Shown here in pieces: positions 1 through 64,000 of a stretch of DNA of 64,000 nucleotides. Location: NCBI RefSeq assembly GCF_902652985.1, contig NC_047022.1, positions 8,990,001 to 9,054,000 of the forward strand, read 5' to 3'. The position numbers and the translations under genes were made by a program. The stretch is from Pecten maximus (Eukaryota). The notes beneath the pieces were generated by a model, which saw only the letters and a program-made list of their open reading frames with translations, did no database searches and was not told the origin of the DNA. Numbering within the stretch: the first letter of the stretch is position 1; every line of letters begins with the position of its first letter.

Positions 1-408
1 AATGAGGCTGGTGTGATCCCTGGGGTCAGAGGAGTGAGGCTTCCAAAGGAGAACTTAGGTTAAATATTGCTTTAAAACGCTACTATACTCCTTAATGCCT
101 TAATTGATTACAACCATTTTTAGTATGAAACATCATTGGGGAAGGGCAATCCTAATTGAAATAAATAAGGCTGGTCCAACCTATGGGGACAAAGGGGCGT
201 GACCCCAAAATTGGAACTTGGCATTGATTTTGTATTAAGATTCTGCTCTTCCTTTAAGCCAAAATGGATAAAAACCAAACTTGATCTGAAACATAACTGT
301 CTGCGTTTAGATAATTTATGGTAATTTGTTATAATGATGCTTGATTGTGGGGTGTGTCCCTGCTGTAAGTGTGTGTCAGATGACCATTAAGGCCCATGGG
401 CCTCTTGA
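1..408 (+). mobile_element. 3' part of Helentron/HINE-type non-autonomous element with ~160-bp internal repeats
   Basis: Internal repeats (ggattacaaccaaattt..gaaacatcattgggg..tgacccctgggg) ending in the hairpin aaggcccatgggcctcttg typical of bivalve HINE 3' ends. Confidence 0.6.
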
Positions 409-689
409 AATCAGATACGCACTGCACACATGAAAATACATATTCAGTACATTTGAACGCATATTTTGATTTTCAGTAACCTATGACACGGTAAGTGTTG
501 TTGTAGCTGGTTTCACTTATCCATAGATGTTTACATGTACTACGCTACGCTTCAAAATTACGTTGATAGTAAAAAAGTACACAATGCATGGGTAACAAAC
601 TATACCAAAGTCGTTTAGTATGAAAACAGAAACATGGTTTTTCTTGCCACGATCGGTGTCGGCCATGTTGGCAGTGGTTTTGCATTGGT

Positions 690-1045
690 ACAGTGTTATT
701 ATAATTGCTTTTTGTCCGTCGTCGTTTATAGTACATCGTCCGTGAAACGTTTACATTTTCAACTTCTCAATAAGCAATTAAGATGTCTAGGGTTATGATA
801 TATATATGTTGCCAGTAGGTTGCAAATTAGTAAAGATAAATGGATGACCTTGACCTACTTTTAAGGTCACAGAGGTAGCATGTTTTAAATATTAAACTAC
901 TTCAGATATTGGGCCAGAAATGTTGGATGAAAGGCTACCAAGTTTGTTCTAATGAATTACCATGACCTTTCAGTGTCAGTGGGTCAAATGTGTTAAGTTT
1001 TAAACAACTTATGAATAACCAGGTGACATTTAAGCCCCATGGTAA
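690..1045 (+). mobile_element. Degenerate HINE-type element (gaccttgacc/tcaaggtcac ~140-bp repeat family); homologues at ~21385-21665, 33000-33890, 44480-44945, 55990-56770
   Basis: 5' gtccgtcgtcgt microsatellite, monomers atgaccttgacctacttt(c)aaggtcac, and 3' caggtgacatttaagccccatgg. Confidence 0.5.
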
Positions 1046-1120
1046 ATCTACAGAAATTATCACTCTCCCCCATTTTGTGTATATGTAACCTTTACGGAAC
1101 ACTACTCGCTAGCAGCCTAG

Positions 1121-1374
1121 TAGCCCGAGTTTTCTCTGGTCCTGTCACCGTGTCTTCTTCTTCTTCTCCTTCGTACAACCTCCGTCAAAAATGACGATTA
1201 CGGTCAGTTTGTAGGTTGGATGCTGTTAAATAAGTGAGGGAATTTAGTTACAGTGAGAGGGTTTTTTTTCTTAATTTTTTTTTTAGTGGAAACTAAGATA
1301 AAAACATGAGGTTGTGTTTACGGTGTATGCTTGAGATCAGCGTACAGGTACAGGGCCTGAGAAAACTCGGGCTA
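1121..1374. mobile_element. MITE with 25-bp TIRs starting TAG and a 9-bp TSD (AcademH-like non-autonomous element)
   Basis: Left tagcccgagttttctctggtcctgt and right acagggcctgagaaaactcgggcta (2 mismatches). TSD gcagcctag at 1112-1120 and 1375-1383. Absent at paralogous sites 21730 and 45012. The superfamily call rests on termini/TSD recall only. Confidence 0.8.
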
Positions 1375-1608
1375 GCAGCCTAGCAGTGACATCGGCTATG
1401 GCGGATTGCCGCTACAGAAGTAAATCATTCAACTACAAGAAGCAAGAAACCTTGTTGTAGCCTCGTCATAAACCTGTATGGGAGTGAGACATAACCTACA
1501 ACGTTCTAAAGAATATAGTTGATAATTGTTTAATAGAATTGGTTTGGTATTTGAAGAACCTGGTAAAAAGCGTTTTAAAACGTGTAAAACATATATTTAT
1601 CTGTTTAT

Positions 1609-2378
1609 TATGGCAAGCCGTTTTAACATTTAATCCCATTTCCTCTTAGGGGATGTTTTTTCACTTAAGTGAAAAAAAACATAATGCAAATATACGTTAA
1701 TATCCCTTAAGACAAAAAGAATTTCACTTAAGTGAAAAAAAATTATGTGCAGACATAGTGCAAAATACTTGTCCCTTAAGTGAAATTCTTTTCATTTTAA
1801 GGTAAATAAAACTGACCATATGTCCATAAAGTCACTCTGTCCACCTATCCACCCCATGGTATAATGGAATGAACCCCTTGGACCTGTCAACTAAGAAACA
1901 GCGTGAGTAAACTTCAACTTTGATACGTTCTTATCACTTATCATAAGGGAAATAAATAAAACATATATTTAATGGAATTAAAACATAAGTGAAAGTAAAT
2001 CATATGGGAAATAGTATTGATTTTACTAACAACAACTGAAGTAGAGAAAAGGTCTCGGAATTGGTCAGAAATTAAACACCCAATGCTTGGTCAATAGATG
2101 GACTAGTCCATATCTGATTTATGAGAGTGGGTGTCCGATTTACTCCACAGCAGCATTTGCATTATGTTTTATTTCACTTAAGCGAAAAAGATTTTCCCTT
2201 AAGATGAATAGAATCTATTTCACTTAAGTGAAATTCTTTTTCACTTAAGTGAAATAAAACATAATGCAAAAAAAGTCTTTTAACCTTAAGGTAAAAAGTA
2301 TTTCACTTAAGCGAAATAAATTTGAAGCATATTTTACCTTAAGAGGAAATGGGTTAAATGTTAAAACGGCTTGCCATA
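1609..2378. mobile_element. 770-bp MITE with ~40-bp TIRs (TATGG...CCATA) and a 6-bp TSD; IS3EU-like termini
   Basis: tatggcaagccgttttaacattta.. / ..taaatgttaaaacggcttgccata. TSD gtttat at 1603-1608 and 2379-2384. Many internal palindromes ttcacttaagtgaa. Empty site at ~22605, 34400, 45525 and 57003. Confidence 0.85.
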
Positions 2379-2499
2379 GTTTATAGACTTTTTGTCTGTA
2401 GTTACTGTACTCGAGTATCGATATATCTTGAAACCATTTAACTCACTTTGCCCTTTTGTCTTGGTGCGGCGACCGTCGTCCGGTCAGTTGGCCGGTGGG

Positions 2500-2655
2500 C
2501 CGGTGTAACGCGGAAAATGGACCTTCGTTAAAAATTGACCCCGGGTGACTTCAACGTTGAATATTGACCCCGAATGCCGTTGAAAATTGAACAATCCGCA
2601 AATTCTTAACTCCAGCTGTGAAATATGGACCCCGTTGAAAACTGACCCTATTACA
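2500..2655. repeat. Cluster of cgttgaaaattgaccc-type repeats upstream of every full-length copy (also ~22718-22850, 34500-34645, 45630-45784, 57108-57250); probably a transposon terminus remnant
   Basis: Three to five degenerate copies of (c)gttgaa(a/t)attgaccc, starting after ccggtgtaacg in most units. Confidence 0.5.
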
Positions 2656-2909
2656 GATGGTTTACTATTTTATATATAAACTTTTTGTGGTTTGGCAAAT
2701 AACAAAAATGTAAATACCCGCTAATAAACGTAAAAATATTACGACGTGAACATTCGAAATCTTATATTAAAGGACTCAACACTTTACCTGACACACAAGT
2801 CATTTAATGTCCTTGTTACAGGTGCGCATAATCCGCACCTTACCCATGTGACTTCATACCGAACAAGGAAATTTAATATAGATTGCAAATGGCGACGTGT
2901 CGTTTACAG

Positions 2910-2933
2910 TTTATGTTATTTACGTTTCATTAG
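2910..2933 (+). promoter_or_regulatory. 3' splice acceptor 8 nt upstream of the TRIM ATG (also before copies 3-6: AG at 23130-31, 34923-24, 46061-62, 57516-17)
   Basis: tttatgttatttacgttt(c/a)cttAG|AAGCTGAGATG. T-rich tract plus TAG, conserved in the five full-length copies, implying an upstream exon. Confidence 0.6.
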
Positions 2934-2941
2934 AAGCTGAG

Positions 2942-4588
2942 ATGGCGAGTAAACTGTCTATTCGAAAGGCACAGGTACACGTGCCGGACACGTGTGCGTG
3001 GTGTGATAGTGTACAGGACGTGAACTGGTACTGTAATGACTGTCAGGAGGCTTTGTGTGATAAATGTAAGGAGACTCATCAGCGCGCGAGGAGGACAAGA
3101 AATGACGACGTTGTACCGATAAAACAGGCAAACAAAACCCGCCAGGCGGTACTACCAGAGGCATGTAAGGTACACCCCGGTAAAACATGCGATCTGTTCT
3201 GTACAGAGTGTAACGTCGCCATTTGTTCAATGTGTTTTACACAGAAACATAAACAGCATGCATTCAAACATTTTGAAGACGAAATTAACACCCAGAAACA
3301 TAACATGCGTGAGAAGTTGGAAACGTTAAAATTCAAGTTAGATCAGCTCAATGAGAAGTTATCACACCGTCGGCAAAAGAGTAAAACATTCAAAGAAAGT
3401 GTCGATATTATCTGTAAAGATGTCAAAGAGCGAGGAACAAAGCTGAAGGCAGAAATAGATTCTATAGTGGACAATGTCCTTACTGAATTATCATCACTGG
3501 TTGCTGAAGAAGACAAACTCCTTAAAGAGGATTGTGAACATGGTGATAAAAGTGTCAAACAAATAAAGCAGCTGATCGAAGAAGTGGAGCAGCTGTCGGA
3601 AAATCCATCAGGTGGAACTTTGTTTGAGCTGACGAGGAGACTTAGGACTACTATACCGCTTTATGACGTTACTGGTACGAGTACACATCCATACCTACCA
3701 AGTTTTGAAACCGGACAAATTGATACAGAACAGTTGACAAAAATGATCGGATTTGTTAAGGTCGGGAGTAGGAAGGATTCAACGCCTACATACGAGAAGA
3801 AGGATATCAATAATCAACATGTCCGAAAACTTACTTCATTCCAAACCCCTACAAAACTGTCCATAGTATCCATATGTCCAATAGACGACATCTATGCATG
3901 GATATCAATGTTTCTTTCTATGGACTTGCTCCGAGTCACTAAAAAGGGAAACGTCACGGAGACTGTGAAGCTTGATTTTGCACCTCGGAGTATAGCTTTG
4001 ACCAACTCTGGACTACTGATGACTCGAACGGATCAGTCACCGTTGATAAACAAACTGTCTGAGGACAGACGAGTGACGACCTTTGCCGACATTAGTCCAT
4101 TAAAGGCCTGGTTTATCAATGTTAGTGACACAGACGAGGTGTTCGTTAGTACTGGTACTACAACAATACTGGTACTAAACATGTCTGGGGACAAGGTTAG
4201 ACAAATCTCGTGTGGACAGGGTGGGAGCTTTATAGCTAGTTTGACCGGAGGGAATGTCGCGGTTATCACTAGAGGTATTGACTGTACTGAACTGAATATC
4301 ATCAACAAATCAGGACAGATCATATACACGTGGAGTGGAGAACTGGACAGTGGTCAGAAACTATGACAGAACACTCAGGATGGTATAGCATGTGATAAGT
4401 ATGACAGAGTATTTGTACCAGACTTAGTTACTCATCAGGTATACGTCGTCTCACGGAATGAGAGAAAGGCAAAATGTATCCTGGACAAGAAACACAGAGT
4501 ACGAAAGCCAACGATAGTAGGTGTAGACAGGTGTGGACATGTTTGGATCGGCTGTCGTGATGGTACAGTACATATTATGCAACTCTAA
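2942..4588 (+). pseudogene. TRIM-NHL-like gene copy 1 (B-box1/B-box2/coiled coil/NHL propeller) with premature in-frame TGA at 4364-4366
   Basis: ATG at 2942 (MASKLSIRKAQ). B-box1 CAWC..CNDC..CDKC..H and B-box2 CKVH..CTEC..CSMC..HKQH are present. TGA sits where paralogues have TCC/TCT/CCC. The frame continues intact (QNTQDGIACDKYDRVFVPD...GTVHIMQL) to TAA 4586-4588, giving the same 1647-nt length as copies 3, 5 and 6. Confidence 0.85.
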
Positions 4589-5527
4589 TCAACCAGGAGC
4601 TGCAGCTGTAGATAAACTATTGATGGTGGGATACTTCAATCCCTGTTCCTTACAATGACAGTTTAACTCTTTTTGAACTAGTTGTCGACTGTTTCGACTG
4701 TTGGGTTTTATACTTGTACATAAACACCACTTCATTTGACCTTTTCTTATGACGATTACTTTACCTCCTCAAATAGCCTGCCCCGTTTTTCTTGTTTTAT
4801 GATTGTCGATACAAGTAACAAAAAAATGAAAGCGAGTAATTTAACCAAAGGTGGCAACAAATGCATCGATAAAATGACGATCTGCTTATGTTTTAATCAC
4901 TTGACTTTTAAAGTAGAATCTGTCTGTCCTTATCATAGCCTTACTCATCCGACCAATCAGTGTCTAGTTTACATCTTGCCCGTGTCTGATTGATTCAGAT
5001 AGGAAAAAATCAAGCAATCACGTGAGGTACCGATTCAAATGTTTCTAAGTCAACACCAACAGTAGATGTATTGTGTCAGTAACATCGGCCTGATATTAAA
5101 TATTTTGTCTTTTGCTCACTTAGATACCCCCATCCTACTTTCCTATACATGTAATTCTCTCAGGATTGCAGACAAAATTGATCATATCGAACGTTTGTAA
5201 GGATTAAATAACATAACCAAAAGGCAGAGCCTCCAAAAAGTGTTACCTCCGCTAAACTGGAATAGATTAGTGCAGTGATAAATTAACTCACCCATAATAC
5301 CAACTATGAAAACAATCTACACGAACTATACTTAACACAATATTAATTAAGCGAGAGAGTTCCAGCGCTAAAATCCCTAAACTTACGCTAAAATATGTAC
5401 GTTGACATAATGTGTTTAAAGTGTCAGTATAATAGCCCTACAAGGATCAACAATATTCATGTTAAAGTAATGATGTCCAATTTTCAGGAAAAAGATTCGG
5501 AGGTTAATCAGTGATTTGCGGATATTT

Positions 5528-6118
5528 TGTTGTAGATATCGCTATTGTAAACAGATATTGTGTTATATATATAATGATATTATATACAATTTTGATGATA
5601 GATAAACATTCTTACAAGTATATATAGCACGTGATTGTGGATATTGTGTAATTGTCTTATACGGATATTGTATAGATTTCCTATATGTACGCTAAGCGTA
5701 CTTCAAGCTACATGGTTTATTTTTGATAGGATGTCAATTAATGAAATCTGAAGGCAGGAATGTTAAGTGAGAAGTTGTCACGTGTTCGTATGTATTGTGT
5801 CTTATAGTGTTTCGTGACAGTGTGAGATCCTCGTAACTACGGTAACAGGCTATGGCTAGTCAAGGTCGAAGGTCAGTGTTGTTGTTTTTTTGTTGGATCG
5901 CTAGCTTTGGAGATACTGATTTATAATTCAGCTTGCATGAAAGTATATGAAGAGGGACATCCTGTTGATGTTTGTGACATACGCGTGGTATTGACGAGAG
6001 AGAACGCTGTGTTGTGAATAAAGAGTCATCACTGTAAACCAAGTTTTACTTTTTATATTTTTTCATATTACTGGGTTTATCTTTAGAAAATATAACCTTA
6101 TGAACAATAACCATTATA
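5528..6118 (+). mobile_element. Possible degenerate solo LTR (duplicate ~14296-14886)
   Basis: Begins TGTTG close to where spacer A diverges from spacer B, contains AATAAA (6016), and is flanked by attt on both sides. The 3' end reads ..TTATA, not ..CA. Confidence 0.25.
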
Positions 6119-6870
6119 ATTTGATGATATATGTACATAAAAACATCAATTATTAATTATAACAAGAAATATCTTTAAAAAAGATAAACGGCATAGTTTT
6201 AAAGCTGGTGGTTATAAGGTAAAACTGCTGGTGAAATAAATCAGAGATCTATATACTCTAGTTTATACAATGAAAGTCTTTGAATTATTTAACGATCTAA
6301 TGCGTTTCAGCACGGGTAACAAAATTATATAAGTTTAAATCAGTTTTGGTGATAATAAGACTGCATTTGAATCGGGAATATAATTTTATTAATGTGTCAT
6401 TTGAAAAGATTCATTCTGCATTCAATCTTAAGTTGTTTCGTTTTTAACTGCATATCTGCATTTTGCATTTACCGCTACATTGCCCAATCGCATACTTCAT
6501 CCTGACCATTAACGTCACCTGTCGCGTCATATCCGGGGCAAAAAGAAAATTATACGGCTATGCCGGAAAAGGTTATCACAAATCGTTGATCAACACTCTG
6601 GATATGTATATTTTGTGACATACACGATAAAACGCATGCGCACAACAAACTAAAACACATGAAAACAAAAATGGCTTCCAACGTGAATCGACTGCGGTTG
6701 AAAACGATAACAGCTTCCGCAATAAAGAGAATAATGGCCAAATGGGTCAAGACAATCCTAGAATTACACCGGGGAAGCAATACAATAAGATAGGAATAGT
6801 TCAAACATGAAAACAGCAGAAATACGGACGCTGCTCGTATTCTGCTTGATTGTTGGATATTAGGCCATAA

Positions 6871-7011
6871 CAAACTTGGTAGTATTTATACAAACTCGGT
6901 AATGTTTATACCAAACTCAGTAATATTTACCCAAACTCAGTAATATTTACCCAAACTCAGTAATATTTACCCAAACTCAGTAATATTTACCCAAGCTCGG
7001 TAATATTTATA
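6871..7011. repeat. Minisatellite, 20-bp unit caaactcagtaatatttacc x7
   Basis: Tandem copies read directly. Confidence 0.95.
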
Positions 7012-9409
7012 CAGTCGCTGTCACTATACAATATATACAATGTTTCCACTTATATACACATAACTATTTGCGCCGGAATATGTACAGACCGTGCTATTTA
7101 ACATTTAAACCACTGTATATTATCGTTATCCAACTAACCCAGATGGAATATTTCGACTTGTAAGCTATCGTGTGTTTGTGTTTACAAATGAAAAGTAAAG
7201 ATTTAAAAATAATTTCCCTGCTAAATTTAGAGGGAGGTTACCAACTAAATCGAGTGGTCAATCTGGACATAGGGATCGACTGTGAATATTGATATAGCAC
7301 AGAAACATAACTGGAAAGGTACAAAACACGTACATTCAGTGGAAGTAACAACGTTTTTAGCGTGATGTCCCTGTAATCATTCAACATGTGTTTATGTTCT
7401 TTTTCATGTCGAAATAATTGATTGTATATTCCCTCTATGATTGCTGTTGTAATGTGGTAATTACTATTTACCTAATAGTGTTGACGATTACCCTAAGTAT
7501 AAAGATAATTATTATTAATATTCCTCTTGAAGTATTCTCTTCAATATTTTGTCATGAGCACGAATTCACATTAACAGCAAAACAGATAATACCAACATAC
7601 AAATAAAGCCTCAGATTTATGTTTCATTGATAAAGGTAGGACAAAGTAAGATCGTGTGTTTCTGGAGAATAAGTGTCATCTCTTCCATCAACGACATCCG
7701 CCATGTTTTCAACCCAATATTACACCAACACAATACAATTAACGATATGTTATGGGTACGGCGAGTTGTACATTAAACCATGGAACTAAACACTGAATAT
7801 TCAGATTTTGAGAGCAGAGAAACAGAACCAAACATTTTTTGTATACCTTACATCCCTTATTTCAATAGTCACTGGACCATACATTAAAGACGATTTTAAA
7901 TTTCAAATGTCGTTGCAAAAATAAAAAAAAAATCAATAAAAAATAAAAATAAAAAAATCAATATATAAAAATCAAACATAAACAAAAACAAAATCAAAGC
8001 AGAAAAATATTAATGATATATTCACTTTTGCAATTTTTCGTCGCAAACGAGACAATAATTCGTCGAGATTCAAATATCTTTTATAGCATTTCTAAGTGCG
8101 ATATTAAGTAAGACTTGTTTCAATTTTGCAAAATAATATTAATTCTTCATATTATTGTTTCAGATTCTGTTAATAATTGTACCAACTCAATGTCGTTTTA
8201 TATGACATCTACTATTGGTTTAATAATGGCTTCATTATATTTTAATCATTTTAAAACTACTTCAAACAGAACATATTGTACATACTTTATATAGTGCAAT
8301 TATCATTATGCTTTCTTCCATTGGGAAGATTACCTTTCCCCCTCTAACAATATATACATACAGCTAATGAACATGTCCAACTTGTAACTATATATACTGT
8401 GTTTGACATAATAAGTGCCCCCCCCCCCCTTTCTTTCTGAGAAGGATTATGGGTATACTTGCATCAAGGCAAACTAGTGTTTTGCTTTCCTCACTGAACT
8501 GCTTTTGTAATCTTTTATCAAAATAATGTTTCTTCAAACCTGGATTCACAAATAAGATTAGTTTATTTACAACCCATTCGTGATTTTGTAAAAGCAGTGT
8601 GCTTACTATGTCAAATACGGTAATTGGAGAAAAAGCATTAGTTTGAGAAAGACATTATTTCACATAAGCTTCCCCGGAACTATACTGTCTGTAATATGTA
8701 TTGTACACTGTGTTTTATGCATTTGGGATATTCAAGTAATATATATATCCAACTGGAGTAATCTAGAAATAAAGAAACTTCTGTGCATGCTGGGTGCTGG
8801 AGAAAAAGTAAACCTTATTGTAAAGTACTGTTTTAATCAAATCTCTTTTCTGGGTGGTCACTGTTTCTCGAAATTTAGAGTCCTCCTCCCGTTGGGTAGA
8901 TATGTTACTGGAATAGCCTTAAGGGTTTTTACCTGACCTGCTCATTACGTAAACAATTTGTGTCAATGTTTACAGGGAGAAAGATGTATCCAGCTTGCTC
9001 AACATTTATTTTTAACTGGAGGAAGTGAGACATGGAAAAAGTAAGAGATATTTAAGATCAACAAATGAGAGTTCGTGAGCGAGAGAGGGAATGTACTGTA
9101 AGTCATCTTATTTTTGTGTTTACATATATATATTTTCAAGACTTTAATGATAACGAGGGGGCCGAGATGAATTTCTAGGAATATAAAGAAATTCTATTGG
9201 TTCTTTATTATCAAATGTGTGGGATATTAATAGATTGTCTGTCAAACAAGGCTAAAAGGATACACATATAGGATACGGTATGTTCTCTTAATTTTCTCAA
9301 ATTAGCAATTCAAAAAGTCATTTTTAATAATTAAACACTTATTTATTATCAATATGAATGCAATCTAGGTGGCAGATAATAGAATGGCACCCATGTATCT
9401 GTCACTCAG

Positions 9410-9647
9410 GGCACAGTTGTTCAAAGGTGATTAGGCTTATCACACTTTAACAACAATATTAAAATCCTGATCAAATTATATCTGGTAAAACGAACTTGAC
9501 AAAATTTTAAGAGAACATAACAATGGTCAGTCTCTTCCAACCTGACTGTTTTAAGGAATACACACACTTAGGTTGTGAAGTTCAGGAGAAAGGAGATGTT
9601 CGTTATTAAGTGATCAAGCTAATAATCCCCTTTTAAACAATTTGGCC
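9410..9647. mobile_element. Degenerate MITE, PIF/Harbinger-like termini (duplicate 18181-18418)
   Basis: Imperfect TIRs ggcacagttgttcaaaggtgattag.. / ..ctaataatccccttttaaacaatttggcc. Confidence 0.45.
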
Positions 9648-11067
9648 ATGCATATTGACAAGCACTTATGTTTAACTCTTGTCTTTCTTAGATAAATACA
9701 TCCTTTATTTTCACCCATTTCCCTGCATGTTCATTTGAAAGAAAGCATCTTTAGATCAAATTCATTTCTGTGATTGATTCACAACCAATCTGACACATGG
9801 TACAAGGCCGAGCCTCGAAAGTGATATAAACATACATGTAGTTCCAAAATGACGTCATAGTAAAGCAATTGTTCTCAATCTGAAACTTTGCTGCATTGGA
9901 TTCAGAAGTGATTCAGTGACATTTGTCGAAATGGTGTTTAAATCATGTCCTGTAATCTAGACAGCATCAATGCGCTCATATATGCAGCCAATATCAACAT
10001 TGGGGTATTGAACCGGAGACCGCAAAGTCAAGTGTGAATATTGCAAAATAAGGTGATTTACGGTATACAAGGTGTGAGATAGAGATGTTTTGGGTTGGTT
10101 AAGGTGAGTTGAGATGGAAAGTGAAAGAAAAGGTTTTAAATAACGCGCATTTACATTTATATCTAATTTAAATGATGAACACGATATGTTGAACATATTC
10201 ACACAAACCTCTCTCAACCCAGGCCAAAAGTGTATGGTAACGTTGAACGATTATTTTGCTGTCAGATGTGCAATTGACAAGAGCTTAACAATTGTTTTGA
10301 CCTTTGAAGAACTAATTAATTTCTATTTCTGGTTCATTGTGATGATAATTTCACATTTTGAAGATTCGTAGTCTTTTATATGGTGGTGTATATTTTCAAA
10401 TGATCAGCAGTTGTTTTATGCTGCACTGAACTTAGTTCTTTTCTGTTTTAGTGTGAATTTTAAGTCATCATTTTAGTGCAATGGTTAATTTGTGTGCCAA
10501 CAGGTCCCTTAAGTAATCTTAATTTCAAAATAGCAAAAGGCCTTTTGTGCAACATGAGAAATGAAATTACTATGTTTATATACAGCATTTATCATATATA
10601 CCTGGTAGTCGAGGGTCAGATATGTACCTGGCACAGGTGGAAATGATAATCAGCAATGTTATCAAACACTCTAGTCAATGTATAGTTTGTAATCACTCAA
10701 GTCCTAACAAAACTCAATAAACTAATTAATACACTCGGACTTGATGTCTTGGTTATTTGTATCTAGGACTGATCAGATGACCTTATATATTATAGCCATT
10801 GTGCTTTGTTTGTTGTCATGCAGCCTGCATGGACGCTTCACCACTTTGACCTCTGAAGTACGGAAAGGATTTTAGCCCAACTTACCAAGAATATTCCCTG
10901 GTGGAAGGGGATCTGAGGTAATAAATGATGACCCTACTTTACTAAGTGATGAGGTTTCCTTGTCCAAGAAGGGGTACATTTCATATCAATAACAAGGAGG
11001 GATCTTGGAGCCGATCATCAGATGATCTTAATTGAATCTCTGCAAGACTGATATTTTCTCTACTTTA

Positions 11068-11370
11068 TTTTTAGCTCACCTGTCTAAAGGTGAATTAAAA
11101 ATCAGACGTAGAAATTAATTAAATGTATATCATGCTGGGGTAAAGAGCTACCAACTTTTTCAAACTTGTTCAAATGAATGACTTTGACTTGCATTCAAGG
11201 TCACTGGGTCAAAAAGGCTAAAATCTTTTAACAACTTCTCAATAACCAAGAGACCCGGGGAGTTGATATTATGCTTGTAGCCTGCTGAGTAAAGAGCTAC
11301 AAATTTTGTCCAAATGAACAACCTTGACCTACATTTAAAGTCACGGAGATCGGAAAGGCTACAATTTCTG
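11068..11370 (+). mobile_element. 5' fragment of HINE-type element (duplicate ~19839-20141)
   Basis: Starts tttttagctcacctg, followed by tgaccttgac/tcaaggtcac monomers. Confidence 0.55.
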
Positions 11371-11589
11371 TCACAGATTGGTCGTCAAGTTGTTTAATTG
11401 TTGATATATTTTGACAGGTAGTGTTGAGACAGGAAACTGGTTTACCTATAGAAACACAGTAGTAAAATCTCTTTACATGAGATAAAAACATTTCGGTTAG
11501 AAATTCAGTACTGTATATTTAGTCAAAGAAAACAACCGATACAGAAAAGCATATTCAGGATGACCTACATATTCGCTAACCAAGGGTTA

Positions 11590-12095
11590 CTCTAGCTAGG
11601 CTCGGAGATGGATGACTTATAGCCATCGTTTTTCGTCGTGCGAAAGACTTTTGTTGCAGAACGCTACTCCTCCTTAACCCTTGGGTGGATTACAACCAAA
11701 TTTAATGTGAAACATTGTTGAAGGAGGGTTGATTGGTGGGGCCCCAAAAGGGGACCTTTGCTGTGATTTAATTTGCTTTAAAAGCTTCTTCTATACTGTT
11801 CAGTGGATTACAATCAAATTATAACCAAATTTTGTGTGAACATAAAGGGATGGCAATCGTGAGTTATATAAATAAGGCTGGTGTGACCCCTGGGGTCAGA
11901 GGAGTGAGGTTTCCAAAGTTGAACTTTGGTTAAATATTGCTTTAAAACGCTACTACTTAATACAAATGGGAACTTGGCTGAAATTTTGTATTAAGATTCT
12001 GCTTTTCCTTTAAGCCAAAATGGATAAAAACCAAAATTGATCTGAAACATAACTGCTTGCGTTTAGATAATTTATGGTAATTTGTTATAATGATG
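11590..12095 (+). mobile_element. HINE-type element truncated by the duplication breakpoint
   Basis: Matches 20363-21029 minus one ~161-bp monomer. Ends abruptly at ..ataatgatg fused to TRIM coding sequence. Confidence 0.65.
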
Positions 12096-13355
12096 AAATT
12101 CAAGTTAGATCAGTTCAATGAGAAGTTATCAAACCGTCGGAAAGAGAGTAAAACATTCAAAGAAAGTGTCGATATTATCTGTAAAGATGTCAAAGAGCGA
12201 GGAACAAAGCTGAAGGCAGAAATAGATTCTATAGTGGACAATGTCCTTACTGAATTATCATCACTGGTTGCTGAAGAAGACAAACTCCTTAAAGAGGATT
12301 GTGAACATGGTGATAAAAGTGTCAAACAAATAAAGCAGCTGATCGAAGAAGTGGAGCAGCTGTCGGAAAATCCATCAGGTGGAACTTTGTTTGAGCTGAC
12401 GAGGAGACTTAGGACTACTATACCGCTTTATGACGTTACTGGTACGAGTACACATCCATACCTACCAAGTTTTGAAACCGGACAAATTGATACAGAACAG
12501 TTGACAAAAATGATCGGATTTGTTAAGGTCGGGAGTAGGAAGGATTCAACGCCTACATACGAGAAGAAGGATATCAATAATCAACATGTCCGAAAACTTA
12601 CTTCATTCCAAACCCCTACAAAACTGTCCATAGTATCCATATGTCCAATAGACGACATCTATGCATGGATATCAAGGTTTGAGTGTCTGGACCTGCTCCG
12701 AGTCAATAAAAAGGGAAACGTCACGGAGACTGTGAAGCTTGATTTTACACCTTGGAGTTTGGCTTTGACCAACTCTGGACTACTGATGACTCGAACGGAT
12801 CAGTCACCGTTGATACACAAACTGTTTGAGAACAGACGAGTGACGACCTTTGCTGACATCACTCCATTAAAGGCATGGTTTATCAGTGTTAGTGACACAG
12901 ACGATGTGTTCGTTAGTACTGGTACTACAACAATACTGGTACTAAACATGTCTGGGGACAAGGTTAGACAAATCTCGTGTGGACAGGGTGGGAGCTTTAT
13001 AGCTAGTTTGACCGGAGGGAATGTCGCGGTTATCACTAGAGGTATTGACTGTACTGAACTGAACATCGTCAACAAATTAGGTCAGATCATACACACGTGG
13101 AGTGGAGAACTGGACAATGGTCAGAAACTATCTCAGACTATTCAGAATAGTATAGCATGTGATAAATATGACAGAGTATTTGTACCAGACTTAGTTACTC
13201 ATCAGGTATACGTCGTCTCACGGAATGAGAGAAAGGCAAAATGTATCCTGGACAAGAAACACAGAGTACGAAAGCCAACGATAGTAGGTGTAGACAGGTG
13301 TGGACATGTTTGGATCGGCTGTCGTGATGGTACAGTACATATTATGCAACTCTAA
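12090..13355 (+). pseudogene. TRIM-NHL-like copy 2, 5'-truncated (lacks codons 1-129 incl. both B-boxes); open coiled-coil + NHL ORF with new ATG
   Basis: Repeat sequence ...ttgttataATGATG (same as 21017-21029) is fused at 12095/12096 to AAA TTC AAG, equivalent to K130 of copy 1 at 3329. ORF is open to the shared stop. Confidence 0.8.
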
Positions 13356-15638
13356 TCAACCAGGAGATGCAGCTGTAGATAAACTATTGATGGTGGGATA
13401 CTTCAATCCCTGTTCCTTACAATGACAGTTTAACTCTTTTTGAACTATTTGTCGACTGTTTCGACTATTAAGTTTTATACTTGTACATAAACACCACTTC
13501 ATTTGACCTTTTCTTATGACGATTACTTTACCTCCTCAAATAGCCTGCCCCGTTTTTCTTGTTTTATGATTGTCGATACAAGTAACAAAAAAATGAAAGC
13601 GAGTAATTTAACCAAAGGTGGCAACAAATGCATCGATAAAATGACGATCTGCTTATGTTTTAATCACTTGACTTTTAAAGTAGAATCTGTCTGTCCTTAT
13701 CATAGCCTTACTCATCCGACCAATCAGTGTCTAGTTTACATCTTGCCCGTGTCTGATTGATTCAGATAGGAAAAAAATCAAGCAATCACGTGAGGTACCG
13801 ATTCAAATGTTTCTAAGTCAACACCAACAGTAGATGTATTGTGTCAGTAACATCGGCCTGATATTAAATATTTTGTCTTTTGCTCACTTAGATACCCCCA
13901 TCCTACTTTCCTATACATGTAATTCTCTCAGGATTGCAGACAAAATTGATCATATCGAACGTTTGTAAGGATTAAATAACATAACCAAAAGGCAGAGCCT
14001 CCAAAAAGTGTTACCTCCGCTAAACTGGAATAGATTAGTGCAGTGATAAATTAACTCACCCATAATACCAACTATGAAAACAATCTACACGAACTATACT
14101 TAACACAATATTAATTAAGCGAGAGAGTTCCAGCGCTAAAATCCCTAAACTTACGCTAAAATATGTACGTTGACATAATGTGTTTAAAGTGTCAGTATAA
14201 TAGCCCTACAAGGATCAACAATATTCATGTTAAAGTAATGATGTCCAATTTTCAGGAAAAAGATTCGGAGGTTAATCAGTGATTTGCGGATATTTTGTTG
14301 TAGATATCGCTATTGTAAACAGATATTGTGTTATATATATAATGATATTATATACAATTTTGATGATAGATAAACATTCTTACAAGTATATATAGCACGT
14401 GATTGTGGATATTGTGTAATTGTCTTATACGGATATTGTATAGATTTCCTATATGTACGCTAAGCGTACTTCAAGCTACATGGTTTATTTTTGATAGGAT
14501 GTCAATTAATGAAATCTGAAGGCAGGAATGTTAAGTGAGAAGTTGTCACGTGTTCGTATGTATTGTGTCTTATAGCGTTTCGTGACAGTGTGAGATCCTC
14601 GTAACTACGGTAACAGGCTATGGCTAGTCAAGGTCGAAGGTCAGTGTTGTTGTTTTTTTGTTGGATCGCTAGCTTTGGAGATACTGATTTATAATTCAGC
14701 TTGCATGAAAGTATATGAAGAGGGACATCCTGTTGATGTTTGTGACATACGCGTGGTATTGACGAGAGAGAACGCTGTGTTGTGAATAAAGAGTCATCAC
14801 TGTAAACCAAGTTTTACTTTTTATATTTTTTCATATTACTGGGTTTATCTTTAGAAAATATAACCTTATGAACAATAACCATTATAATTTGATGATATAT
14901 GTACATAAAAACATCAATTATTAATTATAACAAGAAATATCTTTAAAAAAGATAAACGGCATAGTTTTAAAGCTGGTGGTTATAAGGTAAAACTGCTGGT
15001 GAAATAAATCAGAGATCTATATACTCTAGTTTATACAATGAAAGTCTTTGAATTATTTAACGATCTAATGCGTTTCAGCACGGGTAACAAAATTATATAA
15101 GTTTAAATCAGTTTTGGTGATAATAAGACTGCATTTGAATCGGGAATATAATTTTATTAATGTGTCATTTGAAAAGATTCATTCTGCATTCAATCTTAAG
15201 TTGTTTCGTTTTTAACTGCATATCTGCATTTTGCATTTACCGCTACATTGCCCAATCGCATACTTCATCCTGACCATTAACGTCACCTGTCGCGTCATAT
15301 CCGGGGCAAAAAGAAAATTATACGGCTATGCCGGAAAAGGTTATCACAAATCGTTGATCAACACTCTGGATATGTATATTTTGTGACATACACGATAAAA
15401 CGCATGCGCACAACAAACTAAAACACATGAAAACAAAAATGGCTTCCAACGTGAATCGACTGCGGTTGAAAACGATAACAGCTTCCGCAATAAAGAGAAT
15501 AATGGCCAAATGGGTCAAGACAATCCTAGAATTACACCGGGGAAGCAATACAATAAGATAGGAATAGTTCAAACATGAAAACAGCAGAAATACGGACGCT
15601 GCTAGTATTCTGCTTGATTGTTGGATATTAGGCCATAA

Positions 15639-15779
15639 CAAACTTGGTAGTATTTATACAAACTCGGTAATGTTTATACCAAACTCAGTAATATTTACCC
15701 AAACTCAGTAATATTTACCCAAACTCAGTAATATTTACCCAAACTCAGTAATATTTACCCAAGCTCGGTAATATTTATA
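15639..15779. repeat. Minisatellite, 20-bp unit x7 (duplicate of 6871-7011)
   Basis: Tandem copies read directly. Confidence 0.95.
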
Positions 15780-18700
15780 CAGTCGCTGTCACTATACAAT
15801 ATATACAATGTTTCCACTTATATACACATAACTATTTGCGCCGGAATATGTACAGACCGTGCTATTTAACATTTAAACCACTGTATATTATCGTTATCCA
15901 ACTAACCCAGATGGAATATTTCGACTTGTAAGCTATCGTGTGTTTGTGTTTACAAATGAAAAGTAAAGATTTAAAAATAATTTCCCTGCTAAATTTAGAG
16001 GGAGATTACCAACTAAATCGAGTGGTCAATCTGGACATAGGGATCGACTGTGAATATTGATATAGCACAGAAACATAACTGGAAAGGTACAAAACACGTA
16101 CATTCAGTGGAAGTAACAACGTTTTTAGCGTGATGTCCCTGTAATCATTCAACACGTGTTTATGTTCTTTTTCATGTCGAAATAATTGATTGTATATTCC
16201 CTCTATGATTGCTGTTGTAATGTGGTAATTACTATTTACCTAATAGTGTTGACGATTACCCTAAGTATAAAGATAATTATTATTAATATTCCTCTTGAAG
16301 TATTCTCTTCAATATTTTGTCATGAGCACGAATTCACATTAACAGCAAAACAGATAATACCAACATACAAATAAAGCCTCAGATTTATGTTTCATTGATA
16401 AAGGTAGGACAAAGTAAGATCGTGTGTTTCTGGAGAATAAGTGTCATCTCTTCCATCAACGACATCCGCCATGTTTTCAACCCAATATTACACCAACACA
16501 ATACAATTAACGATATGTTATGGGTACGGCGAGTTGTACATTAAACCATGGAACTAAACACTGAATATTCAGATTTTGAGAGCAGAGAAACAGAACCAAA
16601 CATTTTTTGTATACCTTACATCCCTTATTTCAATAGTCACTGGACCATACATTAAAGACGATTTTAAATTTCAAATGTCGTTGCAAAAATAAAAAAAAAA
16701 TCAATAAAAAATAAAAATAAAAAAATCAATATATAAAAATCAAACATAAACAAAAACAAAATCAAAGCAGAAAAATATTAATGATATATTCACTTTTGCA
16801 ATTTTTCGTCGCAAACGAGACAATAATTCGTCGAGATTCAAATATCTTTTATAGCATTTCTAAGTGCGATATTAAGTAAGACTTGTTTCAATTTTGCAAA
16901 ATAATATTAATTCTTCATATTATTGTTTCAGATTCTGTTAATAATTGTACCAACTCAATGTCGTTTTATATGACATCTACTATTGGTTTAATAATGGCTT
17001 CATTATATTTTAATCATTTTAAAACTACTTCAAACAGAACATATTGTACATACTTTATATAGTGCAATTATCATTATGCTTTCTTCCATTGGGAAGATTA
17101 CCTTTCCCCCTCTAACAATATATACATACAGCTAATGAACATGTCCAACTTGTAACTATATATACTGTGTTTGACATAATAAGTGCCCCCCCCCCACCCC
17201 TTTCTTTCTGAGAAGGATTATGGGTATACTTGCATCAAGGCAAACTAGTGTTTTGCTTTCCTCACTGAACTGCTTTTGTAATCTTTTATCAAAATAATGT
17301 TTCTTCAAACCTGGATTCACAAATAAGATTAGTTTATTTACAACCCATTCGTGATTTTGTAAAAGCAGTGTGCTTACTATGTCAAATACGGTAATTGGAG
17401 AAAAAGCATTAGTTTGAGAAAGACATTATTTCACATAAGCTTCCCCGGAGCTATACTGTCTGTAATATGTATTGTACACTGTGTTTTATGCATTTGGGAT
17501 ATTCAAGTAATATATATATCCAACTGGAGTAATCTAGAAATAAAGAAACTTCTGTGCATGCTGGGTGCTGGAGAAAAAGTAAACCTTATTGTAAAGTACT
17601 GTTTTAATCAAATCTCTTTTCTGGGTGGTCACTGTTTCTCGAAATTTAGAGTCCTCCTCCCGTTGGGTAGATATGTTACTGGAATAGCCTTAAGGGTTTT
17701 TACCTGACCTGCTCATTACGTAAACAATTTGTGTCAATGTTTACAGGGAGAAAGATGTATCCAGCTTGCTCAACATTTATTTTTAACTGGAGGAAGTGAG
17801 ACATGGAAAAAGTAAGAGATATTTAAGATCAACAAATGAGAGTTCGTGAGCGAGAGAGGGAATGTACTGTAAGTCATCTTATTTTTGTGTTTACATATAT
17901 ATATTTTCAAGACTTTAATGATAACGAGGGGGCCGAGATGAATTTCTAGGAATATAAATAAATTCTATTAGTTCTTTATTATCAAATGTGTGGGATATTA
18001 ATAGATTGTCTGTCAAACAAGGCTAAAAGGATACACATATAGGATACGGTATGTTCTCCTAATTTTCTCAAATTAGCAATTCAAAAAGTCATTTTTAATA
18101 ATTAAACACTTATTTATTATCAATATGAATGCAATCTGGGTGGCAGATAATAGAATGGCACCCATGTATCTGTCACTCAGGGCACAGTTGTTCAAAGGTG
18201 ATTAGGCTTATCACACTTTAACAACAATATTAAAATCCTGATCAAATTATATCTGGTAAAACGAACTTGACAAAATTTTAAGAGAACATAACAATGGTCA
18301 GTCTCTTCCAACCTGACTGTTTTAAGGAATACACACACTTAGGTTGTGAAGTTCAGGAGAAAGGAGATGTTCGTTATTAAGTGATCAAGCTAATAATCCC
18401 CTTTTAAACAATTTGGCCATGCATATTGACAAGCACTTATGTTTAACTCTTGTCTTTCTTAGATAAATACATCCTTTATTTTCACCCATTTCCCTGCATG
18501 TTCATTTGAAAGAAAGCATCTTTAGATCAAATTCATTTCTGTGATTGATTCACAACCAATCTGACACATGGTACAAGGCCGAGCCTCGAAAGTGATATAA
18601 ACATACATGTAGTTCCAAAATGACGTCATAGTAAAGCAATTGTTCTCAATCTGAAACTTTGCTGCATTGGATTCAGAAGTGATTCAGTGACATTTGTCGA

Positions 18701-20362
18701 AATGGTGTTTAAATCATGTCCTGTAATCTAGACAGCATCAATGCGCTCATATATGCAGCCAATATCAACATTGGGGTATTGAACCGGAGACCGCAAAGTC
18801 AAGTGTGAATATTGCAAAATAAGGTGATTTACGGTATACAAGGTGTGAGATAGAGATGTTTTGGGTTGGTTAAGGTGAGTTGAGATGGAAAGTGAAAGAA
18901 AAGGTTTTAAATAACGCGCATTTACATTTATATCTAATTTAAATGATGAACACGATATGTTGAACATATTCACACAAACCTCTCTCAACCCAGGCCAAAA
19001 GTGTATGGTAACGTTGAACGATTATTTTGCTGTCAGATGTGCAATTGACAAGAGCTTAACAATTGTTTTGACCTTTGAAGAACTAATTAATTTCTATTTC
19101 TGGTTCATTGTGATGATAATTTCACATTTTGAAGATTCGTAGTCTTTTATATGGTGGTGTATATTTTCAAATGATCAGCAGTTGTTTTATGCTGCACTGA
19201 ACTTAGTTCTTTTCTGTTTTAGTGTGAATTTTAAGTCATCATTTTAGTGCAATGGTTAATTTGTGTGCCAACAGGTCCCTTAAGTAATCTTAATTTCAAA
19301 ATAGCAAAAGGCCTTTTGTGCAACATGAGAAATGAAATTACTATGTTTATATACAGCATTTATCATATATACCTGGTAGTCGAGGGTCAGATATGTACCT
19401 GGCACAGGTGGAAATGATAATCAGCAATGTTATCAAACACTCTAGTCAATGTATAGTTTGTAATCACTCAAGTCCTAACAAAACTCAATAAACTAATTAA
19501 TACACTCGGACTTGATGTCTTGGTTATTTGTATCTAGGACTGATCAGATGACCTTATATATTATAGCCATTGTGCTTTGTTTGTTGTCATGCAGCCTGCA
19601 TGGACGCTTCACCACTTTGACCTCTGAAGTACGGAAAGGATTTTAGCCCAACTTACCAAGAATATTCCCTGGTGGAAGGGGATCTGAGGTAATAAATGAT
19701 GACCCTACTTTACTAAGTGATGAGGTTTCCTTGTCCAAGAAGGGGTACATTTCATATCAATAACAAGGAGGGATCTTGGAGCCGATCATCAGATGATCTT
19801 AATTGAATCTCTGCAAGACTGATATTTTCTCTACTTTATTTTTAGCTCACCTGTCTAAAGGTGAATTAAAAATCAGACGTAGAAATTAATTAAATGTATA
19901 TCATGCTGGGGTAAAGAGCTACCAACTTTTTCAAACTTGTTCAAATGAATGACTTTGACTTGCATTCAAGGTCACTGGGTCAAAAAGGCTAAAATCTTTT
20001 AACAACTTCTCAATAACCAAGAGACCCGGGGAGTTGATATTATGCTTGTAGCCTGCTGAGTAAAGAGCTACAAATTTTGTCCAAATGAACAACCTTGACC
20101 TACATTCAAAGTCACGGAGATCGGAAAGGCTACAATTTCTGTCACAGATTGGTCGTCAAGTTGTTTAATTGTTGATATATTTTGACAGGTAGTGTTGAGA
20201 CAGGAAACTGGTTTACCTATAGAAACACAGTAGTAAAATCTCTTTACATGAGATAAAAACATTTCGGTTAGAAATTCAGTACTGTATATTTAGTCAAAGA
20301 AAACAGAACAGATACAGAAAAGCATATTCAGGATGACCTACATATTCGCTAACCAAGGGTTA

Positions 20363-21098
20363 CTCTAGCTAAGCTCGGAGATGGATGACTTATAGCCATC
20401 GTTTTTCGTCGTGCGAAAGACTTTTGTTGCAGAACGCTACTCCTCCTTAACTCTTGCGTGGATTACTTCCAAATTTGGTTTGAAACATCATTGGTGGAAG
20501 GCCATCTTATTTTATATAAATGAGACTGGTCTGACCCCTGGGGCTGGAGGGGCAGGGCCCCAAAAGGGGAACTTTGGTGAATTCTTGCTTAAAAACCCCA
20601 CTCCATCTTAACCCTTGGGTGGATTACAACCAAATTTAATGTGAAACATTGTTGGAGGAGGGTTGATTGGTGGGGCCCCAAAAGGGGACCTTTGCTGTGA
20701 TTTAATTTGCTTTAAAAGCTTCTTCTATACTGTTCAGTGGATTACAATCAAATTATAACCAAATTTTGTGTGAACATAAAGGGATGGCAATCGTGATTTA
20801 TATAAATAAGGCTGGTGTGACCCCTGGGGTCAGAGGAGTGAGGTTTCCAAAGTTGAACTTTGGTTAAATATTGCTTTAAAACGCTACTACTTAATACAAA
20901 TGGGAACTTGGCTGAAATTTTGTATTAAGATTCTGCTCTTCCTTTAAGCCAAAATGGATAAAAACCAAAATTGATCTGAAACATAACTGGTTGCGTTTAG
21001 ATAATTTATGGTAATTTGTTATAATGATGCTTGATTGTGGGGTGTGTCCCTGCTGTAAGTGTTTGTCAGATGACCATTAAGGCCCATGGGCCTCTTGT
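20363..21098 (+). mobile_element. HINE-type element with ~160-bp internal repeats and intact 3' hairpin
   Basis: Same family as 1-408. Ends aaggcccatgggcctcttg. Confidence 0.65.
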
Positions 21099-21899
21099 AA
21101 TCAGATACGCACTGCACACATTATAATACATATTCAGTACATTTGAACGCATATTTTGATTTTCAGTAACCTATGACACTGTAATTGTTGTTGTAGCTGG
21201 TTTCACTTATCCATAGATGTTTACATGTACGCTACGCTTCAAAATTATGTTGATAGTAAGATAGTACACAATGCATGGGGAACAAACTATACCAAAGTCG
21301 TTTAGTATGAAAACAGAGACATGGTTTTTCTTGCCTGGATCCATGGAGGCCATGTTGGCAGCGGTTTTGCATTGGTACAGTGTTATTATAATTGCTTTCT
21401 GTCCGTCGTCGTTTATAGTACATCGTCTATGAAACCTTTCCATTTTCAACTTTTAAGTCAAATGTAAAAAATCTAAAACGATTTTTCTCAATATACAAGG
21501 CCAGTGCCATGATATTGGGCACATTAGCATGCTGGGATGAAGAGCTACCACGTTTGTTCAAATTAAAAACCCAAGATCAAATATGTTAAATCTAGGATAA
21601 AAAGCAAAACACCTTCTACCAGTGAATATATATCAGAATTCATGTGACATTTAAGCCCCATGGTAAATCTACAGAAATTGTCATTCTCCCCCATTTTGTG
21701 TATATGTAACCTTTACAGAACACTACTCGCTAGCAGTGACATGGCTATGGCGGATTGCCGCTACAGAAGTAACTCATTCAACTACAAGAAGCAAGAAACT
21801 TTAGCCTCGTAATAAACCTGTATGTGAGCGAGACATAACCTACAACGTTCTAAAGAATATAGTTGATAATTGCTTAATAGACTTGCTTTGGTATTTGAA

Positions 21900-22564
21900 A
21901 AGACCAAATGTCAAAATAATGTTCATGTTCAATTCGTTTTATTTGTCAATCTGAAACAATGCTATATATGGTTATAGTGCTTTAAAGAAATAACAAGGTC
22001 GAGCCACTCTAAGGGTCTTAAAGACCTCAACAATTGTTTTTAGAACATGCATTTATCACTTTATGACTAGTAGTGATTTAAATGAATTATGTTCATTTCC
22101 CCTATCGGCCCCCGTCCATTTGCATGACCCCTTGGGAGTAAAAGTCATCATTAATTGCAAAATCTGTTTCGTTTCCCCCCAAGGATGTTTCTGACTAAAT
22201 TGGGGTCAAATTCATTCATAACTTTATGACAAGTAGCGATTTAAATTAATCACCTCTATTTTCCCTATCGGGCCCGCCCCTTTGACCCCATGGGGGTCAG
22301 AGTCATCATATATTCATAATCTGTTCCCCTTCCCCAAAGGATGTTTCTGACCAAATTGGGTTTAAATCCATTCTTAACTTTATGACCAGTAGCGATTTAA
22401 AGGAATTGCCTCAATGTCTCCTATTGGGCCCAGCCCATTTGGCCCCATGGGGGTCAGAGTCATTACTTATGCCATTTGTAAATCTTTTACCCTTCCGCAA
22501 AGAAGGTTTCTGACCAAATTTGGGCAAAATCAAATAAGAACTTTCGGTCCAGGTGAGCTAAAAA
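21900..22564 (-). mobile_element. HINE-type insertion specific to the region upstream of copy 3 (~157-bp monomers)
   Basis: Ends tttcggtccaggtgagctaaaaa (minus-strand 5' tttttagctcacctgg). Monomers ..ggatgtttctgaccaaattggg... Absent at the paralogous site ~1553. Confidence 0.65.
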
Positions 22565-23139
22565 CCTGGTAAACAGCGTTTTAAAACGTGTAAAACATAT
22601 ATTTATAGACTTTTTGCCTGTAGTTACTCGAGTATCGATATATCTTGAAATCATTTAACTCACTTTGCCCTTTTGTCGTGGTGCGGCGACCGTCGTCCGG
22701 GTAGTTAGCCAGGTGGGCCGGTGTAACGCGGAAAGTGGACCTTCGTTAAAAATTGACCTCGGGTGACTTCAACGTTGAAAATTGAACAATCCGCAAATTC
22801 TTAACTCCGGCTGTGAAATATGGACCCCGTTGAAAACTGACCCTATTACAGATGGTTTACTATTTTATACTAAACCTTTTGAGGTTTGGCAAATAACAAA
22901 AATGTAAATAACCGCTAATAAACGTAAAAATATTACGACGTGAACCCTTCGAAATCTTATATTATAGGTCTCAACACTTTACCTGACACACAAGTCATTT
23001 AATGTCCTTGATACATGTGCGCATAATCTGCACCTTCCCATGTGACTTCAGTCATACCGAACAAGGAAGTTTAATTTGGATTGCAAATGGTGACGTGTCG
23101 TTTACAGTTTATGTTATTTACGTTCCCTTAGAAGCTGAG

Positions 23140-24786
23140 ATGGCGAGTAAACTATCTATTCGTAAGGCACAGGTACACGTGCCGGACACGTGTGCGTGGT
23201 GTGATAGTGTACAGGACGTGAACTGGTACTGTAATGACTGTCAGGAGGCTTTGTGTGACAAATGTAAGGAGACCCATCAGCGCGCGAGGAGGACAAGGAA
23301 TGATGACGTTGTACCGATAAAACAGGCGAACAAACAAGCCGAGGTGGTACTACCAGAGATATGTAAGAGACACCCCGGTAAAACATGCGATCTGTTCTGT
23401 ACAGAGTGTAACGTCGCCATTTGTTCAATGTGTTTTACACAGAAACATAAACAGCATGCATTCAAACATTTTGAAGACGAAATTAACACCCAGAAACATT
23501 ACATGCGTGAGCAGTTGGAAACATTAAAATTCAAGTTAGATCAGTTCAATGAGAAGTTATCAAACCGTCGGAAAGAGAGCACAACATTCAAAGAAAGTGT
23601 CGATATTATCTGTAAAGATGTCAAAGAACAGGGAACAAAGCTGAAGGCAGGAATAGATTCTATAGTGGACAATGTCCTTGCTGAATTATCATCACTGGTT
23701 GCTGAAGAAGACAAACTCCTTAAACAGGAATGTGAACATGATGATAAAAGTGTTAAACAAATAAAGCAGCTGATCGAAGAAGTGGAGCAGCAGTCGGAAA
23801 ATCCATCAGGTGGAACTCTGTTTGGGCTGACGATGAGACTTAGGATCACCATACCGCTTTATGACGTTACTGGTACGAGTATACATCTATACCTACCAAG
23901 TTTTGAAACCGGACAAATGGATATAGAACAGTTGACAAAAATGGTCGGATTTGTTAAGGCCGGGAGTAGGAATGATTCAACGCCCATGTATGAGAAGAAG
24001 GAAATCAATAACCAGCATGTCCGAAAATTTACTACATTCCAAACCCCTCCAAACAAATCCATTCTATCCATATGTCTAATAGACGACACCTATGCATGGA
24101 TATCAAGGCTTGACTGTCTGGACCTGCTCCGAGTCAATAAAAAGGGAAACGTAACGGAGACTGTGAAGCTTGATGTTGCACCTTGGAGTTTGGCTTTGAC
24201 CGAATCTGGACTACTGATGACACAACGTGATCATTCAGCATTGATACACAAACTTTCGGAGGACAGGCGAGTGACGACCTTTGCCGACATCAGTCCATTA
24301 AAGTCCTGTAGTATCAGTGTTAGTAACACAGACGAGGTGTTCGTTAGTACTGACACTACAACAATACTGGTTCTGAACATGTCCGGGGACAAGGTTAGAC
24401 AACTCTCGTATGGACAGAGTGGGAGACGTATAGTTAGTTTGACCGGAGGGTATGTCGCTGTTACCACTGGAGGCGGTTTCTGTAAAGACCTGAATATCAT
24501 CGACAGATCAGGTCAGATCATACATACGTGGAGTGGAGAACTGGACACTGGTCAGACGCTACCCGGAACGAGACAGAATAGTATAGCATGTGATAAATAT
24601 GACAGAGTATTTGTACCAGACTTAGTTACTCATCAGGTATACGTCATCTCACGGAATGAGAAAAAAGCAAACTGTATCCTGGACAAGAAACATGGAGTAC
24701 GACATCCAATGGCAGTAGGTGTAGACTGGTGTGGACATGTTTGGATCGGGTGTCGTGATGGTACGGTACATATTATACAACTCTAA
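23140..24786 (+). CDS. RING-less TRIM-NHL-like protein copy 3 (548 aa)
   Basis: Intact ORF with two B-boxes, coiled coil and NHL-like blades (e.g. PWSLAL, NSIACDKYDRVFVPD, HPMAVGVDWCGHVWIGC). The ATG is conserved in all five full-length copies, just after a splice-acceptor-like tract. Confidence 0.9.
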   Translation: MASKLSIRKAQVHVPDTCAWCDSVQDVNWYCNDCQEALCDKCKETHQRARRTRNDDVVPIKQANKQAEVVLPEICKRHPGKTCDLFCTECNVAICSMCFTQKHKQHAFKHFEDEINTQKHYMREQLETLKFKLDQFNEKLSNRRKESTTFKESVDIICKDVKEQGTKLKAGIDSIVDNVLAELSSLVAEEDKLLKQECEHDDKSVKQIKQLIEEVEQQSENPSGGTLFGLTMRLRITIPLYDVTGTSIHLYLPSFETGQMDIEQLTKMVGFVKAGSRNDSTPMYEKKEINNQHVRKFTTFQTPPNKSILSICLIDDTYAWISRLDCLDLLRVNKKGNVTETVKLDVAPWSLALTESGLLMTQRDHSALIHKLSEDRRVTTFADISPLKSCSISVSNTDEVFVSTDTTTILVLNMSGDKVRQLSYGQSGRRIVSLTGGYVAVTTGGGFCKDLNIIDRSGQIIHTWSGELDTGQTLPGTRQNSIACDKYDRVFVPDLVTHQVYVISRNEKKANCILDKKHGVRHPMAVGVDWCGHVWIGCRDGTVHIIQL

Positions 24787-25198
24787 TCAGCCAGGAGATA
24801 CAACTGTAGATAAACTCTTGATGGTGGGATACTTCAATCCCTGTTCCTTACAATGACAATTTAACTATTTGTCGACTGTTGCGATTGTTAGGTTTTATAC
24901 CTCTACATCAACACCACTTCATTTGACCTTTTCTTATGACGATTGTTTTACCTCCTCAAATAGCCTGCCCCGTTTTTCTTGTTTTATGATTGTCGATACA
25001 AGTAACAAGAAACTGAAAGCGAGTATTTGAGATGCTCTGTTTTTAACCGAAGGTAGTTATAAATTCATTGATGAAATGACGGTCTGCTTATGTTTTAATC
25101 ACCTGACTTCTAAAGAAGAACCTGTCTGTCCTTATCATAGCCTTACTCATCCGACCAATCAGTTTACATCTTCCCCGTGTCTGATTGCTTAAGATAGG

Positions 25199-25204
25199 AA
25201 TAAA
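25199..25204 (+). terminator. Candidate polyadenylation signal AATAAA ~410-430 nt after the stop (also 37010, 48145, 59592)
   Basis: AATAAA at the homologous position in the conserved 3' flank of the four intact copies. It reads AAAAAA in copies 1 and 2. Confidence 0.4.
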
Positions 25205-25858
25205 TTAAGTAATCACGTGAGGTACCAAGTCAAATGTTTCTATGTCAAAACCAACAGTAGACGTTTTATCAGTAACATCGGCCTGATATTAAATATTTTG
25301 TCTTTTGCTCACTTAAATACCCCCATCCTACTTTTCACCTTTATACATAAGCTTATTCTAGAAACTATGTAATCAAACATATTCATTTACTCTACATTGT
25401 CGCTATGTAATCTTATCAAACAAAATAGAAAGTTACCATAATTCATACATAATTCTCATTAGTGTAGTGATATTTAGAACAATGTTTGTAACGTCACTAG
25501 AAGACGTATGTTTGCTTGAGGTTAATATATCAATTGTATTTGACGTTACGAAAATTCTTGCGACCTGATTAAAAAAATAAAAAATAAAAAATACCCTCAA
25601 AAAACCCCAAAAACCCAATTGATCAAAGTAACATGAAACGATGCATAAAAAGATGAATATCCTCAAAATGAAATTTATTAAAATGTTGATTGTGAATTGA
25701 TGGTTTTGTGTTTTTTTTTCACGAACTATATTATTTTGCCGGGAATGGTCTCAGTATCACATGAAAAGTTCACATTGACACCTCGAAGTTTGACTTTTGT
25801 ACGCGATAAAATTGTTATATAATGTATACAAGAATAACTTAAGTTTAATTTTGATATA

Positions 25859-26631
25859 CTGTAAACGTACTTATTTAAGCGCAGTCAAATTTTAGCCCAA
25901 ACACGGAAAATTGTAAAATATGATTTATTAGCGTGGACGTGAATTAGCGCAGTCGTCCCGACTACGCTAAAAAAATCCGGAAAATATTTCAGTTCTAAAA
26001 TTAGGCACCGACAAAACAGGCAAGCACTGACAGACGACCCGTGTTCTAAAATTAGACATCGACTAAACATGCGACCACTGATAGATGTATGAATAGACGA
26101 CCCGTGTTCTACAGGTAAGTCACTAGTGAACTGTTTTCATTAAAATTACATGTGAGTTGTAGTTGTTATGTTATTTATTAACTTCCCAAAGCCGATTTCA
26201 GTATTCTGAATTTCACCATGTTGAAAAGATTGTTAGTGTCGGCTGTCAATTCCCCACCGCCATCGGCAACTTTATCAGAGGTGTTGGTAATAAAAAGTTG
26301 GGCTTACAGAGAGTATTTTTTGTGATTAGTCTAAACAAACATTTTATCCAGCTATTGGGCTGTCCTACGACTTCAATAGGGCATATCAGGTATTACCTGT
26401 GTTGGATATATTCCCCCTGTTTGATACCAATGGAATATTCTAGCTACATTGTAGTAGTGGTATCGACAAATGATGGCCGCCGGCTTGCATTGACTACCGT
26501 TATACGTAAGTACACTTGTGTAAATATTCAGTTTTAAATTCAAAATTTTAGCGCTGTACATGAATTAGCGCTCCACAAAGAACGCGAAAAGCGCTAAAAT
26601 TAAACTACCGCTAAAATAAGTACGTTTACAG
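25859..26631. mobile_element. 773-bp MITE flanked by TA, TIR ctgtaaacgtacttattt(a/t)agcg
   Basis: TA|ctgtaaacgtacttatttaagcg ... cgctaaaataagtacgtttacag|TA. Absent at paralogous sites ~38190, 49293 and 60260. Confidence 0.85.
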
Positions 26632-28748
26632 TATATGTATCGAACTGCTTCGGAAAGTTATTTTCCTATACCTGTAATTCTCTCAGGATTGCAGACAAAA
26701 TTGATCCTAATGCACGTTATTAAGGATTAAATAATCAAAAGGCAAAGCCTACAAAAAGCGTTACATCCGCTAAACTGGAATATATTACTGCAGGGGTAAA
26801 TAAACTCACCCACAATACCCAACATAGAAAACAATTTACACAAACTATGATTAGCGCAATGATAATTAAGCGGTCGAGTTCCAGCGCTAATATCCCTAAA
26901 ATTAATGTGTTTAAAGGGTCAGTATTATAGTCCTACAAAGATCAACAATATTCATGTTAAAGTAATGATGTCCAAATTTTAGGAAAAGGATTCGGAAGCA
27001 AATCCGTGATTTGTCACAAGAGTCCCGTTCTATATTGTCCACATTTATATAACAAACTGGCTTCGTATCTCCGGGTACCGGTAGTGTTATTATAGGTTCG
27101 CTACAATACCCTCAATACTGCTCCTCGATTGACTTCCTCTTGTATTGGCTAGGGCAATTGTCCTTTTCAGTTAGTGTTGTTGCCCTGCTTTTAGCTTCTA
27201 TTTTGAGTATCTGTATACGTACATTAGCGATTTGTAGTAGCACAGATATCTTTTGATAATATGTGTTCCGTTCTTATGGAAATGTGTGTTGTTTTTGACA
27301 TTGATGGTGATGGAAGGAATATTGAAGACAATGAACCAAAGAGGGATCTTGGCATCCACCATTGAATGATTTCTATTTGTTCAATGTATCATAATATGTA
27401 CTCTACTTTATTGATCTGCTAACATGGAGAATATAAATATTAAAAAGAGAGATATAAAAGAGAATATTTTCCTGTGAATTAGAAATAAAGAAAAACAAAA
27501 TATAGACGGAATCAATTGATTTCTAAGAAGCTCATTATTAATCAGAAAGTATAATGCTTAGCATAAATGTCTTCCATTTACTTTTTTGGATCGAATTCAA
27601 ACTTAGACATTCAAATTGTGTATTAATGACTGAGGTGAATTGAAATATTTCAACAGTTTATGTATGTTACATGTATAAATATTGTTTAATCCGATAATAT
27701 TATATTGAGATCGATTTTGTATTTTGATGTATTGATATTTCCCATTGTACATTGACAATATCAATTTCATGTGAATATCTTTTTCATGGTTTGACGATAA
27801 TGTCTTGTTTTGAATATACACATTTCTGTAATATATTTGAAGATATAACTCAAAAAACTCTTAATAAACTTCACCGGTTTATGGTGAGAGTACATGCTTT
27901 TCTGTGTGATGTAGTTCCATAAAATAAACATATACTTAAGTTTAATACAATTCCTGAGGAAATCTGCTTTTATTGATAGACTCTCTTCTCCTATGAATCA
28001 TTGCCAAACGTCATCAGCCAGTCAAAAACCATTTTGTAAAGTAAATTTAACGTTATGAAGAACACGGTTTTTAAGCCAATGTCATGTAAGGCAATTTTAA
28101 TGAAAATGCGTTTTACAAGAAAAGTTGAATTATCTAGAATGTTATCAATTTATCCTGATATGTTATATAGTATCCGATACCAATTTTATTGATTGTGATA
28201 TACATTTATCAAGTACCATGTGACTTTGATTACGTCATGGACATTCATTTTGTAATAACTTTGATAACTATATTTTATTTTACATTTTATTTCTTGTGAA
28301 ATAAAGTCAGATAAGTAATACATAAACCTTTTGCCAGGTAAAAACGATGCTTATGTCTATGTTTGATAATTGATTGATATTATTAGAGACGTCCATTTTG
28401 ATACCAAGGTCAAACAAAATTAATGTGTACGTTTTAATATGGTCATCTGTTCTCATTGATTTCGCTAGTGCACCTCATGTACATAATAGTTGCTTTTGCA
28501 ACATATATGATCCACACGAACTGCACAGGCTATTCAGAAACATGCATTTTTGCATGTTTTGCCAAATTCAACAGACAGTTTTGCAGATTTTCTGTCCTAA
28601 GCAAAGCCCATGGTTAACAATTACTATACCATATAGATAATTGATCGAGGTACTTCTGTTGAATTGCATCAGAGTTATGATTTATATATATGATTACTAA
28701 TTTTAATTCCACTTGACGACTACAGTAGGAAGAAATGAAATCAACCCC

Positions 28749-28822
28749 TGCCCGCAGTGTGGCTCAAAGTAGCGACCTCTCACTCTCATGTCGTACATCT
28801 TATATATACACCACTAGGCTTT
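28749..28822 (-). pseudogene. Degenerate tRNA-like sequence / tRNA-derived SINE head (homologues ~40223-40295, 62630-62702, partial ~51215-51266)
   Basis: Minus strand reads agcctagtggt (A-box-like) ... gaggtcgctactttgagcc (degenerate B-box). No intact cloverleaf seen. Confidence 0.35.
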
Positions 28823-30127
28823 TGGAAAATTGCCGCTATACTTGGCTATAATTAAATTGCAAAAATTTTCCACGTGTGCAAAGTGATAGGAATGCATACG
28901 TCGTCGGAGATAAAGTTATATATGATCACCATAAATAGTAATGAAAGTGTTCTAGCGGAAAACAAATATTTGTCAATGTACCTTTACTGAATAATTCTTC
29001 CTATTTTTATTGAGATATAATCTCGTTATATAGCAAACATCAGTTATCTAGTAAAGAGCTTTGTAAATTGGGTTTAAATGTGTATATTTTAATTTGGGTA
29101 ATTTATTTGTTAACATGAATATAGGTAATGATGATTTATATCCAATAGTGTTACCCAAGGACAGGAGTCCGTGTGTAGTCTGTATTGTTTACGGTATCTT
29201 CTATCAGGACATAGTATCGACCACTTACAAGGCGAACCATGTGTCAGTATCTAGGACGGTGACATTACACATTCCTGGGAGCACATTAAGCGAAGCGATA
29301 TTTTGTTAGGTTCCAGCTAAAATTGCATAAATGCTGAATTGATAATTCATAGTTTCAAGTATTCTATTAATATCGTCTTCACACAAAGTTTGGCTCCAAC
29401 ACGAGAATGGTTAATCCTTGGGCATCCGTATTATATAATATGAATGATTATTCGTAATTTTGTGATGTGTCTATATATATACATATAGCTTTATAGAAGA
29501 ATTCATCAAATGATCATTAGTAGGTGTAGAATACATTTTATCAAGTCACCTATTACATAATAAGTGGGTTGACCAACTTCTGTTAAAAGTTTTCTGATAT
29601 TTTGGTCGTTTTTTCGATATAGAAATATGTGTCAAATATATATTCTGCTGCTTATTATAATTGGACGGTAAAATGACGTGAGGAACATAAACAACAGACG
29701 TGATATAAAACATGTGTCAAGTATATACACACACTACTGTTTATGTGTTATATTACGGTAAATTCACATACACTCTAGTGATGTCTGTGGCCCTCAAACA
29801 CCCAGCAACGATTTTTGGGACTCAGTTATTTGAGTCATTGACTAATCCTTTTCCTGTGGGAATCTTATTTTGAATGTATACTATCTTTCAGTATTGGGAC
29901 TTTAAGAAATCTTAGAAATGGTTTCATGACGCACCTGCAAAACTCCTACAAACATGAGGTTACACATGTCCATATATAAATTCTTGTTGTTTGTGTTTTC
30001 CGTTGTAGTTCCTAAAAATAGCTTTGTATCCCATAGTTCTTAAAGAGTTTACATGGTCTCATAGATCTACAAGTGTATATATAAGTTTGCGACTTCCCCT
30101 TGGTTAACCTCATGTAATATCTAAGCA

Positions 30128-30311
30128 ATTTCGGCAGTATGCTTCAGTGAGGTAGCACTGTAAATTAAAGTCAACGTTAGTTTCCTACTCTCATAAGGAA
30201 ACAAACATAAATATACCGCAGCCTCCCAAGACACACACACACTACAGGAATGCATCTCTCATACAAGGGCGACCATCCTAAAATGATGATAACTGTTGAT
30301 AGGATGTTAAA
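30128..30311 (+). mobile_element. 5'-truncated mollusc SINE-like fragment (homologues ~41615-41798, 52580-52782)
   Basis: ttcggcagtatgcttcagtgaggtagcact..aaa core, (ca)n tract and ..ccatcctaaaatga..ctgttgataggatgttaaa tail. Resemblance is from recall, not a search. Confidence 0.4.
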
Positions 30312-30895
30312 TGAGAGAAAATCGATTTTGTTTTGTTAGGCAAATAACTCCTGTATCATGATATGCATAAAAAATGAAAACAATAAATCTACACTATCAC
30401 ATTTGTTAAAACTAAAATAAATCAATTGGTCCCGGATTTTAAATTTGCAGAATTTTCGAAAGTGTGTTTACACAGGAAGCTTAGTTTTGCCTAAAGCAAA
30501 ATATGGAGACTCATAATCAAGGTAAGATAGCGGGAATACTTAATGTACAACATATGTCTAAACAAAATTTATTCTGTCTTAGGGATAGATATATTAGATT
30601 TCAAATAGGTTTTAGAAAAAAAATGTGTAGAGAATTGCGTAATTTTGGGTCAATTATCATAATATTTTGCAATTTTTAAGTTGTAACCATGGTATTCACA
30701 GCTCTAGTAACACAGAAAAAAGTTTACTTAACCTTCAGAGCTGTATTAAAATTGACCCTTATTGCTTTGGATGGCAAGCGACTGTCCTCCTGTATGTTGT
30801 TCCATAAGGTAGTCACAAACTACTACAAAGGTACCCTATCTCAAAATGAACTTATCTGTTCAAGGGCGATAAATATAAACCTATCAAACAAGATA

Positions 30896-31952
30896 AACAA
30901 GACGCCCGATGTGCAAGTATCGCTCACCTGTCTCTACTACAACTTTAAAGTGGAGTGAGGTCATTTCTACAGATACTATGATGATTATCACCTTATTTAA
31001 TTATCAGAGTAAGCTATGTTTATTCTTGTCAATAAAAGTTCTCGTCCTTCATTCCAGCATACTTTTGCCCTAATATCAGGTCTCTGAGACTTTTAGCGAT
31101 CGCAAAATCATTGTTTAAAGATCTAAGCCTATGTCACCCCTGTGACCTTGAATGTAGGTCAAGGTCATTCATTAGAACAAACTTGGTAGCTATTCACCCC
31201 AGATTGCTACAGGCAGGGCCGACATCAAGTCCCTAGGTTTCTTGGTTGTTTAGAAGTTATTCAAATATCTAAGCCTATTTGACCAATGTGACCTCGAATG
31301 AGGGTCAATGTCATTCATTTGAACAGACGTGGAAGCCCTTCACCCCAGAATGCTAGATGCCCAATATCAAGTCCCTGAGCTACTTGCTTATTGAGAAAAA
31401 GTTGTTTAAAGTTTATAGCATATTTGATTCATGTGACTTCGAATAAAGGTCAAGGTCATTCATTTGAACAAAACTGGTAGTCATCTACACCAGGAAACTT
31501 CAGGCCCAATATTAAGTCCCCTGGCCCCTTGCTTGTTGAGAGGAAGTTGTTAGAGGATTTAAGCCTATTTGCCCCATGTGACCTTGAATGAAGATCAAGG
31601 TCATTTATTTGAACAAACTTGGTAGCCCTGCACGCGAGCATGCTACATACTTAATATCAAGTCCCTGGATCTCATGATTATTGAAAGGAAGCTGTTTGAA
31701 GATTATAGCCTATTTGCTCTATGTGACCTCAAACGAAGGTCAATGTCATTTATATTAACAAACTTGGTAGCGCACCCCAGGATGCTACAGGCCTAATGTC
31801 AAGTCCTTGGGCCTCTTGGTTATTGAAAAGAAGTTGTTTGAATGTTTTAGCCTATTTGACTCATGTGACCTTGCCTGAAGACCAAGGTCATTCATTTGAA
31901 CGAATTTGGTAGCCCTACTGGCCTAATATTAAGTCCCTGGGCATCTTTATTA
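30896..31952 (-). mobile_element. HINE-type element with ~145-bp satellite monomers (6 copies), 5'-truncated
   Basis: gtgacc motif at 31142, 31288, 31433, 31578, 31723 and 31865. Terminus aacaag..gcccg..cgctcacctg. Confidence 0.75.
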
Positions 31953-34024
31953 ATGATATTAATGATAGATAATGTCAGCATATTTGTGATGTTTGATGTG
32001 GGCAAACAAAAGAATACATAAATGTGAAAAATAAATAAATCAATGATTAAATAAATGAATGAAAGAAAGAATGAATGTAATAGAAAGTATACATAAATAT
32101 TTGCAAATAAAATGTGGTACAAAAACATTTTCTATCTGTCATTGTCATAATACCATGGATCAATGTCCATTTCCTGTCCATCAAATTGTCTTAACCCTCC
32201 TCTTATACTCATCGTTAAATGACCTGGTGAGCTTATGCCTTTGTGTATGTTATCCATCCTGCACCAACGTTAAAAACTTCTTCCTAAGAGCCAACGAGCC
32301 TAGAATCAAACTGATAGAATGCTGTGATGGAACACAAAAAATGTCTACGAAAAAGAAAAAAAAAAAACTTTACTTAAATTCAAGATCAACAGATTCATCT
32401 TTGCCATGCTTGTAGAAAGCTCATGATTATAAGTGTCTCCGAAAACTACCTACAGCATGAGGATCGTCCTGTATTACGAATATCAGAGTTGGATTATGAA
32501 GTTATTAAACTGACCTGTTTGTGTGTGGTGACAGACATGTACATTCTTTTCATGACCTCATGGTCAGGTATGTCGAAAAATGGGCCATGTTCAGATACAT
32601 GTGTGTTTTCTATCAACACAATTAAATAGTTGAAAACATACAATGAAGTGCCAACACAAGTGTGTTGGGTCGGCTTTTCCTCGTCTCTTTACTATGGCAG
32701 GAATTCTAATGTTACTCATCTCATGTCAGATTTTAAAGAGGCCAATAACACATTACAAACCTTCAGATTACTGAAGCCACACCACAGTCATAACACATCA
32801 ATTTATCTGAAAACAAAGATATCAAAACATGGTTTTGTATGATTTTAGAAGAGCTGCTTCAATCAGTTATGTTCCATTTTAATCTGATACGCACTGCTTA
32901 CACGAAAATACATATTAATTTGTACGCATATTTTAATTTTCAGTAACCTATAACATTGTAATTGTGGTGGTAGCTGGTTTCACTTATTCATAGATGTTGT
33001 CTGTGACACATTCATATTTTCAATTTCTCAATAACCAATTAAGATGTCTAGGGTTATGACATATTGCCAGAAGCTTGCAGATTGGTAAAGATAAAAAGTT
33101 TATTCAAATAATATTGATATTAGGCCGGAAATGTCGGATGAAAGGCTACCAAGTTTGTTATAATGAATGACATTCACCTTTCAAGGTCAGTGAGTCAAAT
33201 ATGTTAAGTTTTTTTAAACAACTTGTCAATAACCAAGATGCCTAAGGTCATGGTATTGGACCAGCAGCATACTGGTATGAAGGGATGGAAATTTTGTTCA
33301 AATGAATTAACTTTACCTACTTTCAAGGTCACACGGGTAAAATGTATTAGAATAACTGAACGACTTCTTAATACCCAAAAGGCCCAGAGTCATGATATTA
33401 GACTAGAAACATACAGCGATGAATGACATGTTTGTTCAAATTAATGACCTTGATTGACTTTTTTTAAATCACAGAGGTCAAATGTGTTAAAACATTAAAA
33501 AGACTTCTCAATACCAAAAGGCCCAGGGTTATGATATTGAGCAAGTAGCATACTGTGACAAAAAGGCTACAAATCTTGCTCAAAAGAATGACCTTGACCT
33601 TCTTTCATAGTCACATTTTTCAAATGTGTTAAGATAAGCAAACGACTTTTCAATACTCAAACGGCCCAGGGTCATGATATTGGACAAATAGCATACAGAA
33701 ATGAAAGGCTACCAAGTGTGCTCAAATCAATAACATTGATTGGCTTTTTATGTCACAAGGGTCAAATGTTTTAGAATCTTAAAAAAACCTTTTCAATACC
33801 CTAGACACGCAGGGATACTAGGAAAAGGGCTGCTTAACTTGTTCAAATGACCTTGACCTACGTTTGAAGTCAAATGTAAAAATCTAAAACGGATTGCCGC
33901 TACAAAAGTAAGTAATTCAACTACAAGAAGCAAGAAAACTTGTTGTAGCCCATTTGCCTCCTAATAAACCTGTATGGGAGTGAGACATAACCTACAACGT
34001 TCTAAAGGATATAGTTGATTGTTT

Positions 34025-34344
34025 TGTAGCAGGCCGGGTTTTAATTGTAAATGCTGTACATAGCTGTACCAGTGTAACAGTTTTCGTATAGTGGATACGT
34101 TTTCTCAGGTCCTATGACTGGGTTCCGTGTGTGTTATACAACGCTACATACATACACCGGTTTGTATCTCCAGCATGACATTGCCAAAGACCATCAACAA
34201 GCAGATATATTCAACCTAAGACTTTTATTTACACGACAGGAATTTAAACAGAACATTCAACAATAGAAGACCTACATATACAAACTCAAACAACTCGCAT
34301 ACTGCACTCTTATACGGAACAAGAACCCCTCGACTAGGGCTACA
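34025..34344 (-). mobile_element. Probable solo LTR (TGTAGC...GCTACA); also 45169-45470 and partial 56775-56947
   Basis: 6-bp terminal inverted TG..CA and minus-strand AATAAA (ttttatt ~34223). Absent upstream of copies 1 and 3. No clean TSD. Confidence 0.5.
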
Positions 34345-34932
34345 GGTGTTTACCTACCTGGTAAACAGCGTTTTAATCAAACATGTAAAACAAATATTTA
34401 TAGACTTTTTGTCTGTAGTTACTCTAGTATCGATATATCTTGAAACCATTTAACTCACTTTGCCCTTTTGTCGTGGTGCGGCGACCGTCGTCCGGTCAGT
34501 TGGCGGAAAATGGACCTTCGTTGAAAATTGACCCCGGGTGACTTCAACGTTGAATATTGACCTGAATGCCGTTGAAAATTGAACAATCCGCAAATTCTTA
34601 ACTCCGGCTGTGAAACATGGACCCCGTTGAAAACTGACCCTATTACAGATGGTTTACTATTTTATATCTAAACCTTTTGAGGTTTGACAAATAACAAAAA
34701 TGTAAATATCCGCTAATAAACGTTAAAATATCACGATATGAACCTTCGAAATCTTATATTATAGGACTCTTTACCTGACACACAAGTCATTTAACGTCCT
34801 TGTTACAGGTGCGCATAATCCGCACCTTACCCATGTGACTTCAGTCATACCAAACAAGGAAGTTTAATTTAGATTGCAAATGGTGACTTGTCGTTTACAG
34901 TTTATGTTATTTACGTTTCCTTAGAAGCTGAG

Positions 34933-36582
34933 ATGGCGAGTAAACTGTCTATTCGTAAGGCACAGGTACACGTGCCGAACACGTGTGCGTGGTGTGATAG
35001 TGTACAGGATATAAACTGGTACTGTAATGACTGTCAGGAGGCTTTGTGTGACAAATGTAAGGAGGAGACCCATCAGCGCGCGAGGAGGACAAGAAATGAC
35101 GACGTTGTACCGATAAAGCAGGCGAACAAAACCGGCCAGACGGTACTACCAGAGGTATGTAAGGTACACCCCGGTAAAACATGCGATCTGTTCTGTACAG
35201 AGTGTAACGTCGCCATCTGTTCAATGTGTTTTACAACGAAACATAAACAGCACGCATTCAAACATTTTGAAGACGAAATTAACACCCAGAAACATAACAT
35301 GCGTGAGCAGTTGGAAACATTAAAATTCAAGTTAGATCAGCTCAATGAGAAGTTATCAAACCGTCGGCAAAAGAGTAAAACATTCAAAGAAAGTGTCGAT
35401 ATTATCTGTAAAGATGTCAAAGAGCGAGGAAGAAAGTTGAAGGCAGAAATAGATTCTATAGTGGACAATGTCCTTGCTGAATTATCATCACTGGTTGCTG
35501 AAGAAGACAAACTCCTTAAAGAGGATTGTGAACATGATGATAAATGTGTCAAACAAATAAAGCAGCTGAACGAAGAAGTGGAGCAGCTGTCGGAAAATCC
35601 ATCAAGTGGAACTTTGTTTGAGCTGACGAGGAGACTTAGGACCACTATACCGCTTTATGACGTTACTGGTACGAGTATACATCTATACCTACCAAGTTTT
35701 GAAACCGGACAAATTGATACAGAACAGTTGACAAAAATGATCGGATTTGTTAAGGCCGGGAGTAGGAATGATTCAACGCCCATGTATGAGAAGAAGGAAA
35801 TCAATAACCAGCATGTCCGGAAACTTACTACATTCCAAACCCCTCCAAACAAGCCCATATTTTCAATATGTCCAATAGACGACACCTATGCATGGATATC
35901 AATGTTTGAGTGTCTGGACCTGCTCCGAGTCAATAAAAAGGGAAACGTAACGGAGACTGTGAAGCTTGATTTTACACCTTGGAGTTTGGCTTTGACCAAC
36001 TCTGGACTACTGATGACTCGAACGGATCAGTCACCGTTGATACACAAACTGTCTGAGGACAGACGGGTGACGACCTTTGCTGAGATAAGTCCATTAAAGG
36101 CCTCTAGTATCAGTGTTAGTGACACAGACGAGGTGTTCGTTAGTACTGGTACTACAACAATACTGGTACTGAACATAATCGGGGACAAGGTTAGACAAAT
36201 CTCGTGTGGACATGTCGGGAAACGTATAGCTAGTTTGACCGGAGGGAATGTCGCTGTTACCACTGGAGGTGGTTACTGTAAAGAACTGAATATCATCGAC
36301 AGATCAGGTCAGATCGTACACACGTGGAGTGGAGAACTGGACAATGGTCAGAAACTATCCATGACGATTCAGAATAGTATAGCATGTGATAAATATGACA
36401 GAGTATTTGTTCCAGACTTAGTTACTCATCAGGTATACGTCATCTCACGGAATGAGAGAAAGGCAAAATGTATCCTGGACGAGAAACACGGAGTACGAAA
36501 TCCATTGGCAGTAGGTGTAGACAGGTGTGGACATGTTTGGATCGGCTGTGGTAATGGTACAGTATATGTTATGCAACTCTAA
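34933..36582 (+). CDS. RING-less TRIM-NHL-like protein copy 4 (549 aa; one-codon GAG duplication in B-box1)
   Basis: Intact ORF with the same architecture. KEET replaces KET. Confidence 0.9.
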   Translation: MASKLSIRKAQVHVPNTCAWCDSVQDINWYCNDCQEALCDKCKEETHQRARRTRNDDVVPIKQANKTGQTVLPEVCKVHPGKTCDLFCTECNVAICSMCFTTKHKQHAFKHFEDEINTQKHNMREQLETLKFKLDQLNEKLSNRRQKSKTFKESVDIICKDVKERGRKLKAEIDSIVDNVLAELSSLVAEEDKLLKEDCEHDDKCVKQIKQLNEEVEQLSENPSSGTLFELTRRLRTTIPLYDVTGTSIHLYLPSFETGQIDTEQLTKMIGFVKAGSRNDSTPMYEKKEINNQHVRKLTTFQTPPNKPIFSICPIDDTYAWISMFECLDLLRVNKKGNVTETVKLDFTPWSLALTNSGLLMTRTDQSPLIHKLSEDRRVTTFAEISPLKASSISVSDTDEVFVSTGTTTILVLNIIGDKVRQISCGHVGKRIASLTGGNVAVTTGGGYCKELNIIDRSGQIVHTWSGELDNGQKLSMTIQNSIACDKYDRVFVPDLVTHQVYVISRNERKAKCILDEKHGVRNPLAVGVDRCGHVWIGCGNGTVYVMQL

Positions 36583-37189
36583 TCAACCAGGAGAAACAGC
36601 TGTAGATAAACTATTGATGGTGGGATACTTCAATACCTGTTCCTTACAATGACAGTTGAACTATTTGTCGACTGTTGCGATTGTTAGGTTTTATACTTGT
36701 ACATAAACCCCACTTCATTTGACCTTTTCTTAAAACGATTACTTTACCTCCTCAAATTGCTTGTCCCGTTTTTCTTGTTTTATAATTGTCGATACAAGTA
36801 ACAAGAACCTGAAAGCGAGTAATTTAGATGTTCTGTTTTTAACCGAAGGTGGCAATACATTCATCGATGAAATGACGGTCTGCATATGTTTTAATCACTT
36901 GACTTTTAAAGTAGAACCTGTCTGTCCTTATCATAGCCTTACTCACCCGACCAATCAGTGTCTAGTTTACCTCTTGCCCGTGTATGATTGATGCAGTTAG
37001 GAATATAGGAATAAATTAATCAATCACGTGAGGTACCGAGTCAAATGTCTCTAAGTCAAAACCAACAGTAGATGTATTGTGTCAGTAACATCGGCCTGAT
37101 AGTGATTATTTTGTCTTTTGCTCACTTAGATACCCCCATCCTATTTCTCCACCTTCATCCGTAAGCTTCTGCTAGAAACTATTTTATCA

Positions 37190-37712
37190 AATAAATAGAG
37201 GATATTGAATGGTTTCCCGTTTAATATAACATTTATTTCACGAGTATGACAGAATATCGAAATATTCTGTCATTCGAGTGAAATATTCTGTCATTCGAGT
37301 GAAATATATGTTACATTTAACGAGAAGCCATTCAATTTTCTTTTTATTGCATTTCATCAACTTGAAAACAAAATTAAAAACATAGTGTCAAAAAGTGCGA
37401 TAATCAGTCATGACGTCATTTCTTTGTGACTTTACTCCACGTCAATCCGACGGCACCATTTTGAAAGGACTGATCAACGCAATTTAAACGTTTTCTGCTG
37501 TTATCGGAGAATCTGTGCACGAATAGCTAGCGTCTAGTGAGTATTTTGTCAAAAATTCTCATTGGTCAAAAACAAAAACAAAATATCTTCACTGCAAAAT
37601 CTTATATTTTCACTTCAAAATCTTATATTTTTACTGCAGCGATGAACAGTGAAAATATTAGTTTTATTTGTTTTATAAATTTCTATATTTCACTGGCAAA
37701 AATGCAATAAAT
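37190..37712. mobile_element. Non-autonomous element with a long left-end palindrome and short terminal direct repeats (Crypton-like architecture)
   Basis: Hairpin attgaatggtttc..gacagaatat / atattctgtc..gaagccattcaat. Inverted ttattgcattt..aaatgcaataa. Flanked by aataaat. Absent at ~25378 and 59773. Confidence 0.6.
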
Positions 37713-40700
37713 TTATTTACTCTGCATTGTCACTATGTAATCTTATCAAGCCTAATAGAAAGTTATCATAATCCATACATAATTCTCATTAGTGTAGTGA
37801 TATTTAGAATAATGTCTGTAACGTCACTAAAAGACGTATGTTTGTTTGACGTCACTATATTGATTGTATTTTGACGTCACACAAATTCTTACTACTGAAC
37901 AAAACCCCGATTGATCAAAGTAACATGAAACGATGTAGTTATACTGTGTACGAAGTGAATACCGTCAAAATGAAATTTATTAAAATGATGATTCTGAATT
38001 GATTCTTTTTTTCACGAACTAAATTGTTTTTCCGGGAATAGTCGTTGTATCATATGAAAATATCACATGGACACCTCGAAGTTTAATTTTTGCATGCGAT
38101 AACACAGTTATATGAATAATACAAGAACTTTAGGTTATACAATAACACTGTTATATGATGACTACAAAACCTTTAGTTTGACTTTGATATATATGTATTA
38201 AACTCTCAGGATTGTAGACGAATTGGTCATATCGCACGGTATGAAGGCTTAAATAACATAATTAAAAGGCAAAGCCTGCAAAAAGCGTGACCTCCACTAA
38301 ACTGGAATATATTACTGCAGTGATAAATTAACTCACCCATAATACCCACCATAGAAAACAATGTATACAAACTAAAATTATAATTGAGTGTTTTTATGTG
38401 TACATTAACGATTTGTAGTAGTACAAATATCCGTTAATTATATGTGTTCCGTCTTGATGGAAATCTGTAGTCTTTTTGTCATTTAGGGTGATAGAAGGAC
38501 AATCGAAAACGATGGCCCCAAGACGGATCTTAGCATCCACCATTGAATGATTTTTATTTCTTCAATGTATCATATGTACTCTTTTTTATGATATTCCAAC
38601 AAGGACATTATGCATATAAAAACTAAGAGAGATATAAAAGAGAATATTAAGAAATTTAGAAATATATTAGAAATAACAGAGAAACTAAATTTCGGCGGGC
38701 GCCCTTATTTCTTTCTGGATCCGACTCAAAGTAAAATTTTCATAACTAGGGTCCAAGGGAAACCTGAATATGAATTTTGAGACAAAAGAATCAGACAGAT
38801 GGAATTAAATGATATCTAAGAAGAAGATTTTATGAATCAGAAATTATAATGCTTCGCCTAAATGTCTGCCATTTTCTTTTCTCGATCAAATTCAAACCAG
38901 GGCACTGAAATTTTGCAGTAATGACCGAGGCGAATTGAAATATTTCAATAGGTTTCCAAGCTTACAGTACAGAACAAGTCAAATTATACAATAATGTATA
39001 TTTCCTGTACAAGTTGCATGTAACATGTATAAGTATTGCTTTAGCCGATATTTTTATATGGAAAACGATTATGTATTTTGATGTATTGCTTTTTCCCTAT
39101 TGTACATTGACAATATTGATTTCGTGCGAATATCTTTCTCATGGTTTGACGACAATGTCATGTTTTGAATATAAATATTTCCGTAATATATTTGAGGATA
39201 TAACACAAAAAATATCTTGATAAACTTCATCGGTTTATGGTGAGAGTACACGCTTTTCTTTGCGATGTAGATCCATAACATAAACATGTACTTAAGTTTA
39301 ATACAATTCCTGAGGAAATGTGCTTTTACTGATAAAATCTTTTCTCTTATAAATCATTGTCAAAACTGCATCAGCCAGTCAAAAACCGTTTTACGGTGAA
39401 GTAAATTTTACAGTATGAAGAACACGGTTTTAAGCCAATGTCATGTGAGGCAATTTTAATGAAAATGTGTTTTACAAGAAAATTTAAATTATCTAGAATG
39501 TTATCAATTTATCCTCATATGTTATATTGTACCCGATACCAATTTTATTGATGTTGATATACATTTCTCAGTAAATATGTGACTGACGTGATAAACATTC
39601 ATTTTGTGATAACCTTTAATAAACATATTGTTGTAAATGTATTGTATTTTATGTTTTATTCCTTGTGATCTAATCAGATAAGTAATTCGATCATCAACCA
39701 TTCGTCAGGTTAAATCGATGCTTATGTCTATGTTTGATAATTGATTGATATTATTAGAGACGTCCATTTGGATTCCAAGGTCAAACAAAATTAATGTGTA
39801 CGTTTTAATATGGTCATCTGTTCTCATTAGTTTCGCTAGTGCACCTCATGTACATAATAGTTGCGTTTGCAACATATATGATCCACACGAACTGCACAGG
39901 CTATTCAGAAACATGCATTTTTGCATGTTTTGCCAAATTCAACAGACAGTTTTGCAGATGTTCTGTCATAAGCAAGGCCCATGCTTAACCATTACTATGC
40001 CATAAAGACAATTGATCGCGGTACTTCTGTTGAATTGCATCAGAGTTATGATATATATATATATAGGATTACTAAATTATTATCAGATTTGCTGTTTAGC
40101 GACCACATTCCGCAAACAAGTTTGTTTCCCATGATCTAGTGTTTAAGATCGGGGGTGGAGAATATTACTGATTTTTTTAATTCCTCTTGATGGCTACAGT
40201 AGGAAGAAATGAAATCAACCCCTGCCCGCAGTGTGGCTCAAAGTAGCGACCTCTCACTCTCATGTTGGACATCTTATATATACACCACTAGGCTTCTGGA
40301 AAATGCCCGCTATACTTGGCTACAATTAAATTGCATAAATTGTCCACGTGTGCAAAGTGATAGGAATGCATACGTCGTCGGAGATAAAGTTATATATGAT
40401 CACCATAAATAGTAATGAAAGTGTTCTAGCGTAAAACAAATATTTGTCAATGTAACTTTACTGAATAATTCTTCCTATTTTTATTGAGATATACTCTCGT
40501 TATATAGCAAACATCAGTTATCTAGTAAAGATCTTTGTACATTGATTATAAAATGTTGTTTATTTTAATCTGGCTATTTTGTTTGTTAACATGAACACAA
40601 GTAATGACGATTTATATCCAATAGTGTTACCCAAGGACAGGATTCCGGGTGTTGTCTGTATTGTATACAGGACATATTATCGACCACTAACAAGGCGAAC

Positions 40701-42381
40701 CTTGTGTCAGTATCTAGGACGGTGACATTACACAACTACTGTGTTCTGTAACAAGTGTTCCTGGGGGCACATTAAGCGAAGAGATTTTTTTGTTAGGTTC
40801 CAGCTAAAATTGCATAAATGCTGAATTGATAATTCATAGTTTCAAGTATTCTATTAATATCGTCTTCACACAAAGTTTCGTTGCAGCATGAGAACGGTTA
40901 ATCCATGTACATCCGTATTATATAATATGAATGATTATTCGTAATTGTGTTATGTGCCTACATATATACAAATAGCTTTATAGAAGAATTCATCAAATGA
41001 TCATTTGTAGGTGTAGAATACATTTTATCAAGTCACCTATTACATAATAAGTGGGTTGACCCACTTCTGTTAAAAGTTTTCTGATATTTTGGTCGTTTTC
41101 TCGATATAGAAATATGTGTCAAATATATATTTTGCTGCTTATTATAATTGGATGGTAAGATCACGTGAGGAACATAAACAGCAGACGTGATATAAAACAT
41201 GTGTCAAGTATATACACACACTACTGTTTATGTGTTATATTACGGTAAATTCAAATACCCTCTAGTGATGTCTGTGGCCCTCAAACACCCAGCAGCGATT
41301 TTTGGGACTCAGTTATTTGAGTCATTGACTAATCCTTTTCCTGTGGGAATCTAATTTTGAATATCAACTATCTTTCAGTATTGGGACTTTTAGAAATTTT
41401 AGAAATGGTTTCAGGATGCACCTGCAAAACTCCTACAAACATGAGATTACACATGTCCATATATAAATTTTGTTGGTGTTGTTTTCCGTTGTAGTTCCTA
41501 AAAATAGCTTTGTATCCCATAGTTCTTAGAGAGTTTACATGGTCTAATAGATCTACAAGTGTATACATAAGTTTGCGGCTTCCCCTTGGTTAACCTCATG
41601 TAATATCTAAGCAATTTCGGCAGTATGCTTCAGTGAGGCAGCACTGTAAATTAAAGTCAACGTTAGTTTCCTACTCTCATAAGGAAACAAACATAAATAT
41701 ACCGCAGCCTCCCAAGACACACACACACTACAGGAATGCATCTCTCATACAAGGGCGACCATCCTAAAATGATGATAACTGTTGATAGGATGTTAAATGA
41801 GAGAAAATCGATTTTGTTTTGTTAGGCAAATAACTCCTGTATCATGATATGCATAAAAAATGAAAACAATCAATCTACACTATCACATTTGTTAAAACTA
41901 AAATAAATCAATTGGTCCCGGATTTTAAATTTGCAGAATTTTCGAAAGTGTGTTTACACAGGAAGCTTAGTTTTGCCTAAAGCAAAATATGGAGACTCAT
42001 AATCAAGGTAAGATAGCGGGAATACTTAATGTACAACATATGTCTAAACAAAATTTATTCTGTCTTAGGGATAGATATATTAGATTTCAAATAGGTTTTA
42101 GAAAAAAAATGTGTAGAGAATTGCGTAATTTTGGGTCAATTATCATAATATTTTGCAATTTTTAAGTTGTAACCATGGTATTCACAGCTCTAGTAACACA
42201 GAAAAAAGTTTACTTAACCTTCAGAGCTGTATTAAAATTGACCCTTATTGCTTTGGATGGCAAGCGACTGTCCTCCTGTATGTTGTTCCATAAGGTAGTC
42301 ACAAACTACTACAAAGGTACCCTATCTCAAAATGAACTTATCTGTTCAAGGGCGATAACTATAAACCTATCAAACAAGATA

Positions 42382-43438
42382 AACAAGAGGCCCGATGTGC
42401 AAGTATCGGTCACCTGTCTCTACTACAACTTTAAAGTGGAGTGAGGTCATTTCTACAGATACTATGATGATTATCACCTTATTTAATTATCAGAGTAAGC
42501 TATGTTTATTCTTGTCAATAAAAGTTCTCGTCCTTCATTCCAGCATACTTTTGCCCTAATATCAGGTCTCTGAGACTTTTAGCGATCGCAAAATCATTGT
42601 TTAAAGATCTAAGCCTATGTCACCCCTGTGACCTTGAATGTAGGTCAAGGTCATTCATTAGAACAAACTTGGTAGCTATTCACCCCAGATTGCTACAGGC
42701 AGGGCCGACATCAAGTCCCTAGGTTTCTTGGTTGTTTAGAAGTTATTCAAATATCTAAGCCTATTTGACCAATGTGACCTCGAATGAGGGTCAATGTCAT
42801 TCATTTGAACAGACGTGGAAGCCCTTCACCCCAGAATGCTAGATGCCCAATATCAAGTCCCTGAGCTCCTTGCTTATTGAGAAAAAGTTGTTTAAAGTTT
42901 ATAGCATATTTGATTCATGTGACTTCGAATAAAGGTCAAGGTCATTCATTTGAACAAAACTGGTAGTCATCTACACCAGGAAACTTCAGGCCCAATATTA
43001 AGTCCCCTGGCCCCTTGCTTGTTGAGAGGAAGTTGTTAGAGGATTTAAGCCTATTTGCCCCATGTGACCTTGAATGAAGATCAAGGTCATTTATTTGAAC
43101 AAACTTGGTAGCCCTGCACGCGAGCATGCTACATACTTAATATCAAGTCCCTGGATCTCATGATTATTGAAAGGAAGCTGTTTGAAGATTATAGCCTATT
43201 TGATCTATGTGACCTCAAACGAAGGTCAATGTCATTTATATTAACAAACTTGGTAGCGCACCCCAGGATGCTACAGGCCTAATGTCAAGTCCTTGGGCCT
43301 CTTGGTTATTGAAAAGAAGCTGTTTGAATGTTTTAGCCTATTTGACTCATGTGACCTTGCCTGAAGACCAAGGTCATTCATTTGAACGAATTTGGTAGCC
43401 CTACTGGCCTAATATTAAGTCCCTGGGCATCTTTATTA
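42382..43438 (-). mobile_element. Near-identical copy of the 30896-31952 HINE satellite element
   Basis: Direct sequence match with the same truncation point. Confidence 0.75.
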
Positions 43439-46070
43439 ATGATATTAATGATAGATAATGTCAGCATATTTGTGATGTTTGATGTGGGCAAACAAAAGAA
43501 TACATCAATGTGAAAAATAAATAAATCAATGATTAAATAAATGAATGAAAGAAAGAATGAATGTAATAGAAAGTATACATAAATATTTGCAAATAAAATG
43601 TGGTACAAAAACATTTTCTATCTGTCATTGTCATAATACCATGGATCAATGTCCATTTCCTGTCCATCAAATTGTCTTAACCCTCCTCTTATACTCATCG
43701 TTAAATGACCTGGTGAGCTTATGCCTTTGTGTATGTTATCCATCCTGCACCAACGTTAAAAACTTCTTCCTAAGAGCCAACGAGCCTAGAATCAAACTGA
43801 TAGAATGCTGTGATGGAACACAAAAAATGTCTACGAAAAAGAAAAAAAAACTTTACTTAAATTCAAGATCAACAGATTCATCTTTGCCATGCTTGTAGAA
43901 AGCTCATGATTATAAGTCTCTCCGAAAACTACCTACAGCATGAGGATCGTCCTGTATTACGAATATCAGAGTTGGATTATGAAGTTAGTAAACTGACCTG
44001 TTTGTGTGTGGTGACAGACATGTACATTCTTTTCATGACTTCATGGTCAGGTATGTCGAAAAATGGTCCATGTTCAGATGCATGTGTGTTTTCTATCAAC
44101 ACAATTAAATAGTTGAAAACATACAATGAAGTGCCAACACAAGTGTGTTGGGTAGGATTTTCCTCGTCTCTTTACTATGGCAGGAATTCTAATGTTACTC
44201 ATCTCATGTCCGATTTTAAAGAGGCCAATAACACATTACAAACCTTCAGATTACAGAAGCCACACCACAGTCATAACACATCAATTTATCTGAAAACAAA
44301 GATATCAAAACATGGTTTTGTATGATTTTAGAAGAGCTGCTTCAATCAGTTATGTTCCATTTTAATCTGATACGCACTGCTTACACGAAAATACATATTA
44401 ATTTGTACGCATATTTTAATTTTCAGTAACCTATAACATTGTAATTGTGGTGGTAGCTGGTTTCACTTATTCATAGATGTTGTCTGTGAAACATTCATAT
44501 TTTCAACTTCTCAATAACCAATTAAGATGTCTAGGGTTATGACATATTGTCAGAAGCTTGCAGATTGGTAAAGATAAAAAGTTTATTCAAATAATATTGA
44601 TATTAGGCCGGAAATGTCGGATGAAAGGCTACCAAGTTTGTTATAATGAATGACATTCACCTTTCAAGGTCAGTGAGTCAAATATGTTAAGTTTTTTAAA
44701 CAATTTGTCAATAACCAAGATGCCTAAGGTCATGGTATTGGACCAGCAGCATACTGGTATGAAGGGCTGGAAATTTTGTTCAAATGAATTAACTTGACCT
44801 ACTTTCAAAATCACACGGGTTAAATGTATTAGAATAACTAAACGACTTCTTCTCAATACCCAAAGCGTTAAATCTAGGACGAAAAGCAAAACACCATCTA
44901 CCAGTGAATATATATCAGAATTCAGGTGACATTTAAGGCCCATGGTAAATCTACAGAAATTGTCATACTCCCCCATTTTGTGTATATGTAACCTTAACGG
45001 AACACTAGTCGCTAGCAGTGACATCGGCTATTGCGGATTGCTGCTACAAAAGTAACTCATTCAACTACAAGAAGCAAGAAACCTTGTTGTAGCCCATTAG
45101 CATCGTAATAAACCTGTATGGGAGTGAGACATAACCTACAACGTTCTAAAGGATATAGTTGATTGTTTTGTAGCAGGCCGGGTTTTAATTGTAAATACTG
45201 TACATAGTTGTACCAGTGTAACAGTTTTCGTATAGTGGATATGTTTTCTCCGGTCCTATGACTGAGTTCCGTGTGTGCTATACAACGCTATATACACACC
45301 GGTATTTATCTCCAGCAATCATTAAGCAGATATATTTAACCTAAGATATCTATTTACACGATAGGAATTGAAACAGAACATTAAAAAAATCAAGGCCTAC
45401 ATATACAATCACAAAATAACTCGCATACTACACTCTTATACGGAACAAGAAACCCCCGACTAAGGCTACAGGTGTTTCCCTTCCTGGCAAACAGCGTTTT
45501 AATAAAACATGTAAAACATATATTTATAGACTATTTGTCTGTAGTTACTCGAGTATCGATATATCTTGAAACCATTGAGCTCACTTTGCCCTTTTGTCGT
45601 GGTGCGGCGCAGTCGTCCGGTCGGTGGGTCGGTGTAACGCTGAAAATAGACCTTCGTTGAAAATTGACCCCGGGTGACTTCAACGTTGAATATTGACCCT
45701 GAATGCCTTTGAAAATTAAACAACCGCAAATTCTTAACTCCGACCCGTTCCATATGGACCCCGTTGAAAACTGACCCTATTACAGATGGTTTCCTATTTT
45801 ATATCTAAACCTTTTGAGGTTCGACAAATAACAAAAAATGTAAATATCCGCTAATAAACGTAAACATATCAAGATATGAACCTTCGAAGTCATATATTAT
45901 AGAACTCAACACTTAACCTGACACACAAGTCATTTAATGTCATTGTTACAGGTGCGCATACTCCGCACCTTCCCATGTGACTTCATACCGAACAAGGAAG
46001 TTTAATTTAGATTGCAAATGGCGACGTGTCGTTTACAGTTTATGTTATTTACGTTTCCTTAGAAGCTGAG

Positions 46071-47717
46071 ATGGCGAGTAAACTGTCAATTCGTAAGGCA
46101 CAGGTACACATGCCGGACACGTGTGCGTGGTGTGATAGTGTACAGGACGTGAACTGGTACTGTAATGACTGTCAGGAGGCTTTGTGTGACAAATGTAAGG
46201 AGACCCATCAGCGCGCGAGGAGGACAAGGAATGACGAAGTTGTACCGATAAAACAGGCGAACAAACAAGCCGAGGTGGTACTACCAGAGGTATGTAAGAA
46301 ACACCCCGGTAAAACATGCGATCTGTTCTGTACAGAGTGTAACGTCGCCATTTGTTCAATGTGTTTTACACAGAAACATAAACAGCACGCATTCAAACAT
46401 TTTGAAGACGAAATTAACACCCAGAAACATTACATGCGTGAGCAGTTGGAAACATTAAAATTCAAGTTAGATCAGTTCAATGAGAAGTTATCAAACCGTC
46501 GGAAAGAGAGCACAACATTCAAAGAAAGTGTCGATATTATCTGTAAAGATGTCAAAGAGCGAGGAACAAAGCTGAAGGCAGGAATAGATTCTATAGTGGA
46601 CAATGTCCTTGCTGAATTATTATCACTGGTTGCTGAAGAAGACAAACTCCTCCAACAGGATTGTGAGCATGATGATAAAAGTGTTAAACAAATAAAGCAG
46701 CTGATCGAAGAAGTGGAGCAGCAGTCGGAAAATCCATCAAGTGGAACTTTGTTTGAGCTGACGAGGAGACTGAGGACCACCATACCGCTTTATGACGTTA
46801 CTGGTACGAGTACACATCTATACCTACCAAGTTTTGAAACCGGACAAATTGATATAGAACAGTTGACAAAAATGATCGGATTTGTTAAGGCCGGGAGTAG
46901 GAATGATTCAACGCCCATGTATGAGAAGAAGGATATCAATAATCAACATGTCCAAAAACTTACTTCATTCCAAACCCCTCCAAACAAATCCATACTATCC
47001 ATATGTCCAATAGACGACACCTATGCATGGATATCAATATCTGGATGTCTGGACCTGCTCCGAGTCAATAAAAAGGGAAACGTCACGGAGACTGTGAAGC
47101 TTGATTTGACACCTTGGAGTTTGGCTTTGACCAACTCTGGACTACTGGTGACACTACAGGATCAGTCACCGTTGATATACAAACTGTCTGAGGACAGACG
47201 GGTGACGACCTTTGCCGACACCAGTCCATTAAAGTCCTGTAGTATCAGTGTTAGTAACACAGACGAGGTGTTCGTTAGTACTGACACTACAACAATACTG
47301 GTACTTAACATGTCCGGGGACAAGGTCAGACAACTCTCGTGTGGACAGGGTGAAAGCCGTATAGTTAGTTTGACCGGAGGGAATGTCGCTGTAACCACTG
47401 GGGGCGGTTTCTGTCAAGACCTGAATATCATCGACAGATCAGGTCAGATCATACACACGTGGAGTGGAGAACTGGACAATGGTCAGAAACTATCCCAGAC
47501 GAATCAGAATAGTATAGCATGTGATAAATATGACAGAGTATTTGTACCAGACTTATATACTAACCAGGTATACGTCATCTCGAGGAATGAGAGAAAGGCA
47601 AACTGTATCCTGGACGAGAGACACGGAGTACAACATCCAAAAGCAGTAGGTGTAGACAGGTGTGGACATGTTTGGATCGGCTGTCGTGATGGTACAGTAC
47701 ATGTTATGCAACTCTAA
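46071..47717 (+). CDS. RING-less TRIM-NHL-like protein copy 5 (548 aa)
   Basis: Intact ORF with the same architecture. Confidence 0.9.
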   Translation: MASKLSIRKAQVHMPDTCAWCDSVQDVNWYCNDCQEALCDKCKETHQRARRTRNDEVVPIKQANKQAEVVLPEVCKKHPGKTCDLFCTECNVAICSMCFTQKHKQHAFKHFEDEINTQKHYMREQLETLKFKLDQFNEKLSNRRKESTTFKESVDIICKDVKERGTKLKAGIDSIVDNVLAELLSLVAEEDKLLQQDCEHDDKSVKQIKQLIEEVEQQSENPSSGTLFELTRRLRTTIPLYDVTGTSTHLYLPSFETGQIDIEQLTKMIGFVKAGSRNDSTPMYEKKDINNQHVQKLTSFQTPPNKSILSICPIDDTYAWISISGCLDLLRVNKKGNVTETVKLDLTPWSLALTNSGLLVTLQDQSPLIYKLSEDRRVTTFADTSPLKSCSISVSNTDEVFVSTDTTTILVLNMSGDKVRQLSCGQGESRIVSLTGGNVAVTTGGGFCQDLNIIDRSGQIIHTWSGELDNGQKLSQTNQNSIACDKYDRVFVPDLYTNQVYVISRNERKANCILDERHGVQHPKAVGVDRCGHVWIGCRDGTVHVMQL

Positions 47718-48324
47718 TCAACCAGGAGATATAGCTGTAGATAAACTATTGATGGTGGGATACTTCAATTCCTATTCCTTACAATGACAGTTTAACTATT
47801 TGTTGACTGTTGCGATTGTTAGGTTTTATACTTGTACATAAACCCCACTTCATTTGACCTTTTCTTAAAACGATTACTTTACCTCTTCAAATAGCCTGCC
47901 CCGTTTTTCTTGTTTTATAATTGTCGATACAAGTAACAAGAACCTGAAAGCGAGTAATTTAGATGTTCTGTTTTTAACCGAAGGTGGCAATACATTCATC
48001 GATGAAATGACGGTCTGCTTATGTTTTAATCACTTGTCTTTTAAAGTAGAACCTGTCTGTCCTTATCATAGCCTTACTCACCCGACCAATCAGTGTCTAG
48101 TTTACATCTTGCCCGTGTATGATTGATGCAGTTAGGAATATAGGAATAAATTAATCAATCACGTGAGGTACCGAGTCAAATGTTTCTATGTCAAAACCAA
48201 CAGTAGATGTATTGTGTCAGTAACATCGGCCTGATATTAAATATTTTGTCTTTTGCTCACTTAGATACCCCCATCCTATTTCTCCACCTTCATCCGTAAG
48301 CTTCTGCTAGAAACTATATAATCA

Positions 48325-48816
48325 AATAAATAGAGGATATTGAATGGTTTCCCGTTTAATATAACATTTATTTCACGAGTATGACAGAATATCGAAATAT
48401 TCTGTCATTCGAGTGAAATATTCTGTCATTCGAGTTAAATATATGTTGCATTTAACGAGAAACCATTCAATTTTCTTTTTTTTGCATTTCATAAACTTGA
48501 AAACAAAATTAAAAACATAGTGTCAAAAGGTGCGATAATCAGTCATGGCGTCATTTCTTTGTGACTTTACTCCACGTCAATCCGACGGCACCATTTTGAA
48601 AGGACTGATCAACGCAATTTAAACGTTTTCTGCTGTTATCGGAGAATCTGTGCACGAATAACTAGCGTCTAGTGAGTATTTTGTCAAATACTCTCATTGA
48701 TCAAAAACATATTTTCACTGAAAAATCTTAATGTTTCACTGCAGCGATGAACAGTGAAAATATTAGTTTTATTTGTTTTATAAATTTCTATATTTCACTG
48801 GCAAAATGCAATAAAT
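48325..48816. mobile_element. Paralogous copy of the 37190-37712 palindromic element
   Basis: Same insertion point and sequence. Confidence 0.6.
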
Positions 48817-51800
48817 TTATTTACTCTGCATTGTCACCATGTAATCTTATCAAGCATAATAGAAAGTTATCATAATCCATACATAATTCTCATTAGTGTA
48901 GTGTTATTTAGAACAATGTCTGTAACGTCACTAAAAGACGTATGTTTGCTTGACGTCACTATATTAATTGTATTTTGACGTCACACAAATTCTTACTACT
49001 GAACAAAACCCCGATTGATCAAAGTAACATGAAACGATGTAGTTATACTGTGTACGAAGTGAATATCGTCAAAATGGAATTTATTAAAATGATGATTCTG
49101 AATTGACTCTTTTTTTCACGAACTAAATTGTTTTTCCGGGAATAGTCGTTGTATCATATGAAAATATCACATGGGCACCTCGAAGTTTAATTTTTGCATG
49201 CGATAACACAGTTATATGATTAATACAAGAACTTTAGGCTATACAATAACACTGTTATATGATGACTACAAAACCTTTAGTTTGACTTTGATATATATGT
49301 ATTAAACTCTCAAAATTGTAGACGAATTGGTCATATCGCACGGTATGAAGGCTTAAATAACATAATTAAAAGGCAAAGCCTGCAGAAAGCGTTACATCCG
49401 CTAAACTGGAATATATTACTGCAGTGATAAATTAACTCACCCATAATACCCACCATAGAAAACAATGTATACAAACTAAAATTATAATTGAGTGTTTTTA
49501 TGTGTACATTAACGATTTGTAGTAGTACAAATATCCGTTGATAATATGTGTTCCGTCTTGATAAAAATCTGTAGTCTTTTTGTCATTTAGGGTTATAGAA
49601 GGACAATCGAAAACGATGGCCCCAAGACGGATCTTAGCATCTACCATATAATGATTTTTATTTCTTCAATGTATCATATGTACTCTTCTTTTATGATCTT
49701 CCAACAAGGAGATTATGCATATAAAACTAAATCTCGAAGCTAAATTTCGGTGGGCGGCCTTATTTCTTTCTGGATCCGACTCAAAATAAAATTTCCATAA
49801 CTAGGGTCCAAGGGAAACCTGAATATGAAATTTGAAACAAAAGAGTCAGACAGATGGAATCAAATGATATATAAGAAGATTTTATGAATCAGAAATTATG
49901 ATGCTTCTCGATCAAATTTAAACCAGAACAGTGAAATTTTGCAGTAATGACCGAGGCGAATTGAAATATTCAATAGGTTTCCAAGCTTACAGTTCCGAAC
50001 AAGTCAAATTATACAATAATGTATATTTCCTGTACAAGTTGTATGTAACATGTATAAGTATTGCTTTAGCCGATATTTTTATATGGAGAACAATTATGTA
50101 TTTTGATGTATTGCTTTTTCCCTATTGTACATTGACAATATTGATTTCATGCGAATATATTTCTCATGGTTTGACGACAATGTCATGGTTTGAATATAAA
50201 TATTTCCGTAATATATTTGAAGATATAACACAAAAAATATCTTGATATACTTCACCTGTTTATTGTGAGAGTACACGCTTTTCTTTGCGATGTAGATCCA
50301 TAACATAAACATGTACTTAAGTTTAATACAATTCCTGAGGAAATGTGCCTTTACTGATAAAATCTTTTCTCTTATAAATCATTGTCCAAACTGCATCCGC
50401 CAGTCAAAAACCTTTTTACGGTGAAGTAAATTTTACGGTATGAAGAACACGGTTTTAAGCCAATGTCATGTTATGCAATTTCAATGAAAATGCGTTTAAC
50501 GAGAAAAGTTCAATTATATAGAATGTTCTCAATGTATCCTCATATGTTACATATAGTATCCGATACCAGTTTAAAAGATGGTGATACATATTTCTCAATT
50601 ACTATGTGACTAACGGTATGAACATTCATTTTGTGACAACTTTTAATAAACATATTGTTTTAAATGTATTGTATTTATAGTTCATTCCTTGTAATCTAGT
50701 CAGATCAGTAATTCATAAACCATTCGTCAGGTTAAATCGATGCGTATGTCTGTGTTTGATAATTGGTTGATATTATAAGAGACGTCCATTTGCATTTCAA
50801 GATCAAACACAATTTATGTTTACGTTTTAATATGGTCATCTGGCCACATTAATTTCCCTAGTGCTTCTCGTGTACACAATGGTTGTTTTTGCAACATATA
50901 TGATACACACGAACTGTACAGGTTATTCCGAACGATGCTTTTTTTGCATGTTTTGCTAAATTCAACAAACAGTTTAACAAATTGATGTCATAAGAGAAGG
51001 CCATGGTTAACCATTACTATGGCATATAGACAATTGATCGAGGTACTTCTGTTGAATTGGATCAGAGAAATGATTTATGGGATTACTAAAATATTTCTGG
51101 ATATGTTGTTTAGCGACCACATTCTGCAAAAACAGTTTGTTTCTCATGATCTAGTGTTTAGGATCGGGGATGGATAATATTACTGATTTTGTAAATTCCA
51201 CTAGATGACTCTAGGTAGCGACCTCTCCCTCTTTTGTCGCACATCTTATATATACACCACTAGGCTTTTGGAAAATTGCCGCTATACTTAATTAAATTGC
51301 ATAAATTTTCCACGTGTGCAAAGTGATAGGAATGCATACGTCGTCGGAGATAAAGTTATATATGATCACCATAAATAGTAATGAAAGTGTTCTAGCGGAA
51401 AACAAATATTTGTCAATATAACTTTACTGAATAATTCTTCCTATTTTTATTGAGATATAATCTCGTTATATAGCAAACATCAGTTATCTAGTAAAGATCT
51501 TTGTACATTGATTATAAAATGTTGTTTATTTTAATCTGGATATTTTGTTTGTTAACATGAACACAAGTAATGATGAATTATATCCAACAGTGTTACCCAA
51601 GGACAGGAGTCCGGGTGTAGTCTGTATTGTATACAGGACATATTATCGACCACTAACAAGGCGAACCTTGTGTCAGTATCTAGGACGATGACATTACACA
51701 ACTACTGTGTTCTGTAACAAGTGTTCCTGGGGGCACATTAAGCGAAACGATATTTTGTTGGGTTCCAGCTAAAATTGCATAATTGCTGAATTGCTAATTC

Positions 51801-53401
51801 ATAGTTTCAAGTATTCTATTAATATGGTCTTCACACAAAGTTTGGTTGCAGCATGAGAATGGTTAATCCATGTGCATCCGTATTATATAATATGAATATT
51901 AATTCGTAATTGTGTTATGTGCCTACATATATACAAATAGCTTTATAGAAGAATTCATCAAATGATCATTTGTAGGTGTAGAATACATTTTATCAAGTCA
52001 CCTATTACATAATAAGTGGGTTGACCAACTTCTGTTAAAAGTTTTCTGATATTTTGGTCGTTTTCTCGATATAGAAATATGTGTCAAATATATATTTTGC
52101 TGCTTATTATAATTGGATGGTAAGATGACGTGAGGAACATAAACAACAGACGTGATATAAAACATGTGTCAAGTATATACACACACCACTGTTTATGTTT
52201 TATATTACGGTAAATTCACATACCCTCTTGTGATGTCTGTGGCCCTCAAACACCCAGCAGCGATTTTTGGGACTCAGTTATTTGAGTCATTGACTAATCC
52301 TTTTCCTGTGGGAATCTTATTTTGAATATCAACTATCTTTCAGTATTGGGACTTTTAGAAATTTTAGAAATGGTTTCAGGACGCACCTGCAAAACTCCTA
52401 CAAACATGAGGTTACACATGTCCATATATAAATTCTTGTTGTTGGTGTTTTCCATTGTAGTTCCTAAAATAGCTTTGTATCCCATAGTTCTTAAAGAGTT
52501 TACATGGTCTCATACATCTACAAGTGTATATATAAGTTTGCGACTTCCCCTTGGTTAACCTCATGTAATATCTAAGCAATTTCGGCAGTATGCTTCAGTG
52601 AGGTAGCACTATAAATTGAAGTCAACGTTAGTTTCCTACTCTCATAAGGAAAGAAACATAAATATACCGCAGCCTCCCAAGACACACAAACACACTACAG
52701 GAATGCATCTCATACAAGGGCGGCCATCCTAAAACGAGGATTACTGTTGATTGGATATTTAACGATACAAAATCAAACCAAATACTCCTTGGCTTCTACT
52801 ATGGTAGCACACCACAGTAGAACAGCCTGGCCATGGGCGATTTTTTTGTTAAACACATAACTCCTGTATCATGATATGCATGAAAACAATAAATGTACAC
52901 TATATTTGGTATATTCATTATGTAGTAGTACATACAGGCTTCACATTTGTTAAACCTTAAGTAAATGAATTGGTTGCCGATTTTTAATTTGCAGAATTTT
53001 CGAAAGTGTGTTTACACAGGAAGCTTAGTTTTGCCTAAAGCGATAAATGGAGACTCATAATCAAGGTTAAAAAGGGAATACTTAATATACAACATATGTC
53101 AAAACAAAATTAATTCTGTCCTAGGGATAAATATATTAAATTTCAAATAGGTTTCAGAAAAAAAAAATGTGTAGAGAATTGCGTCATTTTGGGTCAAATA
53201 TCATAATAATTGCAATTTTTAAGTTGTAACCATGGTATTCACCGCTTTAAAAACATAGAAAAATACGTTTACTTAACCTTCAGGGCTGTATTAAAATTGA
53301 CCCTTATTGCTTGGTAGTCACAAACTACTACAAAGATACCCTATCTCAAAATAAACCTATCTGTTCAAGGGGCAATAAATATAAACCCATCAAACATAAT
53401 A

Positions 53402-54401
53402 AACAAGAGGCCCGATGTGCAAGTATCGATCACCTGGCTCAACGGAAACTTTGAAGTGGACTGAGGTCATTTCTACAGATACTATGATGATTATCACCTT
53501 ATTTAATTATCAGAGTGAGCTAGGTTTATTCATGCCAATAAAAGTTCTAGTCCTTCAATCCAGCATACTTTTGCCCTAATATCAGGTCCCGGATACTTTT
53601 GGCGATCGCAAAATCATTGTTTAAAGTTTTAACGTATGTCACCCCTGTGACCTAGAATGTAGGTCAATGTCATTCATTTGAACAAACTTGGTAGCTAGTC
53701 ACCCCAAATTGCTACAGGCAAGGCCGACATCAAGTCCCTAGGTCTCTTGGTTATTGAGAAGAAGTTATTCAAATATCTAAGCCTATTTGACCTATGTGAC
53801 CTTGAATGAGGATCAAGTTCATTCATTTGAACACACTTGGAAGCCCTTCACCCCAGCAAGCTAGAAGCCCAATATCAAGTCCATGAGTTTCTTGCTTATT
53901 GAGAAAAAGTTGTTTAAAATTGATAGCATATTTGATTCATTTGACCTCGAATGAAGGTCAAGGTCATTCATTTGAACAAACTTGGTTGTCATCTAGCCCA
54001 GGAAGCTCCAGGCCCAATATCAAGTCCCTTGGCCCCTTGCTTATTGAGAGGAAGTTGTTAGAAGATTTAAGCCTATTTGGCCCCATGTGACCTTGAATGA
54101 AGATCAATGTTATTTATTTGAGCAAACATGGTAGCCCTTTATGCGAGCATGCTACATGCCTAATATCAAGTCCCTGGATCTCATGATTATTGAAAAGAAG
54201 TTGTTTGAAGATTATAGCCTATTTGACCTACGTGACCTTGAATGAAGACCAAGTTCATTCATTTGAACGAATTTGGTAGCCCTACAGGCCTAATATTAAG
54301 TCCCTGGGCATCTTTATTAGTCATAAGAGGTTGTTTAAACGAAAAAATGACGCCGTACCACAGCATAAGCTCACTTGTCCTTTGGGCAGGTGAGCTTAAA
54401 A
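53402..54401 (-). mobile_element. Complete HINE-type element with ~145-bp monomers
   Basis: Both termini are present: aacaagaggccc..tcacctg and the hairpin aagctcacttgtcctttgggcaggtgagctt aaaa. Confidence 0.8.
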
Positions 54402-55377
54402 CAACTCTTGATATAGCTTTACTTTTTCAATATCCCAGCTAGTGTCAATATGGATTGATAACGTTTTACATTACAAAAACTGATTTTTACATCCTCCATT
54501 TTGACAGGCGGAGTTGGAATAGATTCAGGCAACACAACAGGTGGCACAGACGACCCCCACCACAACACAATACAAGGACAAGTCGAGCTAGTGTTTTACA
54601 ACTTGACCAAATGTGTTTTACTGTATCTTATTCAGGACTATTCAAGTAAAATATCTTCTCAACAAGAGAACTCGAGGTTTGTTAGTACCGACCATCAACA
54701 TAAGTTATTTGACCAAACAATGCCATATGTTGAGATATTTTTCCAGTACCCAACATGTATAGAACTTTCATATTTCTGTAGTGCTCTTGTCATTAATTTA
54801 ACATGTTATACATATGTTTAATGGAGTTTCTCCTTAATATGTGTAGTCAGGTTCACACTTCCATTAAAAATTCAATGTAGAACATGGGAAATACTGAATG
54901 ACCCATTTGGAAAAACTGTTGAAATTCCAAGAGTAGTACACATTGAGTTATGCTGTGGTGTGTATTTAAGGGCAGTTTGCAAACTCATTAAATAAATGAA
55001 TGAAAGAAAGAATGAATGAATGAAGTATGAGGAATGGATTTATGAATTATTGTGTAAGAATGAATGTAATAGAAAGTATACATAAATATTTACAAATAAA
55101 ATGTGGTACACAAATATTTTCTATCTGTCAATGTCATAATACCAGGGAGCAATGTCCATTTCCTGTCCATCAAATTGTCTTAACCCTCCTCTTATACTCA
55201 TCGTTAAATGACCTGGTGAGCCTATGTACTTGTGTATGTTATCCATCCTGCACTAACGTTTTCCTTTAAAAACTTCTTCCTAAGAGCCAACAAGCCTAGA
55301 ATCAAACTGATAGAATGCTGTGATGGAACACAAAAAATGTTTACGAAAAAGAAATTTTTTTTTTACTCAAATTCAAG

Positions 55378-55527
55378 ATCAACAGATTCATCTTTGCCAT
55401 GCTTGTAGAAAGCTCATGATTATAAGTCCCTCCGAAAACTACCTACAGCATGAGGATCGTCCTGTGTCACGGATATCGGAGTTGGATTATGAAGTTAGTA
55501 AACTGATATGTTTGTGTGTGGTGACAG
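55378..55527 (+). other. Candidate 150-nt phase-1/phase-1 exon of unknown gene (degraded homologues 32385-32534, 43868-44017)
   Basis: T-tract + caAG acceptor, ACAG|gtacgt donor, and one open frame (DQQIHLCHACRKLMIISPSENYLQHEDRPVSRISELDYEVSKLICLCVVT). Confidence 0.3.
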
Positions 55528-57525
55528 GTACGTTCTTTTCATGACCTCATGGTCAGGTATGTCGAAAAATGGTCCATGTTCAGATGCATGTGTGTTTTCT
55601 ATCAACACAATTAAATAGTTGAAAACATGCAATGAAGTGCCAACACAGGTGTGTTGGGTCGGCTTTTCCTCGTCTCTTTACTATGGCAGGAATTCTAATG
55701 TTACTCATCTCATGTCCGATTTTAAAGAGGCCAATAACACATTACAAACCTTCAGATTACTGAAGCCACACCACAGTCATAACACATCAATTTATCTGAA
55801 AACAAAGATATCAAAACATGGTTTTGTATGATTTTAGAAGAGCTGCTTCAATCAGTTATGTTCCATTTTAATCTGATACGCAATGCTTACACGAAAATAC
55901 ATATTAATTTGTACGCATATTTTAATTTTCAGTAACCTATAACATTGTAATTGTGGTGGTAGCTGGTTTCACTTATTCATAGATGTTGTCTGTGAAACAT
56001 TCATATTTTCAACTTCTCAATAACCAATTAAGATGTCTAGGGTTATGACATATTGCCAGAAGCTTGCAGATTGGTAAAGATAAAATTTTTATTCAAATAA
56101 TATTGATATTAGGCCGGAAATGTCGGATGAAAGGCTACCAAGTTTGTTATAATAAATGACATTCACCTTTCAAGGTCAGTGAGTCAAATATGTTAAGTTT
56201 TTAAACAACTTGTCAATAACCAAGATACCTAAAGTCATGGTATTGGACCAGCAGCATACTGGTATGAAGGGCTGGAAATTTTGTTCAAATCAATGACCTT
56301 GACCTACTTTCAAAATCACACGGGTTAAATGTATTAGAATAACTAAACGACTTCTCAATACCCAAAAAGGCCCAGAGTCATGATATTAGACTAGAAACAT
56401 ACAGCGATGAATGACATGTTTGTTCAAATTAATGACCTTGATTGACTGTTTTAAATCACAGAGGACAAATGTGTTAAAACCTTAAAAAGACTTCTCAATA
56501 CCAAAAGGCCCAGGGTCATGATATTGGGCAAGTAGCAATTTGTGACAAAAAGGCAACAAATCTTGCTCAAAAGAATAACCTTGACCTACTTTTATAGTCA
56601 CATTTGTCAAATGTGTTAAAATAAGCAAACGACTTTTCAATACTCAAACGGATCAGGGTCATGATATTGGACAAATAGCATACAGAAATGAAAGGCTACC
56701 AAGTTTGCTCAAATCAATAACATTGATTGGCTTTTTAAGTCACACGGGTCAACTGTGTTAGAATCTTAAAAAAACACCGGTATTTACCTCCAGCAATCAT
56801 TAAGCAGATATATTTAACCTAAGATATTTATTTACATGACAGGAATTTAAACAGAACATTAAAAAATTCAAGGCCTACATATACAATCACACAACAACTC
56901 GCATACTGCACTCTTATACGGAACAAGAACCCTCGACTAAGGCTACAGGTGTTTCCCTTCCTGGTAAACAGCGTTTTAATAAAACATGTAAAACATATAT
57001 TTATAGACTTTTTGCCTGTAGTTACTCGAGTATCGATATATCTTGAAACCATTAAGCTCACTTTGTCCTTTTGTCGTGGTGCGGCGACAGTCGTCCGGTC
57101 GGTGGGTCGGTGTAACGCTGAAAATAGACCTTCGTTGAAAATTGACCCCGGGTGACTTCAACGTTAAATATTGACCTTGAATGCCGTTGAAAATTAAACA
57201 ACCGCAAATTCTTAACTCCGACCCGTTAAATATGGACCCCGTTGATTACAGATGGTTTACTGTTTGATATCTAAACATTTTGAGGTTCGACAAATAACAC
57301 AAAAATGTAAATATCCGCTAATAAACGTATATGAACCTTCGAAGTCTTATATTATAGGTCTCAACACTTTACCTGACACACAAGTCATTTAATGTCCTTG
57401 TTACAGGTGCGCATAATCCGCACCTTCCCATGTGACTTCATACCGAACAAGGAAGTTTAATTTAGATTGCAAATGGTGACTTGTCGTTTACAGTTTATGT
57501 TATTTACGTTTCCTTAGATGCTGAG

Positions 57526-59172
57526 ATGGCGAGTAAACTATCTATTCGTAAGGCACAGGTACACGTACAGGACACGTGTGCGTGGTGTGATAGTGTACAG
57601 GACGTGAACTGGTACTGTAATGACTGTCAGGAGGCTTTGTGTGACAAATGTAAGGAGACCCATCAGCGCGCGAAGAGGACAAGGAATGACGAAGTTGTAC
57701 CGATAAAGCAGGCAGACAAAACCGGCCAGGCGGTACTACCAGAGGTTTGTAAGATACACCCCGGTAAAACACGCGATTTGTTTTGTACAGAGTGCAACGT
57801 CGCTATCTGTTCAATGTGTTTTACAATGAACCACAAACAACATGCATTCAAACATTTTGAAGACGAAATTAACACCCAGATACATTACATGCGTGAACAG
57901 TTGGAAACGTTGAAATCCAAGTTAGGTCAGATCAATGAGAAGTTATCAAACCGTCGGAAAGAGAGCAAAACATTCAAAGAAAATGTCGATATCATCTGTA
58001 AAGATGTCAAAGAGCGAGGAACAAAGCTTAAGGCAGAAATAGATTCTATAGTTGACAATGTTCTTGCTGAATTATCATCACTGGTTGCTGAAGAAGACAA
58101 ACTCCTTAAACAGGATTGTGAACATGATGATAAAAGTGTCAAACAAATAAAGCAGCTGATCGGAGAAGTGAAGCAGCAGTCGGAAAATCCATCAGGTGGA
58201 ACTTTGTTTGAGCTGACGAGGAGACTTAGGACCACTATACCGCTTTATGACGTTACTGGTACGAGTATACATCTATACCTACCAAGTTTTGAAACCGAAC
58301 AAATTGATATAGAACAGTTGACAAAAATGGTCGGATTTGTTAAGGCCGGGAGTAGGAATGATTCAACGCCTACATACGAGAAGAAGGATATCAATAATCA
58401 ACATGTCCGAAAACTTACTTCATTCCAAACCCCTCCAAACAAGTTTTTAATATCCATATGTCCAATAGATGACATCTATGCCTGGATATCAATAATTGGA
58501 TGTCTGGACCTACTCCGAATCAACAAAGATGGAAACGTCACGGAGACTGTGAAGCTTGATTTTGCACCTCTGCGTTTAGCTTTGACCAACTCTGGACTAC
58601 TGATGACTCGACATGATCATTCACCATTGATACACAAACTGTCGGAGGACAGACGTGTGACGACCTTTGCCGACATCCGTCCATTAAAGGCCGGGGGTAT
58701 TAGTGTTAGTGACACAGACGAGGTGTTCGTTAGTACTACAACTACAACAATACTGGTACTGAACATGTCTGGGGACAAGGTTAGACAACTCTCGTGTGGA
58801 TTGGACTGGTGTCGTGTAGTATGTTTGACCGGAGGAAATGTCGCTGTTACCACTGGAGGTGGTTACTGTAAAGAACTGAACATCGTCAACAAATTAGGTC
58901 AGATTATACACACGTGGAGTGGAGAACTGGACAATGGTCAGAAACTATCCCAGACGAGACAGAATAGTATAGCATGTGATAGATATGACAGAGTATTTGT
59001 ACCAGACTTAGATACTCACCAGGTATACGTCATCTCACGGAATGAGAGAAAAGCAAAGTGTATCCTGGACGAGAAACACAGAGTACGACATCCAATGGCA
59101 GTAGGTGTAGACAGGTGTGGACATGTTTGGATCGGCTGTGTTGATGGCACGGTACATATTATGCAACTCTAA
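57526..59172 (+). CDS. RING-less TRIM-NHL-like protein copy 6 (548 aa)
   Basis: Intact ORF with the same architecture. It has distinctive propeller patches (LDWCR, AGG, PLR). Confidence 0.9.
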   Translation: MASKLSIRKAQVHVQDTCAWCDSVQDVNWYCNDCQEALCDKCKETHQRAKRTRNDEVVPIKQADKTGQAVLPEVCKIHPGKTRDLFCTECNVAICSMCFTMNHKQHAFKHFEDEINTQIHYMREQLETLKSKLGQINEKLSNRRKESKTFKENVDIICKDVKERGTKLKAEIDSIVDNVLAELSSLVAEEDKLLKQDCEHDDKSVKQIKQLIGEVKQQSENPSGGTLFELTRRLRTTIPLYDVTGTSIHLYLPSFETEQIDIEQLTKMVGFVKAGSRNDSTPTYEKKDINNQHVRKLTSFQTPPNKFLISICPIDDIYAWISIIGCLDLLRINKDGNVTETVKLDFAPLRLALTNSGLLMTRHDHSPLIHKLSEDRRVTTFADIRPLKAGGISVSDTDEVFVSTTTTTILVLNMSGDKVRQLSCGLDWCRVVCLTGGNVAVTTGGGYCKELNIVNKLGQIIHTWSGELDNGQKLSQTRQNSIACDRYDRVFVPDLDTHQVYVISRNERKAKCILDEKHRVRHPMAVGVDRCGHVWIGCVDGTVHIMQL

Positions 59173-62100
59173 TCAATCAGGCGATAAAGCTGCAAATAAA
59201 CTCTTGATGGTGGGATACTTCAATCCCTGTTCCTTACAATGACAATTTAACTAATTGTCGACTGTTGCGATTGTTAGGTTTGATACTTCTACATCAACAC
59301 CACTTCATTTGACCTTTTCTTATGACGATTGTTTTACCTCCTCAAATAGCCTGCCCCGTTTTTCTTGTTTTATGATTGTCGATACAAGTAACAAGAACCT
59401 GAAAGCGAGTATTTGAGATGCTCTGTTTTTAACCAAAGGTGATAATAAATTCATTGATGAAATGACGGTCTGCTTATGTTTTAATCACTTGACTTTTAAA
59501 GTAGAATCTGCCTGTCCTTATCATAGCCTTACTCATCCGACCAGTCAGTGTCTAGTTTACATATTGCCCGTGTCTGATTGATTCAGATAGGAATAAATAA
59601 AGCAATCACGTGAGGTACCGATTCAAATGTTTCTAAGTCAAAACCAACAGTAGATGTATTGTGTCAGTAACATCGGCCTGATATTAAATATTTTGTCTTT
59701 TGCTCACTTAGATACACCCATCCTACTTTTTTACCTTTATCCATAAGCTTATTCTAGAAACTATATAATCAAACATATTCAGTTACTCTGCATTGTCGCT
59801 ATGTAATCTTATCAAACAAAATAGAAAGTTATCATAATTCATACATAATTCTTATTAGTGAAGTGATATTTGGAACAATGTTTTTAACGTCACTAGAAGA
59901 CGTATGTTTGCTTGAGGTTACTATATTAATTGTATTATGACGTTACGAAAATTCTTGCTACCCGATTAAAAAAAAAGCAAAAAAAAATATAAAAGATTAA
60001 AAAAAAAAAAACCCAAAAAAACCCAAAACCCAATTGATCAAAGTAACATGAAACAATGTATAAACAGATGAATATCCTCAAAATGAAATTTATTAAAATG
60101 TTGATTCTGAATTGATGGTTTTATGTTTTTTTCACGAACTATATTATTTTGCCGGGAATGGTCTCAGTATCACATGAAAATTTCACATTGACACCTCGAA
60201 GTTTGACTTTTGTACGCGATAAAACTGTTATATAATGTATACAAGAATTTTAATTTTGATACAAATATAGTATATAAGTATATATGTATCGAACTGCTTT
60301 GGAAAGTTATTTTCCTATACCTGTAATTCTCTCAGGATTGCAGACAAAATTAATCATATCGCACGTTATTAAGGATTAAATAATTAAAAGGCATAGCCTG
60401 CAAAAAGCGTTACATCCGCTAAACTGAAATATATTACTGCATGGGGTAAATAAACTCACCCACAATACCCAACATAGAAAACAATTTACACAAACTATGA
60501 TTAGCGCAATGATAATTAAGCGGTCGAGTTCCAGCGCTAATATCCCTAAAATTAATGTGTTTAAAGGGTCAGTATTATAGTCCTACAAAGACCAACAATA
60601 TTCATGTTAAAGTAATGATGTCCAAATTTTAGGAAAAGGATTCGGAAGTAAATCCGTGATTTGTCACAAGAGTCCCGTTCTATATTGTCCACATTTATAT
60701 AACAAACTGGCTTCGTATCTCCGGGTACCGGTAGTGTTATTATAGGTTGGCTACAAAACCCTCAATATTGCTCCTCGATTGACTTCCTCTTGTATTGGCT
60801 AGGGCAATTGTCCTTTTTAGTTAGTGTTGTTGCCCTGCCTTTAGCTTCTATTTTGAGTATCTGTATGCGTACATTAGCGATTTGTAGTAGCACAAATATC
60901 TTTTGATAATATGTGTTCCGTTCTTATGGAAATGTGTATTGTTTTTGACATTGATGGTGATGGAAGGAATATTGAAGACAATGAACCAAAGAGGGATCTT
61001 GGCATCCACCATTGAATGATTTCTATTTGTTCAATGTATTATATGTACTCTACTTTATTGATCTGCTAACATGGAGAATATATATATGAAATCTAAGAGA
61101 AATATAAAAGAGAATATTTTCCTGTGAATTAGAAATAAAAGAAAAACAAAATTTCAGCTGTCGGCCATATTTCTTTCGGGATCAGACTCAAAATTTAATT
61201 TCCACATTTAGGGTCCGAGAGAGACCTAAATATGAAGTTTGAAACAAAAGAATAATATAGACGGAATCAATTGATTTCTAAGAAGCTCATTATGAATCAG
61301 AAATTATAATGCTTAGCATAAATGTCTTCCATTTACTTTTTTGGATCAAATTCAAACTAAGACATTCAAATTTTGTATTAATGCCTGAGGTGAATTGAAA
61401 TATTTCAACAGTTTTCCAAGCTTACAGTTCCGTACAAGTTGTATGTTACATGTATAAATATTATTCAATCCGATATTATTATATAAAGATCGATTTTGTA
61501 TTTTGATGTATTGATATTTCCCATTGTACATTGACAATATCAATTTCATGTGAATATCTTTTTCATGGTTTGACGATAATGTCTTGTTTTGAATATACAC
61601 ATTTCTGTAATATATTTGAAGATACACCTAACAAAACTCTGAATAAACTTCACCGGTTTATGGTGAGAGTGCATGCTTTTCTGTGTGATGTAGTTCCATA
61701 AAATAAACATGTACTTAAGTTTAACACAATTCCTGAGGAAATCTGCTTTTATTGATATACTCTTTTCTCCTATGAATCATTGCCAAACGTCATCAGCCAG
61801 TCAAAATTCCTTTTGCGGTAAAGTAAATTTTACGTTATGAAGAACACGGTTTTTAAGCCAATGTCATGTAAGGCAATTTTAATGAAAATGCGTTTTACAA
61901 GAAAAGTTGAATTATCTAGAATGTTATCAATTTATCCTCATATGTTATATAGTATCCGATACCAATTTTATTGATTGTGATATACATTTCTCAATTACCA
62001 TGTGACTTTGATTACGTCATGGACATTCATTTTGTAATAACTTTGATAACCTTATTTTATTTTACATTTTACTTCTTTTGAAATAAAGTCAGATAAGTAA

Positions 62101-64000
62101 TACATAAACCATTCGCCAGTTAAAAACGATGCTTATGTCTATGTTTGATAATTGATTGATATTATTAGAGACGTCCATTTGGATTCCAAGGTCAAACAAA
62201 ATTAATGTGTACGTTTTAATATGGTCATCTGTTCTCATTAGTTTCGCTAGTGCACCTCATGTACATAATAGTTGCTTTTGCAACATATATGATCCCCACG
62301 AACTGCACAGGCTATTCAGAAAGATGCATTTTTGCATGTTTTGCCAAATTCAACAGACAGTTTTGCAGATGTTCTGTCATAAGCAAAGCCCATGCTTAAC
62401 CATTACTATGCCATAAAGACAATTGATCGCGGTACTTCTGTTGAATTGCATCAGAGTTATGATATATATATAGGATTACTAAATTATTACCAGATTTGCT
62501 GTTTAGCGACCACATTCCGCAAACAAGTTTGTTTCCCATGATCTAGTGTTAAAGATCGGGGATGGAGAATATTACTGATTTTGTTAATTCCTCTTGATGA
62601 CTACAGTAGGAAGAAATGAAATCAACCACTGCCCGCAGTGTGGCTCAAAGTAGCGACCTCTCACTCTCATGTCGGACATCTTATATATACACCACTAGGC
62701 TTTTGGAAAATGCCCGCTATACTTGGCTATAATTAAATTGCAAAAATTTTCCACGTGTGCAAAGTGATAAGAATGCATACGTCGTCGGAGATAAAGTTAT
62801 ATATGTTCACCATAAATAGTAATGAAAGTGTTCTAGCGGAAAACAAATGTTTGTCAATGTACCTTTACTGAATACTTCTTCCTAGTTTTATTGAGATATA
62901 ATCTCGTTATATAGCAAACATCAGTTATCTAGTAAAGATCTTTGTAAATTGAATATTAAATGTGTATATTTTAATCTGGGTAATTTATTTGTTAACATGA
63001 ATATAGGTAATGATGATTTATATCCAATAGTGTTACCCAAGGACAGGAGTCCGTGTGTAGTCTGTATTGTTTACGGTATCTTCTATCAGGACATAGTATC
63101 GACCACTTACAAGGCGAACCATGTGTCAGTATCTAGGACGGTGACATTACACATTCCTGGGAGCACATTAAGCGAAGCGATATTTTGTTAGGTTCCAGCT
63201 AAAATTGCATAAATGCTGAATTGATAATTCATAGTTTCAAGTATTCTATTAATATCGTCTTCACACAAAGTTTCGTTGCAGCATGAGAATGGTTAATCCA
63301 TGTGCACCCGTATTATATAATATGAATGATTATGCGTAATTGTGTTATGTGACTACATATATACAAATAGCTTTATAGAAGAATTCATCAAATGATCATT
63401 AGTAGGTGTAGAATACATTTTATCAAGTCACCTATTACATAATAAGTGGGTTGACCAACTTCTGTTAAAAGTTTTCTGATATTTTGGTCGTTTTCTCGAT
63501 ATAGAAATATGTGTCAAATATATATTCTGCTGCTTATTATAATTGGACGGTGAAATGACGTGAGGAACATAAACAACAGACGTGATATAAAACATGTGTC
63601 AAGTATATACACACACTACTGTTTATGTGTTATATTACGGTAAATTCACATACCCTCTAGTGATGTCTGTGGCCCTCAAACACCCAGCAACGATTTTTTG
63701 GACTCAGTTATTTGAGTCATTGACTAATCCTTTTCCTGTGGGAATCTTATTTTGAATATCAACTATCTTTCAGTATTGGGACTTTTAGAAATCTTAGAAA
63801 TGGTTTCATGACGCACCTGCAAAACTCCTACAAACATGAGGTTACACATGTCCATATATAAATTCTTGTTGATTGTGTTTCCCGTTGTAGTTCCTAAAAA
63901 TAGCTTTGTATCCCATAGTTCTTAAAGAGTTTACATGGTCTCATAGATCTACAAGTGTATATATAAGTTTGCGACTTCCCCTTGGTTAACCTCATGTAAT

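Follow-up and report, generated by a model that had tools for sequence, protein, structure and literature searches.

Do the short patches in which the genes of a scallop tandem array differ form a single binding surface, and has selection driven them apart? The window, the whole 64,000-nucleotide stretch of DNA analysed here (Pecten maximus C8:8.99–9.05 Mb), contains six units of a lineage-specific tandem array. The array extends beyond the window, with at least nine chromosomal units as well as unplaced contigs. A unit measures about 11.5 kb and holds one gene, whose coding sequence is confined to a single exon.

Gene copies and expression

All six open reading frames reported in the original prediction are real, and every patch string quoted there is present in the sequence, but only four of the six copies are intact. 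All lie on the plus strand, with coding starts (the ATG of MASKLSIRK) at 2942, 23140, 34933, 46071 and 57526. The intact copies c3 (23140..24786), c5 (46071..47717) and c6 (57526..59172) have 548 codons each; c4 (34933..36582) has 549, the extra codon being one additional Glu in B-box1. Copy c1 (2942..4588) is a full-length homologue of 548 codons that is disabled by an in-frame TGA at 4364–4366 (codon 475, in the D-A loop between blades 4 and 5). Copy c2 (12096..13355) is disabled by 5' truncation: it lacks the 5' third, matches the other copies only from 12096 (codon ~130 onward), and has neither promoter nor B-boxes. It still has an open ORF (12090–13355), and its propeller is a mosaic of patches found in other copies. 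Across the chromosome, three of nine copies are disabled.

Residue numbers refer to c5, which also served for structure modelling and for the RNA check. RNA-library contigs at least 96% identical to c5 (four runs, three studies) cover 46010–49900 and almost nothing of the upstream spacer (44000–45970), placing RNA on the gene in this region. The evidence consists of assembled contigs without paralogue-specific levels, and the library type was guessed for two of the four runs.

Domain architecture and predicted dimer

The encoded proteins consist, in order, of B-box1, B-box2, a long coiled coil and a six-bladed NHL-type propeller. In c5 (plus strand throughout), the B-boxes (residues 16–60 and ~74–110; 46116..46400) match Pfam PF00643 in two stretches (E 3e-13). 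The coiled coil (46401..46790) is made up of helix 111–219 and a return helix (224–240), and the propeller spans residues 295–547 (46953..47711), with blade 6 closed by the N-terminal strand 295–301. The AlphaFold2 model has a mean pLDDT of 89.6 (about 95 in the propeller) and contains helix 111–219 and 24 propeller strands.

Foldseek neighbours of the model include the NHL domains of TRIM2, TRIM3, Thin, Lin41 and Brat (TMt 0.70–0.77; TM 0.76 to TRIM2 NHL), with the Brat and Lin41 NHL-RNA complexes 4zlr and 6fq3 among them. Family profiles match TRIM2 NHL at 3e-49. With a profile restricted to pectinids, the B-box/coiled coil of TRIM28 was matched at 2e-18 and the NHL domain of Brat at 4e-5. 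Pfam, however, recognises no NHL repeats in these proteins. The propeller that had been called NHL is thus NHL-type by modelled fold and by profile, though not by Pfam.

RING is absent from the encoded proteins. The architecture is therefore RING-less and TRIM-like, as in Brat, rather than that of a canonical TRIM protein or TRIM E3 ligase, and the earlier label "TRIM" has to be withdrawn in favour of TRIM-like. The N-terminal part had been described as near-invariant; it is a conserved scaffold, as is the propeller core, but the linker between the c5 B-boxes (residues 64–69) also varies.

This constant scaffold had also been expected to oligomerise. In agreement, modelling predicts that two chains pair in antiparallel fashion through the coiled coil, as in TRIM proteins. 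The c5 homodimer prediction gave an ipSAE of 0.66 (best of three controls, 0.00), at least 91% of contacts agreed between runs with a partner pLDDT of at least 82, and the contacts were antiparallel (169:169, 133:208). When the ipSAE mark was calibrated on microbes, 21 of 30 same-chain-pair structures passed and 0 of 23 single-chain structures did; on eukaryotes 17 of 29 passed, yet only 1 of 7 where there was no older solved relative. It should also be noted that a pass for this coiled coil may reflect model memory of solved TRIM coiled coils.

Variable patches map to the top face of the propeller

DSSP strands of the confident AlphaFold2 model bear out the blade register that had been assigned by eye. 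All 12 variable patches, two per blade, are D-A or B-C loops: the patches described as lying before strand a take in the D-A loop and the opening residues of strand A, and those after strand b coincide with the B-C loops. Blade 1 is entered by a D-A loop at residues 302–309 (46974..46997; TKLSIV/PNKSIL/PNKPIF/PNKFLI), and its B-C loop (322–327; 47034..47051) shows up to six residues at sites 324 and 325. In blade 2, the patches are the incoming D-A loop (344–351; 47100..47123) and the B-C loop (362–367; 47154..47171), where site 363 has six residues. For blade 3 they are the end of the D-A loop with the start of strand A (388–392; 47232..47246), with seven residues at site 390, and the B-C loop (405–407; 47283..47291), with five at site 405. 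The D-A loop into blade 4 (424–433; 47340..47369) has 11 variants in 12 copies and is followed by the B-C loop at 442–450 (47394..47420). A long D-A loop leads into blade 5 (473–481, including sites 476 and 478; 47487..47513), whose B-C loop is at 495–498 (47553..47564). The last two patches are the D-A loop into blade 6 (519–525, including site 524; 47625..47645) and the blade 6 B-C loop (539–541; 47685..47693), with six residues at site 539. All coordinates are on the plus strand.

For the D-A and B-C loops, mean pairwise amino acid diversity was 0.348, more than the 0.159 of the A-B and C-D loops and the 0.144 of the strands (Mann-Whitney; top versus bottom loops, p = 4.6e-5; top loops versus strands, p = 1.5e-8). 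Among the 18 propeller sites with at least four residues, top-face loops (±2 residues) account for 17 and bottom loops for none. Such a concentration greatly exceeds what chance would give. The D-A and B-C loops make up the canonical ligand-binding "top" face of a propeller, and the variable loops would accordingly share one face, as judged from propeller topology rather than measured geometry. We regard the face-restricted diversification as almost certainly real.

Mizuhopecten yessoensis has undergone an expansion of its own, independently, in which the same propeller positions have diversified. The clades of the two species are each separately monophyletic, site diversity is correlated between them (Spearman 0.42, p = 2e-12), and eight sites with P > 0.5 are common to both, versus 1.2 expected.

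A probable diversified recognition surface

These data suggest a protein family whose members are variable and serve in intracellular recognition, and a diversified recognition surface is well supported. The best explanation overall, which we consider rather more probable than its competitors taken together, is that the array consists of tandem RING-less TRIM-like genes carrying a selected variable-face repertoire, likely directed against non-self. An antiparallel coiled-coil dimer would present two propellers, and the B-boxes may drive higher-order assembly. Diversifying selection would have driven the top faces apart, and the array would encode a repertoire of proteins differing in the intracellular ligands that they bind. 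Recognition of rapidly evolving non-self, such as pathogen components (viral or other) or selfish elements, would be the most likely setting. Since RING is absent, the proteins would have to act through a partner ligase, or else by sequestration or repression in the manner of Brat. Pathogen recognition by these proteins is plausible by analogy with the systems compared below, and the innate-immune, arms-race setting put forward in the original prediction would likewise be an analogy; that the ligand is pathogen-derived is a serious possibility, if slightly short of an even call.

A different account, which seems to us unlikely, holds that these are diversified endogenous regulators with no pathogen role. 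The paralogues would have sub- or neo-functionalised after tandem duplication, and the top face would bind RNAs or host proteins, with mRNAs, transposon transcripts, and developmental or gametic factors as possible targets. The architecture is identical to that of Brat (two B-boxes, coiled coil, NHL-type propeller, no RING), the Brat and Lin41 NHL-RNA complexes are structurally close, and change on the face with which the relatives bind ligand would suit any ligand switch. However, the top loops are not uniformly basic, unlike an expected RNA-binding face. Their net charge ranges from −7 to +3 across copies, which does not favour the RNA-binding analogy to Brat and LIN-41 drawn in the original prediction. 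Furthermore, two young, species-specific expansions have changed repeatedly and independently at shared sites, a pattern more typical of conflict than of a stable division of endogenous targets. Gene turnover, with three of nine copies disabled, is also high.

Selection on the top-face loops

If the top faces form a selected repertoire, their divergence should be distinguishable from relaxed constraint alone, in which the exposed top loops of young, redundant duplicates drift and there is no variable repertoire. We compared omega on a structural partition fixed a priori. For P. maximus, omega was 0.88 in top loops, 0.47 in bottom loops, 0.41 in strands and 0.36 in the N-terminal part; the corresponding M. 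yessoensis values were 1.18, 0.36, 0.44 and 0.31. The pooled P. maximus top-loop value is not above 1 (bootstrap 0.57–1.47) and is statistically compatible with neutrality, and several copies are pseudogenes, as expected in a partly decaying family. In contrast, the equally exposed bottom loops stay constrained in both species, which argues for diversifying selection rather than general loop tolerance. The M. yessoensis top-loop value, the low N-terminal omega and the persistence of intact 548-codon ORFs at a dS of about 0.15 also speak against relaxation.

Site models gave nominally strong support. For P. maximus the M2a-M1a comparison yielded 2dlnL values of 45.6 and 29.3, and for M. yessoensis a value of 58.9; omega2 was 3.5–4.3 on 6–7% of codons. 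Every one of the seven sites that exceeded P > 0.8 in P. maximus fell on the top face. Nevertheless, these statistics are inflated because recombination between paralogues is strong. The PHI test was significant (p <= 5e-4), segment trees of the paralogues were incongruent, and the four-gamete test indicated at least 50 recombination events, a count to which recurrent mutation adds. Sequence passes between paralogues through recombination or gene conversion, and patch variants are therefore shared among copies in mosaic combinations. Under a simulated M1a null with a fresh genealogy every 10 codons (24 replicates), the statistic was 3.9–19.3 in 23 replicates and 53.3 in one, an extreme that exceeds both P. 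maximus values and is near that of M. yessoensis.

In a tree-free cross-validation, dN was measured at sites picked in the other species. Relative to the dS of the whole propeller it was 2.0-fold in P. maximus (bootstrap 1.2–3.2) and 2.9-fold in M. yessoensis (bootstrap 1.9–4.2); both intervals exclude 1. Omega in M. yessoensis was 2.35 at codons flagged in either species, a site set partly chosen on its own data. At the P. maximus hot codons, NG86 dS was high (0.36–0.38, on about 14–18 synonymous sites), and local omega is therefore near 1, as relaxed constraint would have it. The expected excess of dN over dS at variable sites thus appears in the cross-validated comparison and not in the pooled P. 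maximus omega. Taking this together with the identical positions in both species, we conclude that top-face divergence was probably driven by selection, and relaxed constraint as the sole cause appears distinctly improbable.

The dS of the ±2 flanking codons was normal in P. maximus (0.178 versus 0.152) and in M. yessoensis (0.243 versus 0.210), and strictly synonymous differences at hot codons were not consistently raised across species (18% versus 10% in P. maximus; 6.6% versus 12–14% in M. yessoensis). Patches produced by short-tract conversion from diverged donors or by a local error-prone process would fit the strong recombination, the mosaic sharing, the raised P. maximus hot-codon dS and the many hot codons that differ at two or three positions, but imported tracts or hypermutation should raise synonymous change in flanks and hot codons alike, and such an artefact, which would have to strike top-face loops alone and at the same codons in two species, is therefore very improbable.

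Comparison with known systems

In the searchable literature, we found no description of face-restricted hypervariability in an NHL-type propeller and no report of parallel selection in scallops. Brat and Lin41 bind their ligand, RNA, through the NHL top face, and the variable loops of the scallop proteins lie on this same face. TRIM-NHL proteins (TRIM2, TRIM3, TRIM71/LIN-41 and Thin) and Brat form subfamily C (Marin 2012, PMC3503706). They share with the scallop proteins the order B-box, B-box, coiled coil and six-bladed NHL-type propeller, and Brat likewise has no RING. The NHL domains of TRIM2, TRIM3, Brat and Lin41 resemble the scallop propeller in fold, and profiles detect the remote homology, but identity to solved NHL domains is 12–17%; moreover, the scallop proteins have no filamin domain. 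TRIM-NHL proteins are conserved, single-copy regulators with a conserved top face, whereas the scallop genes form a young, species-specific tandem array with a hypervariable one.

TRIM5alpha and the teleost finTRIM/btr families (van der Aa et al. 2009, PMC2657112) are, like the scallop genes, lineage-specific, tandemly duplicated TRIM-type genes that combine a constant B-box/coiled-coil scaffold with a C-terminal recognition domain and restrict diversification to a few surface loops. The recognition domain is B30.2/SPRY in TRIM5alpha and finTRIM and a beta-propeller in the scallop, and the RING E3 domain of the former is missing in the latter. The likeness would be one of functional analogy; the scallop genes are not known to be antiviral or inducible.

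The HNWD genes of Podospora anserina (het-d/het-e/het-r), which encode WD40 non-self recognition proteins (Paoletti et al. 2007, PMC1805685; Chevanne et al. 2010, PMC2873952), are likewise hypervariable at a few sites in each blade, on the face through which their beta-propeller interacts. In both systems, exchange between paralogues, pseudogenes included, reshuffles the variants while the remainder is kept homogeneous. However, HNWD proteins are fungal NACHT-WD40 NLR-like proteins that shuffle whole, nearly identical WD repeats, whereas the scallop scaffold is B-box/coiled coil, its six blades are mutually dissimilar, and exchange acts between whole array genes.

Finally, the array is part of a bivalve-wide inflation of B-box genes, described as B-box/TRIM expansions (Regan et al. 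2021, PMC8382680) and, in Crassostrea gigas, through TRIM candidates for resistance to OsHV-1 (PMC9437489). The genes concerned carry immune-term annotation and are sometimes linked to viral resistance. Those reports deal in gene counts or associations.

Tandem copies and their state

The genome searched comprised 918 Mb in 3,983 contigs, with the window at G000:C8:8990001-9054000. The plus strand of the window holds six open reading frames of 421–594 codons at a period of ~11.5 kb. Coding starts were set by the annotated proteins, which begin MASKLSIRK. Among the window copies (c1 to c6, all on the plus strand), coding regions lie at 23140-24786 (c3), 34933-36582 (c4), 46071-47717 (c5) and 57526-59172 (c6). 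Copy c1 (2942-4588) is disabled by an in-frame TGA at 4364-4366, and c2, whose homology to the other copies begins only at 12096, is disabled by loss of its promoter and first ~130 codons. Array copies outside the window were found at C8:8981105 (c0), C8:9058487 (c7; locus G000:C8:9056987-9061579) and C8:9071141 (c8). A 72-bp deletion takes out the ATG of c7 and disables it. Of the nine copies on the chromosome, six are intact and c1, c2 and c7 are disabled.

Relative to c5, which serves as our reference copy, the c7 deletion runs from -11 to +61; the start codon and the first B-box1 zinc ligands are lost, and the remaining ORF is open. The two copies are 99.5% identical over a 589-bp 5′ flank and 94.3% identical over the CDS.

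Further, more diverged copies were found on the unplaced contigs C647 and C321. Identity to c5 is 73–84% for the copies on G000:C647 and G000:C321, of which one is intact and several carry frameshifts or run off the contig edge. They could represent a second sub-array or a diverged haplotype, a point relevant to presence/absence variation. The array is a member of a large family, since at least 72 additional genome matches were detected at E ≤ 1e-10. All relatives at 40–61% identity came from other scallops (Mizuhopecten yessoensis, Argopecten irradians and Ylistrum balloti). On M. yessoensis contig NEDP02005031.1, an 849-codon ORF (14950-17499, minus strand) lies 3.3 kb downstream of a family member and on the opposite strand; it may be a mobile-element gene.

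The proteins are divergent TRIM-NHL relatives without a RING

Pfam searches of the window proteins returned the B-box family PF00643 twice (E 3e-13), and the same double match was seen in 35 of 35 pectinid members. No Pfam RING family matched the window proteins at E ≤ 1, nor any of the 35 pectinid members. Only 15 residues stand ahead of B-box1, annotated NCBI homologues likewise begin MASKLS, and a search of all frames of the window revealed no stop-free C3HC4-type pattern. The Pfam NHL family (PF01436) did not match the window proteins at E ≤ 1, in which no C-terminal family was found besides the B-boxes, and it matched only one of the 35 pectinid members (E 0.009). Because Pfam gave B-boxes only, the NHL assignment relies on searches by fold and by profile.

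An AlphaFold2 model of c5, built on a 111-sequence alignment, has a mean pLDDT of 89.6, with 10-residue block means of 89–98 in the propeller. The model contains B-box1, B-box2, a 109-residue helix (111-219) and a return helix, followed by 24 strands (residues 295-547) that form six four-stranded blades, the N-terminal strand 295-301 closing blade 6. Using Foldseek, the six-bladed folds matched were the NHL domains of TRIM2, TRIM3, Thin, Lin41 and Brat, together with the NHL-derived Pizza6 designs (TMt 0.70–0.77, identity 12–17%); TRIM2 NHL aligned at TMt 0.76–0.77 and rmsd 3.0. Foldseek matches to G-beta reflect the combination of helix and propeller. A profile from the wide alignment found TRIM2 NHL (3e-49) and the TRIM28 B-box/coiled coil (6e-34), and a pectinid-only profile found TRIM28 (2e-18), the TRIM3 B-box/coiled coil (3e-10), Pizza6 (1e-8) and Brat NHL (4e-5). 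Based on these fold and profile matches, the scallop proteins are divergent TRIM-NHL relatives of Brat architecture, with no RING, two B-boxes, a coiled coil and a propeller (classification scheme from PMC3503706).

The C-terminal domain is a beta-propeller by both AlphaFold2 and Foldseek, so B30.2/SPRY is not the recognition domain. No near-identical repeats among blades were reported by any tool for this NHL-type, six-bladed propeller. A NACHT or NB-ARC domain is likewise absent, the N-terminal part being B-box and coiled coil according to Pfam. The N-terminus, which begins MASKLSIRKAQVH..., is not signal peptide-like, so judging from sequence the proteins should be cytosolic or nuclear.

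Homodimer prediction for residues 62-292 gave an ipSAE of 0.66, with 0.00 for the best of three controls. The ipSAE mark was attained by 21 of 30 proteins solved as one-chain pairs and by none of 23 solved as single chains; among eukaryotic proteins, 17 of 29 attained it, but only 1 of 7 when there was no older solved relative. Contact agreement was at least 91% in the dimer runs and partner pLDDT at least 82. The predicted contacts (169:169, 133:208 and 129:212) are antiparallel, as are the solved TRIM coiled coils. Due to this match, the pass may partly be memory of solved TRIM coiled coils by the model. The coiled coil that follows the B-boxes is therefore described here as a predicted antiparallel dimer.

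Variable patches lie on one face of the propeller

From the sequence alone, the original prediction had proposed 12 variable patches, two per blade, on one face of the propeller, with a blade register assigned by eye. Every patch string that it quoted was found in the sequence, and the register agrees with the DSSP strands of the model. The patches placed before strand a correspond to the D-A loop and the first residues of strand A, and each of those placed after strand b is a B-C loop. In antiparallel blades of four strands, the D-A and B-C connections can only lie on the same face, and the A-B and C-D connections on the other. The D-A/B-C face is conventionally called the top, and WD40, Kelch and NHL propellers bind their ligands there. 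For WD40 propellers this use of the top face has been described (PMC1805685).

Mean pairwise amino-acid diversity among 12 P. maximus copies was 0.348 in the top loops (D-A and B-C), compared to 0.159 in the bottom loops (A-B and C-D; Mann-Whitney, p = 4.6e-5), 0.144 in the strands (p = 1.5e-8) and 0.125 in the N-terminal part. No other part of the protein varies as much as the top-face loops. A site with at least three residues is present in 12 of 12 top loops, and no bottom loop has a site with more than three. The claim of a single variable face was borne out by the 18 propeller sites with at least four residues: 17 are in top loops (±2 residues), none is in a bottom loop and one is in neither, with loops assigned to faces by strand order and patch exposure and contiguity deduced rather than derived from coordinates.

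Across copies, the top loops carry net charges from -7 to +3. With loops this variable and charge spread over this range, the copies do not have a conserved, positively charged top face of the RNA-binding type. The charge range speaks weakly against a common RNA-binding mode and for protein or other ligands.

A second, small variable spot lies beyond the propeller and was missing from the original list. The linker between B-box1 and B-box2 (window 46260-46277; c5 residues 64-69) reads KQAEVV, KTRQAV or KTGQTV. It varies in both P. maximus and M. yessoensis, and site 66 has a posterior above 0.5 for ω > 1 in both.

The array is homogenised as a mosaic

Trees of five gene segments conflict and are well supported. 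For example, c0 groups with c3 at 100% support over codons 300-383 and with c6 over codons 383-466. The PHI test was significant (p ≤ 5e-4) both for the whole CDS, where the observed value was 13 SD below the permutation mean, and for the propeller on its own. The four-gamete test gave a minimum of 50 recombination events (Rm), a count to which recurrent mutation adds.

Each patch has 5–11 variants among 12 copies, distributed as a mosaic. The patches of c2 are mostly like those of c1, with one like c0 and another like c4/c7; five patches are common to c4 and c7, and the codons for "DWCRV" in patch 424-433 are common to c0 and c6. Outside the genes, units 5 and 4 are 98.4% identical over 3.9 kb of intergenic sequence (window 41001-44864 vs 29514-33379), compared to about 93% for the gene regions of these two units and 78–95% for other parts of their spacers. 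Identity of inter-unit spacers overall is 78–98%. Together these patterns show that the array is homogenised in mosaic fashion.

In the whole-unit alignment, there is an apparent peak of diversity over the propeller (0.11–0.13 vs 0.04–0.09 in the near flanks). This peak was not used as evidence of selection; the 11.5-kb unit alignment can be trusted only between about -570 and +3000 of the ATG, and indels misalign the distal spacers.

Selection or tolerance on the top face

We compared pooled Nei-Gojobori (NG86) ω across a structural partition that was set a priori and is therefore free of ascertainment on variability. In P. maximus, ω was 0.88 for top loops (bootstrap 0.57–1.47), 0.47 for bottom loops, 0.41 for strands and 0.36 for the N-terminal part. 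The corresponding values in M. yessoensis were 1.18, 0.36, 0.44 and 0.31. Taken as a whole, the top face is about neutral, while the equally exposed bottom loops are constrained. The M. yessoensis set was the DNA of nine single-exon paralogues, with P0018 excluded for lack of colinearity between gene and protein. In P. maximus, intact-gene analyses left out c1, c2 and two fragmentary copies from the unplaced contigs (u647c and u321b), and the frameshifted u647b and the fragment u321a were excluded throughout.

Site models were fitted with our own GY94 site-class likelihood (M0, M1a and M2a; F3x4), using one tree per segment and common ω classes. M2a improved on M1a for 12 P. maximus sequences in 5 segments (2ΔlnL 45.6; ω2 3.5, 7.2% of codons), for the 8 full-length sequences in 10 segments (seven intact copies plus c7, which lacks only its start; 2ΔlnL 29.3; ω2 4.3, 5.7% of codons) and for M. 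yessoensis (2ΔlnL 58.9; ω2 3.7, 6.7% of codons). The P. maximus sites with P > 0.8 (325, 363, 390, 405, 476, 478 and 539) are all on the top face.

Under a plain M1a null, the likelihood-ratio statistic (LRT) reached at most 4.0 in 12 replicates. Under an M1a null with an independent coalescent genealogy for every 10 codons, analysed with 10 segment trees, it was 3.9–19.3 in 23 of 24 replicates and 53.3 in the remaining one. As the recombining null inflates the LRT, chi-square p-values are invalid for this array and were rejected. By rank, the P. maximus result (~0.08) is only suggestive, and the M. yessoensis result, judged on the null calibrated for P. maximus, is marginal. More broadly, site-model LRTs on recombining tandem arrays are unfit to be read as chi-square p-values.

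The P. maximus array and the M. yessoensis cluster form separate monophyletic clades, indicating that their expansions (or homogenisation) were independent. Site diversity is correlated between species (Spearman 0.42, p = 2e-12), and in M. yessoensis the top loops are again the most diverse (0.43 vs 0.23, p = 3e-4). Eight sites (66, 324, 363, 390, 405, 478, 524 and 539) have P > 0.5 in both species, compared to 1.2 expected. In a tree-free cross-validation, sites were picked in one species and measured in the other. At these sites, dN was 0.36 in P. maximus against a propeller-wide dS of 0.18 (ratio 2.0, bootstrap 1.2–3.2), and 0.66 in M. yessoensis against 0.23 (ratio 2.9, bootstrap 1.9–4.2).

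In the codons up to two positions from a hot site, dS is normal (0.178 vs 0.152 in P. maximus; 0.243 vs 0.210 in M. yessoensis) and ω is low (0.42–0.45). At the hot codons themselves, strictly synonymous differences show no consistent rise. Their NG86 dS in P. maximus is high (0.36–0.38), a value that comes from few synonymous sites and is inflated by multi-hit codons.

The original prediction had named site models as its check, and the outcome is mixed: M2a does fit better than M1a and the cross-validated dN/dS is 2.0–2.9, but the LRT is inflated and pooled ω for the P. maximus top loops is 0.88. Our best reading, which we consider quite probable while short of proof, is diversifying selection on a subset of top-face residues.

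RNA libraries contain c5-like sequence

In one study, two runs gave RNA-seq contigs that match 46010-47742, which includes the c5 CDS, at 96% identity or more and continue to about 49900. Contigs of two more runs, from two other studies and of a library type that could only be guessed, match over the same span and at the same identity. Next to nothing matches 44000-45970. The short length of the contig pieces is what a collapsed multigene family would give; the pieces carry variants and may be alleles or unassembled paralogues. Sequence like c5 is thus present in RNA libraries, a statement of presence only and not of level, tissue or induction.

Upstream, contigs of three runs match just about 44 nt at 45169-45212 and are unlike the genome on both sides. 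One contig match starts exactly at the ATG at 46071 with 62 unmatched letters ahead, and this ATG is preceded by a T-rich tract ending in AG. These matches suggest a spliced 5′ UTR or, alternatively, a repeat. In all four runs, depth spikes at 48334-48530, about 600–800 bp downstream of the stop codon, probably at a repeated element within the 3′ region.

A candidate recognition surface and its known counterparts

In the mechanism that we propose, a dimer would display two propellers whose top faces differ among paralogues and would bind different intracellular ligands. Conversion among array members, including the disabled ones, would recombine loop variants, and selection would keep these distinct even as the scaffold is homogenised. 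Lacking a RING, the proteins would need a partner for their output, or would act by sequestration or repression.

Bivalves suffer mass mortalities from herpes-like viruses and vibrios and have inflated families of innate-immune genes. To our knowledge, they have no adaptive immunity, and we know most of these inflated families by gene counts only. The present data give a candidate recognition surface at the level of residues. It comprises two loops in each blade, all on the same face of an NHL-type propeller; these have diversified in parallel in both scallop species, and gene conversion has reshuffled them. Should the ligands prove to come from pathogens, the scallop genes would be the first TRIM-like family of restriction factors or sensors to use a propeller instead of SPRY, and an animal counterpart to the fungal hypervariable WD40 receptors. 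They could then also supply markers for breeding resistant stock, and swapping loops between paralogues would make them a tractable system for the origin of new specificities. If the ligands are endogenous, the array would be an example of how Brat/LIN-41-type regulators radiate.

Expansions of B-box and TRIM genes in bivalves, loop-restricted diversification of TRIM B30.2 domains and hypervariable propeller faces in fungi are already known. In the searchable literature we found no earlier account of TRIM-NHL hypervariability in scallops or other bivalves, and none of a mollusc in which an NHL-type propeller on a TRIM-like scaffold without a RING is the domain that diversifies, at the same sites in two lineages.

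A pathogen context is suggested by analogy with TRIM5alpha and finTRIMs (PMC2657112), with the fungal HNWD genes (PMC1805685, PMC2873952) and with the literature on bivalve gene families, in which a B-box orthogroup is expanded (PMC8382680) and candidates for oyster resistance to OsHV-1 include ten TRIM genes (PMC9437489). We tentatively raise the possibility, which we hold to be rather unlikely as a whole, that the scallop genes are an NHL-propeller, RING-less counterpart of TRIM5alpha and the finTRIMs. Conversion would reshuffle twelve top-face loop cassettes with c1, c2 and c7 as donor reservoirs, giving each haplotype, and probably each individual, its own repertoire for intracellular pathogen recognition, in parallel in at least two pectinid lineages.

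The scallop proteins share B-boxes and a predicted antiparallel coiled coil with the TRIM (RBCC) family but are without its RING. Like TRIM5alpha and the finTRIMs, they combine lineage-specific tandem expansion with diversity confined to loops of the C-terminal recognition domain; those proteins use B30.2/SPRY and RING-dependent signalling, whereas the scallop proteins have a propeller and no RING. With the fungal HNWD genes they share hypervariable positions on the interaction face of a propeller and exchange among paralogues (comparison from PMC1805685). The fungal proteins carry NACHT/NB-ARC and near-identical WD40 repeats, while the scallop proteins join a B-box/coiled coil to a six-bladed propeller of the NHL type.

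What the first reader, a model, noticed from the sequence alone, without database searches (positions are those of the whole stretch)
12660..13170. Copy 2 propeller is a patchwork of other paralogues although its spacer is almost identical to copy 1's: localised gene conversion / segment shuffling
Seen: about 7.5 kb of spacer after copies 1 and 2 differs only by scattered SNPs and small indels, and their coiled-coil DNA is essentially identical. Yet 12675-13170 differs from 3908-4400 in dense clusters. tttgagtgtctggacctgctccgagtcaat and gattttacaccttggagtttggct match copy 4. ctgaacatcgtcaacaaattaggt matches copy 6. The intervening AWF..QGGSF..ITRGIDCTE and terminal RKPTI match copy 1. Silent sites travel with the tracts (gacCtg, aaC, ggT). 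Inference: short conversion tracts reassort binding loops faster than neutral spacer DNA diverges, giving combinatorial diversity. Which copy was donor or recipient cannot be fixed from this window.
Basis: partly seen in the sequence, partly recalled or inferred. Interest (0 to 1): 0.85.

Follow-up and report, generated by a model that had tools for sequence, protein, structure and literature searches.

The report
Gene-conversion patches in a young scallop duplicate
In a tandem array of B-box/NHL-propeller genes of the king scallop, a very recent partial duplicate carries several short stretches copied from other array members; this is real, but it is ordinary gene conversion between paralogues rather than a new diversity-generating system.

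Summary
The window is Pecten maximus chromosome sequence. It holds six tandem RING-less B-box/B-box/coiled-coil/NHL-like propeller genes; at least three more lie on the same scaffold.

Units 3329-12095 and 12096-21029 form a blunt tandem duplication. They differ by 60 substitutions. 44 fall in the first 1.5 kb, the only part with paralogues, and 16 in 7.4 kb of spacer (Fisher p 4e-22). Synonymous divergence in the propeller is 0.058 against 0.0022 in the spacer.

Copy 2 is base-for-base identical to:
- copy 4 over 12677-12721 and 12723-12825;
- copy 6 over 13056-13087;
- a paralogue on unplaced scaffold C321 over 13065-13132;
- copies 0, 3 and 5 over 12096-12148.

Between these tracts it keeps states private to copies 1 and 2. 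The distribution of private states points to copy 2 as recipient in the copy-4-like and copy-6/C321-like tracts. Short-read contigs from three samples reproduce the mosaic exactly or with one mismatch, so it is germline and not a polishing artefact.

The adaptive reading is not supported. pN/pS is 0.8-0.9, copy 2 lacks its B-boxes and promoter, and copy 1 has a premature stop. The spacer escapes conversion simply because it has no donors. The duplication junction and copy 1's sequence were not verified by reads.

The parts
2942..4366 (+). Copy 1 CDS from the conserved MASKLS start (B-box, B-box, coiled coil, propeller), cut short by a premature TGA at 4364-4366. The rest of the frame (4367-4588) is otherwise intact.
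   Evidence: ORF list and translation; codon table; protein alignment; Pfam B-box
3329..12095 (+). Duplication unit A: the 3' 1.26 kb of the copy 1 CDS, the 3' UTR and about 7.5 kb of unique spacer.
   Evidence: Self-BLAST at 99.1% identity; alignment
12096..21029 (+). Duplication unit B. The junction 12095|12096 is blunt with no microhomology. Spacer letters ATGATG give copy 2 a fortuitous start codon.
   Evidence: junction letters
12090..13355 (+). Copy 2 ORF (421 aa): coiled coil plus a complete six-bladed NHL-like propeller. It has no B-boxes and lacks the ~450-bp upstream block that the full-length copies share.
   Evidence: model with pLDDT 93; TRIM2/TRIM3 NHL match at TMq 0.82-0.83
12096..12148 (+). 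Tract T1 (53 bp). Copy 2 is identical to copies 0, 3 and 5 (23527-23579, 46458-46510). Copy 1 differs at 4 sites and resembles copy 4. Polarity is ambiguous.
12149..12675 (+). Unconverted block: copy 1 equals copy 2 throughout (0 differences), with 7 states private to the pair.
12677..12825 (+). Tract T2 (149 bp). Copy 2 equals copy 4 (35904-36052) except at 12722. It covers 12 copy 1/2 differences and contains no state private to the pair. Copy 2 is inferred to be the recipient.
   Evidence: exact read contig 12693-12784
12826..12905 (+). Patch T3 (80 bp). There are 8 copy 1/2 differences. Three are private to copy 2 and three are shared only with paralogues on unplaced scaffolds. No donor exists in the assembly.
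   Evidence: exact read contigs 12763-12939 in X1 and 12798-12939 in X2
12906..13055 (+). Unconverted block with 7 states private to copies 1 and 2 (AWF..QGGSF..ITRGIDCTE region).
13056..13132 (+). Tract T4. Copy 2 equals copy 6 (58873-58904) over 13056-13087, and equals the C321 paralogue over 13065-13132. Copy 2 is inferred to be the recipient.
   Evidence: exact read contig 12956-13085 bridges the private block and the tract
13133..13166 (+). Patch T5. There are 7 differences in 34 bp. Copy 1 is private at 6 of them, including its stop codon, while copy 2 is near the family consensus. All four read sets read C, not T, at 13133.
13367..13471 (+). Five scattered 3'-UTR differences of mixed affinity.
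13596..21029 (+). Spacer of unit B: 16 substitutions and a few indels against unit A (0.22%). No homologue lies beside the other copies, apart from short blocks at about 80% identity.

Best explanation
This is germline interlocus (ectopic) gene conversion in a tandem array of RING-less TRIM-like genes (B-box, B-box, coiled coil, six-bladed NHL-like propeller) on a Pecten maximus chromosome.

A very young 8.8-kb tandem duplication copied the 3' two-thirds of copy 1 plus its spacer, producing the 5'-truncated copy 2. Since then, at least three short patches of copy 2 (about 50-150 bp each) were overwritten from at least two or three different paralogues: copy-4-like, copy-6/C321-like and copy-0/3/5-like. 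A fourth patch has no known donor.

Conversion needs a homologous donor. Only the first 1.8 kb of the unit has paralogues, so the changes are confined there and the 7.4-kb spacer records only point mutation.

Shown: the patchy divergence, the exact donor identities, the synonymous excess, and the presence of the mosaic in reads. Inferred: the direction (copy 2 as recipient), the number of events, and that the duplication is a true tandem duplication.
For: - Divergence is 44/1500 in the genic part against 16/7434 in the spacer.
- pS is 0.058 in the propeller against 0.0022 in the spacer, p 8e-10.
- Copy 2 is exactly identical to copy 4 over 45+103 bp, to the C321 copy over 68 bp, to copy 6 over 32 bp and to copies 0/3/5 over 53 bp.
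- Triplet tests give p 1e-6 (copy 4) and 4e-5 (copy 6).
- 28 states private to copies 1+2 lie in the unchanged blocks and none in the changed ones. There, copy 1 has 15 private states and copy 2 has 4.
- Copy 1's private patches have no donor in the genome, as expected if copy 1 keeps the ancestral lineage sequence.
- Read contigs match copy 2 exactly at 12693-12784, 12763-12939 and 12956-13085 in X1, and at 12798-12939 in X2. In X5, 12763-13065 matches with one mismatch. Each of these is 4-10 differences away from copy 1.
- The other seven copies are mosaic too (PHI-like p 5e-5), so conversion and unequal exchange are general in this array.
- The spacer has no paralogue.
Against: - No read contig shown bridges the junction 12095|12096, and copy 1's version was not seen in the reads laid. 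This may be an effect of the 95% likeness filter.
- AU tests on the short segments do not reject a copy 1+2 clade.
- T3 has no donor.
- T1 polarity is ambiguous.
- All or nearly all events falling in copy 2 is mildly unexpected.
- 13133 and the extra A at 13771 are not backed by reads, so the assembly has small errors here.
Confidence: 0.72

Rival explanations
1. False haplotypic duplication. Units A and B are the two alleles of one 11.4-kb unit that the wtdbg2 assembly laid in tandem. The mosaic differences are then allelic. They would still have been made by conversion from paralogues, but in a single full-length gene with an intact allele (copy-2 type) and a nonsense allele (copy-1 type).
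For: - The assembly pipeline description mentions no haplotig purging, and heterozygosity is 1.71%.
- Without unit A, the spacing from copy 1 to copy 3 would be 11.4 kb, typical of the array (spacings).
- The first and last A/B differences lie 18 bp and 39 bp from the unit ends.
- No bridging contig is shown at the junction.
Against: - The junction lies inside gap-free contig sequence: no N in the window.
- The spacers differ by 0.22%, eight times less than the genome-wide 1.71% heterozygosity.
- The junction is a clean blunt join that would need chimeric reads.
Confidence: 0.13
2. Mosaic at birth. Copy 2 was synthesised in one replication-based repair event (break-induced replication with template switches) that copied mostly copy 1 but hopped briefly to other paralogues. 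No later conversions are needed.
For: - All patches lie in the first 1.4 kb of the new unit, and one starts at its very first base (T1, 12096-12148).
- The changes are nearly all in copy 2.
- The junction is blunt and non-homologous.
Against: - The position of the patches is equally explained by where paralogous homology exists.
- The older copies show the same kind of mosaic.
- Nothing in the sequence distinguishes one event from several.
Confidence: 0.08
3. Consensus or polishing artefact. Short reads of other paralogues mis-mapped during the three freebayes rounds and rewrote patches of copy 2.
For: Homozygous non-reference edits from 10X reads were applied three times. 13133 and 13771 disagree with all read sets.
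Against: De Bruijn contigs built directly from reads carry the junctions between private and donor-like states, exactly, in two DNA samples. An independent 2017 run carries them with one mismatch over 303 nt.
Confidence: 0.03
4. Point mutation under diversifying selection, or local hypermutation of the propeller, without any transfer of sequence.
For: The family's propeller evolves faster than its B-boxes (dN/dS 0.55 against 0.28). Three states in T3 are private to copy 2.
Against: - pN/pS of the copy 1/2 differences is 0.8-0.9.
- Synonymous sites are 26 times more diverged than the spacer.
- The new states pre-exist as contiguous runs in paralogues.
Confidence: 0.03

Closest known systems
Interlocus (non-allelic) gene conversion in tandem multigene families, such as MHC, KIR, globins and plant R-gene clusters (established knowledge)
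   Same: Short tracts of tens to hundreds of bp are copied from paralogues into a recipient. They create mosaic genes, carry silent and replacement changes together, and outpace point mutation per site.
   Different: Here a near-identical 7.4-kb spacer beside the gene gives an internal clock for the age of the recipient. The recipient is a truncated partial duplicate.
TRIM-NHL proteins (TRIM2, TRIM3, TRIM71/LIN-41, Drosophila Thin and Brat)
   Same: B-box, coiled coil and a C-terminal six-bladed NHL-type propeller. The model matches the TRIM2/TRIM3 NHL domains at TMq 0.82-0.83.
   Different: There is no RING domain (Pfam finds only B-boxes), and the Pfam NHL repeat profile does not match. Sequence identity to solved NHL domains is 10-14%. 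This is a scallop-specific expansion that NCBI names 'uncharacterized' or 'TRIM45-like'.
Fish finTRIM and other multigene TRIM subsets with hypervariable C-terminal domains (PMC3137616, PMC2533329)
   Same: Lineage-specific tandem TRIM expansions whose C-terminal recognition domain varies most.
   Different: Those carry B30.2/SPRY domains, not propellers, and have documented positive selection in loops. Here the region-wide dN/dS is 0.55 and no excess is seen in the converted tracts.
FREP diversification in the snail Biomphalaria (somatic gene conversion and point mutation; from memory)
   Same: A mollusc recognition-gene family in which mosaic sequences arise from a set of source genes.
   Different: The same copy 2 mosaic is present in three samples, one of them probably RNA from another study. 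It therefore behaves as an inherited allele. Nothing here suggests a somatic process.

Membership tests
Interlocus gene conversion | Divergence between otherwise near-identical duplicates is concentrated in discrete patches. | tested here: met
   35 differences in 339 bp of tracts against 9 in 1475 bp of remaining genic DNA and 16 in 7434 bp of spacer
Interlocus gene conversion | The patch sequence pre-exists as a contiguous identical run in another paralogue. | tested here: met
   T1, T2 and T4 are exact. T3 has no donor in the assembly.
Interlocus gene conversion | Silent and replacement changes move together, so this is not selection on point mutations. | tested here: met
   pN/pS 0.8-0.9; pS 0.058 against 0.0022 in the spacer
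Interlocus gene conversion | The transfer is non-reciprocal: the donor is unchanged. | not testable with these tools
   Needs the pre-event haplotypes. Only the polarity could be inferred, from the private states.
Interlocus gene conversion | The mosaic exists in real molecules, not only in the consensus. | tested here: met
   Exact read contigs cross the tract borders in X1 and X2. X5 matches with one mismatch over 303 nt. Copy 1's version and the duplication junction were not verified.
TRIM-NHL protein family | N-terminal RING finger | tested here: not met
   Pfam finds only zf-B_box and ANCHR-like B-box.
TRIM-NHL protein family | B-box zinc fingers followed by a coiled coil | tested here: met
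   PF00643 matches twice, E 3e-13. The coiled coil is inferred from sequence and position only.
TRIM-NHL protein family | C-terminal six-bladed NHL propeller | tested here: met
   Model pLDDT 93 with about 24 strands. Best matches are the TRIM2, TRIM3, Thin and Lin41 NHL domains, TMq 0.79-0.83. The Pfam NHL profile does not match.
Somatic diversification system (FREP-like) | Variants arise in somatic cells and differ between cells or tissues of one animal. | tested here: not met
   The same mosaic is found in three samples from three studies. No tissue-resolved data were available.

The most novel reading that the evidence does not exclude
The array acts as a cassette system. Promoter-less or broken copies such as copy 2 and copy 1 serve as reservoirs. 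Frequent short conversions among 12 or more paralogues, with the per-site chance of being overwritten roughly 100-200 times the per-site substitution chance since the duplication, continually reshuffle surface patches of an NHL-type recognition propeller in the germline. This would give scallop populations a large combinatorial repertoire of an innate immune receptor. One corollary: the conversion over 13133-13166 removed an inherited stop codon from copy 2.
Probability: 0.1. Interest if true: 0.65.

Novelty: new member of a known kind. Interest (0 to 1): 0.3.

Why it matters
The locus is a clean natural example in a bivalve in which the age of a duplicate (0.2% spacer divergence) and the effect of ectopic conversion (about 10% divergence inside tracts) can be read side by side. 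Conversion here changes paralogues far faster than point mutation does. This matters in three practical ways:
- for anyone building trees or dN/dS estimates for the large bivalve TRIM-like expansions;
- for judging assembly quality in such arrays;
- for studies of presence/absence and copy-number variation in scallop immune-type gene clusters.

It does not reveal a new mechanism.

Tried and rejected
- **AU topology tests** on the two best tracts (140 and 109 bp) could not reject a copy 1+2 clade (p 0.45 and 0.41). The segments are too short and branch lengths are free, so I relied on divergence heterogeneity and triplet tests instead.
- **Genome-wide searches** for a donor of T3 and of copy 1's private patches found nothing above 92% and 90% identity.
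- **Copy 1's upstream sequence** did not settle the polarity of T1. Copy 1 is about equally close to copies 3, 4 and 5 there.
- **A link between tracts and selected loops** was not found. pN/pS among the other copies is no higher in converted than in unconverted segments.
- **Read depth** could not be used to count copies. The runs are kept as contigs and the tool warns against it. The depth of shared and copy-2-specific contigs looked similar in three runs, which fits no simple model, so I leave it unexplained.
- **The letters at 11643-11721 read differently in X1 and X2.** They lie in a high-copy repeat (depth in the thousands), so they say nothing about unit A against unit B.
- **Earlier scan notes** held nothing for this place.
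- **Literature searches** found no report of this array or of gene conversion in bivalve TRIM-like genes in the held library.

Full report
**What the window is.** The window is G000:C8:8990001-9054000 of a 918,306,378-bp assembly in 3,983 scaffolds. These are the published figures for the king scallop Pecten maximus (PMC7191990). The closest database proteins are named Pecten maximus.

The window holds six tandem single-exon ORFs on the + strand:

| Copy | Coordinates |
|---|---|
| 1 | 2897-4366 |
| 2 | 12090-13355 |
| 3 | 23002-24786 |
| 4 | 34888-36582 |
| 5 | 46026-47717 |
| 6 | 57481-59172 |

Three more copies flank the window on the same scaffold (here c0, c7, c8), and at least five lie on unplaced scaffolds C647 and C321.

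Full-length copies have two B-boxes (Pfam PF00643, E 3e-13) and no RING. A coiled-coil region follows, then a 254-residue C-terminal domain. AlphaFold models that domain at pLDDT 93 as an all-beta structure of about 24 strands. Its best structural matches are the NHL propellers of TRIM2, TRIM3, Thin and Lin41 (TMq 0.79-0.83). Relatives are abundant in other scallops (Mizuhopecten, Argopecten, Ylistrum) under names such as 'TRIM45-like'.

**The duplication.** 12096-20501 matches 3329-11728 at 99.1% identity, and 20594-21029 matches 11660-12095. The other copies match only the first 1.8 kb, at 88-91%, and the spacer has no counterpart beside them.

The junction reads ...tataatgatg|aaattcaag.... 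The same spacer continues with cttgattg... after 21029, and the gene reads ...acgttaa|aattcaag... in copy 1. The join is therefore blunt with no microhomology.

Copy 2 thus starts in the middle of the coiled coil. It lacks both B-boxes and the ~450-bp upstream block shared by full-length copies, and it owes its ATG to spacer letters. Copy 1 has a single premature TGA at 4364-4366 in an otherwise intact frame.

Of 60 substitutions between the units, 44 lie in 12096-13595 and 16 in the remaining 7.4 kb (Fisher p 4e-22). Within the genic part they form patches separated by difference-free runs of 531, 158 and 200 bp. The permutation p for the longest run is 5e-6.

Synonymous divergence in the propeller is 0.058 against 0.0022 in the spacer (p 8e-10). 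pN/pS is 0.8-0.9. Selection on new point mutations therefore cannot be the cause: already-diverged sequence was moved in.

**Donors.** I aligned copy 2 against the 13 other copies that are 85% or more identical to it. Copy 2 is base-for-base identical to:
- copies 0, 3 and 5 over 12096-12148;
- copy 4 over 12677-12721 and 12723-12825;
- copy 6 over 13056-13087;
- the second C321 paralogue over 13065-13132;
- copy 3 over 13143-13214.

Copy 1 differs from every copy by 8% or more in the same places. A 3SEQ-type test with copy 2 as child of copy 1 and a second parent gives p 1e-6 for copy 4, 4e-5 for copy 6 and 7e-5 for the C321 copy. Copy 1 as child gives nothing comparable.

Patch 12826-12905 has no donor. 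Three of its states are private to copy 2 and three occur only in the unplaced-scaffold paralogues. The donor may be unassembled or lie on the other haplotype.

**Direction.** Sites where copies 1 and 2 share a state found in no other copy number 28 in the unchanged blocks and zero in the changed ones. In the changed segments copy 1 has 15 private states (0.044 per bp, the upper end of the background density) and copy 2 has 4, three of them in the donor-less patch. Copy 1's private patches have no better match than 90% anywhere in the genome.

The simplest reading is that copy 1 keeps the lineage's own sequence, and copy 2 was overwritten in 12677-12825 and 13056-13166. The 5' patch 12096-12148 is ambiguous.

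**Trees.** Segment trees place copies 1 and 2 as identical or as sisters (support 100) in 12147-12675, 12906-13057 and 13167-13909. Copy 2 joins copy 4 at zero distance in 12676-12815, and joins copy 6/C321 in 13058-13166. AU tests on these short segments do not reject a copy 1+2 clade (p 0.45 and 0.41). I report this as a limit of power.

**Is it an artefact?** The assembly was made with wtdbg2, polished with Arrow and three times with freebayes from 10X reads. Mis-polishing in a gene family was therefore a real concern.

Contigs that Logan built directly from short reads answer it for copy 2. In run X1, contigs of 92, 177 and 130 nt match 12693-12784, 12763-12939 and 12956-13085 exactly. In X2 (another sample and study), 12798-12939 matches exactly. 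In X5 (a 2017 study, guessed to be RNA), a 316-nt contig matches 12763-13065 with one mismatch. Each of these differs from copy 1 at 4-10 sites, and from every other copy at one or more sites; only the shortest contig, 12693-12784, is within 1-2 sites of several other copies.

These contigs cross the borders between donor-like and lineage-private states. X1 may be the assembled animal and X2 possibly too, so the independent support is chiefly X5.

The mosaic is thus a real, inherited sequence and is possibly transcribed. Nothing points to somatic shuffling.

Small assembly doubts remain. All four runs read C at 13133, and X1's only contig there, like most contigs in X2 and X5, lacks the extra A at 13771.

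Two things were not verified. No listed contig bridges 12095|12096, and copy 1's variant patches were not seen, possibly because they fall under the 95% likeness filter.

**Rivals.**
- *False haplotypic duplication.* This would turn copies 1 and 2 into alleles of one full-length gene. It is not excluded. Against it stand the gap-free junction and a spacer divergence eight times below the genome's 1.71% heterozygosity. It would not change the conclusion that the patches come from paralogues.
- *One-step origin by template-switching replication.* This fits the patch at the first base of the unit and the one-sidedness of the changes, but it is not required.
- *Polishing artefact, and selection on point mutations.* These are largely refuted, as shown above.

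**Context and meaning.** The seven other copies are themselves mosaics (PHI-like statistic 0.316 against 0.466 expected, p 5e-5; many significant triplets). For example, copy 7 is copy-4-like with a copy-3-like insert at 12854-13020.

Family-wide dN/dS rises from 0.28 (B-boxes) to 0.55 (propeller). Variable residues cluster in a few loop patches. The segments converted in copy 2 show no higher pN/pS than unconverted ones, and the two most variable patches were not converted.

With copy 2 truncated and copy 1 carrying a stop, I see no evidence that these particular conversions serve recognition diversity. They show that conversion in this array is frequent. About 22% of the homologous 1.8 kb was overwritten in the time the spacer accumulated 0.2% substitutions (my estimate).

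This is textbook concerted or mosaic evolution in a tandem family, seen in a new family and organism. The near-identical spacer provides an unusually clean internal clock.

Noticed in passing
window 4364-4366: Copy 1 has a premature TGA inside a cluster of 8 copy-1-specific changes in 35 bp. The rest of its frame is intact. If that cluster is ancestral to copies 1 and 2, the conversion in copy 2 removed the stop.
   Followed up: partly
L004 (G000:C8:9057323-9062139), copy 7: Copy 7 lacks about 24 codons, including the conserved MASKLS start and the first cysteines of B-box 1, so it may be a pseudogene.
   Followed up: no
L011 (G000:C321:1-3371): The paralogue on unplaced scaffold C321 has an in-frame stop at propeller residue 96. 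Copies on C647 and C321 form a separate subgroup and share some states with copy 2's donor-less patch.
   Followed up: partly
G000:C8:9135304-9135882 and C8:7137471-7137676: These are runs of about 59-bp matches spaced 66 bp apart, each about 80-85% identical to positions 1193-1253 of the query (near the 3' end of the propeller CDS). They look like a minisatellite derived from a gene fragment, about 81 kb downstream of the window.
   Followed up: no
window 11600-12061 and 20446-20606: The end of the duplicated unit is a very high-copy repeat: read-contig depth is in the thousands, with many internal joints. Unit B has 161 bp more of it than unit A.
   Followed up: no
window 13133 and 13771: Two assembly letters of copy 2 are not supported by the read sets: T at 13133 (all four runs read C) and an extra A at 13771 (absent from X1's only contig and most contigs in X2 and X5). 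They are probably residual consensus errors.
   Followed up: partly
window 12693-13809, runs X1, X2, X5: Contigs specific to copy 2 and contigs shared by copies 1 and 2 have similar depth figures in three runs, where a two-fold difference would be expected. The tool warns that contig depth is unreliable, so this is left unexplained.
   Followed up: no
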